NCBI GenBank assembly: GCA_963796455.1
Contig: CAWCLO010000001.1
Location: forward strand, 608,001 to 672,000
DNA from: Candidatus Sulfomarinibacteraceae bacterium
GTDB lineage: Bacteria > Acidobacteriota > Thermoanaerobaculia > Thermoanaerobaculales > Sulfomarinibacteraceae
Length of the DNA stretch: 64,000 nucleotides
Reading direction: 5' to 3'
Shown here: one piece after another, positions 1 to 64,000 of the stretch
How positions within the stretch are numbered: position 1 is the stretch's first letter
Layout: every line of letters begins with the position of its first letter
Notes under the pieces: generated by a model
The model's input: the letters and a program-made list of their open reading frames with translations, nothing else
Told to the model about the DNA's origin: nothing
The model's database searches: none
Position numbers and translations under genes: made by a program

Positions 1-206
1 ACCGGAATTTCACGTCCGGTTGTTTCCTTGATCACCCGGGCCAGCCGATCCGAGAGCGGTATGCCACGGGTGTGGATTCCGACCAACATGACTTCGTCCC
101 CGTCACGTTCCAGGATTTCTGCCGCCATGCGAGCGATTGTCCGCAACATTCCGGCCGAGTCGAGAATCGGCTGCAAAACGGTTCGCGCGGGCTTGCCTTC
201 CGTCAT
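1..206 (-). CDS. pyrR: PyrR pyrimidine regulator / uracil phosphoribosyltransferase, 5' part (runs off window edge)
   Basis: Manual translation MTEGKPARTVLQPILDSAGMLRTIARMAAEILERDGDEVMLVGIHTRGIPLSDRLARVIKETTG matches the PyrR N-terminus (RIAHEILE..LVGIxTRGxPLA). GGAGG RBS precedes the ATG at 206. Not in the ORF track. Confidence 0.88.
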   Translation of the reverse strand, partial: MTEGKPARTVLQPILDSAGMLRTIARMAAEILERDGDEVMLVGIHTRGIPLSDRLARVIKETTGREIP

Positions 207-331
207 TGCACGCCTCCTTGGCGCCTGTCTGAATCACATTTCTTCTCCGCACGAGCACGCTGAAACAAGCGAAAAAAAAGCTCCCCGAACGGGAAGCGTT
301 GGTGCGGAGCAGATGTTTTTCGAACTCCCAT
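203..331 (-). CDS. Putative 42-aa leader peptide spanning the attenuator, coupled to pyrR
   Basis: MGVRKTSAPHQRFPFGELFF...GGVQ*. The stop overlaps the pyrR ATG (ATGA). Its ATG lies 7 nt after an extended -10-like TGcTACCAT (hexamer at 344-339). Confidence 0.35.
   Translation of the reverse strand: MGVRKTSAPHQRFPFGELFFRLFQRARAEKKCDSDRRQGGVQ
272..297 (-). terminator. Intrinsic terminator/attenuator in the pyrR leader
   Basis: Minus strand reads GCTTCCC-GTTC-GGGGAGC followed by T8, about 65 nt upstream of the pyrR start. Confidence 0.75.
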
Positions 332-365
332 CTGGGAGATGGTAGCACAACGGAGGCACATCGAG

Positions 366-462
366 GTTTGAGTTCTGAGTTCTGAGTTCTGAGTTGCCGA
401 ACAGTCTCTCAAGAGCATGGTCGAAGGATGGGATAACTCAAAACTCAACTCTCAAAACTCAG
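366..462. repeat. Inverted heptamer arrays (CTGAGTT)n ... (AACTCAA)n
   Basis: About 4 units on each side of a ~40-bp spacer, between the divergent pyrR and DMT genes. Confidence 0.9.
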
Positions 463-497
463 CCTTTCGACCGTCGTTCTGGATATGATGTCGGACG

Positions 498-1385
498 GTG
501 ATTCAGAATAAGACGACCCGCCCGAGCGATCGGCTGATGATCCTCGCCGCAGCCGTGCTGTTTTCGACTGGTGGGGCAGCGGTCAAATTGTGTTCGATGA
601 CCAACTGGCAGGTCGCGAGTTTCCGGTCGGGAATCGCGGCCGTCGCACTTGCCCTTCTGTTACCTGCCGCAAGGCGAAACTGGACCTGGCGGACCTTTGT
701 CGTCGGCAGCACCTACGCATTGACGATGATCTGCTTTGTTTTGTCCAATAAGCTCACGACCTCCGCCAATGCCGTCTTCCTGCAAAGCACAGCGCCGTTG
801 TACATTCTCCTGTTGGGACCATTCCTCCTCAGCGAGCCTGTCAGGCGCCGCCAACTACTTTTTATGGCAGCGCTCACCATCGGCATGTTTTTCATTTTCA
901 GTGGGGAGCAACAGACTTTTACCACCGCCCCGGACCCGCTTCGAGGCAACATCGTCGGAATCGTGACAGGAATCTGCTGGGCCTTCACGATCATCGGATT
1001 GCGTTGGTTGGCCCGTGGATCCGATCCCGCCTCGCAAAACAACCCTGCCGCGGCCGCAACACTGTCCGGGAATCTGATTGCGTTTCTGATCACTCTACCC
1101 GCAGCACTGCCGGTCGTCTCCAGCACCGCCATTGACTGGGCCGCTGTGAGCTTTCTCGGGATTTTTCAGATCGGTCTGGCTTATGTGTTCATTGTTCACG
1201 GTGTACGTCGGGTCAGCGCCCTCGAGGTCTCGCTGCTGGTATTGCTCGAGCCGGTCCTCAACCCGATCTGGTCGTGGTTGATCCACGGCGAAACGCCGAC
1301 TTCATACTCGCTGGTGGGAGGAGCCTTGATCGTTCTGGCGACGGCCGTCTACACCTGGACCGGCTCGCGACCAGAATCGAATTGA
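498..1385 (+). CDS. DMT/EamA family transporter
   Basis: 295 aa, about 10 hydrophobic segments, two EamA-like halves (LLEPVLNPIW motif). Confidence 0.9.
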   Translation: MIQNKTTRPSDRLMILAAAVLFSTGGAAVKLCSMTNWQVASFRSGIAAVALALLLPAARRNWTWRTFVVGSTYALTMICFVLSNKLTTSANAVFLQSTAPLYILLLGPFLLSEPVRRRQLLFMAALTIGMFFIFSGEQQTFTTAPDPLRGNIVGIVTGICWAFTIIGLRWLARGSDPASQNNPAAAATLSGNLIAFLITLPAALPVVSSTAIDWAAVSFLGIFQIGLAYVFIVHGVRRVSALEVSLLVLLEPVLNPIWSWLIHGETPTSYSLVGGALIVLATAVYTWTGSRPESN

Positions 1386-1777
1386 CGCTCGCCGTGCGCC
1401 ACGGTGACCGTGGTGTGGAGACCGCCCCGCAGCCGATAGTCAAGCACGATCTCCATCCAACGAGGCTCGCAGCAGGCCACCAGGTCATCCAGGACGCGGT
1501 TGGCGGCATGCTCCTGATAGATCCCCACATTGCGGAAGCTCGTCAGGTAGTACTTGAGCGACTTCAGCTCGATACATACCGCCGACGGCAGATATCGAAT
1601 GCTCAAAGTGCCAAAATCAGGCAGCCCGGAGAATGGGCACACACAGCTCCATTCATCGGTCGATATCTCGACCTCCGCCGCGCGCGGCCGGTATTCGTAT
1701 GGAAAGGTCTCGAGGACCCCGGGAGTCAATTTTTCGACCCCGTCGAATGAAAACGTCCGTCCTTCCGCCTCGACCAT
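1349..1777 (-). CDS. queF: NADPH-dependent 7-cyano-7-deazaguanine reductase (preQ1 synthase)
   Basis: CPFSGLPDFG, ELKSLKYYL, QEH and RGG motifs. Confidence 0.93.
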   Translation of the reverse strand: MVEAEGRTFSFDGVEKLTPGVLETFPYEYRPRAAEVEISTDEWSCVCPFSGLPDFGTLSIRYLPSAVCIELKSLKYYLTSFRNVGIYQEHAANRVLDDLVACCEPRWMEIVLDYRLRGGLHTTVTVAHGERQFDSGREPVQV

Positions 1778-1850
1778 GGCTCATCCTACAACAGGTCGGA
1801 GCTCGTCAGCGATCGGATACACTGATCCGACAACATCCAAGAGGTGCCCA

Positions 1851-2684
1851 ATGAGCTACGCAAAGAGGTTCCGAGTCAAACCCGGCCAAAAAATCGATCT
1901 TGACGGCTTCGAGGCCAATTGGAAACCCGACGGCATGAAGCGGGTGGATGGAGAGGACGAATTCGTCAACCTGACCGAACGCCTCAGCGAACTCCAGCAC
2001 CTGATGTATGCGGAGGACAAACGATCGCTACTCATCGTCCTCCAGGGTCGCGATGCCGCGGGCAAGGACGGCACCATCCGCCACGTCTTTGGACCGATGA
2101 ACCCGCAGGGCTGCAAGGTGACCAGCTTCAAGGTGCCGTCAAAACTCGAATCTTCCCACGACTTTCTCTGGCGCTGCCACATCGCGGCACCGGCGCGGGG
2201 GCAGGTCGGGATCTTCAATCGTTCCCACTATGAGGACGTGCTGGTCGTCCGGGTTCATGATTTGGTGGAGAAATCGGTATGGTCGAAACGATTCGATCAC
2301 ATCAACAATTTTGAAAGACTGCTCAACGACCAGGGGACGACGGTCCTCAAGTTCTATCTCCACATCGATCGTGAAGAGCAACTCGAACGATTCAAGAAAC
2401 GAATCGACAACCCGAGAAAGAACTGGAAGATCAGCGACGCAGATTATTCAGAACGCCCCTTTTGGGATGAATACACTGCGGCCTTCGAGGACGCCCTCAG
2501 CAAATGCAGCACCCGTGAGGCGCCATGGTTCGTGATCCCAGGCAATCGTAAATGGGCCCGCAATCTGGTCATAGCCAACATCGTCGCTGAAACGATGGAG
2601 GGCTTCGGGATGCAGTACCCCGAACCCGAGGTCGACATGGAAGCGATCAAGCGGATGTATCACGAGGCGGAGGACGCAGGCTGA
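1851..2684 (+). CDS. ppk2: Polyphosphate kinase 2 family protein
   Basis: QGRDAAGKDG Walker A, HDFLWR and FNRSHYEDV motifs. Start MSYAK follows a GAGG RBS. Confidence 0.92.
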   Translation: MSYAKRFRVKPGQKIDLDGFEANWKPDGMKRVDGEDEFVNLTERLSELQHLMYAEDKRSLLIVLQGRDAAGKDGTIRHVFGPMNPQGCKVTSFKVPSKLESSHDFLWRCHIAAPARGQVGIFNRSHYEDVLVVRVHDLVEKSVWSKRFDHINNFERLLNDQGTTVLKFYLHIDREEQLERFKKRIDNPRKNWKISDADYSERPFWDEYTAAFEDALSKCSTREAPWFVIPGNRKWARNLVIANIVAETMEGFGMQYPEPEVDMEAIKRMYHEAEDAG

Positions 2685-2853
2685 TTCTCGTTGCAGGATG
2701 CAGGATGCAGGATCACTCGTGTCCAAGACAGAGTCCCAGACAGCAATCAGGGACGGCGACAGCGATCAGCGTCGGCGACAGGGAACAGCTATCAGTGTTC
2801 AGCGTCAGCGAACAGGAGTCAGCGTCACGTTTGACTGGTATGGAGCCCTGAAA

Positions 2854-3207
2854 TCAAGACTTTGGGTTGAGTAAACGCCATGTCATGGCACGGACCTCAT
2901 CGAAGGCCTTCATCGCTTCACGGGCTCCGTTCGCGCTGATTGCGCTGGCGTGGGCGAGGAGCTTCAAGTGGCTGTCAACCTCCTTCGCGGAGGCGTAGGC
3001 GATTCTCCAGTGGTTCGACCGATCTCTTCCGATCCGGCCGTGCCCTTCCGCCAGATTCGCAGGGACCGAACTTGCCGACCGGATCGCCTGATCGGCTATG
3101 GACTTCAGAGGAGCTGGAACCCTCATCACGAGTTTGATCGCGATTCCTGCTGCTTCCAGAGCTTTCGAGAGGGCAACAAGGTTGGTGTTCGTGGCGGCTG
3201 AGGACAT
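2854..3207 (-). CDS. Four-helix bundle protein (23S rRNA IVS-protein / bAvd-like family)
   Basis: 117 aa with DQAIRSASSVPANLAEGHGR...IAYASAKEV, the family signature (Q..RA..S...NIAEG..R). GGAGG RBS precedes the ATG at 3207. Confidence 0.9.
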   Translation of the reverse strand: MSSAATNTNLVALSKALEAAGIAIKLVMRVPAPLKSIADQAIRSASSVPANLAEGHGRIGRDRSNHWRIAYASAKEVDSHLKLLAHASAISANGAREAMKAFDEVRAMTWRLLNPKS

Positions 3208-3345
3208 GGTCACCTCCGGGTCGTTCATGCCCATTCCCACAAGCCGGTGTGGTGGCCGATGTCAAGGATGCCCTGCACCCTGCCTGTCCTTGACATCGGC
3301 CGCCCACCGGCTACCCCTTCCTTGGAACGACCCGGAGGTGGCCAC
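3206..3345. promoter_or_regulatory. Long two-stem inverted repeat covering the RBS and start of the four-helix-bundle gene
   Basis: 3206-3226 pairs with 3325-3345 (19/21). 3254-3268 pairs perfectly with 3287-3301 (15 bp), extended by 3242-3249/3305-3312. Confidence 0.85.
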
Positions 3346-3621
3346 TTCGCCGCCTGTACTCCTGACCGCTGCCGCTGCTCTCCGTCGCTAAACACTGACC
3401 GCTGTCCCTGTTCGCTGTTGCCTGTCGCTGACGCTGGACACTGTTGCTGACGCTGTCCCTGACCGCTGTCCGAGACACCGTTTTGGACAGCGGTGATCCA
3501 GCATCCAGCATCTGGTATCTGGTATCTGGTATCTGGTATCTGCCGAAATCCTCCTTGGCATTCTCGCTCGCCGGACCCATATTCTTCACATCCGCACATT
3601 TCAGCGAAAAGGGGGGCACTC

Positions 3622-4008
3622 ATGCATTGGTGTTACTCATGCCCGCACTGCGACGCCTCGCTCAACCCCGATGAAACGATCGTTCTGATCGGCGAATGCG
3701 GTCCCCACCGGATCCTGATGGGCTTCCACCCCGAACCGGGGAACTACCGCGGCTATCTGCCGCCGGAGTTCCACCTGCAGGAAGGTTCGATGTGGGACTT
3801 TTTCTGTCCGGTTTGTTCTCGGAGCCTGGTCTCCGAGGCCGCCCCCGAGCTCTGTGCCCTCGACCTGGACACTCAAGGCGTCCGCCACCGGCTTTTCTTT
3901 TCCCGCACTGCCGGCGAAAGGGCGACCTTCGTGATCACGGCCGAAGGCATCACGAGCCACGGAGAGCACGCAGAACAACATTCTCTGGAAATGCTGGATC
4001 TTGTATAG
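3622..4008 (+). CDS. Hypothetical protein with two CxxC motifs (possible Zn-binding)
   Basis: CPHC and CPVC; G-rich RBS precedes the ATG at 3622. Confidence 0.7.
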   Translation: MHWCYSCPHCDASLNPDETIVLIGECGPHRILMGFHPEPGNYRGYLPPEFHLQEGSMWDFFCPVCSRSLVSEAAPELCALDLDTQGVRHRLFFSRTAGERATFVITAEGITSHGEHAEQHSLEMLDLV

Positions 4009-4052
4009 AAGGACCAGTCGTTTGCAGAGCGACAGAGCTTGAAGACTTCCGC

Positions 4053-4228
4053 ACTCCCTTTCTCCCATTCTGGAACGGGATCGGGATCGGATAGCGTGGA
4101 CTGACCATCCCCTTTCTCCCTTTCTCCCTTTCTCCCTTTCAGGAACGATATCCGCGACAGCCGTTCGATAGCGATGGCGCGGATACTGAGCCGTGCGCTG
4201 CCCCTCTGCTCCTCCGCCCCTCTGCGCC
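4053..4228. repeat. Composite intergenic repeat (CTCCCTTT, GGGATC, GATAGC, CTCCTCTG-like units)
   Basis: Same modules as at 10600-10830 and 6740-6870, in reverse-complement orientation. Confidence 0.85.
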
Positions 4229-4269
4229 ACCCCTCGTCACCCCGAAGCGCTGCGTGTAGGATAGAACAC

Positions 4270-5268
4270 GTGGACTTCAAGAAACGCCAGGTGATCCTGA
4301 GATCGATCGGGCTCCTCGTCGCGGTGCTTGGCGCTGGGACCCTGGGTTATATGCTCATTGAAGGCCAGGGCATTATGCCCGCCTTCTATATGACCACTAT
4401 AACGGTCACCACCATTGGGTTTCGCGAGGCCTTTCCGCTTTCTCCGGCCGGCCAGGCATTCACGATCGTGCTCGCCTTTGGCGGCGTCGGGGTCATCCTG
4501 ATGATCGCTACCGATTTCGCCCGGGCAATGCTCGACACCGATATCAGCCGCATGATCGGTCTGCGAAAGGATCTGACAATGTTGAAGAAGCTCAGCCGAC
4601 ATATTGTCGTGTGCGGTCACGGCCGCATGGGCAATGCCGTCGTCGAGGTCCTGCGCGAACGGGGCGTTGATTTCGCCGTGGTTGAACTCGACGCCGAGCG
4701 TTGCCGGGAACTCGAAGAACACCATATTCCGGTGGTCCGTGGGGACGCGACCAAGGAAGATGTGCTCGAAGCCGCTGGAGTCGCCAGAGCCAATACTCTG
4801 ATCGCCTGCCTCGCCGACGACGCCAACAACGTGTATTCGATTCTGCTCGCCCGACAGCTCAAACCCGGGATCACGGTCATCGCGCGAGCGGTCGAGGACG
4901 GCGCCGAAGAACGGCTCAAACTCGCGGGCGCCGATCGGGTGCTCAATCCTTACCGGGTCGGCGGAATCAGGCTCGCCATCACGGCCCTCAAACCAACCGT
5001 CGCCGACTTCGTCGAGGCCTCCCTCTTCGGGTCATCGATGGAGCTCGAACTGGCCGAGGTGGTGGTTCACCCTTCCAGCGATCTTGCCGGCAAAACCCTT
5101 GCCGGAGCTGAAGTCCGGCAGCGTTTCGGCATCATCGTCGTCGCTCTCAAACGAGGCGACAAAAGCACCTTCAACCCGGAGGCTCACGAGGTGATCGAGG
5201 CCGGTGATGTTCTGGTCGCGTTGGGGCCGATTCACGCTCTCGAAAGAATCGAGCAGGCAACGCAATAG
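4270..5268 (+). CDS. Potassium channel protein with TrkA-N/TrkA-C (RCK) domains
   Basis: Two TMs, pore segment TVTTIGFRE, VCGHGRMG Rossmann motif, C-terminal RCK-C. Confidence 0.9.
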   Translation: MDFKKRQVILRSIGLLVAVLGAGTLGYMLIEGQGIMPAFYMTTITVTTIGFREAFPLSPAGQAFTIVLAFGGVGVILMIATDFARAMLDTDISRMIGLRKDLTMLKKLSRHIVVCGHGRMGNAVVEVLRERGVDFAVVELDAERCRELEEHHIPVVRGDATKEDVLEAAGVARANTLIACLADDANNVYSILLARQLKPGITVIARAVEDGAEERLKLAGADRVLNPYRVGGIRLAITALKPTVADFVEASLFGSSMELELAEVVVHPSSDLAGKTLAGAEVRQRFGIIVVALKRGDKSTFNPEAHEVIEAGDVLVALGPIHALERIEQATQ

Positions 5269-5274
5269 GACGAG

Positions 5275-5390
5275 AGGCTATGTGGCTATGGCCGGCTGCT
5301 TCGCAGCCTGGCTGTGAGGCTTATGATTGTTTTTTCTAGGCGCGACCACACAGCCTCATAGCCCCATAGCCTTATTGCCTTATGGCATAG
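5275..5390. repeat. Inverted heptamer arrays (GGCTATG-like ... CATAGCC-like)
   Basis: Degenerate arrays between convergent genes. Confidence 0.8.
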
Positions 5391-5448
5391 AGATCAGCGT
5401 GTCTCGCGGGGGAACCCTGGTGCGACATCGCCGTTGAAGCCAGCGATC

Positions 5449-6669
5449 CTAAACCGAGGCGGCCGCCACCTGTGACAGTCTCCCCGGATAGGCCGCAACG
5501 GCGGCATCGAGAATCTTCATGGCTCGGCCCAGGGTGTTGGAGTCATACATGAAGGCGATCCGAACTTCGTCGATGCCGAGTCCTTCAGTCACATAAAAAC
5601 CCTCGCCAGGCGCCAGACACACCGTTTCCCCTTCGAGCGAGAAATTGCGCAGCAGATAGACGGCAAAATCTTCGCAGCTGTCAATCGGCAACCGCGCCAT
5701 CGAATAGAAGGACCCCTCCGTGCGGTGAGGACTCACGCCTTCAATGGCCCCAAGGCCCTTATAGACCGCATCGCGACGACGCTGGTACTCACCACAAAGC
5801 TCTTCGGAATAGGCGCGGCCGTTTTTTAACATCGGCACCACCATCAGCTGCTCCGCCGTCGGCACCGAGAGCCGTGCCTGACAAAAACGAAGGGTTACGT
5901 CGAGGATCTCGCGGTTGTGGGTTGCCAGGCAACCGATACGCACGCCACAGGCGTTGAACCGTTTGGACACGCTGTCAACGACGATGATTTGCTGCGCCAG
6001 TTCCTCAAATTGTGTGAAGCTGCGCACGTCGCCGCCATCAAAGACGAATTCCCGGTAGACCTCATCACAGATCACAAAGAGATCATTTTCCAACGCGACC
6101 TGCGCCACCGCCTCGAGTTCCTCCGCGGTATAGACCGTCCCGGTGGGGTTCGAAGGGTTACACAAAAGGATGGCCTTGGTCCTCGGCGTGACGCTGGCGC
6201 GCAGTCGGTCGATGGAATGAAAGTGATAGCCTTCCTCCACCCGCAACGTGATCGGGACCATCGAGACATCGGCCTGGGCGGCAAAGCTCAGATAATTCGT
6301 GTAGCACGGCTCGAAAACCAGGACCTCGCCGCCACCACCTGCCACCACCGAGAGGACAAAGGTGATCGCCTCGCTGGCGCCCGCCGTGACCAGGATTTCG
6401 TCCGGTGCATAGGCGATGTCCCAGCTCTCAAAAAACTCGCTCCACCCCTCGCGGGCTTCCAGGAGTCCATCGCTCGGTGCATAGGCAAGCGTTGCCAGGG
6501 AGAGCCCATGGAGTTCGGCAATCATCTCGGGAGGCGTCGGCATATCGGGCTGACCGATATTGAGATAGATGACCTTCGTACCGCGGGCTTCGGCCTGGAG
6601 CGCGTGCGGCGCCAGTTTTCGGATCGGTGAAGCCTGCAATTTGGAACTCTTGGCTGAAAGCTTGGGCAT
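5449..6669 (-). CDS. PLP-dependent aminotransferase class I/II (aspartate aminotransferase-like)
   Basis: LNIGQPD, NPSNPTG, DEVY and DSVSKRFNACGVRIG motifs. GGGAGG RBS precedes the ATG at 6669. Confidence 0.92.
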   Translation of the reverse strand: MPKLSAKSSKLQASPIRKLAPHALQAEARGTKVIYLNIGQPDMPTPPEMIAELHGLSLATLAYAPSDGLLEAREGWSEFFESWDIAYAPDEILVTAGASEAITFVLSVVAGGGGEVLVFEPCYTNYLSFAAQADVSMVPITLRVEEGYHFHSIDRLRASVTPRTKAILLCNPSNPTGTVYTAEELEAVAQVALENDLFVICDEVYREFVFDGGDVRSFTQFEELAQQIIVVDSVSKRFNACGVRIGCLATHNREILDVTLRFCQARLSVPTAEQLMVVPMLKNGRAYSEELCGEYQRRRDAVYKGLGAIEGVSPHRTEGSFYSMARLPIDSCEDFAVYLLRNFSLEGETVCLAPGEGFYVTEGLGIDEVRIAFMYDSNTLGRAMKILDAAVAAYPGRLSQVAAASV

Positions 6670-6872
6670 GGATACCTCCCGGTCGGCACCGCGGTTCCCC
6701 GGATTGTAGCGTATCGGATCAGCCACCTACCCGCCCGTACCCGTATCGGGAAAGGGGGAAAGGGCGCAGGGGAGAAAGGGAGAACGCCCGCAACACGATA
6801 CTCGATGTTGGATGCTCGAACCGCCACATGGCAGAGGGGAAGAGGGGCGGAGGAGCAGAGGGGCTCGAATCG

Positions 6873-7305
6873 AGATACGAGATGCTGGATACTGGATCAC
6901 TCTTGTCCAGGTGGGAGTTTCGGACAGCGATCAGGGACAGCGACGGGGAACGGCAGAAAGCGTCAGCAAACAGGAGTCAGCGGCAGCGACCAGCGGCCGG
7001 GGCAGCGACAGCGCCAGCCAACACCAATCACTCCGTCGGGTTCAACAGCCGCCAGGTCATGGCACGGACCTGATCGAAGGCCCTCATCGCTTCACTGGCT
7101 CCGTTCCGGCTGATCGCCCCGGCGTGGCGGCCGATGTCAAGGATGCCCTGCACCCTGCCTGCCCTTGACATCGGCCGCCCACCGGCTACCCATTTCTGTA
7201 GAACGATCCGGAGGTGGCCACGCCGTCACTGCGCCTGATCGCTGGCCCTGAACACTGATTGCTGCCCCCTGTCCCTGTTCGCTGTCCTCTGTCGCTGCCG
7301 CCGCA
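6873..7305. mobile_element. Internally deleted copy of the four-helix-bundle cassette
   Basis: Left arm, gene 3' end, inner hairpin (GGCCGATGTCAAGG...CCTTGACATCGGCC) and right arm all match 2692-3541. About 300 bp of the gene 5' part and UTR are missing. Confidence 0.75.
7028..7126 (-). pseudogene. C-terminal remnant of four-helix-bundle gene
   Basis: Translates HAGAISRNGASEAMRAFDQVRAMTWRLLNPTE*, versus HASAISANGAREAMKAFDEVRAMTWRLLNPKS* in the intact copy. Confidence 0.9.
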
Positions 7306-7336
7306 ATTCGGGCACCGACGCGGACTCGGGGGAACG

Positions 7337-7427
7337 GCGCCTTTGCGTCTTTGCGTTCTTCGCGGTTTCAGCATGTGCACGCGGGACGCGTGCACCACCA
7401 TGGTGGTGCGGCCGTCTCGGCTGCACT
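7337..7427. repeat. Dispersed ~90-bp repeat with three overlapping palindromes
   Basis: Closely similar copy at ~12775-12865; core GTGCACGCGnGACGCGTGCACCACCATGGTGGTGCnGCCGTCTCGGCTGCAC. Confidence 0.9.
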
Positions 7428-7503
7428 TCCCCTCTGCTCCTCTGCTCTGATGGATCGATAGCGATAGCGATTATTCGCGGTAGCGACCCGGGTACAATGT
7501 CGC

Positions 7504-8922
7504 GTGATGTATTCCTTCCGGAAGTGGCGAGAAAAGTACGGAACGATCACGGCCCGCTCGTTGTGGGACCTGTTCATGGTCTGGGTCGTGATCATCAACC
7601 TCGGCCTGATCCTCTTCGATCTCAGCTATCTGTGGCTTCGTCCGATGTACATCCATTGGGTACCCTTTGTGACAAAAATCTGGGACCCGGTCCTGGGTAT
7701 CAAACCCCACCCACTCACCGACCGTTTGATCGAAGAAGAGTCGGCGGCCGAGGAGATTCTGCGAATCGACCCGACATCGCCCGCACTCACCGTGAAGCTC
7801 GATCAATTGCGACGTCTGACGCAACGGATGTTCAACGAAAATCCTTTTTTCAGATCGGGGCAGACCAAGGACCTGGACGCCCTCTGGGTCGGGATGGCGA
7901 GAGAGACCGGCCGGGTTTCCACTCACTATTCGAATTCCGAGATCGTCGCCGCGGTCGCAGAGGATTACTGGAGCGGCTCACCAGAAGAACTGAGCACCCG
8001 CTTCAAGCGTTTTGACGAATTTGCGGTACCCCTGCTCGAACTCAACTACTTCCGTGGCTACGACCTCGACGGCGAGTTGATCGACCATTTCTGGAAGATT
8101 GACCTGCCGTTCCTGATCCTGTTCTGGTTCGAATTCCTGACCCGATGGATCCTTGCCTTCCGTCGGGGAAGCTATGCCCGGTGGTACTTCTTTCCGATCT
8201 TTTACTGGTACGACCTTCTCAGCCTGATACCGGTCACCGCGTTGCGGCCTCTTCGTCTGCTTCGAGTCCTGTCCATTTATATGCGGCTCCGCCAATCGGA
8301 GCTTTCGAACATCGGCCGGGATTTTTTCAGTCGAACCGTCGCCTACATATCCAACATCGTCACCGAAGAAGTCTCCGACCGCGTTGCCGTCCGTATCCTC
8401 GACGAGTACCGAGAAGAGATAGTAGACGGCACCCACGTCCGCATCGCCCGCGCCACGGTCGAACCACGGCGCGAGGAGATCGAACGAGTGCTCACCAACC
8501 AGATACGGAGCATCCTCACCGATGAGGAGACTCTCGAGCGTTTCCGGCAACTGCTCGAGCTGAACCTCGACAATGCCGTCGAAGAGTCGGAGAGCCTGCG
8601 TTCACTGCCGCTGCCGCATATGGTCGTCAAACCCGTCGTCCGGGCGGTCGGCGAAGTCATTCTCGAAACCACCATCGAGACCATCGCGACGACCCTCAAC
8701 AGTACGGAGGGTGATGAGGCGGTTCAGGCGGTGGCCTCCTCGATCATCGACTCGGTGTTCTCAGGCCCGGTTCTTGTAGAAATTGAATCGCTGGCCAAGG
8801 ACATCAGCCTCCAGGTCATCGATCACATGAAGGACGTCGTGGTCGTCAAAAAGTGGGCCCTGCCCGGCGAGCAGGAGGATCGACCAGCCATGCCGTGGGA
8901 GAAACCTGACGAGAAAGCGTAA
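7504..8922 (+). CDS. Membrane protein, ion-transport-like, with S4-type Arg repeat
   Basis: N-terminal TMs, DLLSLIP..LRPLRLLRVL motif, long helical acidic C-terminus. Confidence 0.75.
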   Translation: MMYSFRKWREKYGTITARSLWDLFMVWVVIINLGLILFDLSYLWLRPMYIHWVPFVTKIWDPVLGIKPHPLTDRLIEEESAAEEILRIDPTSPALTVKLDQLRRLTQRMFNENPFFRSGQTKDLDALWVGMARETGRVSTHYSNSEIVAAVAEDYWSGSPEELSTRFKRFDEFAVPLLELNYFRGYDLDGELIDHFWKIDLPFLILFWFEFLTRWILAFRRGSYARWYFFPIFYWYDLLSLIPVTALRPLRLLRVLSIYMRLRQSELSNIGRDFFSRTVAYISNIVTEEVSDRVAVRILDEYREEIVDGTHVRIARATVEPRREEIERVLTNQIRSILTDEETLERFRQLLELNLDNAVEESESLRSLPLPHMVVKPVVRAVGEVILETTIETIATTLNSTEGDEAVQAVASSIIDSVFSGPVLVEIESLAKDISLQVIDHMKDVVVVKKWALPGEQEDRPAMPWEKPDEKA

Positions 8923-9048
8923 AAGGGCGCACGGGTGAAAGGGAGCCCGTGAGCCCGTCGCGATTCTGATAAGGGCGCCTCGTCCCCCTTTCCCCCTTTC
9001 TCCCTTTCTCCCTTTCTCCCTTTCTCCCTTTCTCCCTTTCTCCCTTTT
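8921..9048. repeat. Octamer arrays AAAGGG.. / (CTCCCTTT)n
   Basis: About 8 CTCCCTTT-like units with a degenerate inverted arm on the left. Confidence 0.9.
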
Positions 9049-9115
9049 TGATAGTCCGGTGGTGCACAGGCGTGATGAAACCTATTCGAGTCCAACCGGC
9101 ACGGACTTGAAAAGA

Positions 9116-9916
9116 TCAGCTCTTGCCCGCCGAGAGGCGGTCGATCCGCAAGGTCGCATCCACCCCCATGAAATGGCGTCCCGCAAGGACCACCACCATC
9201 ATCGCGCCGAGCGCTACCGCGGCGGCGATCATGAACATGACCACGATCTGGTAGGCCACCGCCTGGAGAGGCGGGGAGCCGGCCAGGATCTGACCGGTCA
9301 TCATTCCGGGGAGCGATACGATCCCCGCCGCTGCCATGGAGTTGATGATCGGGATCATGCCGGTTCTGACGGAATCCTTGAGGGGCTCCGCCAGGGCCTC
9401 ACGGCGGTTGGCTCCGAAGGCGATACGAAGTTCGACCTCGGCCGTCCGGGTTGCGAGGGCATCGAGAAAACGATCGAGGCAGAGCGAGATACCGGTCAGC
9501 GAGTTGCCGAGGATCATTCCGAGCAACGGAATCACGTACTGGGGTTCCCACCAGGGATCGACACCCACCACAACCTGGGTGACGACACCGCCCACGACAA
9601 AACAGGTGGCGGCCATGGTGAGCCAGGTGTCGACGAGGATGCCACGATAGCGTCGCGAGGCGCGACCCACCGCCTCGCGGGCGGCAAAGACCGTCATCAG
9701 AACGAGAAGGACCACGACCAGGAGCGGGTTGCGAAGCGCAAAAATCCGTTCGAGGATCAAACCCAGAAGACCGAGTTGAATCACGGTCCGTATCGCGGCC
9801 ACCCCGAGCCGCCGCTCGACACCGAGACCGAGCACGAGTGAGACCACACCAGCCGCAACGATCAACAGGGAGGCGATCAGCAGCTGTGAAGGCCCGAGTT
9901 CGATGAATTCGGCCAT
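9116..9916 (-). CDS. fetB: ABC transporter permease, FetB/UPF0014 family
   Basis: RTVIQL, YVIPLLGMILGNS and VSLPGMMTGQILAG motifs. Confidence 0.88.
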   Translation of the reverse strand: MAEFIELGPSQLLIASLLIVAAGVVSLVLGLGVERRLGVAAIRTVIQLGLLGLILERIFALRNPLLVVVLLVLMTVFAAREAVGRASRRYRGILVDTWLTMAATCFVVGGVVTQVVVGVDPWWEPQYVIPLLGMILGNSLTGISLCLDRFLDALATRTAEVELRIAFGANRREALAEPLKDSVRTGMIPIINSMAAAGIVSLPGMMTGQILAGSPPLQAVAYQIVVMFMIAAAVALGAMMVVVLAGRHFMGVDATLRIDRLSAGKS

Positions 9917-10575
9917 CAGATTTCCCGCAATCCGTCACGCTCGAGGCGCAAGCGCCGATCGGCACGGCGGTTGAGATGGGGATCGTGGAGCACGCACAGA
10001 GCGAGGCAGCCCGGCCGTCGGCCGAATTGCAGCAGGAGATCGAAGCAGATTTCGGCGACCTCCGGGTCGAGACCGGAAAGCGGTTCATCGGCCACCAGAA
10101 CCCCCGGGTCCCAGAGCAAGCCTCGGACCAAAGCAAGCCGGTGGCGTTCACCGCCGGAGAGGGTTCCCACCATGCGATCGCGGGCGATGTTTCCGAGACC
10201 GACGTCGTTTAGCAGAGTTATCATTCGCGAGACATCGAGGTCACGGTCACGTCCTGCATTCTGGCAGAACGGCAAGTTCAGATTGTCATCCACCGTGCCC
10301 TGGATCATCGGCGCATCCTGCGCCACGAGACTCACCCGCGCCCGCCAAGCCGGAAGCTCTGCGCAGGCATAATCCGTTCCCGCCAAGCGCCGCGAGGCCG
10401 CCGGGCTCCAGGCCAGCGCGGTCAGGTGCCTGAGCAACGTGCTCTTGCCGCTTCCCGACGCACCCTCGATAGTGACGCACTGATTGTCTTCGAGAGACAC
10501 GGCAGCCCCCTCGAAGAGCACCCGGCCTTCGCCGTCGGAGGCGGAGAAGGGACCGCATTGCAGGAATGCTGTCAT
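9916..10575 (-). CDS. ABC transporter ATP-binding protein, FetA-like
   Basis: GASGSGKST, LSGGE and DEP motifs; overlaps the fetB start. Confidence 0.88.
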   Translation of the reverse strand: MTAFLQCGPFSASDGEGRVLFEGAAVSLEDNQCVTIEGASGSGKSTLLRHLTALAWSPAASRRLAGTDYACAELPAWRARVSLVAQDAPMIQGTVDDNLNLPFCQNAGRDRDLDVSRMITLLNDVGLGNIARDRMVGTLSGGERHRLALVRGLLWDPGVLVADEPLSGLDPEVAEICFDLLLQFGRRPGCLALCVLHDPHLNRRADRRLRLERDGLREI

Positions 10576-10599
10576 GTGGAGAGTGTATCTCCTCCCGAG

Positions 10600-10899
10600 T
10601 CCGGATCAGGAAAGGGAGAAAGGGGGGAGAAAGGGAGAAACCCCGCGACACGATGCTCGATACTCGATGCTGGATGCTCGAGCCCGAGCCCGTTTCCGAA
10701 AGGGGGAAAGGGAGAACGAACCTCCAAGTAACCGAGGGGCAGAGGGCCGCTCGGTATCCTCGCTATCGCTATCGGGATCGCTCTCGCTATCGAACGGCTG
10801 CGCTGGATACCGATCCCGTTCCCGTTCCCGGACGGAAGTACCGTCCCGGCACCGATCACCCACTCATGGCAATGTCGCCTCCCGATGTCATCTTGAAAG
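10600..10899. repeat. Composite intergenic repeat
   Basis: GGGAGAAA, GATGCTC/GATACTC, GCTATC and CCCGTT units, plus a ~50-bp block shared with 42909-42956. Confidence 0.85.
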
Positions 10900-11032
10900 C
10901 AAGCAAACAGCTCAGAATCTCCGCGGCAACATGTCACCAAGACCGGAGCAATTCGAAAAAGATGGTGATAGCGAAGATAATCCCAAACCGCGCGCCCTTC
11001 CCAGGGGGATAAATCCAGCATAAAATACTCAA

Positions 11033-12112
11033 GTGACCGACCCGCCTCTCCGACGTATCCTTCACGCCGATATGGATTGCTTCTATGCTGCGGTCCATAT
11101 GCGCGACGACCCTTCGCTGGCGGGCAAACCGGTGGTTGTCGGTGGCGACCCATCCGGGCGGGGGGTCGTGGCGGCCGCCAACTACGAGGCCCGTAAGTAC
11201 GGGATCCACTCCGCGCTGCCCGCGGCCCAGGCGCGGCGTCTCTGTCCGGAAACGATCTTCCTGCGCCCCGATTTCACCCGCTACCGGGAAGAATCTCAGA
11301 AGATCTTTGCCATCTACCGCGATTACACGCCAGTGGTCCAGACCCTTTCGCTCGACGAAGCTTTCCTCGATGTGAGCGATCATCTGAGGGACTTCGGCAG
11401 CGCCACCGCCGTTGCCACGGACATCCGTCGCCGGGTTCGAGAAGAACGCGGGCTCACGGTTTCGGTCGGAGTCGCGCCCAGCAAGCTGGTGGCCAAGATC
11501 GCCTCTGATCACGATAAGCCGGACGGGCTCACTGTTGTCAAACCCTCCCAGGTCCAAGTCTTCCTCGCGCCCCTCCCGGTTCGCCGCCTGCACGGCATCG
11601 GACCGGCAACCGAAAAGACCCTGCACGCCATGGGCATCAAGACGGTGACCGATCTCCGCCACGCCTCGGTGGATCTGCTGGCGGCCCGCTTCGGTCACTG
11701 GGGCCGCGGCATGCAGGAGCGGGCCTGGGGAATCGACAACCGTTCGGTTTCCACTCGCCACGAACGCAAGAGCATCAGCACCGAACGGACCTTCTCGGTC
11801 AATGTCAAAGCGAGCGCTGAAATCGACGAGATTCTCGTTTCGATGGCGGCGGAGGTTGCCAAGGCCCTCGAAAAACGCGAGCTCGCAGCCTCCACCATCA
11901 CGATCAAGGTCCGGTATCCGGATTTCACCACCCCCACCCGCTCCCACACCCTTCCGACTCCGACCAACGACGCTTCGACCATCGCTTCGGTCGCCCATGA
12001 GCTGGTCCGCCGCACCGAGGCTGCCAAACGATCCGTCCGCCTGCTCGGCGTCGGCGCCAGCAACCTGGTCCCGGGTGAGCTCGGTCAACGAGCACTCTTT
12101 GGTAACGAGTAG
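11033..12112 (+). CDS. dinB: DNA polymerase IV
   Basis: ILHADMDCFYA, RGVVAAANYEAR, SLDEAFLD and KPDG motifs. Confidence 0.95.
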   Translation: MTDPPLRRILHADMDCFYAAVHMRDDPSLAGKPVVVGGDPSGRGVVAAANYEARKYGIHSALPAAQARRLCPETIFLRPDFTRYREESQKIFAIYRDYTPVVQTLSLDEAFLDVSDHLRDFGSATAVATDIRRRVREERGLTVSVGVAPSKLVAKIASDHDKPDGLTVVKPSQVQVFLAPLPVRRLHGIGPATEKTLHAMGIKTVTDLRHASVDLLAARFGHWGRGMQERAWGIDNRSVSTRHERKSISTERTFSVNVKASAEIDEILVSMAAEVAKALEKRELAASTITIKVRYPDFTTPTRSHTLPTPTNDASTIASVAHELVRRTEAAKRSVRLLGVGASNLVPGELGQRALFGNE

Positions 12113-12134
12113 CCGCTCGCTTCCTGAAAACTAC

Positions 12135-13215
12135 AGAGGCACAACGACACAGATGCTGGATGCTGGATCAGCCACCGTTCGTCACAACCACCAAGACACG
12201 AAGCCGCCACCAAGGTTCTTGTCACGGCGTAGCCACGGAGCGACGATGCCGGACCCACAGAACACACAGAAAAACACAGAAGCCATCGCAGCGCAGCGCA
12301 ATTTGCCCGCAGATCACGCAGATAGACACAGATGACAGCCTGATTGCGGGGACATCAGATACCGCTGCAACCAAACGGCGTCCGCATCTGGAGTTCTTAA
12401 CGCAAAGGCGCAAAGACGCAGAGGACTTCCCGGACGAATCCTCAGTCAGGCGAGGTCCTGGCCGCCGTTGGCGGCCAGGTACCGCTGGGTAAGGAAACCG
12501 CCCCGAAAACAAGCTGTCGTCGCGGTTTCCTTACCCAGCGTCCCTGCGCGACCGCGCAGGCCTCGCCTCCTTCCTCCTCTTTTCTTCAATCAAGGAAGGT
12601 GGTCTCCGATGCAAGGCAGAACCGGCATGCCGTAGGCCTGCCGGACGGTGGGAAGCGGGGTGACAACGAGCGCTGGCGATCGGAGTCACCCCTCTTCTCA
12701 CCGGCGACGGGCGATCGGAGATCGTCTGTCGATCTGCCGACACTGACGCCACCCTCGCACAAGTCCGCCAACCGCGCCTTTGCGTCTTGGCGTTCTTTGC
12801 GTTTTCATCAATGTGCACGCGAGACGCGTGCACCACCATGGTGGTGCAGCCGTCTCGGCTGCACTCCGGTCGTGCCTTTGCGATGGCTTCTGTGTGTTCT
12901 GTGTGTTCTGTGGGCCTTTGCGCCAGCCCTCTGTGTTCCCTCTCTGTGTCTCCGTGCCTCCGTGGTTTCCTTGGTGTGGCTCCTTTGTGCCTTTGTGTCT
13001 TCGTGTTTGGGCGTCCTCTATCTGGGTCCACCTGGGTGATCGGTGGGCATATTCGGTCCATCTCCCGTCGATAGCGATAGCGATAGCGATAGCGATAGCG
13101 ATAGCGATGATCATATCTGCGTTCATCTGCGTGATCTGCGGTTTCTCCTGCGATGGTTGGGCGAGAATCCAAAAACCGAGAATCCTAATTCCTAACTTCA
13201 ATTCCTAAATTCATA
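12135..13215. repeat. ~1.1-kb composite repeat region with inverted 9-mer arms and palindromic core
   Basis: Left arm has ACACAGAA-, CGCAGAT- and CGCAAAG-type arrays; their complements lie on the right. Perfect 19-bp IR at 12483-12501/12522-12540, (CGATAG)x6 at 13069, AATTCCT-like array at the right end. Confidence 0.9.
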
Positions 13216-13250
13216 CCTGCTCACCCGGATCTGGCACACTGGTTTTCCGA

Positions 13251-13748
13251 ATGGCAACAACTGGATCAGGCACCCGTACCAGCCGTCTCGTCCTCGGCAT
13301 CGTCACAGCACTCGCACTGCTTTGGACCGCCGGGGTGGTCTTGGCACCGTGGCTTTCGAGCAACGCCTCGATGCTCGGTGGGTGGTTGCGCTTACTCTAC
13401 CGTCCCGGCTGCCACCAGATCGCCGATCGATGCATTGATCTCGGCTTTGGCCCGATGGCGGTCTGCGCCCGCTGTTTCGGGCTCTACCTCGGGGGCTCTC
13501 TCGGACTTTTGTGGATGACCGCCTGGAACCGGCCGTGTCGTCCGCGACCGTTGTGGCTTGCGATCATCGCGACGCCGACGATCCTCGATTTTGCGGCCGG
13601 TCAGATCGGACTGCCCAGTCTCGGAAATTGGCAGCGCCTGCTTTTGGCTATGCCCCTCGGGCTCCTTGCCGGAATCTACATCGGGGATGCACTGCTTTCC
13701 ATCATCCGGCAGAACAGCAAACACATCGCACAGGATTCGGTAGGATAG
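13251..13748 (+). CDS. Predicted membrane protein (DUF2085-like)
   Basis: CHQIADR..MAVCARCFGLYLG motif. Confidence 0.8.
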   Translation: MATTGSGTRTSRLVLGIVTALALLWTAGVVLAPWLSSNASMLGGWLRLLYRPGCHQIADRCIDLGFGPMAVCARCFGLYLGGSLGLLWMTAWNRPCRPRPLWLAIIATPTILDFAAGQIGLPSLGNWQRLLLAMPLGLLAGIYIGDALLSIIRQNSKHIAQDSVG

Positions 13749-13768
13749 GTGCACCCAAGGAGGAGGAC

Positions 13769-14287
13769 ATGCAGAATCAAACGCCCTCGATCATGACACC
13801 TGCCCTTATTGCCGGTGTTTTATTCGGAATCATCGGCGGCATTCCAGTTCTTCACCTCGGTTGTTGTCTGTGGGCCCTCGGTGCAGGCCTTTTCGCCACG
13901 TACCTTTACTCGAGACGTGCGAAGACGGCGGATGAGCTGTTTTCTGCCAAAAAGGGTGCGGTCGTTGGGCTTGTCGGCGGCGGTATATTTGGATTCGTTG
14001 CCGGGTCGGTCCACTCTTTCATCCTCAATTTCCTCGGCGCGCTTGATGCCGAAGTCATCGCCGACCAGGTGGCGCAGAATCCGATGATCGCTCCCGAGGA
14101 CTTCGAACAGGTCAATCAGATCCTGCAGTCGACAGGGCCCTTACTTTTTGTTTTGGTTTTTATTTTTTTATGGTTGATTACCGGCCTGATCTTCGGCACC
14201 CTCGGCGGTCTGATCGGCGGGTCGGTCTTCAAACATGAACCCGAGGCCGTCACCGACACAGCACCTCCACCACCACCGATCGGATAG
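13769..14287 (+). CDS. Hypothetical membrane protein
   Basis: GGAGGAGG RBS, 4 TMs, CCLW motif, Pro-rich tail. Confidence 0.75.
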   Translation: MQNQTPSIMTPALIAGVLFGIIGGIPVLHLGCCLWALGAGLFATYLYSRRAKTADELFSAKKGAVVGLVGGGIFGFVAGSVHSFILNFLGALDAEVIADQVAQNPMIAPEDFEQVNQILQSTGPLLFVLVFIFLWLITGLIFGTLGGLIGGSVFKHEPEAVTDTAPPPPPIG

Positions 14288-14317
14288 GTCAACGGATCCT
14301 CGAAAAGGGAGAAGCTC

Positions 14318-14992
14318 ATGAACGCTACGGTCCCACCGCCGCCCGCAGTACCGGCCCTGCCAACGCAGCCGATCGCCTGGGAGGACCCCAGCCGCGGAAG
14401 TTGGTTTGAACGATTCTTCGAAACGGTGAAGAGCCTTGCAACCGCACCGGGAGATGCCTTCAGAAGTATGCCAACCGAAGGAGGCATCGGCAAACCACTG
14501 GTGTACACCATCATGGTGGGCTGGATCGGGTTCGCCATCGCGATCATCTGGAACGTGATGTTTCAAAGCATGTGGATTCCGTTTATGGACCTTGGAGAAG
14601 CGGCAGGATCTGCAATCGGCATATCCATCATCGGTGCGATCGGGATGATCGTGATCGCTCCGATTTTTGTCATTCTCGGCGTGTTCATCGCCTCGGCCAT
14701 CCTCCACCTCATGCTGATGATCGTGGGCGCCGCGAACAACGGATTCGAGGCCACGGTCCGAATCGTCTGCTACTCCCAGACCGCTCAGTTGGCCAACATT
14801 ATTCCCCTGTGCGGTGGTGTCGTCGCCTTGATTTGGGGAATCATCCTCTACATTGTCGGAATTGCCGCGGGTCACGAAACGACTCACGGTAAAGCAGTCC
14901 TCGCGGTGCTTCTGCCTGTCGTTCTGTGCTGCGCATTTACCGCCGTGATGTTCTTCGTCTTTATGGGAGTAGTCGCAGCCCAGGCCCAGTGA
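14318..14992 (+). CDS. YIP1 family membrane protein
   Basis: IAWED..FFETVK, GFEATVRIVCYS and HETTHGKA motifs. Confidence 0.8.
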   Translation: MNATVPPPPAVPALPTQPIAWEDPSRGSWFERFFETVKSLATAPGDAFRSMPTEGGIGKPLVYTIMVGWIGFAIAIIWNVMFQSMWIPFMDLGEAAGSAIGISIIGAIGMIVIAPIFVILGVFIASAILHLMLMIVGAANNGFEATVRIVCYSQTAQLANIIPLCGGVVALIWGIILYIVGIAAGHETTHGKAVLAVLLPVVLCCAFTAVMFFVFMGVVAAQAQ

Positions 14993-15387
14993 AAACCAGA
15001 CCAGCCGGAGTCATCGACCGTCAGCTCTCAGCCTTGTGGCTGGCGGCTGCGGTTTCGTCGCTAGCCCTGAAACCATTATGGTTGGCCGTTGCGCCCCATC
15101 TGCGGCCGTGCATATTTCATTCGCTCACAGGAATCGCGTGTCCCTCGTGCGGCACCACCCGCGCCGCCGTCGCCTTTCTCGATGGCAACCTGCTTGCTTC
15201 ATTCGCGGCCAATCCACTGGCGATGATCGCCGGGTTCATCTTTGTCGCCGGTGCGCCGGTGGCCATGATCTGGACCCTCGCGAGGCTGCCGATTCCGACC
15301 CTCGCAAAACCTCTCCCCGTGTGGACAAAGATCGTCGCGGTCGTTCTTCTGCTCGTGAATTGGATCTACGTCATCGTCACTCTGTGA
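14989..15387 (+). CDS. DUF2752-like membrane protein
   Basis: CIFHSLTGIACPSCGTTRA motif; GTG start overlaps the upstream stop. Confidence 0.8.
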   Translation: MKTRPAGVIDRQLSALWLAAAVSSLALKPLWLAVAPHLRPCIFHSLTGIACPSCGTTRAAVAFLDGNLLASFAANPLAMIAGFIFVAGAPVAMIWTLARLPIPTLAKPLPVWTKIVAVVLLLVNWIYVIVTL

Positions 15388-15463
15388 CCCCGCCCCAAAA
15401 CCAGAATACGTCATCATTTTGAGATTCCGTATCTATAGCTGACACTTCGTCAGTTGCGTAAAC

Positions 15464-15492
15464 TTGACAATATCGAAATCTGGAAATATTCT
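15464..15492 (+). promoter_or_regulatory. Sigma70-type promoter of cytochrome operon
   Basis: TTGACA-17 bp-TATTCT in an AT-rich gap. Confidence 0.6.
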
Positions 15493-15539
15493 CCTTGAGT
15501 GATATGAAAATATAGTTCTTCAAAAAACCAACTCTTACA

Positions 15540-15557
15540 TTGTGAAAAATTGTACAA
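15540..15557. promoter_or_regulatory. Rex-like operator adjoining the RBS
   Basis: TTGTGAA-AAAT-TGTACAA, a 12/14 match to TTGTGAA-N4-TTCACAA. Confidence 0.5.
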
Positions 15558-15567
15558 GGAGGTACAG

Positions 15568-15924
15568 ATGCGCAAGTCTCATGTGTTCGTCGCGACCGTT
15601 TTGATTGGTGTCATGGCATTGAGCCTGGCCAACGTGGCCACCGCCGCCAAAAAGCCCAAGGGCGTGGATCTTTACAAGGAATATTGTAAGCCCTGCCACG
15701 AAGCCGATTCGGAAAACGGCGAATACACCCCCATGACCATGATCCAGGATCAGTGGGATCGTTTCTTCGACAAAAAATACGTCGACAGCCACTCCGGCGT
15801 GATGGATCCCAACCACGACAACAAACCGGTCACCGAGGTCATCAGCGAAGACGATCTCGAGATGATCAAAAAGTTCGCAGTTGACCATGCGGCTGATTCC
15901 GAACAGCCGATGACCTGCGGTTGA
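15568..15924 (+). CDS. Periplasmic monoheme c-type cytochrome
   Basis: Signal peptide, CKPCH, C-terminal DSEQPMTCG; AGGAGG RBS. Confidence 0.85.
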   Translation: MRKSHVFVATVLIGVMALSLANVATAAKKPKGVDLYKEYCKPCHEADSENGEYTPMTMIQDQWDRFFDKKYVDSHSGVMDPNHDNKPVTEVISEDDLEMIKKFAVDHAADSEQPMTCG

Positions 15925-15952
15925 TTCAGCCTGAAATTAGGAGGAGGACACA

Positions 15953-17596
15953 ATGTTTCGCAAGACACTCTCAGTGCTCGGCATCCTGCTGCTCGGTCTG
16001 ACCACCGTCGGGTTCACCCAGGACGCGGCGACAGCGGAAGAGATCGACAAGCTCAAAGAAGAAATCTCAGACCTCGAAAAACGGGTCATGAAGAATGAGG
16101 TCAAGACCGCCAAAGACCGCGTGAATTTCAGGGGCGACTTCCGCTTCGAGATCAATTCCATCAACTCGACCTATGACGATCATTTCAACGGAATGGCCCT
16201 CCAGAGAATGCTGGTGGACACCCTGTTCTACTTCAACGGCACCGGCATGCCGCCGCAGTCGCCCGCGGATGTGCAGAATTTCATCGCCCAGAATTATGCG
16301 AACTATCTCTACTTCCAGGACAATGTCGTCAGTTTTGACTGGCTCAAGAACACCCTGGGCCAGTTCCCGCCGGAGATGCAAGAAGCTCTGATGCAACAGC
16401 TGCTGCCCTACACCTACACCGAGGGCTACGACTACTCGAACGACATCCTCTACACCAACCGCCTGCGCCTCCAGATGGATGCCAAGGTCGCCGACAGCGT
16501 CGACTTTGCCGGCCGTCTTTCGATGTACAAGGTGTGGGGCGACTCCACGGGAGTCCAGACCTTCAACGGTTTCCCGACCTCGATCAATGTCGACGGCACC
16601 ACCGCCTCGGTCCCGAACTCGGACATCCTGCGCGTCGAGCGCGCCTATTTCACCTGGCACTCCGACAAGATGTATCTGTCGATCGGTCGCAGGCCGTCGA
16701 CCGGCGGCGCTCCGCTCAACCTCCGCAACGATGAGCCCCGCGGTGGAACACCGCTTGGTTCGATCATCAACTACCAGTTTGACGGCGCGACCTTTGGTTG
16801 GAACATCAGCGAAAAGTCCACGTTCCGCCTCTGCTACGGCGTCGGCTTCGAATCCGGCTTCGGCAACGCCCAGGAGCTGCAACAGCCCGCCGACCGGCTC
16901 AAGGACGCGTCCTTCTTCGGTATCAACTGGGATGTCTACAAAAACGAGAATGTCTTCATCCAGGCCAGCATCGCACGTGCATTTGACGTGACCGACGGAT
17001 TCGGCGGCCTCGTCGTCCTGCCCGTTGATCCGGTCTCCGGACAGGATATTCCCGCACCCGTCGTTCTTCGCTACTCCCCGTCGGCCAACCTCGGCGACAT
17101 CACGTGGGCGAGCGCGGTCGTGGTCGGCAACACCGGGCCCTTCGACTATTTCGCCACCCTCTCGTACATGGAGTCCGACCCCAACAACGTCACGACGCCC
17201 TTCGGCGGCCTCTTCTCGGATCCCTTTGAGACTCCCGAAAAACAGGACGGCTACGCCTACTACTTCGGCGCCCGCTATACCTTCGCCAACAACAAGACCA
17301 AGCTCGGTCTCGAGTACAACTACGGCTCCGAGTACTGGTTCAACATGGGCGTGGCCGAGGACAGCCTCTTCGGACCCAAGACCTCGACCCGCGGCAGCGT
17401 GTGGGAGCTCTACCTCACCCACCGGATCACGAAGAACTTCATCCTCAAGCTCGACTACATGAAGTACGACTTCACGTACTCGCAGTCCGGCTGGCACATG
17501 GGCGCTCCGAAGGAACTGGATTCGACTCCTATCCTCGGCTTCCCGTCTCCGACCAGCGCCGACCGTTTCCTGCTAGGATTGCAGGCGCGGTTCTGA
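15953..17596 (+). CDS. Outer-membrane beta-barrel, DUF3373-like porin
   Basis: Signal peptide, N-terminal coiled coil, RLRLQM / RVERAYF / SIGRRPST motifs, terminal Phe. Confidence 0.8.
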   Translation: MFRKTLSVLGILLLGLTTVGFTQDAATAEEIDKLKEEISDLEKRVMKNEVKTAKDRVNFRGDFRFEINSINSTYDDHFNGMALQRMLVDTLFYFNGTGMPPQSPADVQNFIAQNYANYLYFQDNVVSFDWLKNTLGQFPPEMQEALMQQLLPYTYTEGYDYSNDILYTNRLRLQMDAKVADSVDFAGRLSMYKVWGDSTGVQTFNGFPTSINVDGTTASVPNSDILRVERAYFTWHSDKMYLSIGRRPSTGGAPLNLRNDEPRGGTPLGSIINYQFDGATFGWNISEKSTFRLCYGVGFESGFGNAQELQQPADRLKDASFFGINWDVYKNENVFIQASIARAFDVTDGFGGLVVLPVDPVSGQDIPAPVVLRYSPSANLGDITWASAVVVGNTGPFDYFATLSYMESDPNNVTTPFGGLFSDPFETPEKQDGYAYYFGARYTFANNKTKLGLEYNYGSEYWFNMGVAEDSLFGPKTSTRGSVWELYLTHRITKNFILKLDYMKYDFTYSQSGWHMGAPKELDSTPILGFPSPTSADRFLLGLQARF

Positions 17597-17624
17597 GAAA
17601 ACACAACGATCGAGGAGGCAGCAA

Positions 17625-19028
17625 ATGACTCGGCAGACGATTACCCTGATCTCAATGCTCACCCTGGTCGCAATGCCGGCGCTCGCGGCCGACTATTCCC
17701 ACAAGGAGTATTTCGAGCACTACGAGGGCACCAAGACATGTCTCGGGTGCCACCAGGACGAGGCGGAGACTTTTTTCCACTCGCAGCACTATCAGTGGAA
17801 GGGCGAAACCCCTGCGATCGTCAACGCTGAAGGAAAACCCCTCGGCAAATCGAACACCATCAACGACTTCTGCACCAACCCCATCCCGGCATGGATCGGC
17901 ATCACCAAGAACTCCCGTGGAGAACTCCTCTCACAGGGTTGTTCGAAGTGCCACGCCGGGCTGGGTAAGATGCCCAGTGCAGAAATGAGCCAGGAACAGC
18001 TCGAAAACATCGACTGTCTGATCTGTCACGCGTCGGGCTACAACCGGACACTGGTCGAGAACGACGACGGCAGCCTCGAGTGGAAGCCGATCCTATGGAA
18101 GAACCAGGAAGGCCTCGACTCGGTCTCCAAAAGAATTACCATGCCGAAAAGGACCAGCTGCCTTCGCTGCCACTCCGGATCGGGCGGCGGACCCAACTTC
18201 AAGCGTGGTGACATCGAATACGAATTGGCCGATACCGACCGCACCTTCGATGTCCACATGGGCTCGGACGGCGGCGACATGGCCTGCATGGACTGCCACG
18301 CCGGAACCAGCCACCGGATGCGGGGCCGCGGCGTCGATCTCATGGGTTCGGATTCTGCCGACCGGTTGAGTTGTGCAGACGGAGCCTGCCACGAGGCAGC
18401 TCCTCACCAAAAGGAACTGCTCAACCGCCATGCGGTCAAGGTGGATTGCACGGTGTGCCACATTCCGGTCTTTGCCAAAGCGGATGCCACCGACATGGCC
18501 CGCGACTGGTCGACTCCGGGATACAACGAGGCCAAAGACAAGCACGTGCCCACCATCACAATGGGCTCCAACGTCGAACCCGAAATCACGTGGTACAACG
18601 GAACGGTGTGGGCCCAGCTGCCCAAGGTGCCGGTAACCACCGACGCCGATGGCGTCATTCCGATGGTTGTGCCGCAAGGTTCACTTCAGGACCCCAAAGC
18701 CAAGCTGCACGTGTTCAAGGTTCACACCGGCAAAATGCCCGTGACGAAGGACACCCGCTGGCTCCTCCCCATCAACGTCGAAGAGTTCTTCGCCGACGGC
18801 AACATCGACGGCGCCGTTCGTGAGGCTTCACACGTGCTCTATGGCCTCGAAGACTTCGACTACGAGTGGATGCCGGTCAAACGCTACATGGGCATCTTCC
18901 ACGAGGTCCAGTCGGCGGAATACTCCCTGCGATGCCTCGATTGCCACGGATCCGAAGGGCGGCTCGATTGGGCCGGTCTGGGCTATGAAGGCGATCCTAT
19001 GGCCATGGTCCTGAGCCCTTCGCACTGA
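17625..19028 (+). CDS. Octaheme c-type cytochrome, tetrathionate reductase (Otr)-like
   Basis: 7 CxxCH plus one CX4CH (CADGACH); GKSNTINDFC motif resembles Otr; signal peptide. Confidence 0.8.
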   Translation: MTRQTITLISMLTLVAMPALAADYSHKEYFEHYEGTKTCLGCHQDEAETFFHSQHYQWKGETPAIVNAEGKPLGKSNTINDFCTNPIPAWIGITKNSRGELLSQGCSKCHAGLGKMPSAEMSQEQLENIDCLICHASGYNRTLVENDDGSLEWKPILWKNQEGLDSVSKRITMPKRTSCLRCHSGSGGGPNFKRGDIEYELADTDRTFDVHMGSDGGDMACMDCHAGTSHRMRGRGVDLMGSDSADRLSCADGACHEAAPHQKELLNRHAVKVDCTVCHIPVFAKADATDMARDWSTPGYNEAKDKHVPTITMGSNVEPEITWYNGTVWAQLPKVPVTTDADGVIPMVVPQGSLQDPKAKLHVFKVHTGKMPVTKDTRWLLPINVEEFFADGNIDGAVREASHVLYGLEDFDYEWMPVKRYMGIFHEVQSAEYSLRCLDCHGSEGRLDWAGLGYEGDPMAMVLSPSH

Positions 19029-19048
19029 CCTTTTTCGACGATTGAGAC

Positions 19049-19074
19049 AGCGGGCCTTCGGGCCCGCTTTTTTT
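19049..19074 (+). terminator. Intrinsic terminator
   Basis: GCGGGCC-TTCG-GGCCCGC followed by T7. Confidence 0.9.
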
Positions 19075-19112
19075 GTCACGACAGCGTAATCATATTGAGA
19101 CCCCTTCACTCC

Positions 19113-19275
19113 TTGTGAATCATTTCTCCACTCATTGAAATCGTAATCATTCCTAAATCGTTGACGAAAACAAAGATATAAAACATAGTTAACTGCTATC
19201 CATTGAATAATTGAACGTCTCTGCATATGACCAAAGTGACATAAGCTTGACAATCAATTTTGAGATTCATAGCTT
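19113..19275 (+). promoter_or_regulatory. AT-rich promoter region of the decaheme/porin operon
   Basis: TTGACG-17-CATAGT at 19161 and TTGACA-17-TAGCTT at 19247; weaker Rex-like TTGTGAATCATTTCTCCA at 19113. Confidence 0.5.
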
Positions 19276-19454
19276 AAGTAGGTGAGCACGAACTGTACCC
19301 CCGCGACGCTTCTCGTCCCATACGATTGAGCCCCTCTCAGTCGCCCCGGGCGGGCGGCACGAACTCCAAGAAAAACGGGCGGCCGCAGCCCGTTCTGTGT
19401 CGATTTTCAGACCCCGATGGGGTCTCAATTGTGTCGAAAAAAGGAGGAAGTGAA

Positions 19455-20342
19455 ATGAGAAGGAGCATCCTGCTGACCCTGGTCGGCGTGGTGTGCGCTC
19501 TGGCCCTTCCTGCGGCGGCTTCTGACGAATCGCCTTGTGCGGATTGTCACGACGAAGTCGCGGCGGAGATGGCCAATCAGATCCACATGCGCATCAAGGC
19601 TTTCGAGGTCTATGGTCGCCAGGTGGGTTGTGAGGGCTGCCACGGAGACGGGACCCAGCATATGGAAGAAGGGGATCCGGCCCTGATCCGGACCTTCAGC
19701 AACCCGGCGGATGATATCTCCGCGTGTCTCGATTGCCACTCGCTCAAGAATCAGGGCGAATGGGAAGCATCGACCCACGCGATGGAAAATATCACCTGCC
19801 TCGACTGTCACTCGATCCACGAGACGGTCAATCCGGTGAACTCGTGCAAAGATTGCCACCAGACGACCTATGCGCAGTTCCAGCTCCCCTCGCACCACCC
19901 GGTGCCTGAGGGCAAAATGGGGTGTGCGAGCTGCCACGATCCGCACGCGGCAACCGAGAATCAGCTCAACACCCACATGCGGCTCAATGACCTCTGCTAC
20001 ACCTGCCACCAGAACAAAGAGGGCCCGTTCATCTTCGAGCACGCCCCGGTGGTCGAGGACTGCAGCTTGTGTCATACACCGCACGGCGCAATCGCAAACA
20101 ACCTGTTGACCGCCAACGAGCCCACGCTCTGCCTGCAGTGCCACGAATTCCACTTCCATGCCGGGCTCCTCAGCCCCGAGGGTGAGTGGGAGGTTGGTGG
20201 TTCTGAGTTCGAGAACCCGGCCGGCGAACACAGCTTCAACCGCTCGTTCACCACCAAGTGCAGCCAGTGCCACTCCCAGGTCCACGGCAGCGACCTCCCG
20301 TCGCAGTCCACCGCGGGTGGCGGCCACGGCGGGGTTCGGTGA
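19455..20342 (+). CDS. Decaheme c-type cytochrome, MtrA/DmsE (GSU2203-like) family
   Basis: 10 CxxCH counted; PSHHPV.EGKM.C and KEGPFIFEHAPV motifs; signal peptide; GGAGG RBS. Confidence 0.92.
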   Translation: MRRSILLTLVGVVCALALPAAASDESPCADCHDEVAAEMANQIHMRIKAFEVYGRQVGCEGCHGDGTQHMEEGDPALIRTFSNPADDISACLDCHSLKNQGEWEASTHAMENITCLDCHSIHETVNPVNSCKDCHQTTYAQFQLPSHHPVPEGKMGCASCHDPHAATENQLNTHMRLNDLCYTCHQNKEGPFIFEHAPVVEDCSLCHTPHGAIANNLLTANEPTLCLQCHEFHFHAGLLSPEGEWEVGGSEFENPAGEHSFNRSFTTKCSQCHSQVHGSDLPSQSTAGGGHGGVR

Positions 20343-20353
20343 AGGGGGTAGAA

Positions 20354-22588
20354 ATGAAAAACACTATTCGAATCATCCTGATCCTGACCCTCGCTTTGGT
20401 TCCGTTCCAGGCATCTGCCCAAGACGGTGACGAAGCTACCGCAGCGGACAACGGCAACCCCGGACCGTGGATCTTCAGTTTCTACGGCACCGAGTACGTC
20501 GTCCCGGGTTTCTGGGCCGCCGAAGGTGATGTGGAGAGCAAGGCCGAACTCGGCCTCTACGGCGCTTCGTCCGACGACTCGCCGGACATGGCTGCAGAGT
20601 TCTACGACACCGAGTCGGGTCCGACCCTCAATGCGACGGTCGCGTCCCACCAGAAATGGGGCAGCCTCTATTTCCAGGGCGCCTACCAGAGCAACAGCAC
20701 CAATTCCGGTGAGCTCAACTTCGATATCGGGCGGGTCTTTCGCTCCGACAACGAGTACGGCAGGTTTCTCCACCGGCTTGGTCACGATCCGATGGAAAAC
20801 CTCGAGGCGACATCCTTCAACGGCAAGGTGGTCTGGCACACGGACCTCAGCCCGGACCAGGATTACAACCTCAACTACACGAACTTCGAAAGCCGCAACG
20901 AGATCCAGCTGCCTTCGATCAAGGCCCTGACCCTCGGCGTCGGCTTCCGCGAGCAGGCGCGTGACGGCCACCGCCAGGCCTTCACGGTCTCGCACTGCGA
21001 CAACTGCCACATGTACAGCCAGGCCCACGTGCTCAACGAGAAAACCTCGGACGTGACTCTGGACGCCAAGGTCGCCTGGAAGGGTGGATACGCCAAGGCT
21101 GCATTCGACAGCCGGAGCCTCCGCTACGGCAACAACAACTCGGTGTATGTGCAGTATGACGACGCACTCCATCCAGAGTTGCAGGTGCCCGTCTTCAACA
21201 ACCGGCTCCAGTTCGACTCCGAGGTCGGTGCGATTCCGGCCGACCTGTGGCCTGACAGCGACAAAAACCGGACCCGGCTCGACCTGGTCTTCAACGACCT
21301 GGGCGGTTTCACTCTGACCGCCAACGGTGTCTGGTCCGAGACCGAAAACCGGAATGCCAACCTCAAATCCAACTACTCCGGGTATATCGCGACCCTGGCC
21401 AAGGGTTGGAAGAGCGGCTGGCGCTTCCGCTGGCGGGGCCGCGCCTATTCGATCGACAACGACGACATCTTCATCGATGTCAACGACCGTCCATCGATCG
21501 CGGGGCCGCATGTCGGACAGACCTACGAAGACGTCTACGGTCTTAACTTCGACCATGTCCGCAAGTCGGCGCTGAATCGTGATGCCTTCGAATCCAAAGC
21601 CGACGCGAGCTATCGCTTCGGCAAAAAGGCCGGGACGCTCCGCTTCATGTGGAACTATGACACCGTCGATCGCAAGAACTACGAGGTCATGCCCGGTAAA
21701 TCCGAAACCACCACCAACATGATCGGCGCCAACTGGCGCAGCCGGCCTGCAAAGGGCTTCCAGTTCGAAGCCAACCTGAAGTATGCCGACGTCAAGGACG
21801 CCTTCACGCTGATCAACGGTGCGTGTTCGACCCTGGTTTCGAGCTCATACCCGAATCCCTGGAACCCCGAGACGCCCCAGTACACCCAGTTCCACGAGGC
21901 ACGGACCGCCGAGACCACAGCGTCGGCTTCGAGCTGGGGCCGCGCCGATCTGCGGCTCGGCTACACCACCGGCAACACCACCATCTTCGGTAAGTACATC
22001 TACTACGATGGCAACAACAGCGATGGTGATCTGACCGACTGGTCGCGGACCTCCAACACCGCTCTGGTGACCGTGTGGTCGGCGCCCACCGAGAAGATCA
22101 ACCTCTATGGAACCTATACCTGGATGGATTCGGATCTCGGAGTTCCGGTCTGCATAGCCGTTTTCGATGGTTGAGCAGGCACGATTATGGGAGGCCAGGA
22201 TGGCTTCTCTCGTGACATGCTCGACTACAACTCCGAAAGCAATACCTTCATGGCCGGTGTGAAATACAAGAACAGCAAAAAGTTGGAGCTCGGAATCGAC
22301 TTCACGTGGATGGAGGCCAAGGCCGCTCTTGCGCCCTTCGATCTGTCGGCCGACGACTATGTCGAGACCCATCCGCCGATGTCTTACGATTTCTCGCAGA
22401 GTCACACCTACTCAGACATCAACAGCACCCGTACCGATGTCGAACTGTGGGGCACCTTCCGGTTTGCCACCGACTGGTGGGTCCGGCTGAGGTATCACAT
22501 GGTCGACTACAAGGATGACGCACCGTACCTCTACGATACGTCCGGAAGCTACACCTTTGCCGCCGCGGCGCTCGGCGTGGTCTTCTGA
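20354..22588 (+). CDS. Outer-membrane beta-barrel with CxxCH and predicted selenocysteine (GSU2204-like), 744 aa
   Basis: The ORF ending in TGA at 22172-22174 continues in frame (AGTI) into 22187-22588, which supplies the terminal beta-strand ending in Phe. SHCDNCH motif; SECIS-like hairpin follows the UGA. Confidence 0.8.
22180..22214 (+). promoter_or_regulatory. Bacterial SECIS-like hairpin
   Basis: CACGA-ttat-GGGAGGCCA-gga-TGGCTTCTC-TCGTG; G-containing apical loop starts after 23 nt downstream of the UGA. Confidence 0.75.
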
Positions 22589-22606
22589 TAAGTCCTCGGT
22601 TATCTC

Positions 22607-22638
22607 AAAGGCCCCACCTTCGGGTGGGGCCTTTTTTT
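22607..22638 (+). terminator. Intrinsic terminator
   Basis: AAAGGCCCCACC-TTCG-GGTGGGGCC followed by T7. Confidence 0.92.
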
Positions 22639-23051
22639 GGCTTGGGGCTTGGGGCTTGGGCGAAAAGCTATGGGCTATGGGCTATGGGGTTTAAGCAACG
22701 AACTGCAGCCGTTAGCTTTCGTGCCTGTAGCCTATTTCGTGGAGCCGAGCCAAATGCAAAACGCCGGATCGTCAAGGAAAATGGGCGCCGTGTCACCGAC
22801 GGGGCACGGGCACGAGTTGGGATGCTCGGTGGCGACGCGAGACGGAGAAACCGCAGATCACGCAGATGAACGCAGATAACATCGAGCAGGGCTCCTGGTG
22901 GATCGGGGACTCTCGTCGCCACGTTCGCGGGATGTCGTGAGATGGAGTCTGCGAGCGCCGGAGGTGCGAAAGATTCATAGCCCGAGCCTCATGCCCCAAG
23001 CCCTTAGCTTCAGGCCTCAAGCCTCAGGCCTCAGGACTCAGGCCCCAAGTC
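22639..23051. repeat. Composite repeat with inverted heptamer arms
   Basis: (GGCTTGG)3 and (GCTATGG)3 on the left; CATAGCC/CAAGCCT/CAGGCCT units on the right; internal 34-bp CGCAGAT module at 22844-22877. Confidence 0.9.
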
Positions 23052-23130
23052 ATTGTGTCACCCGGACCCGGGGGCGCGTCGTACGGACTCGCAGGGCGCC
23101 AGCCGCACGCCCAGAAAGCTCGGTGTGAGC

Positions 23131-23145
23131 TGGCACGGGACTTGC
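23131..23145 (+). promoter_or_regulatory. Sigma54 (-24/-12) promoter
   Basis: TGGCACG-GGAC-TTGC matches the consensus, 47 bp upstream of the ATG at 23193. Confidence 0.75.
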
Positions 23146-23192
23146 CATACCAGGGCAAAGGGTGGAACCAATCACCCACATTGGAGGTCATC

Positions 23193-24089
23193 ATGGAAAC
23201 CAGGAAGATTTTTATCGTTACGGTCGCCATTCTCTCGGCGGTCATCATCTTCGCAGTCGCCCAACCGGGGACTGCGCAACAGCGCCGCGCCGGAGATCAG
23301 ATCGGAGCCGAATGTGAAGGCGGGCTCAACGCTCTTTTCGATGAAATCGAAATAGTGCCCCTCACGACAGCCGACGAAACCGACATCATCTTTTTACGCG
23401 AGGAAGAAAAGCTCGCCCGCGATGTCTATATCACGCTGGGTGAACGTTGGCAGTTGCCGATCTTCCGCAATATCGCGCGCTCGGAACAGAAGCACATGGA
23501 TCTGGTGTTTCGACTCATTGAGACCTACGAGATGACCGACCCGGTCACGGATGACACCGTTGGCATCTTTACCGACCCCGGTCTGACGCAGCTCTATGGT
23601 GAGCTGGTTGCAAAAGGTGAAACCTCGACCATCGATGCGCTCGAGGTCGGCGCGATCATCGAGGACCTGGATCTGGCGGATCTCTACGAATTGATCGAGG
23701 ACACCGACAACCGTCACGTCCTGCTGGTTGCCAACAATCTCGCCAAAGGTTCGCGCAATCATCTGCGCGCGTTCATGCGGGCGCTCACTGCCCAGGGCGG
23801 GACCTACACACCGCAATACCTCGACCAGGAGACCTTTGACGCGATCGTCACCTCCGACTTCGAGCGCGGCGTGACCTACGATGCCGACGGCAATGCCCTC
23901 GAGGCCTGTGGCGGCGGCTCCCAGGGTTGGGGCATGCGACGCGGCCGGAACGGCGGCCAGGGCAACGGCCAACGTGGCGGCGACGGGTCCGGAGAATGCG
24001 ACGGTACCGGACCGCAGGGCAACGGGAATAACGGCGGACAGAATGGTACAACAACGGCGGCAACGGCGGCAACGGCGGCAACTGAATAG
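23193..24089 (+). CDS. Secreted ferritin-like DUF2202 domain protein
   Basis: REEEKLARDVY, SEQKHM, IEDLDLADL and GSRNHLRAF motifs; Gly/Asn-rich tail. Confidence 0.88.
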   Translation: METRKIFIVTVAILSAVIIFAVAQPGTAQQRRAGDQIGAECEGGLNALFDEIEIVPLTTADETDIIFLREEEKLARDVYITLGERWQLPIFRNIARSEQKHMDLVFRLIETYEMTDPVTDDTVGIFTDPGLTQLYGELVAKGETSTIDALEVGAIIEDLDLADLYELIEDTDNRHVLLVANNLAKGSRNHLRAFMRALTAQGGTYTPQYLDQETFDAIVTSDFERGVTYDADGNALEACGGGSQGWGMRRGRNGGQGNGQRGGDGSGECDGTGPQGNGNNGGQNGTTTAATAATAATE

Positions 24090-24117
24090 ATCACGAGTCG
24101 AAATCAAGGAGCGAACA

Positions 24118-24573
24118 ATGGAAAATACAGCCGGGGCCATCTTGACAATCTTCAGCGCTGCGGCCCTCGTCCTGGCGACCACCGGTCTCGCCAGTGCCCA
24201 GGAAGCTGCACCGAATCCAGCCGGTGTCCAGACTCAAGCCAAGAAGGGTGACGGCAGCGGCTCGGTGCAGGGCGCTCAGAACCGAACCGGTACCGCTCCG
24301 AGACTCGGCCCCGCCGACGGTACCGGGCGCCAGGGGCTCGCACCACAGCACAGAACAGGCAACGGGTCCGCAGGCCGGATCGGCGCCGCTCAGGGCAAAG
24401 ATCAGGCAGCGCCAAATGGCATGGGCAATCGTGGACCCAACGAATCGGGCCAGAGAAACCTGACGAGAACCCGGTCGCGAAACCTCAACGGATCTGCACG
24501 AGGCACCTGCTCCGGGCCGGTTGGCCGGTCAGGGCGAGCTTCGGGCGGGTCTCGAGGCGGTGGCCGCCGATAG
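24118..24573 (+). CDS. Secreted low-complexity Gly/Arg-rich hypothetical protein
   Basis: AAGGAG RBS, signal peptide ending ASA, followed by a terminator. Confidence 0.6.
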   Translation: MENTAGAILTIFSAAALVLATTGLASAQEAAPNPAGVQTQAKKGDGSGSVQGAQNRTGTAPRLGPADGTGRQGLAPQHRTGNGSAGRIGAAQGKDQAAPNGMGNRGPNESGQRNLTRTRSRNLNGSARGTCSGPVGRSGRASGGSRGGGRR

Positions 24574-24591
24574 ATCCCTCCCCTCGTCAGT

Positions 24592-24618
24592 GCCCCGCCA
24601 CCCGGCGGGGCTTTTTTT
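24592..24618 (+). terminator. Intrinsic terminator
   Basis: GCCCCGCC-accc-GGCGGGGC followed by T7. Confidence 0.85.
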
Positions 24619-24619
24619 C

Positions 24620-24829
24620 GGCTTGGAGCTTGGGCTACAGGCTATAGGCTATAGGCTATACCTATACGCTATACGCTATACGCTATAAGGATACAGGTTC
24701 TAGGCACTGAGCTATCGGGCGCTGGTCGTTGCGTATAGCGTATAGCCTACTGCGTTTGGCGTTTGGCGTTTGGCGTATAGCTTATCGCTCACCGCCCAGG
24801 TGGGTGGACGGCCCTCAGGCCCCAAGCCT
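24620..24829. repeat. Nested inverted heptamer arrays
   Basis: GGCTTGG, (GGCTATA)n, (CGCTATA)n ... (GCGTATA/GCGTTTG)n, CCAAGCC. Confidence 0.9.
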
Positions 24830-26104
24830 CTATATCACCGTGCCATCCGGAATCACGCCATTCTTCTCCACCACCACGATGCCATCGCGAATCGCCCAAC
24901 CATCGCCATTGGCTTCGTTGACGCCATCGGTGTTCTGAATCGTGACATTGCGGCCGATGCGTGCGTTCTTGTCGATGATGGCATTGCTGATATCGCAGCC
25001 CTCGCCAATCCCTACCGGCGGCTCGCCGTACTCGGGCTCGGGATAGTAGTTGTCGACACCCATGATCAGAGTCCGACGGATTCTCGAACCACGAATCTGA
25101 CCGCGCAGACCGATAACCGATTCTTCGGCCTGGGTGCTTTCGACCCGCGATCCATCGCCCAACAAGACACGATCAAACTGGCAGCCGTGGAGGCGGGCGC
25201 CGGGAAGATATCTCGGCCGGGTGTAGATCGGCCAACTTCGGTCGTGGAAGGTGAAGGCTGGTTCTTTCTGGACCAGATCCATATGGGCGTCAAAAAAGGC
25301 GCGTATGGTCCCGATGTCGCGCCAGTATCCCTTGAAGAAGTGCGCCTGGACCTTGCTGCGGGAAATCTCAGCCGGGATGATGTCGCCACCGAAATCGACC
25401 AGATCATTGTCCAGTGCGGCGATCAGCGCTTTTTTGCGGAAGAGATACACGCCCATCGATGCGATGTAAGGCAGATCCGCCGCAACGCCGTTTGCCTCGA
25501 GCAGGGCGGGAGCGACCTCCATACCGGATCGCTGTTCGGGGGTGGCGGGTTTTTCGCGAAACTCGACGATTCGTCCCGAGTCATCGACCCTGGCCGCGCC
25601 AAATTCGGCGATCTCTGATTCTGAACACGGTTTGACGGCGATACTGATGTCGGCGCCCGCATCGAGGTGGTCATCGAGCAGTTGCCGATAGTCCATGCGA
25701 TACATATGGTCGCCGGAGAGGATGAGCACGTGATCGCCCTGGATCTGTTGGATGGTCTGCAGGTTCTGCCGGACCGCATCCGCGGTGCCCTGAAACCAGG
25801 TCTGAACGGTCGGAGTCTGCTGGGCAGCGAGGATCTGGACATAACCGGTCGAAAAGGCATCAAAACGGTAGGTACGTCCGATGTGGCGGTGCAGCGAAAC
25901 CGAGTTGAACTGGGTCAGAACGTACATCCGCTCCATGCCCGAGTTGATCGCATTCGAAATCGGAATGTCGATCAACCGGTATTTGCCGGCCACCGGCACC
26001 GCCGGTTTCGATCGACGCTGAGTCAGCGGGGCCAATCGTGATCCGCGCCCTCCGCCGAGGATGAGAACGGTGACATCGCGGTTTTTTTCTTCGACTGCGC
26101 TCAT
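24830..26104 (-). CDS. glgC: Glucose-1-phosphate adenylyltransferase
   Basis: LGGGRGSRL.PLT..RSKPAVP, FQGTADAVRQ, LSGDHMYRMDY and YWRDIGT motifs. Confidence 0.95.
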   Translation of the reverse strand: MSAVEEKNRDVTVLILGGGRGSRLAPLTQRRSKPAVPVAGKYRLIDIPISNAINSGMERMYVLTQFNSVSLHRHIGRTYRFDAFSTGYVQILAAQQTPTVQTWFQGTADAVRQNLQTIQQIQGDHVLILSGDHMYRMDYRQLLDDHLDAGADISIAVKPCSESEIAEFGAARVDDSGRIVEFREKPATPEQRSGMEVAPALLEANGVAADLPYIASMGVYLFRKKALIAALDNDLVDFGGDIIPAEISRSKVQAHFFKGYWRDIGTIRAFFDAHMDLVQKEPAFTFHDRSWPIYTRPRYLPGARLHGCQFDRVLLGDGSRVESTQAEESVIGLRGQIRGSRIRRTLIMGVDNYYPEPEYGEPPVGIGEGCDISNAIIDKNARIGRNVTIQNTDGVNEANGDGWAIRDGIVVVEKNGVIPDGTVI

Positions 26105-26170
26105 TTGTTTCTCCCGCTGTCTGTCTTCCGGTTAGTTTAGCCCGGATTGCCGTACTCGAGAAATACCTTC

Positions 26171-27322
26171 TCAAAACCCCGGATTATCGACACCACGTGA
26201 TCCGTAGCCCCAACCCAGAACCGCAACAATCAGCAGGACAAGTCCTCCATTACCCCAGAGCCGCGGCTTTTCGGAAGAGGTTTTGAGGTCCAGGAATTGG
26301 GTCATGAGTTGCTCTCTCGATGCGAGCGACCGCATGACACGCCGGCGCAGACGCGGGGATCCTTCGACCAACAACAGGAGATGGGCCATCGCCCTCGGCA
26401 GACGACCGGCCTTGCGGTGATTGGCGGCATAGAGAGAGAGATCTCCGGCCTGAATTGCCTCGACCACCGCGCTGGCGTGATGAAAGGCAAGTGACAGGCC
26501 CTCACCGGTGATCGGGTCGATGGAGCCGCCGGCGTCTCCAACCAGCGCGAGACGACCCTGAACCGGCCGCCGGCACCGTTGTTCCAGCGGGCCGGCGCCG
26601 CGGTCGCGCGATCTGGACGGTGCCCCGGCGAGGCGATCGGCAAGAGCGGGAAAACGCAGCAACAAATCGTCAAACCGGGACGTTTGACCGCTCCAGAGCA
26701 TGGCTACTCCGATTTCGGAGTCACTCACAGGGGTTACGTAGGCTTCGCAGCCGTCGCTCCAGTAGACCTCCACCAGGTCCGTCCACGGCGTGATCCCAAA
26801 GTGCCGCCGAACCGAGAAGCGGCGATGTCGAGTCGGGCGACCTTCGAGCCCCGCCCATCGACGAACCCTCGATTTTCTCCCGTCCGCGGCCACCAACCAT
26901 CTGGCTCGAACTCTCCCCTGATCCGTTTCGAATCCGTCCTCCCCCAACCCGCTGACGCGGACGCCCCATCGGAGGTCGGCTCCCAGATCGACCGCGCGCC
27001 GATACAGCGCTTCGTGCAGAACCGGACGTCTGATGCCATAACCACAGCTGCCGCGGAACCGACCCTCGGCGGTACCCGAGTCATCGATATAGCGGACACC
27101 ACGAAACGGGTGCGATGCCATCGAATCGAGGTCCACTCCACTTTGTTTCAGATGTTCGATCCCGTCCGGCATCACGCCCTCACCACACGGGCGGTCGATC
27201 GGCGCTCGAGCGGCCTCCAGGACCACGACCTCAAGGCCGGCCCGCCGGGCCTGGATCGCGGTCATCAGCCCGGCCGGCCCACCGCCGGCGATCACGAGAT
27301 CGGGCCGTTCAGCTCCGCCCAC
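26171..27322 (-). CDS. FAD-dependent oxidoreductase/monooxygenase
   Basis: GGGPAG, CGEG, AADG and GDA...DPITGEG motifs. Confidence 0.88.
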   Translation of the reverse strand: MGGAERPDLVIAGGGPAGLMTAIQARRAGLEVVVLEAARAPIDRPCGEGVMPDGIEHLKQSGVDLDSMASHPFRGVRYIDDSGTAEGRFRGSCGYGIRRPVLHEALYRRAVDLGADLRWGVRVSGLGEDGFETDQGRVRARWLVAADGRKSRVRRWAGLEGRPTRHRRFSVRRHFGITPWTDLVEVYWSDGCEAYVTPVSDSEIGVAMLWSGQTSRFDDLLLRFPALADRLAGAPSRSRDRGAGPLEQRCRRPVQGRLALVGDAGGSIDPITGEGLSLAFHHASAVVEAIQAGDLSLYAANHRKAGRLPRAMAHLLLLVEGSPRLRRRVMRSLASREQLMTQFLDLKTSSEKPRLWGNGGLVLLIVAVLGWGYGSRGVDNPGF

Positions 27323-29063
27323 GGGACCTCCGGGAGCGAGCCATCGCCAGGGTGGATCGAAGAATTGATGAGGCGATCTTGAAGGGCGTTACACATACCG
27401 GCGGAGCCAGTTCACCCGCCTGCCACAGAAGAATGCCCTGGCGGCGGCGGATCTTGCCCGACGAAGTTCGTGGCAGGGTGCCCGGTGGAAGCACCTCGAC
27501 GTGCTGCGGATCAAGTCCGGTCGCCGCTCGAACCGCACGCGCCATTTCGCCGGCGATCACGGGGTAGCGACCGGCGGGCTGGTTTCCCATGGCTTCTGCC
27601 AACACCACCAACTCCTCACCCGCTCCACCATCCGGGACAAAAGACGCCGCCAACGTGCAGCCGGTACGAACCCCCTCAACATCGTCGAGGGCATGTTCGA
27701 CCTCGATCGGCGAGTGATTGCGTCCACGGAGGATGATCAGGTCTTTGGACCGGCCGGTCAGAAAGAGCTCGCCCGAGGCGAGAAATCCGAGATCTCCGGT
27801 GTCGAGCCACCCGTCCCGAATCGCCCTGGCCGTCTCTCGGGGCTGACCGAAGTAACCATCCATGAGGGACGGGCCCGAGACCTCAAGGCGACCGATCTCT
27901 CCTTCGGGTTTTTGTTCTCCATTTGCGTCGACGATCCTGATTTCAAAATCCGGCAGCGGACGGCCCACCGACACGATCTCGACACCCGCTGGGTCTTCGG
28001 ATGCCACGCGCTCGTCGGCCAGAAGATCACGATCATAGAAGCGGCTCGTGAAAGGCCTGGAGACCTCGGAGAAGGTGACTGCCAGCGACGCTTCGGACAG
28101 ACCATAAACCGGAGTCAGGGCCTCAGCCCGGAAACCCCACCGGGCAAAGCGATCCTGAAAGGCCCTGAGGACCCTGGCGGCAACCGGTTCGGCACCGCAG
28201 AGCGCAACCCCCCACTGCGACAGATCGACCCCTTCAAGATCCTCGTCGCGAATCTTTTCGACGCACAGCCCATAGGCAAAATTCGGAGCGGGAGAGACCG
28301 TCGCCCGGTATTTCGAAATGCACCGCAACCAGACGGCAGGCCGAGCGACAAAGAGCTCCGGTGGGAGCAACGTCAGATCCGCCCCGCGCTCGAGGGCAGG
28401 AAAGACACACCCGATCAGCCCCATGTCGTGATAGAGGGGCAGCCAGCTGACGCCGCTGTGGGTGATCCCGTTGCCATCGGGCCAGAATCGGTTCAAGCGA
28501 ATGGTCTGTGCCACTACGGCACGGTGGCTCAGAGCAACCGGTCTGGGTACTGAGGTCGTTCCCGACGAAAATTGAATCATCGCCAGGTCGGTACTTTGCG
28601 GAGCATCGGTTTCCAGCCCGTCGTCATCGAGCGAAGCTACCGTACGACATCCGAGCCAGGGCTTCGCAAGCTCGATCACGGTTCCGAGAATTCGGCGAAC
28701 CCTGGTGTCGGCAAGCACCAACCGGGCATCAACCGCGCCCAGCATGGCTGCCGTTCGAGCGGTGTATTCATCCAGACGACCGAGCCGGACCGGCGGGTAG
28801 AGCGGCACCGGAATCCCACCCGCCATCAGGACTGCAAAAAACGCGTCGAAGAACTCGGGGGATGTGGGATACACGAGGGCAACTCGATCGCCACGCTCGA
28901 TGCCAAGGGCCGCCAGACCTCCTGCACAGCGCAGGGCACGATCTCGGATTTCCGACCAGGGGAAGAATGAAGCCCTTTCGTGACGGTCGATGAATCGCAA
29001 CCCGTGATCGGGAACGGCCGCCACCCGGTCGAGAAGATCGATCAGGGTGACGGAATCATCCAT
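27309..29063 (-). CDS. Fatty acyl-AMP ligase
   Basis: QFSSGTT, SWLPLYHDMGL, YGLSE, TGDLGF and RTSSGK motifs. Confidence 0.9.
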   Translation of the reverse strand: MDDSVTLIDLLDRVAAVPDHGLRFIDRHERASFFPWSEIRDRALRCAGGLAALGIERGDRVALVYPTSPEFFDAFFAVLMAGGIPVPLYPPVRLGRLDEYTARTAAMLGAVDARLVLADTRVRRILGTVIELAKPWLGCRTVASLDDDGLETDAPQSTDLAMIQFSSGTTSVPRPVALSHRAVVAQTIRLNRFWPDGNGITHSGVSWLPLYHDMGLIGCVFPALERGADLTLLPPELFVARPAVWLRCISKYRATVSPAPNFAYGLCVEKIRDEDLEGVDLSQWGVALCGAEPVAARVLRAFQDRFARWGFRAEALTPVYGLSEASLAVTFSEVSRPFTSRFYDRDLLADERVASEDPAGVEIVSVGRPLPDFEIRIVDANGEQKPEGEIGRLEVSGPSLMDGYFGQPRETARAIRDGWLDTGDLGFLASGELFLTGRSKDLIILRGRNHSPIEVEHALDDVEGVRTGCTLAASFVPDGGAGEELVVLAEAMGNQPAGRYPVIAGEMARAVRAATGLDPQHVEVLPPGTLPRTSSGKIRRRQGILLWQAGELAPPVCVTPFKIASSILRSTLAMARSRRSRGRS

Positions 29064-29298
29064 CGATGCGCTCCCGGATCGCATCCACAAGATCGCCCAC
29101 CGTGACAATCCCCTCGACCTGATCGAGTTCGACCCGAAATCGGTTCTCCACTTCGAGAGCGAGGGTCAGGCTCTTGAGTGAGTCCAGTTCGAGGTCTTCA
29201 ACCAGACGCATCTCAGGCTGGAGTTCACCGGTCCAACCGACATGGGTTCGAGCCACCTCGGTGATCCCCTCGAGGACCTCACTTCGTGCCAGGCTCAC
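29056..29298 (-). CDS. Acyl carrier protein
   Basis: 80 aa acidic protein with DLELDSL phosphopantetheine site; GTG start overlaps the upstream stop. Confidence 0.88.
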   Translation of the reverse strand: MSLARSEVLEGITEVARTHVGWTGELQPEMRLVEDLELDSLKSLTLALEVENRFRVELDQVEGIVTVGDLVDAIRERIDG

Positions 29299-29861
29299 GC
29301 GACCTCCCCTGGTTCGACCGCGGCCGCCCCAGCTACAAGGGCCCGCTCCTCGACTGCAACGCGAACCCGCAGGAGGAGCAGATTGGCGACGCTGAAAAAC
29401 ACCGCGGTGAGCCACGCGAAATGAACCATTGGAATGGCGGCAATCTCGAGAACCACCGCCAGATAATTCGGATGTCGAAGCCACCGGTAGGGGCCGGTCA
29501 CCACCAGGTCTTCGCCGGGAACAACCACCACACGAGTCGTCCACCTCTGTCCAAGGGTGCTGAGAGCCCACCACCGCAGCACGAGGGCCACGATCAGAAC
29601 CGTCATCGATACGAGCGCAACCACCGGTATCCAAGGACGACGGAGGAGCCAGACCTCGGCAACGCAAGATACGAGAAATCCGCCGTGGAGAAGCACCATC
29701 ACAGGATAATGTCCGGAACCAACCTCGAGAGCCCCACGATCTCGCAAAAGGCGCAAATTCCGATCGGACACCCGCATCTCCCACAGGCGCTGGACGGCGA
29801 TCAAGCCGACCAGAAAGGTGTAGGCGACGCGGGAATCGACTTCGAAGAAGGTGCCCGTCAT
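29295..29861 (-). CDS. Isoprenylcysteine carboxyl methyltransferase-family protein (SrsB/BpsB-like)
   Basis: LGQRWTTRV, GPYRWLRHPNY and R..VEERAL motifs. Confidence 0.9.
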   Translation of the reverse strand: MTGTFFEVDSRVAYTFLVGLIAVQRLWEMRVSDRNLRLLRDRGALEVGSGHYPVMVLLHGGFLVSCVAEVWLLRRPWIPVVALVSMTVLIVALVLRWWALSTLGQRWTTRVVVVPGEDLVVTGPYRWLRHPNYLAVVLEIAAIPMVHFAWLTAVFFSVANLLLLRVRVAVEERALVAGAAAVEPGEVA

Positions 29862-30934
29862 TGTCCGTCCCATCGCAACAAAACCAACTCGGAGCAAAAA
29901 CCGGGGCCCATCGCGGTTATCACACCCCAACTCTCCCCTGCCGGCGGCGTTGCCATGGCCTCTTCGAGCACCATCAGGACCGAGGTGGAGGAGAGGTTGC
30001 CGACCTCGCGCAGGGTTCGCCAGGCGCTGTCGAGGGCGCCCTCCGGCAGATCCAGCGAGTCCTGCATGGCCTCGAGGACCTTGGGTCCACCCGGATGAGA
30101 GATCCAGTATTCGATGTTGTTCCTTTGCAGATTGTTCGCGCCAAGGAACGCGTCAACATCATCACGAAGGTGACGGCGCACCATTTCAGGCACCATGGCC
30201 GAAAGCACGACTTTGAAACCACGCTCCGAGACATCCCAGCCCATCACGCGTTCGCTCTCCGGATAGAATGACGACCGGCTGGCTATGATCTCAGGCCCAA
30301 CGGCGTCACGATCGGAACCAACCAGCACAACCGCCGCCGCACCATCTCCAAAGAGACCCGATGCAATCAGATTCTCGACCGAAAGATCTTCCCGTTGCAG
30401 GGTCAGCGAGCACAACTCGACGGAGAGCAGAACGACGACGTCGCTGGGATGACCCTTGAGATAGTCCGCAGCTCGCGCGACCCCGGCCGCTCCGGCGAGG
30501 CACCCGAGCCCGAAAATCGGCACCCTCTTCACGTCATTTCGCAGACCGATGCGATTGATCAGACGGGCATCGATCGATGGCGTCGCAACGCCGGTGACGG
30601 TGACAAAAAAGATGGCATCCACATCCTCGACCCCGAGTCCGGCACGCTCGAGAGCAGCGATCACCGCCTCACCGCCCAACTCGGTGGCGACGCGAATCCA
30701 GTGGTCGTTCGCCTCACCCCAACCGGTGAGCTTCGGATACTCCTCGAGGGGGAGCGCCAGATGGCGGCCACCGACCAGCACGTTCCGATGCAGATCCTCC
30801 AACCGCCTCAGGTTGAAATAGCGCTCGGCCCACTGCTCGCGAAAGGCGGCCAGCAAGGTCTCCTGATCGTAGAAATGATCGGGCAGCACCGAGGCCACTC
30901 CTGCAATATTTATCCCACCCACCGAGTCATCCAA
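29858..30934 (-). CDS. Type III polyketide synthase
   Basis: GLGCLAG (Cys), HPGG (His) and GNLSS (Asn) catalytic triad; MGPGF. Confidence 0.93.
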   Translation of the reverse strand: MDDSVGGINIAGVASVLPDHFYDQETLLAAFREQWAERYFNLRRLEDLHRNVLVGGRHLALPLEEYPKLTGWGEANDHWIRVATELGGEAVIAALERAGLGVEDVDAIFFVTVTGVATPSIDARLINRIGLRNDVKRVPIFGLGCLAGAAGVARAADYLKGHPSDVVVLLSVELCSLTLQREDLSVENLIASGLFGDGAAAVVLVGSDRDAVGPEIIASRSSFYPESERVMGWDVSERGFKVVLSAMVPEMVRRHLRDDVDAFLGANNLQRNNIEYWISHPGGPKVLEAMQDSLDLPEGALDSAWRTLREVGNLSSTSVLMVLEEAMATPPAGESWGVITAMGPGFCSELVLLRWDGQ

Positions 30935-31093
30935 TCGCCGAGACGGGTCTCTGTCGGTCGTTGTTTGTTGTGAACCCTCATCTCATATTCGAGTGCAACA
31001 CAAGCACGGCGCCGAGTATTGCTGCACCTTTGTGTTCCCCTTCATGAGGTCCATCACAGGCGAAACCAAAAAAACCCGGTAGCATGAGCGTCG

Positions 31094-33250
31094 ATGTCGA
31101 TAGACCGCTTGATCCACTCCAGTTCACCAAGGTTGCCAAGGTTGCCAAGGCTGCTGAACTCATCGATCCTGGCATTTGCAACCGCGTTGATCTGCGGCGC
31201 CATGTGGTTATTTGGCTGGTTACCGGCTTTGGATCGAGTCACGGGAGATTTTCTCCTGCGCAGTGCAGGTAATCGCACCGGTGACGATCAACCTATTGCG
31301 GTCATTGTTATCGACGACCGCGCAATAGAGCTTTTCGGTCCCCTCCCCTGGCCCAGATCCCGGCTTGCCGAAATCGTCGAACAGAGTTTTGCCGCCGGCG
31401 CGCTTGGAGTCGCCATCGACCTCATCCTCGCCGAACCGGGTGACCCCACGGAAGATCTCGCCCTCGCTCGGGCACTGTCTCGGGGGTCGACCGTCCTTGC
31501 AACCGCATTCGACTCTACAGGCGAGTGGTTGCTGCCGCTGGAGCCTTTTGGAGGCGCCGGTGTGGCGGCCCACGCATATGGCGAGGTCGGTCCGGATGGG
31601 GTGGTGCGTTCGTATTCCGCCACCAAACAATCTCGTGGGCTGTCTCTCCCGGCCTTGCCCCTGGCAGCGGCTCGAATGCTGCGCCCTGATGTACCGATCA
31701 CACCCGGCGCCACGCTCCGACCCGATTTTAATCCGGCACCTCAAAACCTCCCGCGTCTCAGCGCCGCATCCTTTCTGAACGCTTCCTTTCAAGCGCAGGA
31801 TATCAGCGATCGGATCGTTTTCATCGGCATCTCGGCCACTGGGGCGAGCGACCAATTCGTGGTCCCCACCGGTCCTCGCCACACACCGGTGGCCGGTGTT
31901 CTGGCTCACGCCTCGGCCGCTTCGTCGATTCTCGGCGGGAGGCTCCTCCGGCTTGCTCCTGCGCTCTGGAGTTTGCTCCTGGCATTCTCACTCGCGGGCG
32001 CCGTTCAACTTCTCCGCGACCGCTGCGGATCCTTCGATCTGGTGCTATTTTTCGTCCTGTTGGTCGGCGTTGCGGGGATCTCCGGAGCCGCCTTGCGTTG
32101 GGGTCGGATCGTCCTTCCTGTTGCCACTCTCATCATCGCCATGCTGATCTCCGCTCTGCTTCGGGAAGCCGTCGAGTCAGGACTTGCCAGCCGTGAGACC
32201 GGACGCCTCCTGAAGTCTCTATCGAACCATCTCGGAAGCCCGGACGATCTCGGGAATCCCCGGAGCGCACGAGCCCGTCTCGAAGCCCTACAGCACGTGC
32301 AGAGTCGAATCCTCGAGGAGGACTCCACTCGCCAGGCTTTGCTCGCCGGGATGGGTGAGGGCGTCATCCTGTGGGACGATCAGGGCAAGGTCATGGCTGC
32401 CAATCCGGCGGTTGAAAAACTGTGGGGACACATCCCGAGTCTCGAGGAGATCGAGAAAAGCGGCGACCAGGCCGCAGCATCCCGTCATCGTCGCGAGCTG
32501 TCGCTCAACACCACCGAGCTCGCCTCCGGACACCTCGCCATCATCCGCGACATCACTGCCGAACGATTGCTCGAGCGGCGGCGAGGCGAGATGCAGCGCC
32601 TCGTATCGCACGAGCTCAAGACCCCGCTTGCTTCCATCTCAGGTCTTGGAGAAACCCTGGAGCGATACCAACTCTCCGGTGAGGAGCTGGCGCGAGTGGC
32701 GTCGCTGATCCGAGGCGAGGCCGACCGGCTCCACCATATGGTCACGGTGTTCCTCGACCTCGAGCGCCTCGGTGCCGGCCACTGGGAGGGCGAGACCGGG
32801 GTCGTGGACCTCGGCGCCCTGGTTCACGGGCGGCTTGAAATCCTCCAGGCCGCCGCAGCCGCTCGCGAAATCCACATCGATCCGTCGATCGACGACAGAT
32901 GTCCGACCACAGGAGTCCCCGCCCTGCTCGAACGCGTTATCGACAATCTTGTCGGAAACGCTGTCAAATACACCCACCCCGGCGATCACATCGAGGTCGA
33001 GGTGCGGGGCGAAGGCGGGCTCAGCACCTTGACGGTTCGCGACCACGGTCCCGGAATACCTGAGCAATCACGGGACCATCTCTTCGAACGTTTCTATCGC
33101 GTTCCGGGGAGCCAGGGGGCCGGCGCCGGTCTCGGGCTCTCCCTGGTCAAAGAGGTGGTCTCCTGGCACGGAGGATGCATATCATATGAGGGTGAACCGG
33201 GCGCCGGCAGCACCTTTAAAGTGTGTCTGCCGGGCGTTGAGGAGGACTGA
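31094..33250 (+). CDS. CHASE2-domain sensor histidine kinase
   Basis: IDD...GPLPWPRS CHASE2 motif, 3 TMs, SHELKTPL H-box, N/G boxes. Exact start uncertain. Confidence 0.9.
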   Translation: MSIDRLIHSSSPRLPRLPRLLNSSILAFATALICGAMWLFGWLPALDRVTGDFLLRSAGNRTGDDQPIAVIVIDDRAIELFGPLPWPRSRLAEIVEQSFAAGALGVAIDLILAEPGDPTEDLALARALSRGSTVLATAFDSTGEWLLPLEPFGGAGVAAHAYGEVGPDGVVRSYSATKQSRGLSLPALPLAAARMLRPDVPITPGATLRPDFNPAPQNLPRLSAASFLNASFQAQDISDRIVFIGISATGASDQFVVPTGPRHTPVAGVLAHASAASSILGGRLLRLAPALWSLLLAFSLAGAVQLLRDRCGSFDLVLFFVLLVGVAGISGAALRWGRIVLPVATLIIAMLISALLREAVESGLASRETGRLLKSLSNHLGSPDDLGNPRSARARLEALQHVQSRILEEDSTRQALLAGMGEGVILWDDQGKVMAANPAVEKLWGHIPSLEEIEKSGDQAAASRHRRELSLNTTELASGHLAIIRDITAERLLERRRGEMQRLVSHELKTPLASISGLGETLERYQLSGEELARVASLIRGEADRLHHMVTVFLDLERLGAGHWEGETGVVDLGALVHGRLEILQAAAAAREIHIDPSIDDRCPTTGVPALLERVIDNLVGNAVKYTHPGDHIEVEVRGEGGLSTLTVRDHGPGIPEQSRDHLFERFYRVPGSQGAGAGLGLSLVKEVVSWHGGCISYEGEPGAGSTFKVCLPGVEED

Positions 33251-33253
33251 AGC

Positions 33254-34621
33254 GTGGCGAGAGCAAAAATCCTCGTGGTTGACGACGACACCGCGATGCG
33301 CGAGATGATGAGGCTGAGCCTGAGCAAGGAAGGCTTTGAGGTCCTCGCCGCCGATTCGTCGTCAAAAGCCTTTGAGTTGATCGGTGACCACTCCTTCGAC
33401 GTCGTTGTCACCGACATCTATCTTGGCGACGGCACCGGTCTCGAACTCCTCGAACATTGCCAAAAAGGGTGTCCCGATGCCAAGGTGATCCTTGTGACCG
33501 CGCACGGTACGATCGAGACCGCGACTTCAGCGCGACAACTCGGTGTCTTCGACTATCTCGCAAAACCTTTTGCGGTCGAGGTGCTGGTCGAAAGGGTTCG
33601 GGCCGCCGCTGTCGCACCGACCGAAATATCAACCGAGCTGACACTCGGCCCCGAGTCCATGATCATCGGCAACGATCCGGCAATCGTCGAAGTTTACAAC
33701 GCCGTTGCAAGGGTCGCGCCCCTTCCGATTCCAGTCCTGGTTCGCGGTGAAACGGGGACCGGCAAGGAACTCATTGCCCGTGCACTGCACCGCTTCGGCG
33801 CCCAGCCGGACGGCCCTTTTGTTCCCGTCAACTGTGGTGCCATCCCGGAGAATCTGCTCGAAAGCGAGCTCTTCGGACATCGAAAGGGCTCCTTCACCGG
33901 CGCCGACAGGGATCACCGAGGGGCCGTGGAAAGCGCTCGCGATGGAACTCTGTTCCTGGACGAGATCGGCGAGCTCCCTCCTTCGCTCCAGGTCAAGTTG
34001 TTGCGCTTTCTCCAATCAGGCGAGGTCCGGCCGGTAGGATCGGACCAGACCAAGCAGGTCCCCGCGAGGGTCGTTGCCGCCACCAACCGGGATCTTCGTG
34101 CCGAGGTCGAGGCCGGTACCTTTCGCCAGGATTTCTATTTCCGCCTCGCCGCCTACGAGATCGTCCTTCCACCGCTTCGCGATCGCCGGTCAGACATCCC
34201 GCTGTTGACCGAACATTTTCGAAGACGCCACGTGGATGACCTGGGAATTTCCGACCAAACCATTGCGAGCAAAGAGGTTCTCGCGATTCTCGATGGTCAC
34301 GATTGGGCCGGAAACGTCCGCGAACTCGATCACGTGGTGCAGCGGGCACTCGTCGACAGCGGCAACCTGAACGACCCGCAACGAATCGACGCCCTCCTCG
34401 CCGCCGAGTCCGGATCCAAGCGACGGGATGTGAAGCCGGGTATCGGCGACGCTCTGACCCTCGAAGAACTCGAGCGGCTCCACATTGCGGCAGTTCTCCG
34501 CCGGACCGGCGGCAACCGGTCACAGGCCGCGAAGATCCTCGGGATCGAACGAAAATCTCTCTACCGCAAAGCCGAGCGCCTCGGAATAGCGCTCGACACC
34601 GACGAGGAGCAGTCACCATGA
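33254..34621 (+). CDS. Sigma54-dependent response regulator (NtrC family)
   Basis: Receiver domain, GETGTGKE, ESELFGH..GSFTGA, C-terminal Fis HTH. Confidence 0.95.
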   Translation: MARAKILVVDDDTAMREMMRLSLSKEGFEVLAADSSSKAFELIGDHSFDVVVTDIYLGDGTGLELLEHCQKGCPDAKVILVTAHGTIETATSARQLGVFDYLAKPFAVEVLVERVRAAAVAPTEISTELTLGPESMIIGNDPAIVEVYNAVARVAPLPIPVLVRGETGTGKELIARALHRFGAQPDGPFVPVNCGAIPENLLESELFGHRKGSFTGADRDHRGAVESARDGTLFLDEIGELPPSLQVKLLRFLQSGEVRPVGSDQTKQVPARVVAATNRDLRAEVEAGTFRQDFYFRLAAYEIVLPPLRDRRSDIPLLTEHFRRRHVDDLGISDQTIASKEVLAILDGHDWAGNVRELDHVVQRALVDSGNLNDPQRIDALLAAESGSKRRDVKPGIGDALTLEELERLHIAAVLRRTGGNRSQAAKILGIERKSLYRKAERLGIALDTDEEQSP

Positions 34622-35349
34622 AATATGCCCTCACCGCCGTCCTGGTACTCACTCTCGTTGGAGCGGCACCGGCAACGGAAGCACCGACAAAACTCGAATA
34701 CGACGTCACCGCGATCAAACGAAAGCTCATCCTCGCGGCTGCGGAGGGCGAACGCGAACTGGCAGTGGGCGACCGGCGCTTCTCCGGAGATGCGCTGCGA
34801 ACCGGATCCCGTTCGAGCGCCGACCTCGAAGTTCCCGAACGAGCGGCCGCATTTCACATCGGTGCGAAAACCGAGTTCCGTCTTGCCCACGGTCAACCGG
34901 GGGTATTGCTCGAGATCGACCGCGGCAGCGTCCGGGCGATCTTCGGTCCTCTCATGACAGGGAGCGAAGAGGAGCGTCTGGTCACCACTCCTTCGGCCGT
35001 GCTCGCGGTCCGAGGGACCGAGTACGGTCTCGAGGTCGAAAAGGATGGCGACACTTCTTTGACGGTTTTCGAGGGCGAGGTGGAACTCCGGGCATTGGAC
35101 GAGCACCGCACCGTGGTTCGTGTGCCGGCCGGTCAGGCCACCCGAATCCGAATGGGGCGCCAACCATCAAAACCGTGGGCCCACGGGATGTCATCTCGCG
35201 ATTGGGACAGCGGCCGCCGGATCGGGAACCCCAGCGCGGGCGGCCAGCAACAGCAACAACCGGGAATGGGTGAAGCGGGTCGCGGCGGCAGCGGCGGAGG
35301 GTCGCGTCAGTCGTCGTCTCAAGGCGGGTCCAAACGACACGGCGGTTGA
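34618..35349 (+). CDS. Secreted FecR-domain protein
   Basis: Signal peptide, TPSAVLAVRGTEY and VFEGEV motifs; ATGA overlap with the regulator. Confidence 0.8.
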   Translation: MKYALTAVLVLTLVGAAPATEAPTKLEYDVTAIKRKLILAAAEGERELAVGDRRFSGDALRTGSRSSADLEVPERAAAFHIGAKTEFRLAHGQPGVLLEIDRGSVRAIFGPLMTGSEEERLVTTPSAVLAVRGTEYGLEVEKDGDTSLTVFEGEVELRALDEHRTVVRVPAGQATRIRMGRQPSKPWAHGMSSRDWDSGRRIGNPSAGGQQQQQPGMGEAGRGGSGGGSRQSSSQGGSKRHGG

Positions 35350-35360
35350 GTCCGAAGGAC

Positions 35361-36551
35361 TCAGCTCGATACGGGAGTCACCGAGCGAAGCCGCATCAGG
35401 GCGACGATTCCGATCCCGAAAGCCGCCAGCATGAAAACCGACCCGGTTCGGAAGGGCCAGGCAAAACCGAGGGTGCCATAGGCTACTTCGGCCCAGAACG
35501 GGGCGATGATTCTGGCCAGACTCGAAACTCCCTGGTAGACACCCATGACTCCACCCACCTCGTCCGGCCCGGCGAGCTTGGATGTGAGGGCTGAGAGTGA
35601 GGGGTGGGCGATGCCCTGACCGAGGGCCAACACCGCCAAAACCACCAGAAGCGGTCCTCGGCCAGGCGCATACGGCAGGAAGCCGAGAGCCACAAAGCTC
35701 AGAAAGGTGCCGGTGACGATCAATCGCGCCTCACCAAAACGCCGGGACAGGCGGCCGACCAGACCGCCCTGAACCACGGCCCCGAGTACCCCTGCATAGA
35801 CAAAGAGCCAGGCGATCGTCGAGATGGAAAAACCGAAGCGCAGCTTGGCAAACTGGGCAAATGTTGTTTCGAAGTTTGCAAAGGCGAAGATGGTGCAAAA
35901 GACCAGCATCATGCACAGCCCGATCAAAGGGTGGGAAAGCGACCGGGCCAAGCTCCGCAGATCGAGGGCGTGGCGCCGGGCTTCGCTCTTCGCGTTCGGA
36001 TCGAGGGTCTCAGGGAGCTTGGTCAGAACCAACAGAAAAGCAATCATCGAGGCCGTCGCGGCCGCTATTCCGGGCAGCCATGGCGCCACTGTTACAAGGA
36101 GCGCACCGATCGCCGGCCCGAGGATGAATCCGAGACCGAATGCCGCACCGATCAGACCCATGCCCTTGGCGCGATCCTCGGGAGCGGTGATATCGGCAAT
36201 GACGGCCTGAGCGGTCGAGATATTGCCGCCCGATATGCCATCGATGATCCTCGAGGCGAAAAGCATCGCGATCGATCCCGCGATACCGAAAAGCACATAG
36301 CCCACCGCCGAGCCGATCAGGGAAACCAGCAACACCGGCCGCCGGCCGATACGGTCCGAAAGCCTCCCGAGGATCGGCGCAAAGATGAACTGCATGATCG
36401 AGAATGAAGCCATCAGGAGGCCAAAGATCACCGGCGACGGACCATACTCCTCGGCATAGAGCGGCAGAATCGGGATGACGATCCCGAATCCCACCAGATC
36501 GATAAAGACGATCAGGAAGATGATGCCGATCTTTGTGCGGTGATCTTTCAC
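35361..36551 (-). CDS. MFS transporter, TetA/DHA1-like
   Basis: GRLSDRIGRRP motif A and GFILGPAIG motif C. Start uncertain (36551 or 36593). Confidence 0.9.
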   Translation of the reverse strand: MKDHRTKIGIIFLIVFIDLVGFGIVIPILPLYAEEYGPSPVIFGLLMASFSIMQFIFAPILGRLSDRIGRRPVLLVSLIGSAVGYVLFGIAGSIAMLFASRIIDGISGGNISTAQAVIADITAPEDRAKGMGLIGAAFGLGFILGPAIGALLVTVAPWLPGIAAATASMIAFLLVLTKLPETLDPNAKSEARRHALDLRSLARSLSHPLIGLCMMLVFCTIFAFANFETTFAQFAKLRFGFSISTIAWLFVYAGVLGAVVQGGLVGRLSRRFGEARLIVTGTFLSFVALGFLPYAPGRGPLLVVLAVLALGQGIAHPSLSALTSKLAGPDEVGGVMGVYQGVSSLARIIAPFWAEVAYGTLGFAWPFRTGSVFMLAAFGIGIVALMRLRSVTPVSS

Positions 36552-36596
36552 AAATTGCCCTTCAGAGACGAACGGAGGGCATTCTACACGCAAGGC

Positions 36597-37450
36597 AGCT
36601 CGATGCTCGATGCTGGACTTGTCACGGCGTAGCCTGAAGGGCGAAGCCGGATGCTGGATTTGTCACGCCGTAGCCCGCATGGCGAATCCGGGTGCCGGAG
36701 AAACCGCAGATCACGCAGATGAACGCAGATCGACCATCGCCATCGCCATCGCCATCGCCATCGCCATCGCCATCGCTATCGACGAAGAGTTTCTAGATTG
36801 GCTGATTCAGGCGCGAAACACCCTCACTAAGAATTGCAGAGACACCAAGAGCTAGCTAGAAGGCCCACAGAGCACACAGAAAAACACAGAGGGCACTCAG
36901 TTCATCACGAATTAGCTGCCGGATCCTTCCGGGAATTTGAACACAAAGGCGCAGAGACATCGCAAGACCGTAGGGCCATCGCAAAAACCGCGAAGGCCGC
37001 GAAGACCGCAAAGAGGTCACGGCGACGTACACATTCGAGTAGTTCTTGCCCTGCCCCATTTATAGAAAGAGAGAGGCAGAACCGACGTGCGTCGCGCACG
37101 TCGGTCGGTGAGAAGGTCGTCCGGAACAAATACCTGTATTTGGAGCGGACGTCCTTCTCACCGGCGGCAGGCGATCATTGATCGACTGTCGTTCTGCCTC
37201 GGCAGCTTCGGTATGGCCCTCACGCTCAGCCACCGATCCGCAGCGTCTTTGCGTTCTTTGCGTTCTTTGCGGTTCATTCCGGGTTCTTCGGTGTCTTCTG
37301 TAGGCCATTGTGGTTTCGACCAGAGCGACTGCGATGGATCTGCGCAGATCCTTCGACTTGGTCGCGAGGCTCCCTCGCTCAGGATGACATTCGGCCGGTG
37401 TTGCCGCGGCCAGCACGGCCTCATGTCATCTGCGTGATCTGCGGTGTCTC
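36597..37450. repeat. Composite repeat region homologous to 12135-13215
   Basis: Two TTGTCACG.CGTAGCC units, 34-bp CGCAGAT module, (CCATCG)x8, 9-mer arms, central hairpins at 37081-37163, half GTCATCCTGAG palindrome at ~37346-37390. Confidence 0.9.
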
Positions 37451-37467
37451 AGGAATCCTGGTGCCGG

Positions 37468-38904
37468 CTACCGCCGCCAGAATTCCCGCGAAAAGAGCGC
37501 CAGCAACGTGAAGATCTCGAGACGGCCGAAGAGCATGCAGCCGGCGAGCACGATCTTCACTAGGCCGGGGAAGTGGGCGAAGTTGTCATAGGCGCCGACC
37601 TCGCCGAGACCGGGGCCGACGTTGCCGATCGAGGTCATCCCGGCTGAAATGGACGTCAGAAGATCGTAGCCGTGTGCGGCAACCACCGCCGTTCCAAGCA
37701 GGGCGATCAAAAGGTAGGCGGTGAGAAAGGCCCAGATACCGGACAGGACCGTTTCGGAGACCACCACGCCGCCATATTTCACAGGCCGCACCGCGTGCGG
37801 GTGGATCAGGCGGTGGATGGTCGTTCGCAAAGATGAAATGGCGAGGAGCGCGCGAAGGCTCTTGATACCGCCACCGGTGGAACCCGACATGCCCCCGAGG
37901 ACCATCAAACACAGCAGCACGAGGAGAGGCAACGTGGTCCAGATCTCGAAATCGGTGCTCGCGTAACCGGTCGTCGTGAGAACGCTCAAGGTCTGGAACA
38001 CGGCATTGCGAATGGTGTCCGCGAGATGCGCCCCAGCCTCGTAGGTCGTGATCACCAGGATCACCGTCGCAACCACGATGACACCGAGAAAGTAGCGCAA
38101 CTCGCTGTCCCGCCAGACCTCGTTGACCCGCCCGGTCAGCAGGCGGAAATGGAGCACGAAGTTGATGCCCGCCAACAGCATGAAGAAAATGATGATCCAC
38201 TCGATGGCCGGCGACCCGAACTCCCCCACCGACGTATTGCGGGTCGAGAAACCACCGGTGGCAAGGGTCGTAAAAGAATGGCATAGGGCGTCGTAGCCGG
38301 TCATTCCGGCAAGCCGTAAGGCGATCCACTCGGCCGCCGTGAATCCCACGTAGACCATCCACAAGGTTCGCGCTGTGGTCGCCAACCGGGGCCGGACCTT
38401 GTCGGCGACCGGGCCCGGAACTTCGGCCTTGAAGAGCTGCATCCCACCGATACCGAGCAAAGGCAGGATCGCGATGGTGAAGAGGATGATGCCCATGCCG
38501 CCGAGCCACTGACTCATCGCGCGCCACAACAACAGGGCGCGCGGAATGCCTGTGACATCCGCGATCACGGTGGACCCGGTGGTGGTGAATCCCGACACCG
38601 ATTCGAAGAAGGCGTCCACCGGCCCCAAAACCCCGGTCAGGAGGTAGGGCAGGGCACCCACCAACGAGACGGCGATCCACGCGCCGCTCACGATCAAGAA
38701 ACCTTCGCGTGGGCGGATGTGACGGTCGTCCGGCCGCCTGAGGCTCACCAGAAGACCACCGAGCACGCCTGCCAATGCAATGGCCGCCACCCACGGTTCG
38801 GGCGACTCGCCATAGAACAGGCTGGTCATCAGGGGCAAGGTAAGGAACGCACAGTCCAGCAGCAAAAGCCAGCCGAGCAGGTAGACCACGAATCGGCGAT
38901 TCAC
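37468..38904 (-). CDS. trkH: Trk potassium uptake membrane subunit
   Basis: FESVSGFTTTG, QWLGGMG, GSTGGGIK and GNVGPG motifs. Confidence 0.95.
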   Translation of the reverse strand: MNRRFVVYLLGWLLLLDCAFLTLPLMTSLFYGESPEPWVAAIALAGVLGGLLVSLRRPDDRHIRPREGFLIVSGAWIAVSLVGALPYLLTGVLGPVDAFFESVSGFTTTGSTVIADVTGIPRALLLWRAMSQWLGGMGIILFTIAILPLLGIGGMQLFKAEVPGPVADKVRPRLATTARTLWMVYVGFTAAEWIALRLAGMTGYDALCHSFTTLATGGFSTRNTSVGEFGSPAIEWIIIFFMLLAGINFVLHFRLLTGRVNEVWRDSELRYFLGVIVVATVILVITTYEAGAHLADTIRNAVFQTLSVLTTTGYASTDFEIWTTLPLLVLLCLMVLGGMSGSTGGGIKSLRALLAISSLRTTIHRLIHPHAVRPVKYGGVVVSETVLSGIWAFLTAYLLIALLGTAVVAAHGYDLLTSISAGMTSIGNVGPGLGEVGAYDNFAHFPGLVKIVLAGCMLFGRLEIFTLLALFSREFWRR

Positions 38905-38929
38905 AACGCTGGCTCCCCGCCCCCGCCGC

Positions 38930-40279
38930 TCAGCCTTCCAGGATACCGTCGAGCCGCGAGGCGTTTTCGACCGTCGCGGCGACGATCACCTGATCGCCTG
39001 CATTGATGATGTCATCACCACTCGGGATGAAGATTCGATCGTCCCGTTGTACGGCGACGATGAGCATCCCTCGTGGCAGACCGAGTTCGGCTAGCGGCGA
39101 GTTGACCAGCGGGCTGTCCTCAACCGCTTCGACCTCGAAGACCTCGACCGAGTCCTCGAGCAGTGCCGCCACCGATTTCACCCTTCCTTTGCGGGCAAAA
39201 TGCAGGGCGAGGCTCACCGACAACAGACGCGGAGAAATGATGGCGTCGATCCCAAGCTCTCCCACCAGACCGGAGAGCGCCGAGTTGTCGACCAGCGCAA
39301 AGGTGTGGGCGGCGCCCATCCGGCCGGCAAGCAGACAGGCAACGACGTTTTCTTCGTGGCGATCGGTGCAGGCGATGAAGTCCTCCACCCGGTCGGCGCC
39401 CTCTTCTCGCAGAACCTCGCGGTCAGTGAAACTGCCGTGAATCACCAGCGTGTCGCTCAGCTCCGCCGCAGCTTTCTCACATAAAGGACGGCGGTCATCG
39501 AGCAGGGTGACCGGCACACCACGTTGTTCGAGCCTCAGCGCGAGATTGATTCCAATCCGGGTCGCTCCGGCGATCATGACCCTTCGCTCGGCCCCACGAT
39601 GGAGCCCGAGCAGCGCCAGGACATTATCGAGTTCCGCGGGATCCATGGCGAAATAGACCAGATCCCCGGCGCGAATCTCATCCTCACCAAACGGGACGCG
39701 CCACCGACCGTCGCGGCGGATGGCCACCACCAACATCGGAGTGGCGGGGAACAACAATCTCAGATGAGACAACATCAGACCCGCAAATTCGCTGCCCGGT
39801 TTGATGTGGAATCCGGCAATCAAAAGAGAACCGTCGAAAAAGGACACCACATCCACCGCACCGGGAACCGGCATCAGCGACAGTATTTTCTCCACCGCCG
39901 CCATATCGGGGTTGATCGCGACCCGTTCGCCGCCGGGCTCCCGTGCGATGCGCCGGAAACCTTCTTCGTGCCCTGAATCGCGCAACCGCGCCGCCACCCT
40001 CGGCACCTTGAAGATCACCGAGCCCACCAGCGCCACCACCATATTTGCCTCGTCCGAATCGGTGGTGGCCAGCAAGAGCTCCACATTCTCGATCCCCGCT
40101 TCCATCAAGACCGGGATCGTGGCACCGTTGCCACAGATGGTCTGCACATCGAGTTGCTCATTGAGTTGGTCGATCAGCTCTCGACTCTGTTCCACCAGAA
40201 CCACATCGTGACCGTCGCCCGACAGCTTCGCCGCCAGGGTCGAACCAACGAGACCACCACCAACGATGATTACGCGCAC
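38930..40279 (-). CDS. trkA: Trk potassium uptake NAD-binding subunit
   Basis: Two RCK repeats, IVGGGLVG; adjacent to trkH. Confidence 0.92.
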   Translation of the reverse strand: MRVIIVGGGLVGSTLAAKLSGDGHDVVLVEQSRELIDQLNEQLDVQTICGNGATIPVLMEAGIENVELLLATTDSDEANMVVALVGSVIFKVPRVAARLRDSGHEEGFRRIAREPGGERVAINPDMAAVEKILSLMPVPGAVDVVSFFDGSLLIAGFHIKPGSEFAGLMLSHLRLLFPATPMLVVAIRRDGRWRVPFGEDEIRAGDLVYFAMDPAELDNVLALLGLHRGAERRVMIAGATRIGINLALRLEQRGVPVTLLDDRRPLCEKAAAELSDTLVIHGSFTDREVLREEGADRVEDFIACTDRHEENVVACLLAGRMGAAHTFALVDNSALSGLVGELGIDAIISPRLLSVSLALHFARKGRVKSVAALLEDSVEVFEVEAVEDSPLVNSPLAELGLPRGMLIVAVQRDDRIFIPSGDDIINAGDQVIVAATVENASRLDGILEG

Positions 40280-40383
40280 AATCTGTTCTCCACCTCAAAA
40301 AGATCCTGATTCATGAAATTGCGATTGCGAGCATAGTTTACACCCGCAATTGGTCTCAGAAGTCTGGCGAGAAGCTCAGGGCA

Positions 40384-40476
40384 CGGGCTATGGGCTATGG
40401 GCTATGGGCTATGAGCATGAAGCTACCGGTTACTCGTGCGCAGAGCCTAAGGCTTCTATCGTTAGGCCTATCCCTA
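40384..40476. repeat. Heptamer array (GGGCTAT)x4 with degenerate inverted arm
   Basis: Seen directly. Confidence 0.8.
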
Positions 40477-40905
40477 GGGCAACGCTCCGCCTTCAATCCA
40501 CCGGCGGTAGAGATCTATTTCGGCGGGGCGGAGCTTTTTCGACCCGGTCAGCGTGCGGGGCATTCCTTTGCCCTCGCGGGCTCGGTGTTCGATCTTGAGC
40601 CAGAGATAGGACGCCTCGAGATTCCCCGGTTCGACCAGGGCCATCTCGGGCACCTGAACCGAGCGCGGACCGACCAGACGTTTGTAACCGAGGCCCGGAT
40701 CGAGAACCAGCTTGGCCTTGGCCTCCTCCGACTCGTGACACGAGAGACAGTGGGCGATGACCAGCGGTTCGAGGTGTTCCGCGTAAGAAACCGGAGCCTG
40801 TTGCGGAACCTCCGGCACCTGGGTTCCGCAGGCCGCTGTGACCGCCACCAGGGCCATCAGAACCACGCGCCGCGCCGTCAAAAGCATCCTTCGCCGATCC
40901 ACCAA
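40474..40905 (-). CDS. Putative lipoprotein monoheme cytochrome c (planctomycete-type domain)
   Basis: Lipobox-like VTAAC, CLSCH, VEPGNLEASYL..KI..GMP..WIEGGA. Start uncertain. Confidence 0.75.
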   Translation of the reverse strand: MVDRRRMLLTARRVVLMALVAVTAACGTQVPEVPQQAPVSYAEHLEPLVIAHCLSCHESEEAKAKLVLDPGLGYKRLVGPRSVQVPEMALVEPGNLEASYLWLKIEHRAREGKGMPRTLTGSKKLRPAEIDLYRRWIEGGALP

Positions 40906-42660
40906 TCAGCTTTCATCGCCGCGACGAATCAAACCCCTTCGGTTCGCACAATCGATGCGAACGTCGAGGGGTTGTTCCACCCGCACGTGGCGGACGCTTC
41001 GGCTCTCCCACACCGACTCCTGCCCGTCGAGCCAGTCGTAATCGATCCGTCCCTTGCCGTCTTCTTCGATCGACATATAGAGCACCTGGTGGCTGAGGAG
41101 GCGATGGAAGAAATGAGTGCCGTGGCTGAGACTCGTCGGCGTGTCGGGCAGGGTCGCCTCCACGATCACTCGAGCGGCCGAGATCTGACCCCACTTGACC
41201 GGAACCCCAAAACGGTCATCGGTCGTGCCCCACCGGCCGAGACCGATAAAAATCCCGTGCCGGCCTTCTTCGACCAGGCCACGGTTGACTGCTTCGAGCT
41301 CGGAGGCCATCATCCGGGTCATCCCACGATCAAAGAACTGGGGACGCAAATAGATGATGTCGGTCAGATCGTTGCGTGAACCGTGACCGAGGCAATTGTC
41401 GGAAGCCACCAACACGCGATCGGCATCGAGGTCATCGTCTTCGATCGGCGACCGTTCGCCGGGGGTCAGCATCGGCCGCAGTTGCAGCAACCCCACCTTC
41501 ATCGGCAGACCGTTGTCGGGGTCGAGGTCGGCGGCAATCTCGATCTCCGCCTCACCATTGACGACATTGCACGACAATTCCAACAACCGTTCCACCACTG
41601 GCGTGAAGGGAATCGTTCGCGACTCCAGCAGGGGCGCAAAAGTGAGTGCTCGCGGGCCCGGATCGCCGATCCCCGATTGCAGCCGGTCGGACGAAGGATC
41701 ATAGGTCGAGGCGAGGAACTTGAGGGTGCCGTCGCTCTCGGCGGTGGCCAGACCGGATCGGAGAAGACAGGTGGTCTCTCGAACCGGATCGGGAGGCGGC
41801 GGGTCGCCCACATTGACCGTCCAGAAACTGTTCTGGGTGTATTTGAGAAGGTCCCCGGTGCTCTTGAAGGGAGGCGGCGCGGTCGGTCGAAGCGGGCTGT
41901 AACTCCACACGTGGCCACCGTCAGAGATGGTCTTTCCGAGCCCGAGGGCCACCGAAACAACCCCGTCTTCGCGTTTGTTGCCCGGCACCGGATAGTGGTT
42001 GTAGGACCTGGCGACCGCCGAGATCGTCGGATAAAAACGACCGTCGTGGCGCCGGCCCATCACCTCTTGGATCACCACCGCCATTTTTTCGGAGTCGGCG
42101 TCTAGCCCTGCGGCGCGTCTCGAGCTGACGGCGTTGGCAAAAAAGGTCGAGGCCCAGGCGAGGCGAAGCGCACCGGACAGACGGCGATAACGAACGTTGT
42201 CGTCTTCTTCGGTGTTTGGAATCAACTTCGAGGTGAAGATGCCCGCAAAGGCGCGATCATGGGTGTCTTCGAGATAGCTCGAGGGACGGACCACCAGCGG
42301 TGTCTTGATGACACCCAGAAAGGCCCCGAGTTGTTCACGAACATCGGCGGGAAGTTCGCCCCCCTGGAACTCACGCGCGATCTTGCTGTCGGGGAGGTCT
42401 TCGTCGAGAATCCTCCACAAACCATTGCGATCCATGAAGGCCGAAAAAACACCGGTGGCCACCACAACGACCCGCGGCACTTCGACCTCGACGCCATCGA
42501 ATTCGGCGGCATCGAAACGGGGAAGGATCTCTTCTCGGATCTGCAGCAGTCCCGAGGCCTTGCCGCCGATATCACCCTCACCGATGACGGCAAAGGAGTG
42601 CTCCGAGCCAAAGGTTTTTGCATCAAACCGGGGGACGTCGACGCCACCAATCATATTCAT
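40906..42660 (-). CDS. PEP/pyruvate-binding (PPDK/PEP synthase N-terminal-like) domain protein
   Basis: IGGKASGL, VRPSSYLED..FAGIF, MAVVIQEV and ALGLG motifs. Confidence 0.82.
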   Translation of the reverse strand: MNMIGGVDVPRFDAKTFGSEHSFAVIGEGDIGGKASGLLQIREEILPRFDAAEFDGVEVEVPRVVVVATGVFSAFMDRNGLWRILDEDLPDSKIAREFQGGELPADVREQLGAFLGVIKTPLVVRPSSYLEDTHDRAFAGIFTSKLIPNTEEDDNVRYRRLSGALRLAWASTFFANAVSSRRAAGLDADSEKMAVVIQEVMGRRHDGRFYPTISAVARSYNHYPVPGNKREDGVVSVALGLGKTISDGGHVWSYSPLRPTAPPPFKSTGDLLKYTQNSFWTVNVGDPPPPDPVRETTCLLRSGLATAESDGTLKFLASTYDPSSDRLQSGIGDPGPRALTFAPLLESRTIPFTPVVERLLELSCNVVNGEAEIEIAADLDPDNGLPMKVGLLQLRPMLTPGERSPIEDDDLDADRVLVASDNCLGHGSRNDLTDIIYLRPQFFDRGMTRMMASELEAVNRGLVEEGRHGIFIGLGRWGTTDDRFGVPVKWGQISAARVIVEATLPDTPTSLSHGTHFFHRLLSHQVLYMSIEEDGKGRIDYDWLDGQESVWESRSVRHVRVEQPLDVRIDCANRRGLIRRGDES

Positions 42661-42704
42661 GCGCGAAGCCTCGCGCGTTTGCCGCGCCGTGTCAAGCCTC
42701 CGGC

Positions 42705-43292
42705 CGGGGAAAAGGGGAAGGGGGGCACGGGAGAAAGGGGGAAAGGGAGAAAGGGGGAAAGGGAGAAAGGGAGAAAGGGGGACCGTCCGCTCGCTCGATA
42801 CTCGATAGTCGATGCTCGATGCTGGATATCGGATTTCGGATTTCGGATTTCGGATTTCGATCCAGGATGGCTGAGGGGCGGAGGAGAAAGGGAACAAACA
42901 GAGAACCACCCGGCACCGATTTCTCCTGCATGGGAATGTCGCCTCCCGATGTCATCCTGAGCGCAGCCCCCACAGGGGCGAAGTCGAAGGATCTATGAGA
43001 TGGACCGTAGAGACTTCCAGCCGCAGATCCTTCGACTTCGCGCCGAAGGCGCTTCGCTCAGGATGACATCTTGAAAGACAGTTTCCGTTTCCGGACCCGG
43101 CCCCGTTCCCGCACGGGGCGGACCGTACCCAGGATTGCGGGGGGGGCCGGCGGACCGCTCCCCATCCTCGCTCTCGCTATTGAACGGCTGCTATGGATTC
43201 CGATCCCGAAAAGGGAAACGAGGATAAGGGACAACCATGCACCCACCTACTCCAGCGGAAGTTCGATCTCCCTTTCTCCCTCTCTCCCTTTC
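42705..43292. repeat. Composite repeat with a central 123-bp REP-like palindrome (42948-43070)
   Basis: GGGAGAAA, GATGCTC and CGGATTT arrays; GATGTCATCCTGAGCG..GCGAAGTCGAAGGATCT / AGATCCTTCGACTTCGC..CGCTCAGGATGACATC. Confidence 0.9.
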
Positions 43293-43343
43293 ATTTCCAG
43301 AAGGTGGAGATCTTTCTGCATGAAATTTCAGCCTATAACTCGG

Positions 43344-44333
43344 CTACATCCTCACGATCATGGCCGCCCAATGGAAACCGGCTCCAAAGGCGGTCATGAG
43401 GACCAGATCACCCTTTTTGACACGGCCGTCACGGCGGGCTTCCCACAGGGCGAGGGGCACAGAGGCCGAACCGGTGTTGCCATAACGCTGGACGTTGATT
43501 GCGAGCTTTTCGTCGGGGATCGCGAGCTGTTTCTGCAACGCCAGGATGATCCGGAGGTTGGCCTGGTGCGGCACCACCAGGGCCAGGTCGTCGATTCCGA
43601 CCCCCGCCATCTCCAAAACATCCCTCGACGCCTGGCCCATCCGCGTCACCGCTTCGCGGAAGACCTCGCGACCCTTCATGACGATGTCACGGTGCTCGCG
43701 TTTGAGCACGCTCTCCCGGGTTGTCGGCAGACGGGTGCCGCCGGCCTCGAGTCCGAGAATCCCGGCTTGTGAACCATCGGTGCCGGCGGTGAAACTGAGC
43801 AGTTCGCCACCTTCCGGTTCGGCGCCGATCACCGCCGCTCCGGCCGCGTCGCCGAATAGAACGCAGGTCGTGCGGTCGCTCCAATCCATGAGTCGACTCA
43901 GGAGTTCGACGCCGATCAGCAGGACCCTCTTGTTACCGTCTCTGGCCCGCGACCGGGCCACGTCGAGACCGAGGACGAAGCCCGCACACCCGCTGCTCGC
44001 AAGATCGAATGACGGCACCTCGCGCGCGCCCAGGCGTTGCTGGATGTACGGGGCTGTGTCCGGGATGTAGACCTCGGGTGTGTCGGTCGCAACGATGATT
44101 TCGTCAATATCGGTAGCACCCAGGCCCGCGTCCTCGAGCGCCAGAATCGCCGCCTCCACCGCCAGATCCACCGTGGTCTGGTCCTCGGCGGCGATCCGCC
44201 GCTCCTTGATCCCGGTACGGCTGGTGATCCACTCGTCCGAGGTGTCCACGAACTCGGCCCAGTCGTCGTTGGTCATCACCCTCTCGGGAACATAGGCGCC
44301 CACCCCGAGAATGCCGATGGGGTAGTCGGTCAT
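43344..44333 (-). CDS. fabH: Beta-ketoacyl-ACP synthase III
   Basis: DTSDEWITSRTGIKERR, GCAGF, PHQAN and YGNT motifs. Confidence 0.93.
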   Translation of the reverse strand: MTDYPIGILGVGAYVPERVMTNDDWAEFVDTSDEWITSRTGIKERRIAAEDQTTVDLAVEAAILALEDAGLGATDIDEIIVATDTPEVYIPDTAPYIQQRLGAREVPSFDLASSGCAGFVLGLDVARSRARDGNKRVLLIGVELLSRLMDWSDRTTCVLFGDAAGAAVIGAEPEGGELLSFTAGTDGSQAGILGLEAGGTRLPTTRESVLKREHRDIVMKGREVFREAVTRMGQASRDVLEMAGVGIDDLALVVPHQANLRIILALQKQLAIPDEKLAINVQRYGNTGSASVPLALWEARRDGRVKKGDLVLMTAFGAGFHWAAMIVRM

Positions 44334-44399
44334 TTCCGGCAGACCCTCCTCCGTTTTCCGAATTCGTCGCGTTGAAGCGTACACCAGCCGAGTTCTCCG

Positions 44400-44596
44400 G
44401 TCCCGATTCCGATGAAAGGAGGAAAAGGAGAAAGGGAGAAAGGGAGAAAGGGAGAACCGTACCGGTTGCGTCGTTCGTGATAAGGATCGTGTCTCCTCTG
44501 CTCCTCTGCTCCTCTGCTCCTCTGCTCCTCTGCTCCTCTGCTCCTCTGCTCCTCTGCTCCTCTGCTCCTCTGCTCCTCTGCTCCTCTTCTCCTCTG
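44400..44596. repeat. Octamer arrays (GGGAGAAA)n and (CTCCTCTG)x11+
   Basis: 11 perfect CTCCTCTG units at 44493-44580. Confidence 0.95.
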
Positions 44597-44612
44597 CCCG
44601 AACTGGGGAGAC

Positions 44613-44644
44613 AAAAAAAACGGCCCGGGAAAATCCCGGGCCGT
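44613..44644 (-). terminator. Intrinsic terminator of the TonB-dependent receptor gene
   Basis: Minus strand CGGCCCGGGA-ttt-TCCCGGGCCG followed by T8. Confidence 0.88.
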
Positions 44645-44667
44645 CTGGGTTGGTATCAGTTGATCGG

Positions 44668-47600
44668 TTAGAACGACCAGCGCAGACCGAGGCGCATCCG
44701 CCAACGCGAACGAAGGTCGTCGATGGTGTAGAGGTCGGTGTTCTCCGGGTCGGTGACGACATTGCGGAGCTCGTAGATGGGCTTGCCGTCGTCGGTGACG
44801 CCTTCGTAGGAGATCGGCGTCTGGGTCCCGAAAGGAACGTAGAGGACGTGACCGGAGCTGTTGTCGATCATGTTCCAGAAGTTGAGGATGTCGAGTGAGA
44901 CCTGGAGCGACGACCGGCCTGGGATCGGGATGTTCTGGCGGACCGAGAGGTCGGTCTGGGTGATCCAGGGCGTGGTGTACGGGTTGCGCGGCGAGATCTT
45001 GCCGCCGTAGCCGTCGATACCGGTTCGCTCGAGATAGGTCTCGAGCTGGTCCCAGGTGCCGTTGGTGATGACCACGTCATCTGCACCGGAAGGCACGTAG
45101 ATCGGGTCGTTGGATCCGAAGCGGTCTTCGTTGACCGAGGGGAAGAACCAGTTGTAGATGCTCATGTACGGTTTGCCGCTCTGGTGGTTCCAGAACAACG
45201 ACAGGGTCGTCGACCACCTCGACTGCCTGTTGAACTCGTAGTTGAGGTTGATCATCATGCGGTGCTTGATCTCGAAATCGGAAGTCGAGAGACCGGCGTT
45301 GTTCGGGTCGGGCGCTTCGTTGTACTGCCAGTTGGAGACCGCACGGCTCGAGGTGGCGTCGTTGACCACGTTGGAATCACCGTAGGTGTAGGAGGCGATG
45401 CCCCAGAAGGGCAGCTGGCCGTAAGGCAGTTCCACCTTGAGGATTCCGTTGAAGGCGTCGCCCTTGTCGGTGTTGGTGAGGTAGTAGACGCCGGTGTAGT
45501 CGCCGTTCACCCGTTCGTAGATCGGGCGGCCGTCAAAGGGCAGAGTCTCACCGGTCTGCTGAATGTTGAGGTTTTTGTAGTCGATCTCGTTGGTACTCTG
45601 GGCCCACATCACCTCGGCGGTGGCGACCAGGTTGTACCACGGCAGGCGGTGGTCATATGCGACATTGGCTCGCCAGGTTTGGGGGAAGTCGAAACTGGGG
45701 TCGATGGCGTTGATTTCCTCCGAGGTCGAGCCGCCGATGTCCTCCGGCTGGTCGAAGGGATCGGGGTTGAAGGGGATTTCGCCGCGGGCCTCGATGGTCG
45801 TCTGGCGGAGGCCGGTGCGGCCGTAGTTGTTGGAGACCCACACGTAGGGGGTGCGGCCCGAGAAGAGGCCCGCGCCGCCTCGCAGCTGGCTCTGGCCATC
45901 ACCCTTGATGTCCCAGTTGAACCCGATGCGCGGAGACCACAGCATGTTGCCGTCCGGGATGGAGTCGGTGCGGACTCCATACTCATCGTCAACCGCCTCG
46001 TTGTATCCCGGCTTGTCGGGGAAGAGCGGCACATCGAGGCGGAGACCGTAGATCAGAGTGAAGTTCGGCTTCGCGCGCCAGGTGTCGCCGGCGTAGAGGC
46101 TGACCTGGGCGGTGTCGAAGGAGTCGGCCGGATCGTCGGGGAAGTTGGTGTAGGTGTAGTCGTACTCCCGGGCGATGCCGGCGTAGAAGTCTTCGAGCGT
46201 GCTGAACTGATACGAACCGAAACCGTTCTGAATAAAGAGGTTCTTGAAGGTGTAGAACTCGTTGTGGGTGCCGACTACGATCTCGTGGTCGCCGGCAAAG
46301 AAGGTGAAATCGTCGGTGATCTCGATGATGTCGGTATCGAGCGAGTTGTAGGTCGAGAAGGGCTCGCTTCCCATCTCCCAATCGTGGAAGTCACCATCGA
46401 TGTTTTCGATCTCGATCCAGGGGAAGGACACACCCGGCGGGTTGCGATTGTCGCGGATGGTCTGGTAGGTGACGCGCAGCTCGTTGAACATGGTGGCGCC
46501 AAAAACTGCGTTCCACTGACCGACAAAAGAATTTGTTTCGTTCTTGAAATCGTAGGCCTGGCTGTCCCACTCATAGGTGTTGTTGTTCGGACGATTGATG
46601 AGGTTGGCGGCGTCGACATAGTTGTAACGCAGGAGGAAGTTATGGCTCTCGTTGAGGTTCCAGTCCATGCGCAGCAGGATCTTGTCGCTGGGTCGTTCGC
46701 GGGTCTGCTCGGAGGTACCGCCGATGTCGTAACCGTAGGTGCTCTGCACGTACTGCCGCAAAGCCTCGGCCTCGGCGGTGTAGTCGCAGTCCCGCCAGCA
46801 TTGTCCGGTGATGCCATCAAGCGACCATCCGGTCGGCTGGTCGTAGGTGTTGTGGCCGTAGCTGCCGAAGAAGAAGAGCTTCTCCTTGACGATCGGTCCA
46901 CCGAAGGTGAAGCCGTACTCGGAGTCTTCGTAGGTCCCGAACTCCGGGAAACTGGCGGGGCCGCTGCCGACCATGCTGTCGTCACTGTAGTAGCCGAAAA
47001 CGGAACCATGGAACTGGTTCGTCCCCGACTTGGTGATGACGTTGACGCTGCCGCCGGTGAAACCACCCTGGCGGACGTCAAAGCTCGAGGTCACGAGCTG
47101 GAGCTCCTGGATCGCGTCAAACTGGATCGGGTTGGTCCCGGTCTGGCCTCCCGGCGTGCCGGTGTCGGCGAGACCGAAGACGTCGTTGTTGACCGCGCCG
47201 TCGATGGAGATGTTGTTGTAGCGCGGGTTGCGTCCGGAAACCGACAGCACGTTCGGCTCCGACCCGCCTTCGGTGTAGAGCGAAAACACCGGGTTGGTCC
47301 GCGCCATGTCATAGACGCTGCGCTCGAGGGTCGGCAAGGCCTCGAGAGAAGCCTGCGACACCGAACTCGAAACACCCATCTTGGTCGGGCTGATCAGCGG
47401 GCTCGACTCGCCGACGATCTCGATTTCCGCGGTCGCAGCCGCAAGCTGCATGTCGATAACGAGGTTGGTGGTCTCACCCAGACGCACATACACGTTGGGG
47501 ACCATCGCATCCTGAAAACCAGCGAGGCTCGCATCCAAGAGGTACGGCCCGCCGACCTTGACGTTGGGAATCCGGAAGCGACCTTCGGTGTCGGTTACGG

Positions 47601-47775
47601 CACCAAAACGGTTTCCGGTGCTGGTCAGCTCCGCGCGTACCGCCACACCGGGGATCGGATCACCGTTGGGATCCATGACAACACCGGAAAGAGATCCGGT
47701 AGTCACACCCTGGGCATGGGCAAAGCCTCCCAAAAGTGCGACGCAAACCATCAAACATAGCACCTTCTTCATCAT
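44668..47775 (-). CDS. TonB-dependent receptor, Oar-like, with N-terminal carboxypeptidase-regulatory-like domain
   Basis: Signal peptide, IDGAVNNDVFGL, NVITKSGTN, SPRIGFNWD, terminal Phe. Confidence 0.9.
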   Translation of the reverse strand: MMKKVLCLMVCVALLGGFAHAQGVTTGSLSGVVMDPNGDPIPGVAVRAELTSTGNRFGAVTDTEGRFRIPNVKVGGPYLLDASLAGFQDAMVPNVYVRLGETTNLVIDMQLAAATAEIEIVGESSPLISPTKMGVSSSVSQASLEALPTLERSVYDMARTNPVFSLYTEGGSEPNVLSVSGRNPRYNNISIDGAVNNDVFGLADTGTPGGQTGTNPIQFDAIQELQLVTSSFDVRQGGFTGGSVNVITKSGTNQFHGSVFGYYSDDSMVGSGPASFPEFGTYEDSEYGFTFGGPIVKEKLFFFGSYGHNTYDQPTGWSLDGITGQCWRDCDYTAEAEALRQYVQSTYGYDIGGTSEQTRERPSDKILLRMDWNLNESHNFLLRYNYVDAANLINRPNNNTYEWDSQAYDFKNETNSFVGQWNAVFGATMFNELRVTYQTIRDNRNPPGVSFPWIEIENIDGDFHDWEMGSEPFSTYNSLDTDIIEITDDFTFFAGDHEIVVGTHNEFYTFKNLFIQNGFGSYQFSTLEDFYAGIAREYDYTYTNFPDDPADSFDTAQVSLYAGDTWRAKPNFTLIYGLRLDVPLFPDKPGYNEAVDDEYGVRTDSIPDGNMLWSPRIGFNWDIKGDGQSQLRGGAGLFSGRTPYVWVSNNYGRTGLRQTTIEARGEIPFNPDPFDQPEDIGGSTSEEINAIDPSFDFPQTWRANVAYDHRLPWYNLVATAEVMWAQSTNEIDYKNLNIQQTGETLPFDGRPIYERVNGDYTGVYYLTNTDKGDAFNGILKVELPYGQLPFWGIASYTYGDSNVVNDATSSRAVSNWQYNEAPDPNNAGLSTSDFEIKHRMMINLNYEFNRQSRWSTTLSLFWNHQSGKPYMSIYNWFFPSVNEDRFGSNDPIYVPSGADDVVITNGTWDQLETYLERTGIDGYGGKISPRNPYTTPWITQTDLSVRQNIPIPGRSSLQVSLDILNFWNMIDNSSGHVLYVPFGTQTPISYEGVTDDGKPIYELRNVVTDPENTDLYTIDDLRSRWRMRLGLRWSF

Positions 47776-48040
47776 GATTTCTCCTATACCTCCCACACTT
47801 GATGCACAGGACTATACCACCAACTTCGGGCTTCGGAAGGGGTTCTCGACAAGGTCGCTGTAAAGCCTTTGTGAAGCCCGAAGATGACTCCCTGGCCTCC
47901 AATTGAGGGTGTGACTCAAGACCCATGAAAGACCCTTCCCCAGGTTCTTTTTGAGTCTCCGTTTCCCTCTTTCTCCGCCGCCCCGTTTCTCTGTTTCTCC
48001 GGGATTTCGCGGCCTTCGAAACTTCGTTCCGTTTCCCTCG

Positions 48041-48055
48041 TATAGATGTTCGATA
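48041..48055. promoter_or_regulatory. Possible PadR autoregulatory operator
   Basis: Imperfect palindrome TATAGA-TGT-TCGATA abutting the padR RBS. Confidence 0.4.
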
Positions 48056-48064
48056 GGAGGACTG

Positions 48065-48397
48065 ATGATCGGCAATCGAAAAGAAATCCTGCGCGGAACT
48101 CTCGACATGTTGATCCTCAAAACTTTGTCGCTGACCCCGCTGCACGGCCTCGGGATCTCGCGCCGGATCGAGCAGGTGACGGATGGGGTGTTTCAGGTCA
48201 AGCCGGGATCGCTCTTCCCCGCCCTCCATCGGATGGAACAGGAGGGCTGGATCCGCGGCGAGTGGGGCGAGTCGGAGAACAAGCGGAAAGCGAAGTATTA
48301 CCAACTCACCGCTTCCGGTCAGCGACGGCTCGGTGAAGAAGAACGCGGATGGTCCAGCCTCGTGGTGACCATCGCCAAGGTCCTCGAGGCCCATTGA
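48065..48397 (+). CDS. PadR family transcriptional regulator (acidobacterial type)
   Basis: GTLDMLILK, GSLFPALHR and SENKRKAKYY motifs. Confidence 0.92.
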   Translation: MIGNRKEILRGTLDMLILKTLSLTPLHGLGISRRIEQVTDGVFQVKPGSLFPALHRMEQEGWIRGEWGESENKRKAKYYQLTASGQRRLGEEERGWSSLVVTIAKVLEAH

Positions 48398-48406
48398 GGA
48401 GGCGTT

Positions 48407-51034
48407 GTGGGGGTTTTTTCCACTCTGAAGTCATCGGTGGGCGCGCCATTTGACAAAGAACGGGTCGAGCACGAACTCGACGAGGAGCTCCAGAGCTACC
48501 TCGAACTCCTGATCGACGAAAAGGTCCAAGCCGGTGTGGAACCCGGCAAGGCGCGTCGCCAGGCGCTGATCGAGCTCGGGGGAGCCGAACAAATCAAGAC
48601 GACCCTCCGCGAAACACGCCATGGAGCCGGGTTCGACACCCTGATCCAGGACCTCCGATTCACCCTTCGTCTGCTGCGGAAATCTCCAGGATTCGCCACC
48701 GTCGTGATTCTGACTCTGGCCATCGGCATCGGCGCGAACACGGCGCTTTTCAGCTCGATCAAGGCGCTGCTCCTGAGCAGCCTGCCGTATGAGGAACCGG
48801 CCCGGTTGGTTGCGATGACCAAAACATATGAAGGACGGCCGAGGGGCCCGGTCTCGAGACTGGACTCCCTTGACTACCGGCGTTTGAATCGCACCTTCGA
48901 AGGCTTTGGCGTGCTCTCCGGTAACAATCGATTCACCCTGACCGGTGGTGATCGCGCGCGACCCGTCTTCGGCACCTTTGTCAGCTGGAATCTTTTCCAG
49001 ATTCTCGGTGTGAGGCCCGACGCAGGCCGACTCTTTCTCGAGAGCGAAGAAAACCAGGGCGGAGCCAACTTGATTCTCGTCAGCCACTCGTTGTGGCAGG
49101 ACCTCTTTGCGGGTGGGGAGCACGCCATCGGTTCGTCCCTGCATCTCAACGGCCTGCCCTATGAGATCGTCGGCGTGATGCCACCGGGCTTCGAGTTCAT
49201 GTCCGAGGCCGAGTTGTGGGTTCTGATCGATCGTGATTGTCCGATCGACATGGCTCGAGACTCCCACAGTATGTGGGCCATCGGCCGCCTCCAAGACGGT
49301 GTCACCCTCGAACAGGCGCAGCAGGATATGGACCGCGTCGCCGCCATCCTCGCCGAGCAATACCCGGACACCAACAAAGACAAGGGGCTCCGCCTCTACG
49401 ATCTCCGCGAATTCATGGTTGCGCACGTCCGTCCGAGCCTCAATCTGCTCATCGTCACGACCGCGCTGGTCCTACTGATCGCCTGCGGCAACGTCGCAGG
49501 GCTGATGCTGGCGCGGGGCCAGAGCCGGGTTCCCGAGATGGCGATGCGAGCCGCCCTCGGAGCACCGCGGAGCCGTCTGATTCGCCAACTCATGACCGAA
49601 AGCGTGATCCTGACCCTTCTTGCCGGTGGTATCGGAGTCATCGTGGCGTTCCTCTTCCACGGATTCCTCCTCCGCCTATTGCCGGCGGGCGACGCCGGCG
49701 TGCCGGTCGCGAGGATCGACGGCGGCGTGTTGCTCTTTGCGCTTGTCATTTCAATTGTGACCGGTCTTGTTGTCGGCATCATCCCGGCCCTCAGGGTGAC
49801 TTCCTTCAATATCTGGCGCAAGCTCGAGATCTCAGGCAGGACGACAGAGAGCGGTCGTGGGACCCGCCTCAGAACGCTCCTGGTGATCGCCCAGGTCGCA
49901 ATGTCGGTCTCCCTGCTCATCGGCTGCGGCTTGATGATCCGCAGTATGGTGCAACTCACGCGTGCTGATCTTGGATTCGAGCCGAAGCATCTCGCCGGCG
50001 GCACGATCGCGATTCAAGCTGACGACCACCCGTCGATGACCGAGCGCGCCGGCTTTTTCGCGTCGCTGATCGAGGAAATCGAGGCTTTGCCCGGTGTCGA
50101 ACGCGCGGCCCTCATCACCAAGCTTCCTATCGCCTCGGGCGGAACCGATTGGCCCATCTGGCATGCCGCCGATCCCCGCCCCGAACCGAGAGACTCGGAT
50201 ATGGCCCTGGCCCGGATCGTGTCGCCCGGTTATTTCGACACCATGGCCATTCCGCTGCTCCGAGGGAGGGACATCGCCCATTCCGATCGAGAAGAAGCGG
50301 CCCGGGTTCTGGTCATCAGCGAAGCCGTCGCACGGGGTCTGTTTCCCCAATCCGATCCGATCGGCCAGATGGTCAAACTCGGTTGGTACGACGAGCCCTT
50401 TGAAATCGTCGGTGTCGTCGGCAATGCCAAACTGAATTCGGTTCGGAATGACTTCACCTGGGCGATGTATATGTCCTCCGCTCAATATGGATGGACAAAC
50501 CAATGGCTGGCGCTCCGCGCGCAAGGGGACGCAGATCTCTTGTCCGCTTCGGTCCGAAAGATCCTCGACGCTAAAGATTCGAATGCTCTTTTTGGCGGTC
50601 TTCAGACCATGGAGACGATCATCGACAACAATCTTTCGGGCTTTCGCGTTGTGATGCTGGCACTTGGAATACTCGCCATCGTGGCCATGCTCTTGACCGC
50701 GATCGGTCTCTATGGAGTGCTTGCTTACCACGTCAGCCAACGGACCAACGAATTCGGGATCAGGGTGGCGCTCGGCGCGACTTCGCGAGAGGTCGTCGGA
50801 CTGGTGTTCAAAAAGGGACTTGTCATGGTCGGCGCGGGCATCATTTTCGGTCTGCTCGGGGCTTCGCTGGTATCACGCCTGATCCAGAACCTTCTGTACC
50901 AGACCGGGGTCCTCGAACCTGCAGCCTACGCTGGAGCCGGGGCATTTCTGGGCGCCGTCGCCCTCATCGCCTGTTTCCTGCCCGCCTGGCGCGCGTCGCG
51001 CATCAGTCCCGTCGAGGCCCTCCGCCGAGAGTGA
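48407..51034 (+). CDS. Duplicated MacB/FtsX-like ABC permease (ADOP family)
   Basis: ELDEEL, QDLRFTLR, LLIACGNVA and QRTNEFGIRVALGA motifs; two repeats; follows padR. Confidence 0.92.
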   Translation: MGVFSTLKSSVGAPFDKERVEHELDEELQSYLELLIDEKVQAGVEPGKARRQALIELGGAEQIKTTLRETRHGAGFDTLIQDLRFTLRLLRKSPGFATVVILTLAIGIGANTALFSSIKALLLSSLPYEEPARLVAMTKTYEGRPRGPVSRLDSLDYRRLNRTFEGFGVLSGNNRFTLTGGDRARPVFGTFVSWNLFQILGVRPDAGRLFLESEENQGGANLILVSHSLWQDLFAGGEHAIGSSLHLNGLPYEIVGVMPPGFEFMSEAELWVLIDRDCPIDMARDSHSMWAIGRLQDGVTLEQAQQDMDRVAAILAEQYPDTNKDKGLRLYDLREFMVAHVRPSLNLLIVTTALVLLIACGNVAGLMLARGQSRVPEMAMRAALGAPRSRLIRQLMTESVILTLLAGGIGVIVAFLFHGFLLRLLPAGDAGVPVARIDGGVLLFALVISIVTGLVVGIIPALRVTSFNIWRKLEISGRTTESGRGTRLRTLLVIAQVAMSVSLLIGCGLMIRSMVQLTRADLGFEPKHLAGGTIAIQADDHPSMTERAGFFASLIEEIEALPGVERAALITKLPIASGGTDWPIWHAADPRPEPRDSDMALARIVSPGYFDTMAIPLLRGRDIAHSDREEAARVLVISEAVARGLFPQSDPIGQMVKLGWYDEPFEIVGVVGNAKLNSVRNDFTWAMYMSSAQYGWTNQWLALRAQGDADLLSASVRKILDAKDSNALFGGLQTMETIIDNNLSGFRVVMLALGILAIVAMLLTAIGLYGVLAYHVSQRTNEFGIRVALGATSREVVGLVFKKGLVMVGAGIIFGLLGASLVSRLIQNLLYQTGVLEPAAYAGAGAFLGAVALIACFLPAWRASRISPVEALRRE

Positions 51035-51121
51035 TTGAGTTCTCCTTGCCTCGAGGCCACTCACCGGGCGCCTGATGACAGGTCCGCGCGACCGGCGTAT
51101 GGTTGGTCGGCGGAGGTCCGG

Positions 51122-52573
51122 ATGAGCACAGAAAACGGCCACTGGGACGCCGAAACCTTTCGCCGCGAGGGCCACCGGATGGTGGACTGGATTGCCGAAT
51201 ACCTCGATGGCGGCAACCGTGAGTACCCGGTCCTGGCAAAGGTCGAGCCCGGGGACGTGACGGCCAGGCTCCCAAAGACGATGCCAGAAAATGCAGAGGA
51301 TCCGGAAGCGGTGTGGCAGGATTTCCTCGATATCGTGATGCCCGGGGTCACCCACTGGAACCACCCCGGATTCATGGCCTATTACGGGATCACGGGTTCC
51401 GGTCCGGGCGTTCTCGGCGATATGCTCTCGGCCGCCCTCAACGTCAACGGCATGCTGTGGCGAACCTGCCCATCGGCCACCGAACTGGAACTGGTGGTTT
51501 TGGATTGGATTCGCAAAGGCCTCGATCTGCCCGACGAATTCTTTGGTTATCTCACCGACACGGCCTCCGTCTCGTCGCTCCTGGCCCTGGTGGCGGCGCG
51601 CGAGGCGGCCGATCCCTCGATTCGGCAACGTGGGTCAGCCGGTGGAGATCGACCTGCGAAATTTGTCGTCTACGCCTCCGACCAGACCCATTCGTCGATT
51701 GCCAAGGCCTGCGTCACCATTGGGCTCGGGCTCGATGGTTACCACGACATTCCCCACGACGACGATTTTCGGATGGACACCGCCGCGCTCGCCAGGGCGA
51801 TCGCCGACGATCGGGCAGCGGGTCTGCAACCGCTTGCCGTTGTGGCGACGGTCGGAACCACCTCGACCACATCGGTGGATCCGGTGGCGACGATTGCAGA
51901 GATCTGCGAAACGGAAGGATTGTGGCTTCACATCGATGCCGCATATGCCGGGTCGGCGGCATTGTGCCCCGAACAACGTTGGTGTCTCGAAGGCTGCGAA
52001 CGGGCCGACAGTTTTGTCTTCAACCCCCACAAGTGGCTGTTCACGCCTTTCGATGCATCAGCTCTCTACACCCGCCGCCCGGAGATCTTCAAACGCGCCT
52101 TTTCGCTGGTGCCCGAATACCTCACGACACCGGTCACCGGCCAGGTGGTGGATCTGATGGACTATGGGATCCAACTCGGCCGCCGCTTTCGGGCGCTCAA
52201 ATTGTGGTGGATCCTGCGCTGCTTCGGCGCCGAGGGGATTCGTGACCGCCTGCGCCGCCACATCGAAATGGCCAAGTCCTTTGCCGACTGGGTGGATGAC
52301 TCGCCGGTCTTCGAGCGCCTCGCGCCGAGCCCCTTCTCGGTGGTCTGTTTCCGCGCCCGGCCGAATGGCGTCGAGGGCGAAGCGCTCGACCGCTTCAATA
52401 TGGAATTGATGGAGTACGTCAACGCGGCCGGCGACATATTTCTTTCCCACACCAAGCTCGATGATGTGATTTCACTGCGGGTCGCCATCGGCAACCTGGC
52501 CACCGTCGAAACCGATATCGACCGCTGCCGTGAACTGCTCACGGAGGGCCTGGAATGCCTCTCCCGCCGCTGA
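51122..52573 (+). CDS. PLP-dependent aromatic L-amino acid decarboxylase family protein
   Basis: PGVTHWNHP, HIDAAYAG and NPHKW motifs. Confidence 0.92.
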   Translation: MSTENGHWDAETFRREGHRMVDWIAEYLDGGNREYPVLAKVEPGDVTARLPKTMPENAEDPEAVWQDFLDIVMPGVTHWNHPGFMAYYGITGSGPGVLGDMLSAALNVNGMLWRTCPSATELELVVLDWIRKGLDLPDEFFGYLTDTASVSSLLALVAAREAADPSIRQRGSAGGDRPAKFVVYASDQTHSSIAKACVTIGLGLDGYHDIPHDDDFRMDTAALARAIADDRAAGLQPLAVVATVGTTSTTSVDPVATIAEICETEGLWLHIDAAYAGSAALCPEQRWCLEGCERADSFVFNPHKWLFTPFDASALYTRRPEIFKRAFSLVPEYLTTPVTGQVVDLMDYGIQLGRRFRALKLWWILRCFGAEGIRDRLRRHIEMAKSFADWVDDSPVFERLAPSPFSVVCFRARPNGVEGEALDRFNMELMEYVNAAGDIFLSHTKLDDVISLRVAIGNLATVETDIDRCRELLTEGLECLSRR

Positions 52574-53445
52574 CCAGAACCGCCGGCCCGCTGGCCACCC
52601 TTCGCGCCCTGGCGATCATTCCGTTGGGATTCGGCTCGCTCCTTTTGATCAACATCATCCAGATGCTGAGCCTGGTTGTCCGGCCGTTTTCCCGCAGCGC
52701 CTTTCGTCGCATCAATCGCTGGTGCGCAGACTCCTGGTGGGGTTGGTGCGTCAGCTGGGCGGACTGGGCGTACGGCCTCCAAATTCAAACCACCGGCGCC
52801 GATGTGCCGATGCGAGAAAACGCGCTCCTCGTCGCAAATCACCAACAGATGCCCGATATCCCCGTGATCATGAAGTTCGCACGCACGAAGGACCGCCTCG
52901 GGGACCTGAAATTCTTTGTCAAGAAACAACTCAAGTGGGTGCCCGGTCTGGGTTGGGGCATGCAGTTCCTCGACTGTCTCTATGTCGATCGCGACTGGAC
53001 CTCGGATCGGGAAACCGTCCGCCAGACTTTCTCCCGGTTGGTCGAGGGCAAGGTCCCCGTCTATCTGGTCTCCTTTGTCGAGGGCACCCGTTTGACTCTT
53101 TTCAAACTCGAAAAGGCGCAGGACTATGCGCAAGAAAACGGTCTCCGCGCGCCCCGTCACACCCTCGTGCCGCGCACCAAGGGCTTCGCCGCGTCGGTGG
53201 AGGGCTTGCGCGGCCACATCACTGCGGTCTACGACCTGACCATCGGCTACGAGGACGGCGTGCCATCGCTTTGGCAATACCTCCAGGGCCTGGTCACCAA
53301 CATTCATCTCCACGTGAAGCGATACCCCATCGAAGACCTGCCTGAAACCGCCGACGACCTCCGGCAATGGCTGCTCGACCGCTTCGAGGAGAAAGACGCC
53401 CTGCTTGATTATTTTTACGAGCATGGATCATTTCCAGACGCTTGA
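52555..53445 (+). CDS. Lysophospholipid acyltransferase family protein
   Basis: NHQQMPD (HX4D), FVEGTR and PRTKG motifs. Confidence 0.88.
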   Translation: MPLPPLTRTAGPLATLRALAIIPLGFGSLLLINIIQMLSLVVRPFSRSAFRRINRWCADSWWGWCVSWADWAYGLQIQTTGADVPMRENALLVANHQQMPDIPVIMKFARTKDRLGDLKFFVKKQLKWVPGLGWGMQFLDCLYVDRDWTSDRETVRQTFSRLVEGKVPVYLVSFVEGTRLTLFKLEKAQDYAQENGLRAPRHTLVPRTKGFAASVEGLRGHITAVYDLTIGYEDGVPSLWQYLQGLVTNIHLHVKRYPIEDLPETADDLRQWLLDRFEEKDALLDYFYEHGSFPDA

Positions 53446-53467
53446 AGCTGGCCACAAAAAGGGAAGA

Positions 53468-54197
53468 GATGTTGGATACCGGATGCCGGATGCTGGAACG
53501 AGCAGCGTTTCGGAGAAACCGCAGATCACGCAGATGAACGCAGATCGACCGTCGCTATCGAACGCTGTCTGGGCTAACGATCTCTCAGCAAGGTATGGGA
53601 AACCGCACTGCCCGATCCCGTTCCCGAATTGCAGCGGCAGCGACAGTGTCCAGCGACAGCGACAGCGTCAGGGAGCGGCGACAGCGTCAGCGGCAGCGAA
53701 CAGCGATCAGTGATCAGCGGCGGCGGCCAGGAGTACAGGCGACGAAGTGGCCACCTCCGGGTCGTTCAACGGAAGAAGTAGCCGGTGGGCTGCCGAGTTG
53801 GGAGAGACCGGTCGGCCCACTGGAGGATCGCCTACGCCTCGGCGAAAGAGGTCGATAGCCACTTGCAGCTTCTCGCCCACGCCGGATCGATCAGTCGAGA
53901 TGGAGCCGGTGAAGCGATGAACGCCTTCGATCAGGTCCGTGCCATGATCTGGCGGCTCTTGAACCCTAATGGGTAAGTGCTATTCGCTGACGCTGACCAC
54001 TTTCGCTGGCGCTGGTTTCTGCCGCTGATAGCTGACTACTGTTCCCTGACGCTGTCCGCTGTCGCCGTCCCTGAACGGCGACCGAGAACCTGTCATGGAT
54101 AAGAGTGTTATCCTGCATCCTGCATCCTGCATCCTGCATCCTGCATCGAGCATCTCGCATCGAGTATCGAGTATCGAGTATCGAGTATCTCGCATCG
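53468..54197. mobile_element. Second internally deleted four-helix-bundle cassette (opposite orientation) within repeat arms
   Basis: CAGCGA-rich arm plus CAGGAGTACAGGCGACGAAGTGGCCACCTCCGGGTCGTTC matches the reverse complement of ~3325-3364. It is joined to the gene's 3' half and ends in (ATCCTGC)n and (ATCGAGT)n. Confidence 0.75.
53794..53976 (+). pseudogene. C-terminal half of four-helix-bundle gene
   Basis: 47/60 aa identical (manual count) to the intact copy; lacks the N-terminal half including the NLAEG motif. Confidence 0.9.
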
Positions 54198-54211
54198 TGA
54201 ACCCGTCAGGT

Positions 54212-55522
54212 TCACGACTCTTCCGCCCCCATCTGCCGGAAGAGTCTTGCGGTCCAGAGATGAAGCGCCACGGCGAGGGCCAGGATCACCGCCCCGGTTG
54301 CCTGATGGGTTGTGGTGATCGTCACTTCGAGGGCGGTCGGCGAGCCGACAACCGCGTTGCCCTGGGTCACGGCGAGCGCCGCGATCCCAAGGAAGACCTG
54401 CACGGACGCCAGAATCACCAACCCTTTGCCGAAGGCCTCCACCGGCCACGATCCGCCGTACATCCCCCACGCCCGGGCGCCGACCATCACCGCCAACAGG
54501 ACCACCACCGCAGCCAACGAGATGTGGACGATCAGCAGCGCCGCGAGATGCCGTTGAGCTGCTCCCAGCACGAGCTGCAACACCAGGGTCGGAATCAACC
54601 ACCGCTGCAGGGTAAGATCATCGCGAACGTGCGGACGCTGCTCTTGCGCGGGCGCATCAAACCACAGACTGCTGGTCACCACCGCAATGGCCACAATGAC
54701 ACCGAGAAAAATCTGACCGAGCACACCGTGCGCCAGGGCCAGGGCAATGCTCGGCGCCATGTCCTCGGGCGAGGTGCTGAGGGTGAAACCACCGGTGACT
54801 CTCAATCCGCCAAGGATTCCCTGCAGAATCACTAGAACGACGGCTGCTGCCGACAGGCAATGCAACCATCTCCGATCGTCGCGACGCCACAAGCGAATCG
54901 CCAACACGATGGTGGTCAGACCGACCAGCGCACCAAAGAGCCGATGGGCGTGTTCGTAATAAATGCCGCCGGTCATCCGCGACAAAGGATAGAGAAACAT
55001 GTTGTAACCAAACGAGTTCGGCCAATCGACCACGGCCAGACCGGCTTCATTGCTGGTCACAAGACCGCCGGCAACCACCAAAAGAAAGGTTGCGGCAACC
55101 GCGACCTTTGCAAGCAGCGCCGTCCAGGCATTCTCAGGAGACCGCCGCTCCTGGTTTGCACCGACTGCGGCCAGACCACCGGCAATCAGAGCGATCACCA
55201 GCACGGAGCCGGGAATCCACCACAGCGCCGATGGGACCATGGACCCGCTTTCCGTCGAGGCCAGGAGCGAGCCGAGGACCAACATGTTGATCACCGCCGC
55301 CACGGTGCCCACCATGACCCCGGCCAACCAACCACCACCGGACCGCGCACCCGTCAGCCATCCCCAGACGCCCACCATGATCAGCATCAGGGCCAGAAGC
55401 AGCCAACTCGGCGCCATCACCGCCGGCAGGCGGCAAAAATAGGCGACGGCCCACATGGAAACCGTCATCGCGAAGGCGAGGGGGATCACATAACTGCGAT
55501 CGGACGTGGATGTTGTCATCAA
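54212..55522 (-). CDS. ctaA: Heme A synthase (COX15/CtaA family) with N-terminal membrane extension
   Basis: GGLVTS..AGLAVVDWP, EHAHRL, QGILGGLRV and further conserved His residues. Confidence 0.82.
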   Translation of the reverse strand: MMTTSTSDRSYVIPLAFAMTVSMWAVAYFCRLPAVMAPSWLLLALMLIMVGVWGWLTGARSGGGWLAGVMVGTVAAVINMLVLGSLLASTESGSMVPSALWWIPGSVLVIALIAGGLAAVGANQERRSPENAWTALLAKVAVAATFLLVVAGGLVTSNEAGLAVVDWPNSFGYNMFLYPLSRMTGGIYYEHAHRLFGALVGLTTIVLAIRLWRRDDRRWLHCLSAAAVVLVILQGILGGLRVTGGFTLSTSPEDMAPSIALALAHGVLGQIFLGVIVAIAVVTSSLWFDAPAQEQRPHVRDDLTLQRWLIPTLVLQLVLGAAQRHLAALLIVHISLAAVVVLLAVMVGARAWGMYGGSWPVEAFGKGLVILASVQVFLGIAALAVTQGNAVVGSPTALEVTITTTHQATGAVILALAVALHLWTARLFRQMGAEES

Positions 55523-55725
55523 CGACCTCCTTCAATCCAGTTACTTTTCCGAAGACCTCGAATACGAGCAAGGCATCCTCGGTTATACTGCGCGCGGCGT
55601 CTTCCGAACGCAGGCCGCGCGGCCACAATCGATGAACTCCTGCACTATACACTCGGTATGGTGCATCGCAGGGAAAACGTACCTATGGTAGAGCAGGTCT
55701 CAGTTCGAATAGCGCACACCGATCG

Positions 55726-56700
55726 GTGGAACCGGTGACGGTACGATCGGCGGTCTCGATGTACCTCGAGTTGGCCAAGGCCCGTCTCGGCGCGCTGGTG
55801 GTATTAACGGCGTGTGTCGGCTACGTGCTCGGCGCCCGGGGCGAGATCGATTGGACGGTCGGTCTCGCAGCGGTTGCCGGCACGGCCCTCAGCGCTTTTG
55901 GCGCCAATATTCTCAATCAATGGCGCGAAGCCGATCGCGATGGTCGCATGTTGCGGACCCGCGAGCGGCCGCTCCCTGCGGGCAAAATGCAGAACCGGCA
56001 GGCCGCCATGTGGGGGCTCGCGACCTCCGTTGCCGGTCTCGCGATTCTGGCGATCGGAACCAACTGGTTGACCACCGGTCTTTCGCTCTTCGTCATCGCC
56101 CTCTACGTCCTCGTCTACACGCCGCTCAAGGTCCGAACGCCACTCAATACCGTCGTCGGCGCAATCTGCGGAGCCGTGCCACCGATGATGGGATGGTCGG
56201 CGGCCACGGGTAGCCTCGACGCCGGCGCCTGGATTCTCGGCGGCCTTCTTTTCGTTTGGCAGATCCCGCATTTCCTGGCCCTCGCCTGGCTCTATCGTGA
56301 GGACTATGAACGCGGCGGTTTCCGCATGCTCCCCGCGGTGGACGATGGAGGCCGGATGACCGGTGGTTTTGCGGTGCTCTACGCCGCAGCTCTCCTGCCC
56401 GTCACAGCCTCTCTCAGCGTGGCCGGCATCACCGGTGGCATATTTCTGGTTGCATCTCAAGTTGTTGGATTAGCCTTTCTCGCCCTCGGATGGGTCTTTC
56501 TTCGGGACCGGACACAACAGACCGCCCGCCGTTTGTTTCTGGCCAGCATTCTGTATCTTCCGATCGTTCTGGGGCTGATGGTCGCCGATATGAAATCTCA
56601 CGCAATTCAGCCGCAGCCGAATGCTGAAATCGAGGCTGTCGCACGTCCGGACGCGGCTCAGATCGATATCGCTCCAATCCAGCCTCCATCGGGAATCTAG
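55726..56700 (+). CDS. ctaB: Protoheme IX farnesyltransferase (heme O synthase)
   Basis: D.D.RM.RT..RPLP.G, YTPLK, GAVPPMMGW and WQIPHF motifs. Confidence 0.93.
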   Translation: MEPVTVRSAVSMYLELAKARLGALVVLTACVGYVLGARGEIDWTVGLAAVAGTALSAFGANILNQWREADRDGRMLRTRERPLPAGKMQNRQAAMWGLATSVAGLAILAIGTNWLTTGLSLFVIALYVLVYTPLKVRTPLNTVVGAICGAVPPMMGWSAATGSLDAGAWILGGLLFVWQIPHFLALAWLYREDYERGGFRMLPAVDDGGRMTGGFAVLYAAALLPVTASLSVAGITGGIFLVASQVVGLAFLALGWVFLRDRTQQTARRLFLASILYLPIVLGLMVADMKSHAIQPQPNAEIEAVARPDAAQIDIAPIQPPSGI

Positions 56701-56704
56701 GCCC

Positions 56705-57790
56705 TTGCAGACACCGGCGATCATCCGCAACGGTTGGTGGGTGGCCCTGATCGGCGTGGCGGTCAGCCTAGCAATCATCATTGCCGCACTGTCATCCACC
56801 CGAACATCCCGCCCGCAAGGAGCAGATACCGGGGAATTCGACCTCGAGAGTGCCAAGGTGCCGCGGCAGCTCATCGTCCGTGCCATGGACCGCGACGGTC
56901 TCAGAGCGTTGACCGATCCTTCGACCCTCGAACCAGCCGATATCGCCCACAAGAACGAAGAGGAACGCGGCAAACTGCTGGTCGGTAGCGACAGGGTCAT
57001 CGGGGTCGAAATCAACGGTGAGGCCCGAGCGTATCCGCTCCGCCTCATGCGTTGGCACGAGGTAGTCAATGACCGCGTGGGCGACCAGGCAATCGCCGTC
57101 ACCTACAGCCCCCTCTGCGACAGCGCGGCCGTCTACTCCCGTCGGATCGATGGGAATGTTGCGGATATCGGTCTTTCAGGCCTTCTTTTTCAGTCGAATC
57201 CCCTGCTCTATGACCGCCGCCTCGGACCCGCCACCTCACCGCTGTGGGTTCAACTCACCGGAAATGTCGTTGCCGGCGCCAGTCCGGATTCAGCCTCCGG
57301 GCTCCTCCCGCTCCCCGCCTCCCTGGTCACCTGGGCCGAATGGCTGAGCCTCCATCCCGGAACCACGATCCTGGCGCCGGAGGAGGATCTGAAAAAGCTC
57401 TACAAACGAGATCCCTACCACTCCTACTTCGGGTCCGACGTGCTCCGCTTTCCGGTCGATCCCATCCCGACCACCCACGAGCTCCGACTCAAGGACCGGG
57501 TGGTGGTGATTACCGTCAATGGCGAGGACTCGGTCTACGGCCTGCCCCAGTTGGCGGCGGCAATCGGAAAGAAGCGAGGGGTCATCGAAATATCGGTAGC
57601 GGATCTGCCCATCCGGCTGAGCTTCGACGCCGAGATCGGTACGGCTTCCGCGGAGGTCCCGAGCGACCCGTCAAGGCTGCAGGGAGTGCGGCTCGCATTT
57701 TGGTTTGCCTGGTATGCCCTGGAAGGAACGATTCCTGCTAATATTCAACCCGCCGTGACGGAGCGGCAACAATCAAAAACCAGAGATTGA
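56705..57790 (+). CDS. DUF3179-like protein
   Basis: RAYPL..M.WHEVVND, YSPLC and SGLLFQSN..YDR motifs. Start approximate. Confidence 0.75.
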   Translation: MQTPAIIRNGWWVALIGVAVSLAIIIAALSSTRTSRPQGADTGEFDLESAKVPRQLIVRAMDRDGLRALTDPSTLEPADIAHKNEEERGKLLVGSDRVIGVEINGEARAYPLRLMRWHEVVNDRVGDQAIAVTYSPLCDSAAVYSRRIDGNVADIGLSGLLFQSNPLLYDRRLGPATSPLWVQLTGNVVAGASPDSASGLLPLPASLVTWAEWLSLHPGTTILAPEEDLKKLYKRDPYHSYFGSDVLRFPVDPIPTTHELRLKDRVVVITVNGEDSVYGLPQLAAAIGKKRGVIEISVADLPIRLSFDAEIGTASAEVPSDPSRLQGVRLAFWFAWYALEGTIPANIQPAVTERQQSKTRD

Positions 57791-57815
57791 CTGAGAAACC
57801 TCCCGGAGGAACTTG

Positions 57816-60113
57816 ATGAACGTCCAGATCGAACAATTCTCCTACGACGACGCCATCGTCCGAAAATTCACTCTGATGACCCTTGTCTGGGGTGTGGTCG
57901 GGATGCTGGTGGGTGTCATCGTCGCACTCCAGTTGGCGGCACCGGTCTTCAACTTCGAATTTTCGCTCATCTCCTTCGGTCGGCTCCGTCCGCTGCACAC
58001 CAATGCGGTGATCTTTGCCTTCGCGGGCAATGCCGTCTTTGCCGGGGTCTACTATTCGATGCAGCGGTTGCTCAAAACACCGATGTTTTCGAAGGCGCTG
58101 AGTGCCGTCCACTTCTGGGGCTGGCAGCTGATCATCGTTGCAGCGGCGGTGACCTTGCCGCTCGGCATCACCCAGGGCAAGGAATACGCCGAACTCCAGT
58201 GGCCGATCGACATCGCCATCGCGGTGGTGTGGTTGACCTTCGCATTCAACGTTTTCGGGACGATCGCCAAACGCCGAGAACGCCACATCTACGTTGCCAT
58301 CTGGTTCTACATCGCCACCGTCGTGACCATCACCCTGCTCCACGTATTCAACAACCTCGTGGTTCCGGCCGGTCTCTGGCGCAGCTATCCGATCTACGCC
58401 GGTGTGCAGGACGCCTTCATGCAGTGGTGGTACGGACACAATGCCGTCGGATTCCTGCTCACCACGCCTTTCCTCGGGATGATGTACTACTTCCTGCCAA
58501 AGGCGGCCAACCGCCCGGTCTTCTCCTACCGTTTGTCGATCATCCATTTCTGGTCGCTGGTCTTTCTCTACATCTGGGCCGGTCCCCACCACCTCCACTA
58601 CACCGCGTTGCCGGCCTGGGCCTCGACACTCGGCATGCTCTTCTCCGTCATGCTGTGGATGCCGTCCTGGGGAGGCATGCTCAACGGTCTGCTGACCCTC
58701 CGAGGCGCTTGGGACAAGGTCGCCTCGGACACGGTCCTGAAGTTCTTCGTGGTGGCCATCACCTTCTATGGCATGTCCACTTTCGAGGGCCCTCTGCTGT
58801 CGGTCAAAATCGTCAATCTGCTTTCCCACTACACCGACTGGACCATCGCCCACGTCCACGCAGGCGCCCTCGGTTGGGTCGGGTTCCTGATCTTCGGGAT
58901 GATCTATTGGTTGCTGCCGAGACTTTTCCAGACCGAGCTGTGGAGCCGCAAACTGGCCGAAATCCACTTCTGGCTCGGCACAATCGGCATCCTGCTCTAT
59001 ATCGTCGCCATCTACGCAGCCGGTTTGACCCAGGGACTGATGTGGCTGGCCTTCGACGACGAGGGCTACCTCAAGTATGGCGATTTCGTGGAAACCACCC
59101 TGCGCCTCATTCCCATGTACTGGGTCCGGGTCATCGGCGGCGTCGCCTATCTCGGCGGCGCGCTCCTGATGGGTGTCAATTTCTTCATGACCTGGCGCAG
59201 TCGTCCCTCCGTCTACGAGGTGCCGGTGCACGAGGCACCCGCCCTGTCCAAAACCTATGTCGATCATCCCGAACCGGAGACCGAGCTCCAGAAAAGCGGC
59301 GCCCACGTCGTCAACGTGGCCTACAAAATCGATCGCTTCTTTTCGACGAGTTGGCACCGCAAGTGGGAGCGGCTGCCGGTCAAATTCACTCTGGCGGTCC
59401 TGATCGCTGTCGTCGTGGCCTCGCTCTTCGAGATCATCCCGACCTTCTTGATCAAATCCAATGTCCCAACCATCGCCACCGTGACGCCTTATACCCCCCT
59501 CGAGCTGGCGGGTCGCGATCTCTACCTCGCGGAGGGCTGTTACAACTGCCATTCGCAGATGATCCGACCGATCCGCGCCGAGACCGAGCGCTACGGCGAA
59601 TACTCCAAACCCGGCGAGTTCGTGTGGGACCACCCCTTCCAATGGGGCTCGCGCCGCATCGGTCCGGATCTCCAGCGCATCGGCGGTAAATACCCGGATC
59701 TGTGGCACGTCCGGCACATGGACGACCCACGCGCGATCACCGCCGGTTCGATCATGCCCGCCTACCCGTGGATGCTGACCAAGGACCTGGATTTCGAGGC
59801 GATTCAAAAAATAGTGCGCGCCCACCAGATCCTCGGCGTGCCCTACGCCGATGAAGAGGTCGCCGGCAGTATCGCGGCAGCGCGGGAACAGGCAGCTGCC
59901 ATCGCCGAAGAAATCGTGGTTCAGGGCGGACCCGACGGGCTCGCCGAAAAACAGATCGTGGCCCTGATCGCCTATCTGCAGCGGATGGGAACCGACATCA
60001 CCAAGCCGGAACCCGTCGCGGTCGAGGAAGAGATGGGGCCTGCCGATCCTCCGGTCGAGGAGGAGGAAGTCGCTGACGCCGAAGCAACCGCGGCTGATGA
60101 GGAGGCTTCATGA
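57816..60113 (+). CDS. ccoNO: cbb3-type cytochrome c oxidase fused subunits I+II
   Basis: GRLRPLHT, WWYGHN, GPHHLH, EGCYNCHSQM and WGSRRIGPDL motifs. Confidence 0.96.
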   Translation: MNVQIEQFSYDDAIVRKFTLMTLVWGVVGMLVGVIVALQLAAPVFNFEFSLISFGRLRPLHTNAVIFAFAGNAVFAGVYYSMQRLLKTPMFSKALSAVHFWGWQLIIVAAAVTLPLGITQGKEYAELQWPIDIAIAVVWLTFAFNVFGTIAKRRERHIYVAIWFYIATVVTITLLHVFNNLVVPAGLWRSYPIYAGVQDAFMQWWYGHNAVGFLLTTPFLGMMYYFLPKAANRPVFSYRLSIIHFWSLVFLYIWAGPHHLHYTALPAWASTLGMLFSVMLWMPSWGGMLNGLLTLRGAWDKVASDTVLKFFVVAITFYGMSTFEGPLLSVKIVNLLSHYTDWTIAHVHAGALGWVGFLIFGMIYWLLPRLFQTELWSRKLAEIHFWLGTIGILLYIVAIYAAGLTQGLMWLAFDDEGYLKYGDFVETTLRLIPMYWVRVIGGVAYLGGALLMGVNFFMTWRSRPSVYEVPVHEAPALSKTYVDHPEPETELQKSGAHVVNVAYKIDRFFSTSWHRKWERLPVKFTLAVLIAVVVASLFEIIPTFLIKSNVPTIATVTPYTPLELAGRDLYLAEGCYNCHSQMIRPIRAETERYGEYSKPGEFVWDHPFQWGSRRIGPDLQRIGGKYPDLWHVRHMDDPRAITAGSIMPAYPWMLTKDLDFEAIQKIVRAHQILGVPYADEEVAGSIAAAREQAAAIAEEIVVQGGPDGLAEKQIVALIAYLQRMGTDITKPEPVAVEEEMGPADPPVEEEEVADAEATAADEEAS

Positions 60114-60319
60114 GTCTGACGGACATCATGTCGGCGGCCGGTCTCTCGTCGTGGACCGAGATCGCGCTGATTCTCTGCTTCATCAGCTTTTCGGCAATCG
60201 TGTTCTGGGTCTTCGTCGTGCGACGCAAACCCTCATATGAGCACCTGCGCCATCTGCCGCTCGAGGACAACGGGAACGGCCCATCGCAACCCGCCGCGAA
60301 TGGAGGCAACTCATCGTGA
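60110..60319 (+). CDS. ccoQ: cbb3 oxidase small subunit
   Basis: Single TM, LPLED motif, position between ccoO and ccoP. Confidence 0.8.
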   Translation: MSLTDIMSAAGLSSWTEIALILCFISFSAIVFWVFVVRRKPSYEHLRHLPLEDNGNGPSQPAANGGNSS

Positions 60320-61002
60320 CTGACAAACAACCGGATCAGCAGCCGACCGCCCCGGACTCGGACCACCTCCTGGACCACGCCTATGACGGCATTCAGGAGT
60401 ACGACAACCCACTGCCACGGTGGTGGCTGGCCATCTTCTGGGCAACCATCATCTTCACACCGCTTTATGTTCTCTATTTTCACTTCGGCGCCGGCCTGCT
60501 TGCGGTGGACAGCTACGATCAGGAGATGATCGCGTTTTACGACAAACAGGCGGAACAGCTGTTGGCACTGGGTGAAATCTCCGAGACCATGCTCTCCGAT
60601 CTGACCGTCGACCCGAGCATGATGAACGGCGGCAAAAAGATCTTCCAGGCAAAATGTGCCACCTGCCACGGGATGTTTGGCGAAGGCGGCATCGGACCAA
60701 ATCTGACGGACGAATACTGGCTTCACGGAACGCAGTATCTCGAGGTCTATGCAACCGTCCGCGACGGTGTGACCGCCAAAGGCATGTTGGCGTGGGAGCG
60801 CCAACTTCGACCCGCCGAGCTGATGGCGGTGAGCGCCTATGTGGGAACCCTCCTCGGGTCGGATCCTCCGAACGCCAAAGAAGCTCAGGGAAACCTCGTC
60901 GTCCGGCTGCCCGCGTCCGAGATCGATGCCGGGACCGAAGCCGCAGAAGCTGTTGCTGAAGAAGGGGCTGAAGAGGTCGCATCCGAACCGGCCGCATCCT
61001 GA
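60316..61002 (+). CDS. ccoP: cbb3 oxidase subunit III (monoheme type)
   Basis: HAYDGIQEYDNPLPRWW, CATCH and GPNLTD motifs. Confidence 0.92.
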   Translation: MTDKQPDQQPTAPDSDHLLDHAYDGIQEYDNPLPRWWLAIFWATIIFTPLYVLYFHFGAGLLAVDSYDQEMIAFYDKQAEQLLALGEISETMLSDLTVDPSMMNGGKKIFQAKCATCHGMFGEGGIGPNLTDEYWLHGTQYLEVYATVRDGVTAKGMLAWERQLRPAELMAVSAYVGTLLGSDPPNAKEAQGNLVVRLPASEIDAGTEAAEAVAEEGAEEVASEPAAS

Positions 61003-61012
61003 GGCAAATTTC

Positions 61013-62413
61013 GTGGCCACGACATCAAATGCTCCGGAGGCCCAGGAACGGGTCCTTTCGACCCTCAACCGGGACGGGTCCCGGCGCTGGATCCGGCCCA
61101 AACTCTCCAAGGGGAAACACTATCGCCGGCGTTTGATCACGGGCTGGGCGCTGATCGCGACCTTCACCCTGATCCCGATCATCAAGGTCGGCGGCAAACC
61201 GCTGATTCTGCTCGACGTGCCGAAAAGAGAATTCACCTTCTTTGGTGCGACTTTTCTGCCGACCGACACCTTTTTATTGATGTTGTTGCTGTTTTCGATC
61301 TTTATCGGAATCTTTCTGGTCACCGCCGTCCTCGGCCGGGTGTGGTGCGGATGGGCCTGCCCCCAGACCGTCTACATGGAGTTTCTCTACCGCCCGATCG
61401 AGGTCCTCATCGAGGGCGGCCGCACCAAACAGCTCAAGCTCGACGCCGAAGGCGCCAATGCCCGCCGCCTGCTCAAAAACGTGGTCTTCCTGTTCGTCTC
61501 GGCCTTCCTCGCAAATACCTTCCTCGCCTATTTCGTGAGTTGGGAGCAACTTCTCAGCTGGATGACCGGTTCGCCCACCACACACCCGGTCGCCTTCGCC
61601 TTGATGCTCGGCACCACCCTGTTAATGTTTTTCGATTTTGCCTACTTTCGCGAACAGACTTGTATCGTCGCCTGCCCGTACGGCCGCTTCCAGTCGGTTC
61701 TGCTCGACCGGCAATCGTTGATCGTCGCTTACGACAAGGACCGCGGTGAAGTCCGGCAGAAGTGGCGTAAAAATGAAGAGCGGAAGGCCGGCGACTGCAT
61801 CGACTGCAATTTGTGTGTCAGCACCTGTCCGACCGGAATCGATATCCGTGACGGCCTCCAGATGGAGTGCATCCACTGTACACAATGCATCGATGCCTGC
61901 GACGAGGTCATGAACCGGGTCGGTCTCGAACCCGGTCTGATCCGCTACACCTCACAGGCCGAGCTCGCCAGCGGCAAAAGATCATTTTTCCGCCCGAGGG
62001 TCTTTGTCTACTCAGCCATCCTGCTCGTGATGTTCGGCACCTTCACCGTCTCGCTGGCCGGCAAGAGCAGCGCCGATGTCACGGTTCTGCGCGGTCTCGG
62101 GGCGCCCTTTACGATCCTCCCGGGGGGTGAGGTTTCGAATCAGATTCGGATAAAGATCGCCAACCGATCTCCCGAGGAACGCTCCTATCTCGTCGAACTC
62201 GTCGACGCCGGTGATCTGGTACTGATCGCGCCGGAAAACCCGTTGACCGTCGCTCCAGGAGAAACCGAAATGACCGGCGCATTTATCACCGGCCCGGCAT
62301 CCGTCTTCGCGGGTGGTGATATCGCCATCACTTTGAGAATTGGCGACGGGTCGGATTTTTCGACCGACCGGCCCTACCGACTGCTCGGTCCGGCAACGAC
62401 CGGAGGTGGATGA
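61013..62413 (+). CDS. ccoG: cbb3 oxidase accessory protein, 4Fe-4S
   Basis: GRVWCGWACPQT, CPYGRFQS and CIDCNLCVSTCPTGIDIR motifs. Confidence 0.95.
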   Translation: MATTSNAPEAQERVLSTLNRDGSRRWIRPKLSKGKHYRRRLITGWALIATFTLIPIIKVGGKPLILLDVPKREFTFFGATFLPTDTFLLMLLLFSIFIGIFLVTAVLGRVWCGWACPQTVYMEFLYRPIEVLIEGGRTKQLKLDAEGANARRLLKNVVFLFVSAFLANTFLAYFVSWEQLLSWMTGSPTTHPVAFALMLGTTLLMFFDFAYFREQTCIVACPYGRFQSVLLDRQSLIVAYDKDRGEVRQKWRKNEERKAGDCIDCNLCVSTCPTGIDIRDGLQMECIHCTQCIDACDEVMNRVGLEPGLIRYTSQAELASGKRSFFRPRVFVYSAILLVMFGTFTVSLAGKSSADVTVLRGLGAPFTILPGGEVSNQIRIKIANRSPEERSYLVELVDAGDLVLIAPENPLTVAPGETEMTGAFITGPASVFAGGDIAITLRIGDGSDFSTDRPYRLLGPATTGGG

Positions 62414-62910
62414 TGAAGCCCGGTACCCTGTGGCCGTGGATAATCGGTGGGGCCCTCGTCCTGCATGTGGTCGTGATGCTGGGGGTCGTCTTCTTTGCTG
62501 CATCCGATTCGTCCTATGCGGTCGAAGAGGACTACTACCAGAAGGCGATCGATTGGGACCAGAAACGAGCTCAGGATCGCGATAACGAAAATCTCGGCTG
62601 GTTGCTGGAATTCGAGGTCAACCCACCCCAGATTCCCGGCGATCAACCGACCGTCGTGGTCCGCCTCGAGGACGCTCTCGGCGAGCCCTTGGCCGACGCG
62701 ACGGTCGATCTCGAAACATTCCACAATGCACGCAGCGATGACATCATCCGCGTCCGGGTCGATGCCTCCGACGAAGCCGGTCTTTATTCGGTCGCACCCG
62801 CTATGCGCCACAACGGCCTGTGGGAACTCCGCTTTACCGTAACCCTTGGAGAGGACACATTCACCTTCGCTGAAACACGCCACCTTTTTGTCGAAGGAAG
62901 CTGGTTATGA
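62410..62910 (+). CDS. ccoH: FixH/CcoH family protein
   Basis: N-terminal TM, VEEDYY motif, follows ccoG. Confidence 0.8.
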   Translation: MMKPGTLWPWIIGGALVLHVVVMLGVVFFAASDSSYAVEEDYYQKAIDWDQKRAQDRDNENLGWLLEFEVNPPQIPGDQPTVVVRLEDALGEPLADATVDLETFHNARSDDIIRVRVDASDEAGLYSVAPAMRHNGLWELRFTVTLGEDTFTFAETRHLFVEGSWL

Positions 62911-62911
62911 A

Positions 62912-63016
62912 TTTGGAGTTCGGAGTTCGGAGTTCGGAGTTGCCGCACGTGCTTTTGTGTCGTTTCGGGCGGGTGGGCGCCATTCCGAATTCCGAATTCC
63001 GAATTCCGAACTCTGG
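62912..63016. repeat. Inverted heptamer arrays (GGAGTTC)n ... (TCCGAAT)n inside the cco operon
   Basis: About 4 units on each side. Confidence 0.9.
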
Positions 63017-63031
63017 AAACGGGAACGTTGC

Positions 63032-63787
63032 GTGACGACTCTGTTGTTAACCGTTTTCGTGGCGAGCCTTGTGGGCTCATTGCACTGCATCGGAATGTGC
63101 GGGCCATTCGTAGCTTTTTATTCAGGCGCTGATGGATCAGGCGGTGCAAAACGCCTCCTCAGTCACAGCGCCTACTCGGCCGGAAGACTGCTCACCTACG
63201 CCCTGTTCGGTCTCGCGGCCGGTTCGGTGGGCGCGGCCCTCGATGTCGCCGGATCGCTGGCCGGCGTGCAACGGATTGCAGGTTTTGTCGCCGGCGGGGT
63301 GATGATTCTGTGGGGAGTAGTGGCCTTGCTGCAACTGCGCGGCGTCAAGATTTTTCGACACGGCTCCGGCAACGGCCGGGTTGCCAGGGCACTTCGCCGC
63401 GGGTTTTCAGTGGTGAGCAACAAACCGCCGATCGTGCGCGCCGGGGTCGTCGGTCTTCTATCGGGCTTTCTGCCCTGTGGATGGTTGTGGGCATTCGTCG
63501 TCACCGCTGCCGGCACCGGAAACGCCCTCACAGGGGCCGCCGTAATGACCGCGTTCTGGGCGGGAACCGTGCCCGCGCTCCTCGCGGTGGGCTTTGGCAC
63601 CCAACTCGTGAGCGCCCCGTTACGCCGCCACATTCCCGCCGTCACCGCCATCCTCTTGGTTGGGCTGGGGCTGTTGGCGATCATCGGAAGGCCGGCCTCC
63701 GTCACCGCCGCCATCAACAAACACCAGCACAGCCATGAAGTCCCCGCACCCGAAGACGCCGCCGCTTCCTGCTGTGAAGCCGAATAG
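63032..63787 (+). CDS. DsbD_2/TauE-like membrane protein (cbb3 assembly)
   Basis: SLHCIGMCGP, GRLLTY and GFLPCG motifs. Confidence 0.88.
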   Translation: MTTLLLTVFVASLVGSLHCIGMCGPFVAFYSGADGSGGAKRLLSHSAYSAGRLLTYALFGLAAGSVGAALDVAGSLAGVQRIAGFVAGGVMILWGVVALLQLRGVKIFRHGSGNGRVARALRRGFSVVSNKPPIVRAGVVGLLSGFLPCGWLWAFVVTAAGTGNALTGAAVMTAFWAGTVPALLAVGFGTQLVSAPLRRHIPAVTAILLVGLGLLAIIGRPASVTAAINKHQHSHEVPAPEDAAASCCEAE

Positions 63788-63841
63788 AATCTCAGGATCC
63801 GAGCACCCATTCAATACGCATGGCGACGTCGGCCGGGTGAG

Positions 63842-63933
63842 AAACGCAAAGACGCCAAGATCGCGAAGTCGCCGCAAGCGTTTCGAACGCCATTATCAAG
63901 ACTTCTTTGCGATCTTTGCGTCTTCGCGGTTTT
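63842..63933. repeat. Inverted 9-mer arrays (CGCAAAGAC-like ... TCTTTGCG-like)
   Basis: Seen directly. Confidence 0.8.
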
Positions 63934-64000
63934 TATGCTGTTGAAACTGGTCTAGATTGACCGGCCCGCCAACAACGTTCAATCCGCCTGCTCTTGGGTC

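Follow-up and report, generated by a model that had tools for sequence, protein, structure and literature searches.

Polarized heptamer arrays in a Sulfomarinibacteraceae genome and their probable origin from the arms of small hairpin cassettes

Introduction

Heptamer repeats are over-represented in bacteria and, in the part of the literature available to us, are described without a mechanism (PMC4692102). In Xanthomonas and Nostoc, 70 and 75 convergent heptamer pairs capable of forming stem-loops have been reported (Rehm et al. 2015, PMC4692102), and the TAACTGA repeats of Beggiatoaceae show an orientation bias relative to genes (MacGregor 2015, PMC4679880). We analyzed a window of 64,000 nucleotides from a Candidatus Sulfomarinibacteraceae bacterium (GCA_963796455.1, contig CAWCLO010000001.1, positions 608,001 to 672,000), together with its genome and related assemblies. 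As in the systems above, intergenic 7-mer arrays are found here, and they stand in convergent inverted pairs as in Xanthomonas and Nostoc. Whereas those genomes use one or a few units each, at least 10 families are present in this one (PMC4692102, PMC4679880). The available portions of the published accounts mention no link to cargo genes, no stacking and no transposon ends, and 'helix bundle' occurs 0 times in the available text of PMC4679880.

Another described system, the ORF-bearing 23S rRNA intervening sequences, carries a four-helix-bundle ORF (S23p / PF05635) in a stem loop made of terminal inverted repeats (available part of PMC4990558). The cassettes described below share with them a PF05635/TIGR02436 ORF inside a terminal stem and a common fold; they differ in being intergenic and multi-copy and in having tandem arrays as arms. 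No cassette copy of the window lies inside an rRNA gene: Rfam gave no match in the window, and gene calls place the copies between protein genes. The cassettes work like ORF-bearing rRNA intervening sequences and are not members of that class. In the open-licence literature we found no description that links cassettes, arms and polarity. The genome juxtaposes repeat families with their own cargo genes, one expanded family and stack-forming alleles, and provides a testable lead on the origin of bacterial 7-base repeats.

Results

Tandem arrays keep a fixed left-right order across intergenic gaps

The preliminary description of this DNA had claimed that one form of each unit sits toward the left of a gap and its reverse complement toward the right, regardless of flanking gene orientation. 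Tandem Repeats Finder and direct reading of the sequence recovered its arrays at all eight loci that it named (features given here without a sign are unstranded). These are 369-395/435-461, a simple heptamer hairpin without a gene (369..461); ~5275-5290/5352-5371, a GGCTATG-family pair (5275..5371); 8911-8945/8986-9047, a pair of the GGGAGAAA family (8911..9047); 12256-12281/12888-12912, within a composite hairpin; 22639-22688/22985-23049, a GGCTTGG/GGCTATG pair around a CGCAGAT-type arm (22639..23049); 53474-53497/54110-54197, which encloses a cassette remnant; 62915-62941/62982-63010, a GGAGTTC-family hairpin without a gene (62915..63010); and 63844-63873/63904-63928, a CGCAAAG-family pair (63844..63928). 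Further arrays comprise a heptamer pair after a terminator-like hairpin (24633..24785), a stack made exclusively of left-form arrays (10610..10830, + strand) and a set of unmatched arms in which one family's left form is followed by another family's right form (44414..44597).

Tested with our own gene calls and degenerate unit patterns, 16 of the 29 window gaps of at least 30 bp contain arrays, and 39/46 window arrays occupy the predicted side (p=1.8e-6). Over the whole genome, where a tandem-repeat search had been proposed, 825 of 986 exact arrays were concordant, a midpoint test that is inflated because this genome itself served to choose each family's left form. The bias was present in convergent (221/256), divergent (181/222), ++ (233/268) and -- (190/240) gaps, each with p<1e-19. 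All these p-values, that of the window included, overstate independence, because a small number of larger elements has given rise to many of the arrays by copying. Polarity regardless of gene orientation is thus borne out. Among 60 opposite-form pairs of one family, 58 had the left form first, 1 was reversed and 1 was mixed. Degenerate patterns detected 1347 tokens in gaps versus 7 in base-shuffled gaps, and in 255/294 gaps with both forms every left form precedes every right form. The two arms of a gap belonged to the same family in 60/156 cases, above the 34.2 +/- 4.9 expected by chance.

These data bear directly on whether the pattern could stem from misassembly or from mere slippage with a bias set by the direction of replication. 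The genome is known from an assembly alone, whose method is not stated, which leaves some room for such an origin. Among sequencing runs, no RNA run was listed for this genome, and the best DNA run had a share of 0.28. However, when the forms were held fixed and 53 loci of independently assembled relatives were scored, the families and their polarity recurred, with same-family pairs running left form first in 23 cases versus 2; the arrays are degenerate and locus-specific; and the variation follows a codon-position pattern unlike misassembly. Nearly all 200-kb bins hold both forms under either sign of GC skew, and replication direction was therefore rejected as the source of polarity. We regard this origin as very improbable, in agreement with the earlier view that slippage alone is insufficient. 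By eye, one 6-mer family in a related allele (L030) has the opposite polarity.

Unit families bracket their own small genes

Eight unit families in this genome each bracket a TIGR02436 or GxxExxY gene of their own, with the left form upstream: four single-copy TIGR02436 loci, three GxxExxY loci (one broken) and one expanded family. Each of the four TIGR02436 and three GxxExxY loci has inverted arms from a different window family; for example, a cassette at C1:983116 combines GGCTATG-family arms with a four-helix-bundle gene, and a GxxExxY cassette at C1:750137 has CGCAAAG-family arms. Across the order, the tandem unit was alike or one letter different on both flanks at 16 of 30 TIGR02436 loci, most of the remaining loci had degenerate arms by eye, and closely related TIGR02436 proteins had units in common. 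No cognate gene was found in this genome for the abundant GGATGC[AT], GGAGTTC-type and GGGAGAAA families. By eye, the single-copy cassettes have no obvious target duplication.

We conclude, with a probability of about 0.7, that small hairpin cassettes are the source of the arrays, as their two arms or as what is left of them, and that the left/right rule is inherited from cassette architecture. The cassettes are probably mobile. The preliminary description was supported on polarity, predicted hairpins and nesting and not on templated addition; it overlooked that the arrays are arms of gene cassettes, as well as the IS4-type ends, the recombination of alleles, the copying of composites and the link of the left form to stop codons. 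A shared C-rich motif facing the interior of the arms, found in 32 versus 3 of 241 in one family, is a weak signal; it is absent in other families and was not adopted.

The link to stop codons raises the alternative that selection on transcripts sets polarity. Arrays would then arise or land in either orientation and be kept only with the purine/G-rich arm after a stop and its complement before a start, for instance avoiding Rho loading or stabilizing mRNA ends as REPs do, and the cassette link would be secondary. Consistent with this, the left form lies behind the stop codons of 261 genes versus 22 for the reverse form, with a peak 5-15 nt downstream; filled gaps are commonest when convergent (196/411 versus 109/535 divergent); and MacGregor linked heptamer orientation to the start codon (PMC4679880, available part). 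Yet divergent gaps, which have no adjacent stop, are equally polar (181/222), the left form is on qualitative reading not G-rich in 6-mers and GxxExxY-type units, and the arm mismatches comprise 206 G-T versus 190 A-C, showing no sense-strand G-U bias. Family-matched arms and cognate genes would also be left unexplained. We consider this account unlikely as the source of polarity; transcript selection probably acts as a filter on the sites where cassettes survive.

The expanded cassette carries a four-helix-bundle gene under purifying selection

A full-length copy of the expanded cassette occupies 2714..3495 (- strand). Its IS4-type terminal inverted repeats enclose arms of mosaic 6/7-mers, a leader stem-loop that is conserved and the four-helix-bundle gene (2854..3228, - strand, 124 aa, TIGR02436 / PF05635). 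Arrays of the GGATGC[AT] family lie directly beyond one cassette end in the left form (2692..2713, +) and beyond the opposite end in the reverse form (3496..3542, +). The expectation that such arrays form long hairpins is supported by the predicted fold of 2685-3550, with z=-14.3 against 20 shuffles. Two remnants of the cassette are also present in the window. One, a deleted copy at 6898..7310 (- strand), retains a 3' fragment of the gene (~7037-7162), the leader hairpin and arms within a stack of other arrays (6750-7471); the other, at 53632..54074 (+ strand), retains a gene fragment (53794-53967) and is nested in the 53474/54110 array pair.

Genome-wide, the family gave 73 TIGR02436 matches and 100 tblastn segments; 59 copies are full-length, with a median nucleotide identity of 89% among copies, and across 18 congeners the number of matches ranges from 0 to 52. 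The stop is at the same codon in 58/59 full-length copies, a count of intact ORFs biased by the selection of copies as full-length. With a dN/dS of 0.146, and a pN/pS of 0.60 for private and 0.12-0.15 for shared variants, the gene is under purifying selection, a signature resembling that of a self-serving element. Recombination among copies is indicated by r2 that declines with distance (0/1000 permutations as extreme).

The modeled protein (pLDDT 93.5) had its best fold matches in 2GSC, 2RLD and Avd (4DWL), and by sequence alone a single solved structure, 2GSC, was matched, weakly (E=0.0096). The fold is similar to that of Avd from diversity-generating retroelements (4DWL, TM 0.75/0.85, E=0.024; PMC10053308, available part). 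The two proteins differ in sequence (~10% identity), an RVT_1 search detected no reverse transcriptase in this genome, and no adenine-biased variation was detected among rare alleles of the expanded family; the reverse transcriptase and adenine-specific variation of diversity-generating retroelements were thus both missing in these searches.

The same copies speak to templated addition, in which an enzyme would work on the two ends of a locus, adding or copying units, and so build the arms in place around local DNA. Several features are compatible with it: the loops of simple heptamer hairpins appear unique, units switch in both arms together across related cassettes, and the genome contains REP-associated tyrosine transposases. 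For the loops, 0/19 simple GGAGTTC-type hairpins had a genome match covering half the loop, a search of little power with such short queries, and the loop of 62915..63010 matched nowhere else in the genome; these hairpins are therefore unlike recent copies of one element. On the other side, the genome (90.5% complete) gave no RVT_1 match, cassettes and whole composites are copied as blocks, and it is REPs, rather than these tandem units, that flank the tyrosine transposase genes. Left arms of the 59-copy element aligned no better with their own right arms (mean score 64.4) than with those of other copies (67.0), which shows no own-arm co-evolution. The preliminary description's suggestion of repeat addition at both ends was not supported, and we judge it a little less likely still than transcript selection.

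The expanded cassette has ends matching IS4-family elements

In mobile insertion cassettes and MITEs of the IS4 family, such as MIC231, IS4-type ends enclose a passenger gene that has taken over the position of the transposase. The 59-copy element shares with them matching terminal inverted repeats and flanking direct repeats; a passenger gene instead of a transposase and gene-less derivatives are also common to both. In contrast to these elements, the passenger here is itself a hairpin cassette, present as dozens of mosaic copies and subject to purifying selection. In congeners the cassette comes with a different end type, and the comparison covers a single family of the window. For this comparison we drew on the available part of an IS4 review (PMC2266710).

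Terminal inverted repeats are present at both ends of 28/59 full copies and at one end or more of 52/59, and cassette-type ends number 291 in the genome versus 24 in the reversed control. Exact 9-bp flanking direct repeats were found at 21/77 end pairs, compared with 2.4 after shuffling (maximum 8), and repeats with at most one mismatch at 39/77 versus 8.0; the other 38 of 77 mismatch at two or more of the 9 positions, and the full set of 77 includes three mispairings of 35 bp. The only other repeat length in excess was 16. The flanks thus suggest a 9-bp target duplication for the 59-copy cassette. Insertion at the centre of a 4-bp palindrome was dropped in favor of this 9-bp repeat, since no exact empty palindromes were found. 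No empty site was found in a close strain, the best ppk2 relatives being 78% identical.

Matching ends delimit 1.5-kb elements of other bacteria (L118, L165, L166 and L184). All three tested encode NF033592 IS4-family transposases above the cut-off, and the duplications of the elements in L166 and L184 are 9/9. A cognate IS4-family transposase had no match in this genome (90.5% complete), so that the same-cell transposase of the described mobile insertion cassettes was not found although the inverted repeats, shared ends and 9-bp flanking repeats were; it was found in 1/24 congeners only. Its supply in this genome was presumably past or episodic. The genome's single DDE_Tnp_1 element was rejected as the cognate, as its ends differ. 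A second end type, associated with 8-bp repeats, bounds the cassette in three congeners (G005, G008 and G014); these repeats are exact in 7/20 (identity 0.86 versus 0.70 shuffled, maximum 0.83). Separately, three tyrosine recombinase matches were recorded in this genome.

Stacks probably combine nesting, allelic recombination and copying of composites

In the gap after ppk2, hairpins differ among 19 related contigs, so that one gap holds different hairpin families across related genomes, the comparison of orthologous gaps proposed earlier. Two allele types are joined in the chimeric alleles L021 and L045, and two other alleles (L015 and L025) are nested. Nested insertion into hairpins, suggested previously, is therefore seen in the latter two alleles and also as REP doublets at element centres. 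Family pairs were arranged as 13 nested, 6 crossing and 3 serial, and 253/263 family occurrences in multi-family gaps were unpaired; strict last-in nesting was consequently rejected as a rule. Composites were copied as blocks with 77-90% identity. The stacks likely grow in three ways: elements insert into one another, alleles of a gap recombine, and composites are copied whole. The arrays are no independent events, as all three patterns were seen; they are not independent microsatellites, and they turn over between species at one gene boundary.

Within the window, the composite hairpin at 12254..13141 has GxxExxY-type arms around REP-like palindromes and belongs to a dispersed family of 26 loci (itself included) matching over at least 400 nt. 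Its REP doublet (12813..12864), with a second copy at 7375..7426, resembles the flanks of one REP-associated tyrosine transposase gene in this genome. The composite at 42706..43292 has several left-form arrays around a palindrome (42948-43070) and matches 13 loci (itself included) over at least 250 nt. Five arrays in the left form and two in the right form make up the stack at 36598..37458; in three related genomes (G001, G005 and G008), the same gap measures 38-270 bp and has other contents.

Intergenic hairpins directly behind genes are shared with REP/REPIN-RAYT systems (available parts of PMC3116915 and PMC3733652), and two NF047646 genes are present in this genome along with genuine REP doublets. 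The tandem arms, unlike REPs, do not flank RAYT genes, a position taken by the central palindromes; the REPs form a separate layer inside the stacks.

Discussion

In the mechanism that we propose, each cassette gene, of the four-helix-bundle or the GxxExxY kind, would be bracketed by a tandem unit specific to its family, and the left form would come first in either landing orientation because a hairpin reads alike from both strands. Cassettes and gene-less derivatives may insert into, or recombine with, existing hairpins, and would land directly behind stop codons, where they may be tolerated. Insertion into a loop would preserve the left-left/right-right order, and a crossover joining the left of one allele to the right of another would preserve it as well while producing unpaired arms. 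An IS4-family transposase with a preference for intergenic arrays may act in trans on the 59-copy cassette and move it, and the four-helix-bundle protein may be needed by, or beneficial to, the propagated copy. For the mobilization of the other cassettes, arm-to-arm recombination is our working guess.

A broader proposal, possible but in our judgment doubtful, is that TIGR02436/GxxExxY hairpin cassettes form an undescribed class of selfish DNA without a transposase of its own. A small Avd-like protein would act in cis on the hairpin that encodes it, one arm would be copied from the other so that the two stay matched, and spread would proceed through hairpin invasion or recombination and capture of unrelated IS ends; the polar heptamers of many bacteria would be the debris, and rRNA intervening sequences one landing site. 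With a named transposase family that has matching ends, a descriptive oddity becomes testable: whether the cassette transposes in trans, whether it requires the small protein and whether the arms are bound. As a minor observation, a GIY-YIG gene beside the abundant long palindrome was considered, and a single match of 668 aa was obtained.

Tandem arrays are polarized across intergenic gaps

The preliminary description had claimed that one strand of each tandem unit (the left form) lies toward the left of a gap and its reverse complement (the right form) toward the right, regardless of flanking gene orientation. Repeat finding and direct reading of the window (C1:608001–672000) confirmed the arrays where they had been placed; 16 of its 29 gaps of at least 30 bp carried arrays, 46 in all, of which 39 lay on the predicted side. 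Across the genome (G000; 5.02 Mb in 10 contigs, ~60% GC, rated 90.5% complete), 825 of 986 exact arrays were on the predicted side, with gap borders that are approximate because genes were called by a hexamer-scoring script. Polarity held in each of the four gene-orientation classes, with 79–87% concordance. Replication direction was ruled out as the cause, since both GC-skew signs carried both forms. Among opposite pairs of one family formed by exact arrays, 58 had the left form first, one was reversed and one was mixed, and families matched across the gap in 60 of 156 cases vs 34.2 ± 4.9 in 5000 shuffles. Degenerate unit patterns gave 1347 tokens in real gaps vs 7 in shuffled gaps, with left before right in 249 same-family pairs vs 9 and in 468 different-family pairs vs 52. 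Because the left forms had been picked on G000 itself, they were re-tested unchanged on 53 loci of other assemblies, where the expected order was found 23 times vs 2; one 6-mer family in allele L030 was an exception with reversed polarity. Independent assemblies speak against an assembly artefact as the source of the arrays, which is very unlikely. We conclude that the polarity is real. In G000, the left form stood behind the stop codon of 261 genes vs 22 for its complement.

Unit families bracket cognate cargo genes

Four-helix-bundle and GxxExxY genes are often found between such arrays, and this starting idea was tested in G000, which had 73 profile matches to TIGR02436 and 4 to GxxExxY, the latter at three loci. 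The window holds a four-helix-bundle gene at 2854–3228 (PF05635/TIGR02436 match) and gene fragments at 7037–7162 and 53794–53967; the predicted fold of the 2854–3228 product matches Xcc0516 (2GSC) and BT_0352 (2RLD), and Avd more weakly. In G000, the three GxxExxY loci each lay between arrays of a different window unit family, as did each of four single-copy four-helix-bundle genes, with the left form on the upstream side and the complement on the downstream side. No cognate gene was found in G000 for three abundant unit families. Among the best 30 TIGR02436 loci of the order, 16 had the same or nearly the same unit on both sides and most others had degenerate arms by eye; close proteins had units in common.

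We propose, with a probability of about 70%, that array polarity would be inherited from the architecture of such cassettes, that stacks would build through nested insertion, recombination between alleles and copying of blocks, and that putative IS4-type transposition in trans would act on one expanded cassette only. Transcript-level selection probably restricts the places in which hairpins persist; that it sets the polarity is unlikely, as it leaves matched families, cognate genes and divergent gaps unexplained.

A housekeeping-like gene (C8:10562-11350 in G000, TlyA-like by eye) resembles cassette cargo: the GGCTATG-family arms on either side of it are long, with the left form upstream of the gene and the complement downstream. 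In other genomes of the order (L229, L232, L233 and L237), a heptamer-armed four-helix-bundle cassette sits within a polymerase coding sequence, labeled dnaE-like from its translation; the host frame is open across the entire insert in 4 of 4, with three different units.

The expanded cassette has IS4-type ends

The cassette at 2714–3495 (minus strand) carries the 2854–3228 gene, which gave 100 tblastn segments in G000 and has 59 full-length copies there, with a median identity of 89%. The dN/dS was 0.146 (57 clean ORFs); pN/pS was 0.60, nearer neutral, for variants private to single copies and 0.12–0.15 for shared variants, as would be expected if selection targets the lineage being copied. 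The four-gamete test was failed by 5879 of 7875 site pairs and linkage fell with distance (0 of 1000 permutations as extreme); the copies are mosaics. Cassette-gene matches in related genomes (congeners) ranged from 0 to 52. The downstream neighbor gene had the opposite orientation in 43 of the 59 full copies.

The cassette is bounded by terminal inverted repeats, and 9-bp flanking direct repeats were exact in 21 of 77 end pairs vs 2.4 when shuffled, with near-exact repeats also among cases in non-repeat DNA. One end was scanned over 185,579 genomes, and 80 loci were analyzed. Among the matches listed, matching ends bounded 1.5-kb elements encoding IS4-family transposases, of which at least two were flanked by perfect 9-bp duplications. 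Short elements lacking a gene, in another genome of the same bacterial family, carried such ends as well. A matching transposase was not found in G000 at its 90.5% completeness and was present in only 1 of 24 congeners. In G005, G008 and G014 (L243–L262), the same cassette had a second end type with 8-bp flanking repeats within palindromic heptamer arrays. Gene-less elements of 318–388 bp (L114–L116, L120, L164, L174 and L189) shared the IS4-type ends around a different palindromic core and had 9-bp flanking repeats, exact in some.

Stacks probably arise by nesting, chimerism and block copying

Orthologous gaps listed for five congeners were short or filled with unrelated hairpins. Nineteen of 80 ppk2 loci extended to the next gene; none of the 19 held the cassette gene, and their gaps contained several different hairpin families beginning at the stop codon. 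Among the five congeners compared, ppk2 was found at the corresponding locus (window 1851–2684) only in G006. Nested insertion, as suggested earlier, was seen in alleles L015 and L025, where one hairpin lies within an intact outer pair, but strict nesting did not hold throughout: 13 arrangements were nested, 6 crossing and 3 serial. Alleles L021 and L045 were chimeric: the end of the gene and the left arm were those of one allele type, and the complete hairpin and promoter region that followed were those of a second type. Nesting and chimerism both preserve polarity, and chimerism leaves single arms behind; in multi-family gaps of G000, 253 of 263 family occurrences were unpaired. Composites 12254–13141 and 42661–43343 matched 26 loci over at least 400 nt and 13 loci over at least 250 nt, respectively (window copies counted). 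As whole composites are dispersed as repeats, many same-facing arrays are copies of few elements.

Simple heptamer hairpins of one family had a unique loop in 19 of 19 cases, which counts against pure copying; such hairpins may be ancient or may have been assembled in situ. Such loops, and arms that change together on both sides across lineages, favor the templated addition of repeat units that had also been suggested, but no enzyme for it was found in G000 and an own-arm signal was absent, leaving this explanation quite improbable. Linkers in congeners were C-rich behind many left arms and G-rich before many right arms of different families (L002, L007–L010); the pattern, with window 62960–62981 among its examples, was weak in G000.

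Relation to known systems and other mobile sequences

Mobile insertion cassettes are a described kind of element. Inverted heptamer pairs (PMC4692102), gene-oriented heptamers (PMC4679880), ORF-bearing rRNA intervening sequences (PMC4990558), Avd homology (PMC10053308) and IS4 elements (PMC2266710) are already described. A description uniting these and mobile insertion cassettes was not found in the open-licence literature searched.

Gene-less derivatives in G000 had a REP doublet (paired REP-like palindromes) where the cassette gene would be, and similar doublets flank a REP-associated tyrosine transposase gene (NF047646); in the window, doublets lie at 7375–7426 and 12813–12864. The end motif of a long palindrome at 42948–43070 occurred 233 times in G000 with one mismatch allowed, and no cognate gene was found there. 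Three longer Y1-transposase genes in G000 (~340 aa; C4:1144044, C4:1147021 and C8:150867) have inverted repeats at their ends, and a five-member protein family of the same genome is IS91-type transposase-like by eye (C7:285302-286618).

Follow-up and report, generated by a model that had tools for sequence, protein, structure and literature searches.

A transposase-less cassette with IS4-family ends and a four-helix-bundle gene, present in many copies in a Candidatus Sulfomarinibacteraceae genome

In the genome of a Candidatus Sulfomarinibacteraceae bacterium, a small gene within inverted repeats is flanked by ppk2, with its stop codon at 2684, on one side and by a CxxC gene on the other, which raises the questions of what delimits this element, how it would be moved and why its gene is kept. 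The window analysed is the whole stretch of 64,000 nucleotides at C1:608001-672000 of this genome (G000; 5 Mb assembly, 90.5 % complete), and positions given without a contig refer to it. The following features could be distinguished in and around the gene-bearing copy:

2705..2713, no strand: left copy of the 9-bp target duplication (ATGCAGGAT), at the end of the host heptamer array, 7/9 identical to the right copy
2714..2730, plus strand: terminal inverted repeat matching the IRL of IS4-family elements, on the 3' side of the cargo gene
2731..2830, no strand: sub-terminal stretch and low-complexity CAGCG(G/A)-type array, together the 3' arm of the cargo unit
2854..3207, minus strand: four-helix-bundle gene, 117 aa, PF05635/TIGR02436, pI 10.4
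3208..3345, minus strand: nested palindromic leader; outer stem 3325-3340 with 3211-3226 over a GGAGGTG ribosome-binding site, inner hairpin 3244-3311
3361..3478, no strand: CAGCG(G/A)-type array, the 5' arm of the cargo unit; in the window copy an IRL-like stretch replaces the usual ~90-nt IRR sub-terminal module
3479..3495, minus strand: terminal inverted repeat matching the IRR of IS4-family elements
3496..3504, no strand: right copy of the 9-bp target duplication (ATCCAGCAT)
3505..3542, no strand: heptamer array outside the element, its landing site and not part of the mobile unit

The 117-aa protein had been placed in the Avd/IVS-type four-helix-bundle family in an earlier note on this DNA, and it scores above the cut-off values for both PF05635 (55.1 bits; cut-off 33.8) and TIGR02436 (56.6; cut-off 24). 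The outer ends do not dissolve into heptamer arrays, as that note had it, but stop sharply at 2714 and 3495, with the 9-bp direct repeats located outside. The long imperfect inverted arms it described are present in the sequence (100 identities over 130 aligned columns, and 34 over the first 45) and fold back strongly (z -12.5 for the element against shuffles, with 0/20 shuffles as low), but their long non-repetitive symmetry is peculiar to this copy. It is the sole one of 73 bounded elements with IRL-like sequence inside both ends, and because its sub-terminal stretches are alike in this way, its arms look longer than those of the family. Family-wide, what the ends have in common is limited to the 17-bp terminal repeat and the low-complexity CAGCG(G/A)-type array. 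Co-evolution of the arms within a copy was rejected, as the similarity between the two arms of one copy does not exceed that between arms taken from different copies (mean score 50.1 versus 50.6; permutation p 0.69). No promoter or terminator was found inside the element, a promoter-like TTGGCA-17-CATATT of the CxxC gene occurs just outside it (3555-3583), and Rfam gave no significant match in positions 2600-7500.

Throughout the genome the 17-bp ends delimit a unit of 782-887 bp (27 bounded full copies) with the 117-aa gene as cargo and no transposase. The 13-nt end motif has 225 matches, against 17-18 in two shuffles, and in copies with 98-99 % core identity the match begins at the first base of this motif (CACT) and is lost outside it. 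Duplication of the target was assessed in the 73 bounded elements by setting the bases immediately outside the left end against those immediately outside the right end, for lengths of 2-15. Length 9 stands out (0.79 versus 0.52), and an exact 9-mer occurs on both sides of 21/73 elements (permuted mean 2.0, maximum 7; 500 permutations). The flanking 9-mers agree at 7.10/9 positions, against 5.64 and 5.99 for the neighbouring array units (p 8e-5 and 8e-4; 70 unique elements). Their agreement at the 19 sites outside arrays averages 6.2/9 positions, against 2.7 when permuted; the duplication is thus not an array effect. The target consensus, AT-C-C-W-G-S-AT, corresponds to one heptamer unit plus AT, which accounts for most copies being located in ATCCAGC-type heptamer arrays. 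That the arrays are themselves transposition footprints was rejected, as they are abundant in genomes without exact ends. In counts of exact patterns, among genomes that are kin and thus not independent, ATSCWGS arrays number 151 in G015 and 39 in G031 with no exact IS4 end, and AACGTT arrays number 192 in G013 and 126 in G035 with no exact end of the second, ISL3 type described below, whereas G034 has 52 exact IS4 ends but a single triple array.

The cassette gene had been counted three times in the window. Only one of these three copies contains the gene, the other two being deletion derivatives:

6898..7309, minus strand: copy 2, internally deleted; what remains is a decayed IRL, the arrays, the greater part of the leader and the final ~30 codons
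53622..54107, plus strand: copy 3, with a recurrent deletion at a CGGCCGA microhomology (one of nine such loci); IRL at 54107

Related segments are therefore present where the same architecture had been reported (~6873-7305 and, inverted, ~53630-54197), but both are without the gene and a recognisable IRR. About 290 nt (core positions 123-412) are missing from copy 2 and about 257 nt (core 71-327) from copy 3, with the start codon and most of the ORF gone in each case; three terminal ends were found within the window. The family is not restricted to these three copies. Its non-repetitive core matches 154 loci in G000, 63 of them full length, while ends and cores together cluster into 199 loci. 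The 63 full copies, which are 84-99 % identical (median 90 %), bear out the earlier proposal of a spreading, transposase-less family with an Avd/IVS-type four-helix bundle as its only protein cargo; given these copies and the gene-free orthologous gaps described below, neither ground on which the earlier note would have withdrawn this proposal applies. Both ends are kept by 31 of them, one by 24 and neither by eight; 57 retain the 117-aa frame, and five of the six broken copies look like frameshifts.

Gene-less derivatives spread too, and the four-helix protein is thus dispensable in cis for transposition. At 37 loci a REP-like hairpin replaces the gene at one shared junction, with one such pair 97.9 % identical. 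At codon 59, the nine loci that share the deletion at the 7-bp microhomology have the variants also seen in full copies, a pattern suggestive of recurrence or conversion. Further derivatives (L333; G000 C4:128515, C3:188238 and C7:133820) have two same-type ends or inverted interiors, suggesting recombination between oppositely oriented copies. A second MITE family with the same IS4 ends carries a GTCATCCTGAGC-type palindrome in place of the four-helix cargo (G000 C4:114700, C4:24631 and C5:1335). Outside the genomes compared, a plasmid collection gave no match, 16 matches to a 17-nt leader motif in viral contigs included the gene in 0/16, and metagenome scans for the end plus sub-terminal motif returned one match, a gene-less derivative.

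Empty orthologous sites, which the earlier note had proposed to look for, do occur: the gene is absent from the orthologous gap in 19/19 relatives' loci, and ppk2 adjoins the CxxC gene in 11. In these 11 the gap measures 177-520 bp, against 940 in G000, and mostly holds other repeat hairpins; in G034 it is occupied by a gene-less element that has the cassette's ends. A search for an empty allele within the species found none, and the ppk2 junction was without a match in metagenome scans, so that the 9-bp duplication is seen at occupied sites. Both the ppk2-CxxC and CxxC-trkA gaps (L019-L037) include a slot between stop codon and next promoter that holds a different repeat hairpin in almost every congener and looks like a hot spot with turnover. 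In 7/19 relatives' loci (L025-L029, L033, L036), ppk2 is absent between queF and the CxxC gene.

The earlier view that a factor acting in trans is needed is supported, and the IS4-family ends and 9-bp duplication point to an IS4-family DDE transposase as this factor. A genus-wide DDE search recovered a 1411-bp element (L039) in the congener G017, the downstream end of which is identical to the cassette 5' end (17/17 nt). Its transposase matches the NF033592 IS4 model (251 bits; cut-off 115), combines DUF4372 with DDE_Tnp_1 and carries a Y-2-R-3-E-6-K motif. The same ends are found on IS4 elements in L113, L130 and L132. A scan of GTDB genomes for the end gave at least 120 matches; of 80 with flanks, 13 held a related transposase and three a four-helix gene. 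Among the matches listed, seven were complete IS4 elements with both ends, flanked by perfect 9-bp (three) or 8-bp (one) duplications or by none (three, including L039). It is thus highly likely that the cassette is moved by an IS4 transposase in trans. The main gap in this model is the missing enzyme: a cognate IS4 transposase was not found in the G000 assembly or in G006, the two genomes with IS4-ended cassettes, and was found in one of about 25 genus genomes. Despite this, 56/435 pairs of G006 cassette genes are at least 99 % identical. The sole DDE_Tnp_1 gene of G000 was rejected as the source, being without cassette ends, and no Mutator-family transposase was found as a partner.

Of the partners that had been suggested, reverse transcriptase (RT), RAYT and GxxExxY found no support. 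There are no RVT_1 matches in G000 or in the cassette-bearing genomes G003, G004, G005, G010, G015 and G018 (89-97 % complete), RT presence does not track the cassette across the genus, and third-position change rates (A 0.175, C 0.123, G 0.143, T 0.062) give no adenine bias; RT-based mobility was rejected on these grounds. The RAYT-type and GxxExxY genes examined carry their own flanking repeats, which differ from the cassette ends, and none of the five Y1 loci inspected (of six) is flanked by these ends. Three long (~340 aa) Y1/HUH transposase-like frames occur in G000 (C4:1144044 and C4:1147021, L001 and L002; C8:150867, L003), two of them 3 kb apart, with no obvious REP flanks in the two examined. 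Three GxxExxY genes (G000 C1:453963, C1:750134 and C1:748392; L005-L007), one frameshifted, are each bracketed by inverted 8-9-nt arrays, and the 9-nt words of such arrays recur gene-less in the window (e.g. 7341-7368, 22844-22883 and 53512-53545).

The cargo, consisting of repeat arms, palindromic leader and gene, is a unit separate from its shell. Of 52 matches in G006, 30 copies were examined; every one has both IS4 ends, and exact 9-mers flank 14 of them. The arm-leader-gene-arm unit of G008 and G014 is enclosed by GG(C/T)TCATCCGGAA ISL3-type ends, found on both sides in 12/16 and 9/12 loci, respectively. The duplications of this shell are 8 bp in length, of NAACGTTN; the permutation test is significant in G008 (0.86 versus 0.66 permuted) and not in G014, where the targets are nearly alike. 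ISL3-type ends bracket ISL3 transposases in three congeners (L270, L271 and L273), in one case directly beside a cassette. IS1595 was rejected as the source of the second end type, its loci being without a matching pair of ends; ISL3 fits. One AACGTT array at L273 (G017:C613) contains both an ISL3-ended four-helix cassette and, next to it, an intact ISL3 element, a possible capture intermediate. While G034 is rich in exact IS4 ends, the three gene copies examined there have ISL3-type ends. Most copies in G004, G003, G010 and G018 show neither end type; those of G004 have no common sharp boundary, and 2/22 loci in this genome keep one ISL3-type end.

The cargo gene points from IRL to IRR in the ISL3 shell; in the IS4 shell it points from IRR to IRL, against the direction of the lost transposase. 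A gene tree (100 sequences, with 14 of the 63 G000 copies and ten G006 rows sampled), which is unrooted, weakened by recombination and used for clustering only, separates the IS4-ended genes from the others at one branch (100/99); ISL3-ended and end-less genes interleave (12 changes each). Opposite orientation of the cargo in the two shells implies that it was captured at least twice or that one swap took place. Each of the remaining four-helix genes in G000, four in number (C4:1278094, C1:983149, C9:2726 and C10:733004), lies between inverted tandem arrays of its own 6-8-nt word (CTCCTCTG, GGCTAT-type, GGAATTA and ATCGCT), of which there are 23-67 exact arrays per genome, against 0 shuffled. 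Under a strict definition, empty inverted pairs of these words number 0-2 per word, which leaves the idea of such pairs unsupported. Within the window, a gene-less inverted pair of TGAGTTC-type heptamer arrays precedes an EamA gene (369-461), and intergenic octamer arrays are found at 44493-44597 (CTCCTCTG, 13 units), 8986-9047 (CCCTTTCT, eight units) and 42706-42782 (complement of CCCTTTCT, ten units).

The protein is modelled as four helices (pLDDT 94). Its best structural matches are Xanthomonas XCC0516 and Bacteroides BT_0352 (2GSC/2RLD; TM 0.79-0.83), with five chains in each structure, while Avd is more distant (TM 0.76-0.80; 8-12 % identity). By analogy with these structures, a homopentameric ring is inferred for the cassette protein. 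The 140-nt leader before the start codon is a nested palindrome (z -6.5), the outer stem of which pairs over the ribosome-binding site. Among 147 distinct leaders from 15 genomes, which are related and not independent, this stem hardly varies, and compensatory changes occur at 15 pairs. A-C mismatches are commoner than G-U pairs (33 versus 17), and only 30/147 leaders fold better as the sense strand. These patterns speak for a palindrome without singling out structure in the sense RNA; a hairpin in DNA or homogenisation of the two arms would fit equally. By analogy with Avd, the protein would likely bind the cassette's own hairpin or leader. In some copies of the G006 type (L092 and L009), an unrelated palindromic insert replaces the inner hairpin and the outer stem is kept.

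The cassette gene is under purifying selection in ten genomes (dN/dS 0.14 in G000, from 60/63 copies; 0.13-0.24 in nine others). Changes private to one copy comprise 79 non-synonymous and 44 synonymous, and shared changes 42 and 134, respectively (Fisher p 4e-12), which gives a non-synonymous share of 64 % for private changes (neutral 71-75 %) and 24 % for shared ones. Private changes that are near neutral and shared changes that are filtered are expected if copies drift after insertion and those with a working protein tend to be the donors; assembly errors, or ordinary host-level selection against rare harmful variants, could yield the same pattern. The copies are also short-tract mosaics. 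Linkage in G000 falls from r2 0.23 at 1-5 nt to 0.02 beyond 60 nt, decaying within 30-60 nt (0/1000 permutations as steep), and all four combinations occur in 4/10 pairs of multi-site blocks. Similar decay is seen in three other assemblies (G006, G014 and G017), while it is weak in G004 and G008. Gene conversion is very probably the source of these mosaics.

Taken as a whole, a cassette with IS4 ends that is copied in trans, a separate cargo with a leader-binding protein and reshuffling by gene conversion is the probable explanation. Its first two steps are observed: the 17-bp ends define the 782-887 bp unit, recent copies of which are identical end to end and differ outside, and insertion duplicates 9 bp of the AT-C-C-W-G-S-AT target. 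The enzyme would be the IS4 transposase that such ends enclose in a congener and in other phyla, and which may be unassembled in G000, lost after a burst or a transient visitor. Deletions and replacements are then seen to yield the gene-less derivatives, which spread as well, and as they do so the protein cannot be needed in cis for the IS4-type jump. The patchwork of the copies would most likely arise via recombination between dispersed copies. In the weakest step, the basic protein would form an Avd-like ring on the palindrome that hides its own ribosome-binding site, limit its own expression and favour copies with a working gene as donors. Such autoregulation and donor advantage, drawn from the analogy with Avd, are put forward tentatively as something that may well not apply; a donor advantage would explain purifying selection on shared, and hardly on private, changes.

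Several other readings of these data were weighed. The gene may be a passenger of the IS4 shell under selection by the host: the pooled protein would be useful, for example by binding hairpin RNAs at transcript ends, mutant subunits would poison the ring and conversion would spread good alleles. The spread of gene-less shells accords with this, as do private changes slightly below neutral (64 % non-synonymous versus 71-75 %; p 0.004-0.06) and the location of 26/63 copies between convergent genes, against 426/2699 gaps overall as determined with a crude gene caller. However, the cassette protein is matched in 21/30 relatives, with 0-52 matches each (matches, not copy numbers) and none in 3/18 congeners, which is unlike a host function, and one mutant among ~57 intact copies would be nearly invisible to the host, yet shared variants show pN/pS 0.10. 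Selection of this kind is possible and appears unlikely.

More doubtful still is a cargo unit that is itself selfish, with the protein promoting in cis a recombination-like copying of arm, leader, gene and arm into arrays and shells, and the IS ends as a second vehicle. The same cargo occurs in three settings (IS4 ends, ISL3 ends and none), including a clade of 15 end-less G004 copies with no shared sharp boundary (dN/dS 0.17 in that genome), and 4/4 of the other four-helix genes of G000 lie between inverted arrays of their own, amply represented words. One pair of copies shares a 349-nt identical tract but has different ends, and both the short-tract mosaicism beyond G000 and the filtering of shared but not private variants would fit. 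Against this, young copies, where there are any, are bounded by IS ends with target duplications. The end-less copies are the most diverged (dS ~1) and their ends may have eroded; one ISL3-type end is kept at 2/22 G004 loci. The fold is also without a known catalytic site, and Avd is described as lying ~40 A from the RT active site (10.1101/2023.10.23.563531). A broader version, to which a marginally greater though still low probability is attached, is that the arm-palindrome-gene-arm unit founds a class of protein-assisted selfish cassettes, in which each subfamily would recognise its own word and hairpin and drive in cis short-tract copying into arrays and IS4/ISL3 shells, with ORF-bearing rRNA IVSs and the Avd of diversity-generating retroelements (DGRs) as offshoots.

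Artefacts of assembly or strain mixing are very unlikely to account for the mosaicism and for some of the private variation: frameshifts, as in most of the broken copies, are a common long-read error, but the same linkage decay recurs in three other assemblies, ~10 % divergence between copies is enough for unique read mapping and the variation follows codon position. The least credible reading is a retroelement whose hairpin transcript is cut out by RNase III like an rRNA IVS and reinserted by an RT with an Avd-like partner; the fold shared with Avd, the strong fold-back and mosaicism that could reflect template switching speak for it. Against it are the missing RVT_1 genes and adenine bias, the fixed-length duplications and IS-identical ends, which are hallmarks of DDE enzymes, and leader variation that is not wobble-rich on the sense strand; for the shell it is already largely refuted.

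The preferred explanation, an IS4-ended cassette copied in trans, can be compared with known systems. In its sequence features the shell matches an IS4-derived mobile insertion cassette (MIC/MITE), with IS4 ends, a duplication of ~8-10 bp, no transposase and a passenger gene. MICs and MITEs are described as combining IS ends and a passenger gene with no transposase and as activated by a cognate transposase (PMC3129680), and comparable mobile insertion cassettes are reported in PMC6542083. Elements of the IS231 subgroup of the IS4 family carry extra DNA with passenger genes, a modular form that, as that review put it in 2008, had not been seen outside IS231 (PMC2266710). The cassette resembles MIC231 in its lack of a transposase, IS ends, passenger gene and IS4 parentage. 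In contrast to IS231 (CAT, 10-12 bp), its ends, size and duplication fit the IS4Sa row (CA------T, 8-10-bp repeats) of Table 1 of PMC2266710, a fit by signature and not by phylogeny. It differs further from MIC231 in its 63 gene-bearing copies in one chromosome, a passenger antisense to the lost transposase and also found in ISL3 shells, and the lack of a cognate transposase found in the assembly.

With the ORF-bearing 23S rRNA IVSs of Coxiella and Leptospira (S23p, PF05635) the cassette shares the protein family and fold, and a gene inside complementary arms. Such IVSs have been hypothesised to be transposition remnants, or their ORF to have served mobility (PMC4990558). The cassette, however, is intergenic and multicopy and not in rRNA: the single 23S gene (C10:140644-143654, 3011 nt) holds none of the 154 core loci. 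While the Coxiella S23p is described as decaying and probably not made (PMC4990558), the cassette gene is under purifying selection and has a strong ribosome-binding site. Avd, presented as a barrel-shaped pentamer with positive charge, binding a stem-loop in its own RNA (10.1101/2023.10.23.563531), is similar in its four-helix fold and basic character. The low identity to Avd, the lack of RT matches in G000 and the lack of adenine mutagenesis separate the cassette from DGRs. In REP/REPIN-RAYT systems a gene lies between inverted short repeats with many gene-less intergenic copies. The cassette shares these repeats around a gene, gene-less intergenic copies and enrichment between convergent genes, but its ends and 9-bp duplication are of DDE type and the RAYT-type genes of G000 carry other repeats. 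The cassette is thus neither an rRNA intervening sequence nor a DGR. The earlier suggestion of an undescribed system applies in part: the outer shell is of a known kind, while the cargo unit is undescribed, with no description of a PF05635 gene in IS shells found in the literature searched, outside subscription journals, ISfinder and supplements.

PF05635 is a large family, the members of which are not known to have a function outside DGRs. The member described here is free-standing. Its vehicle (IS4 or ISL3 ends) and its target are defined, a conserved palindrome covers its start and each genome offers dozens of natural alleles, which makes the old and unproven idea of rRNA IVS mobility (PMC4990558) a question testable in a laboratory strain with a 0.85-kb cassette and one named transposase. 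The evolutionary puzzle is a passenger that is unneeded for the jump, yet intact in 57/63 copies and present in two unrelated shells. If the protein does not act in cis, the cassettes would be a well-populated but ordinary MIC/MITE family; if it does, they would show selfishness of a new kind in a gene that lacks catalytic activity.
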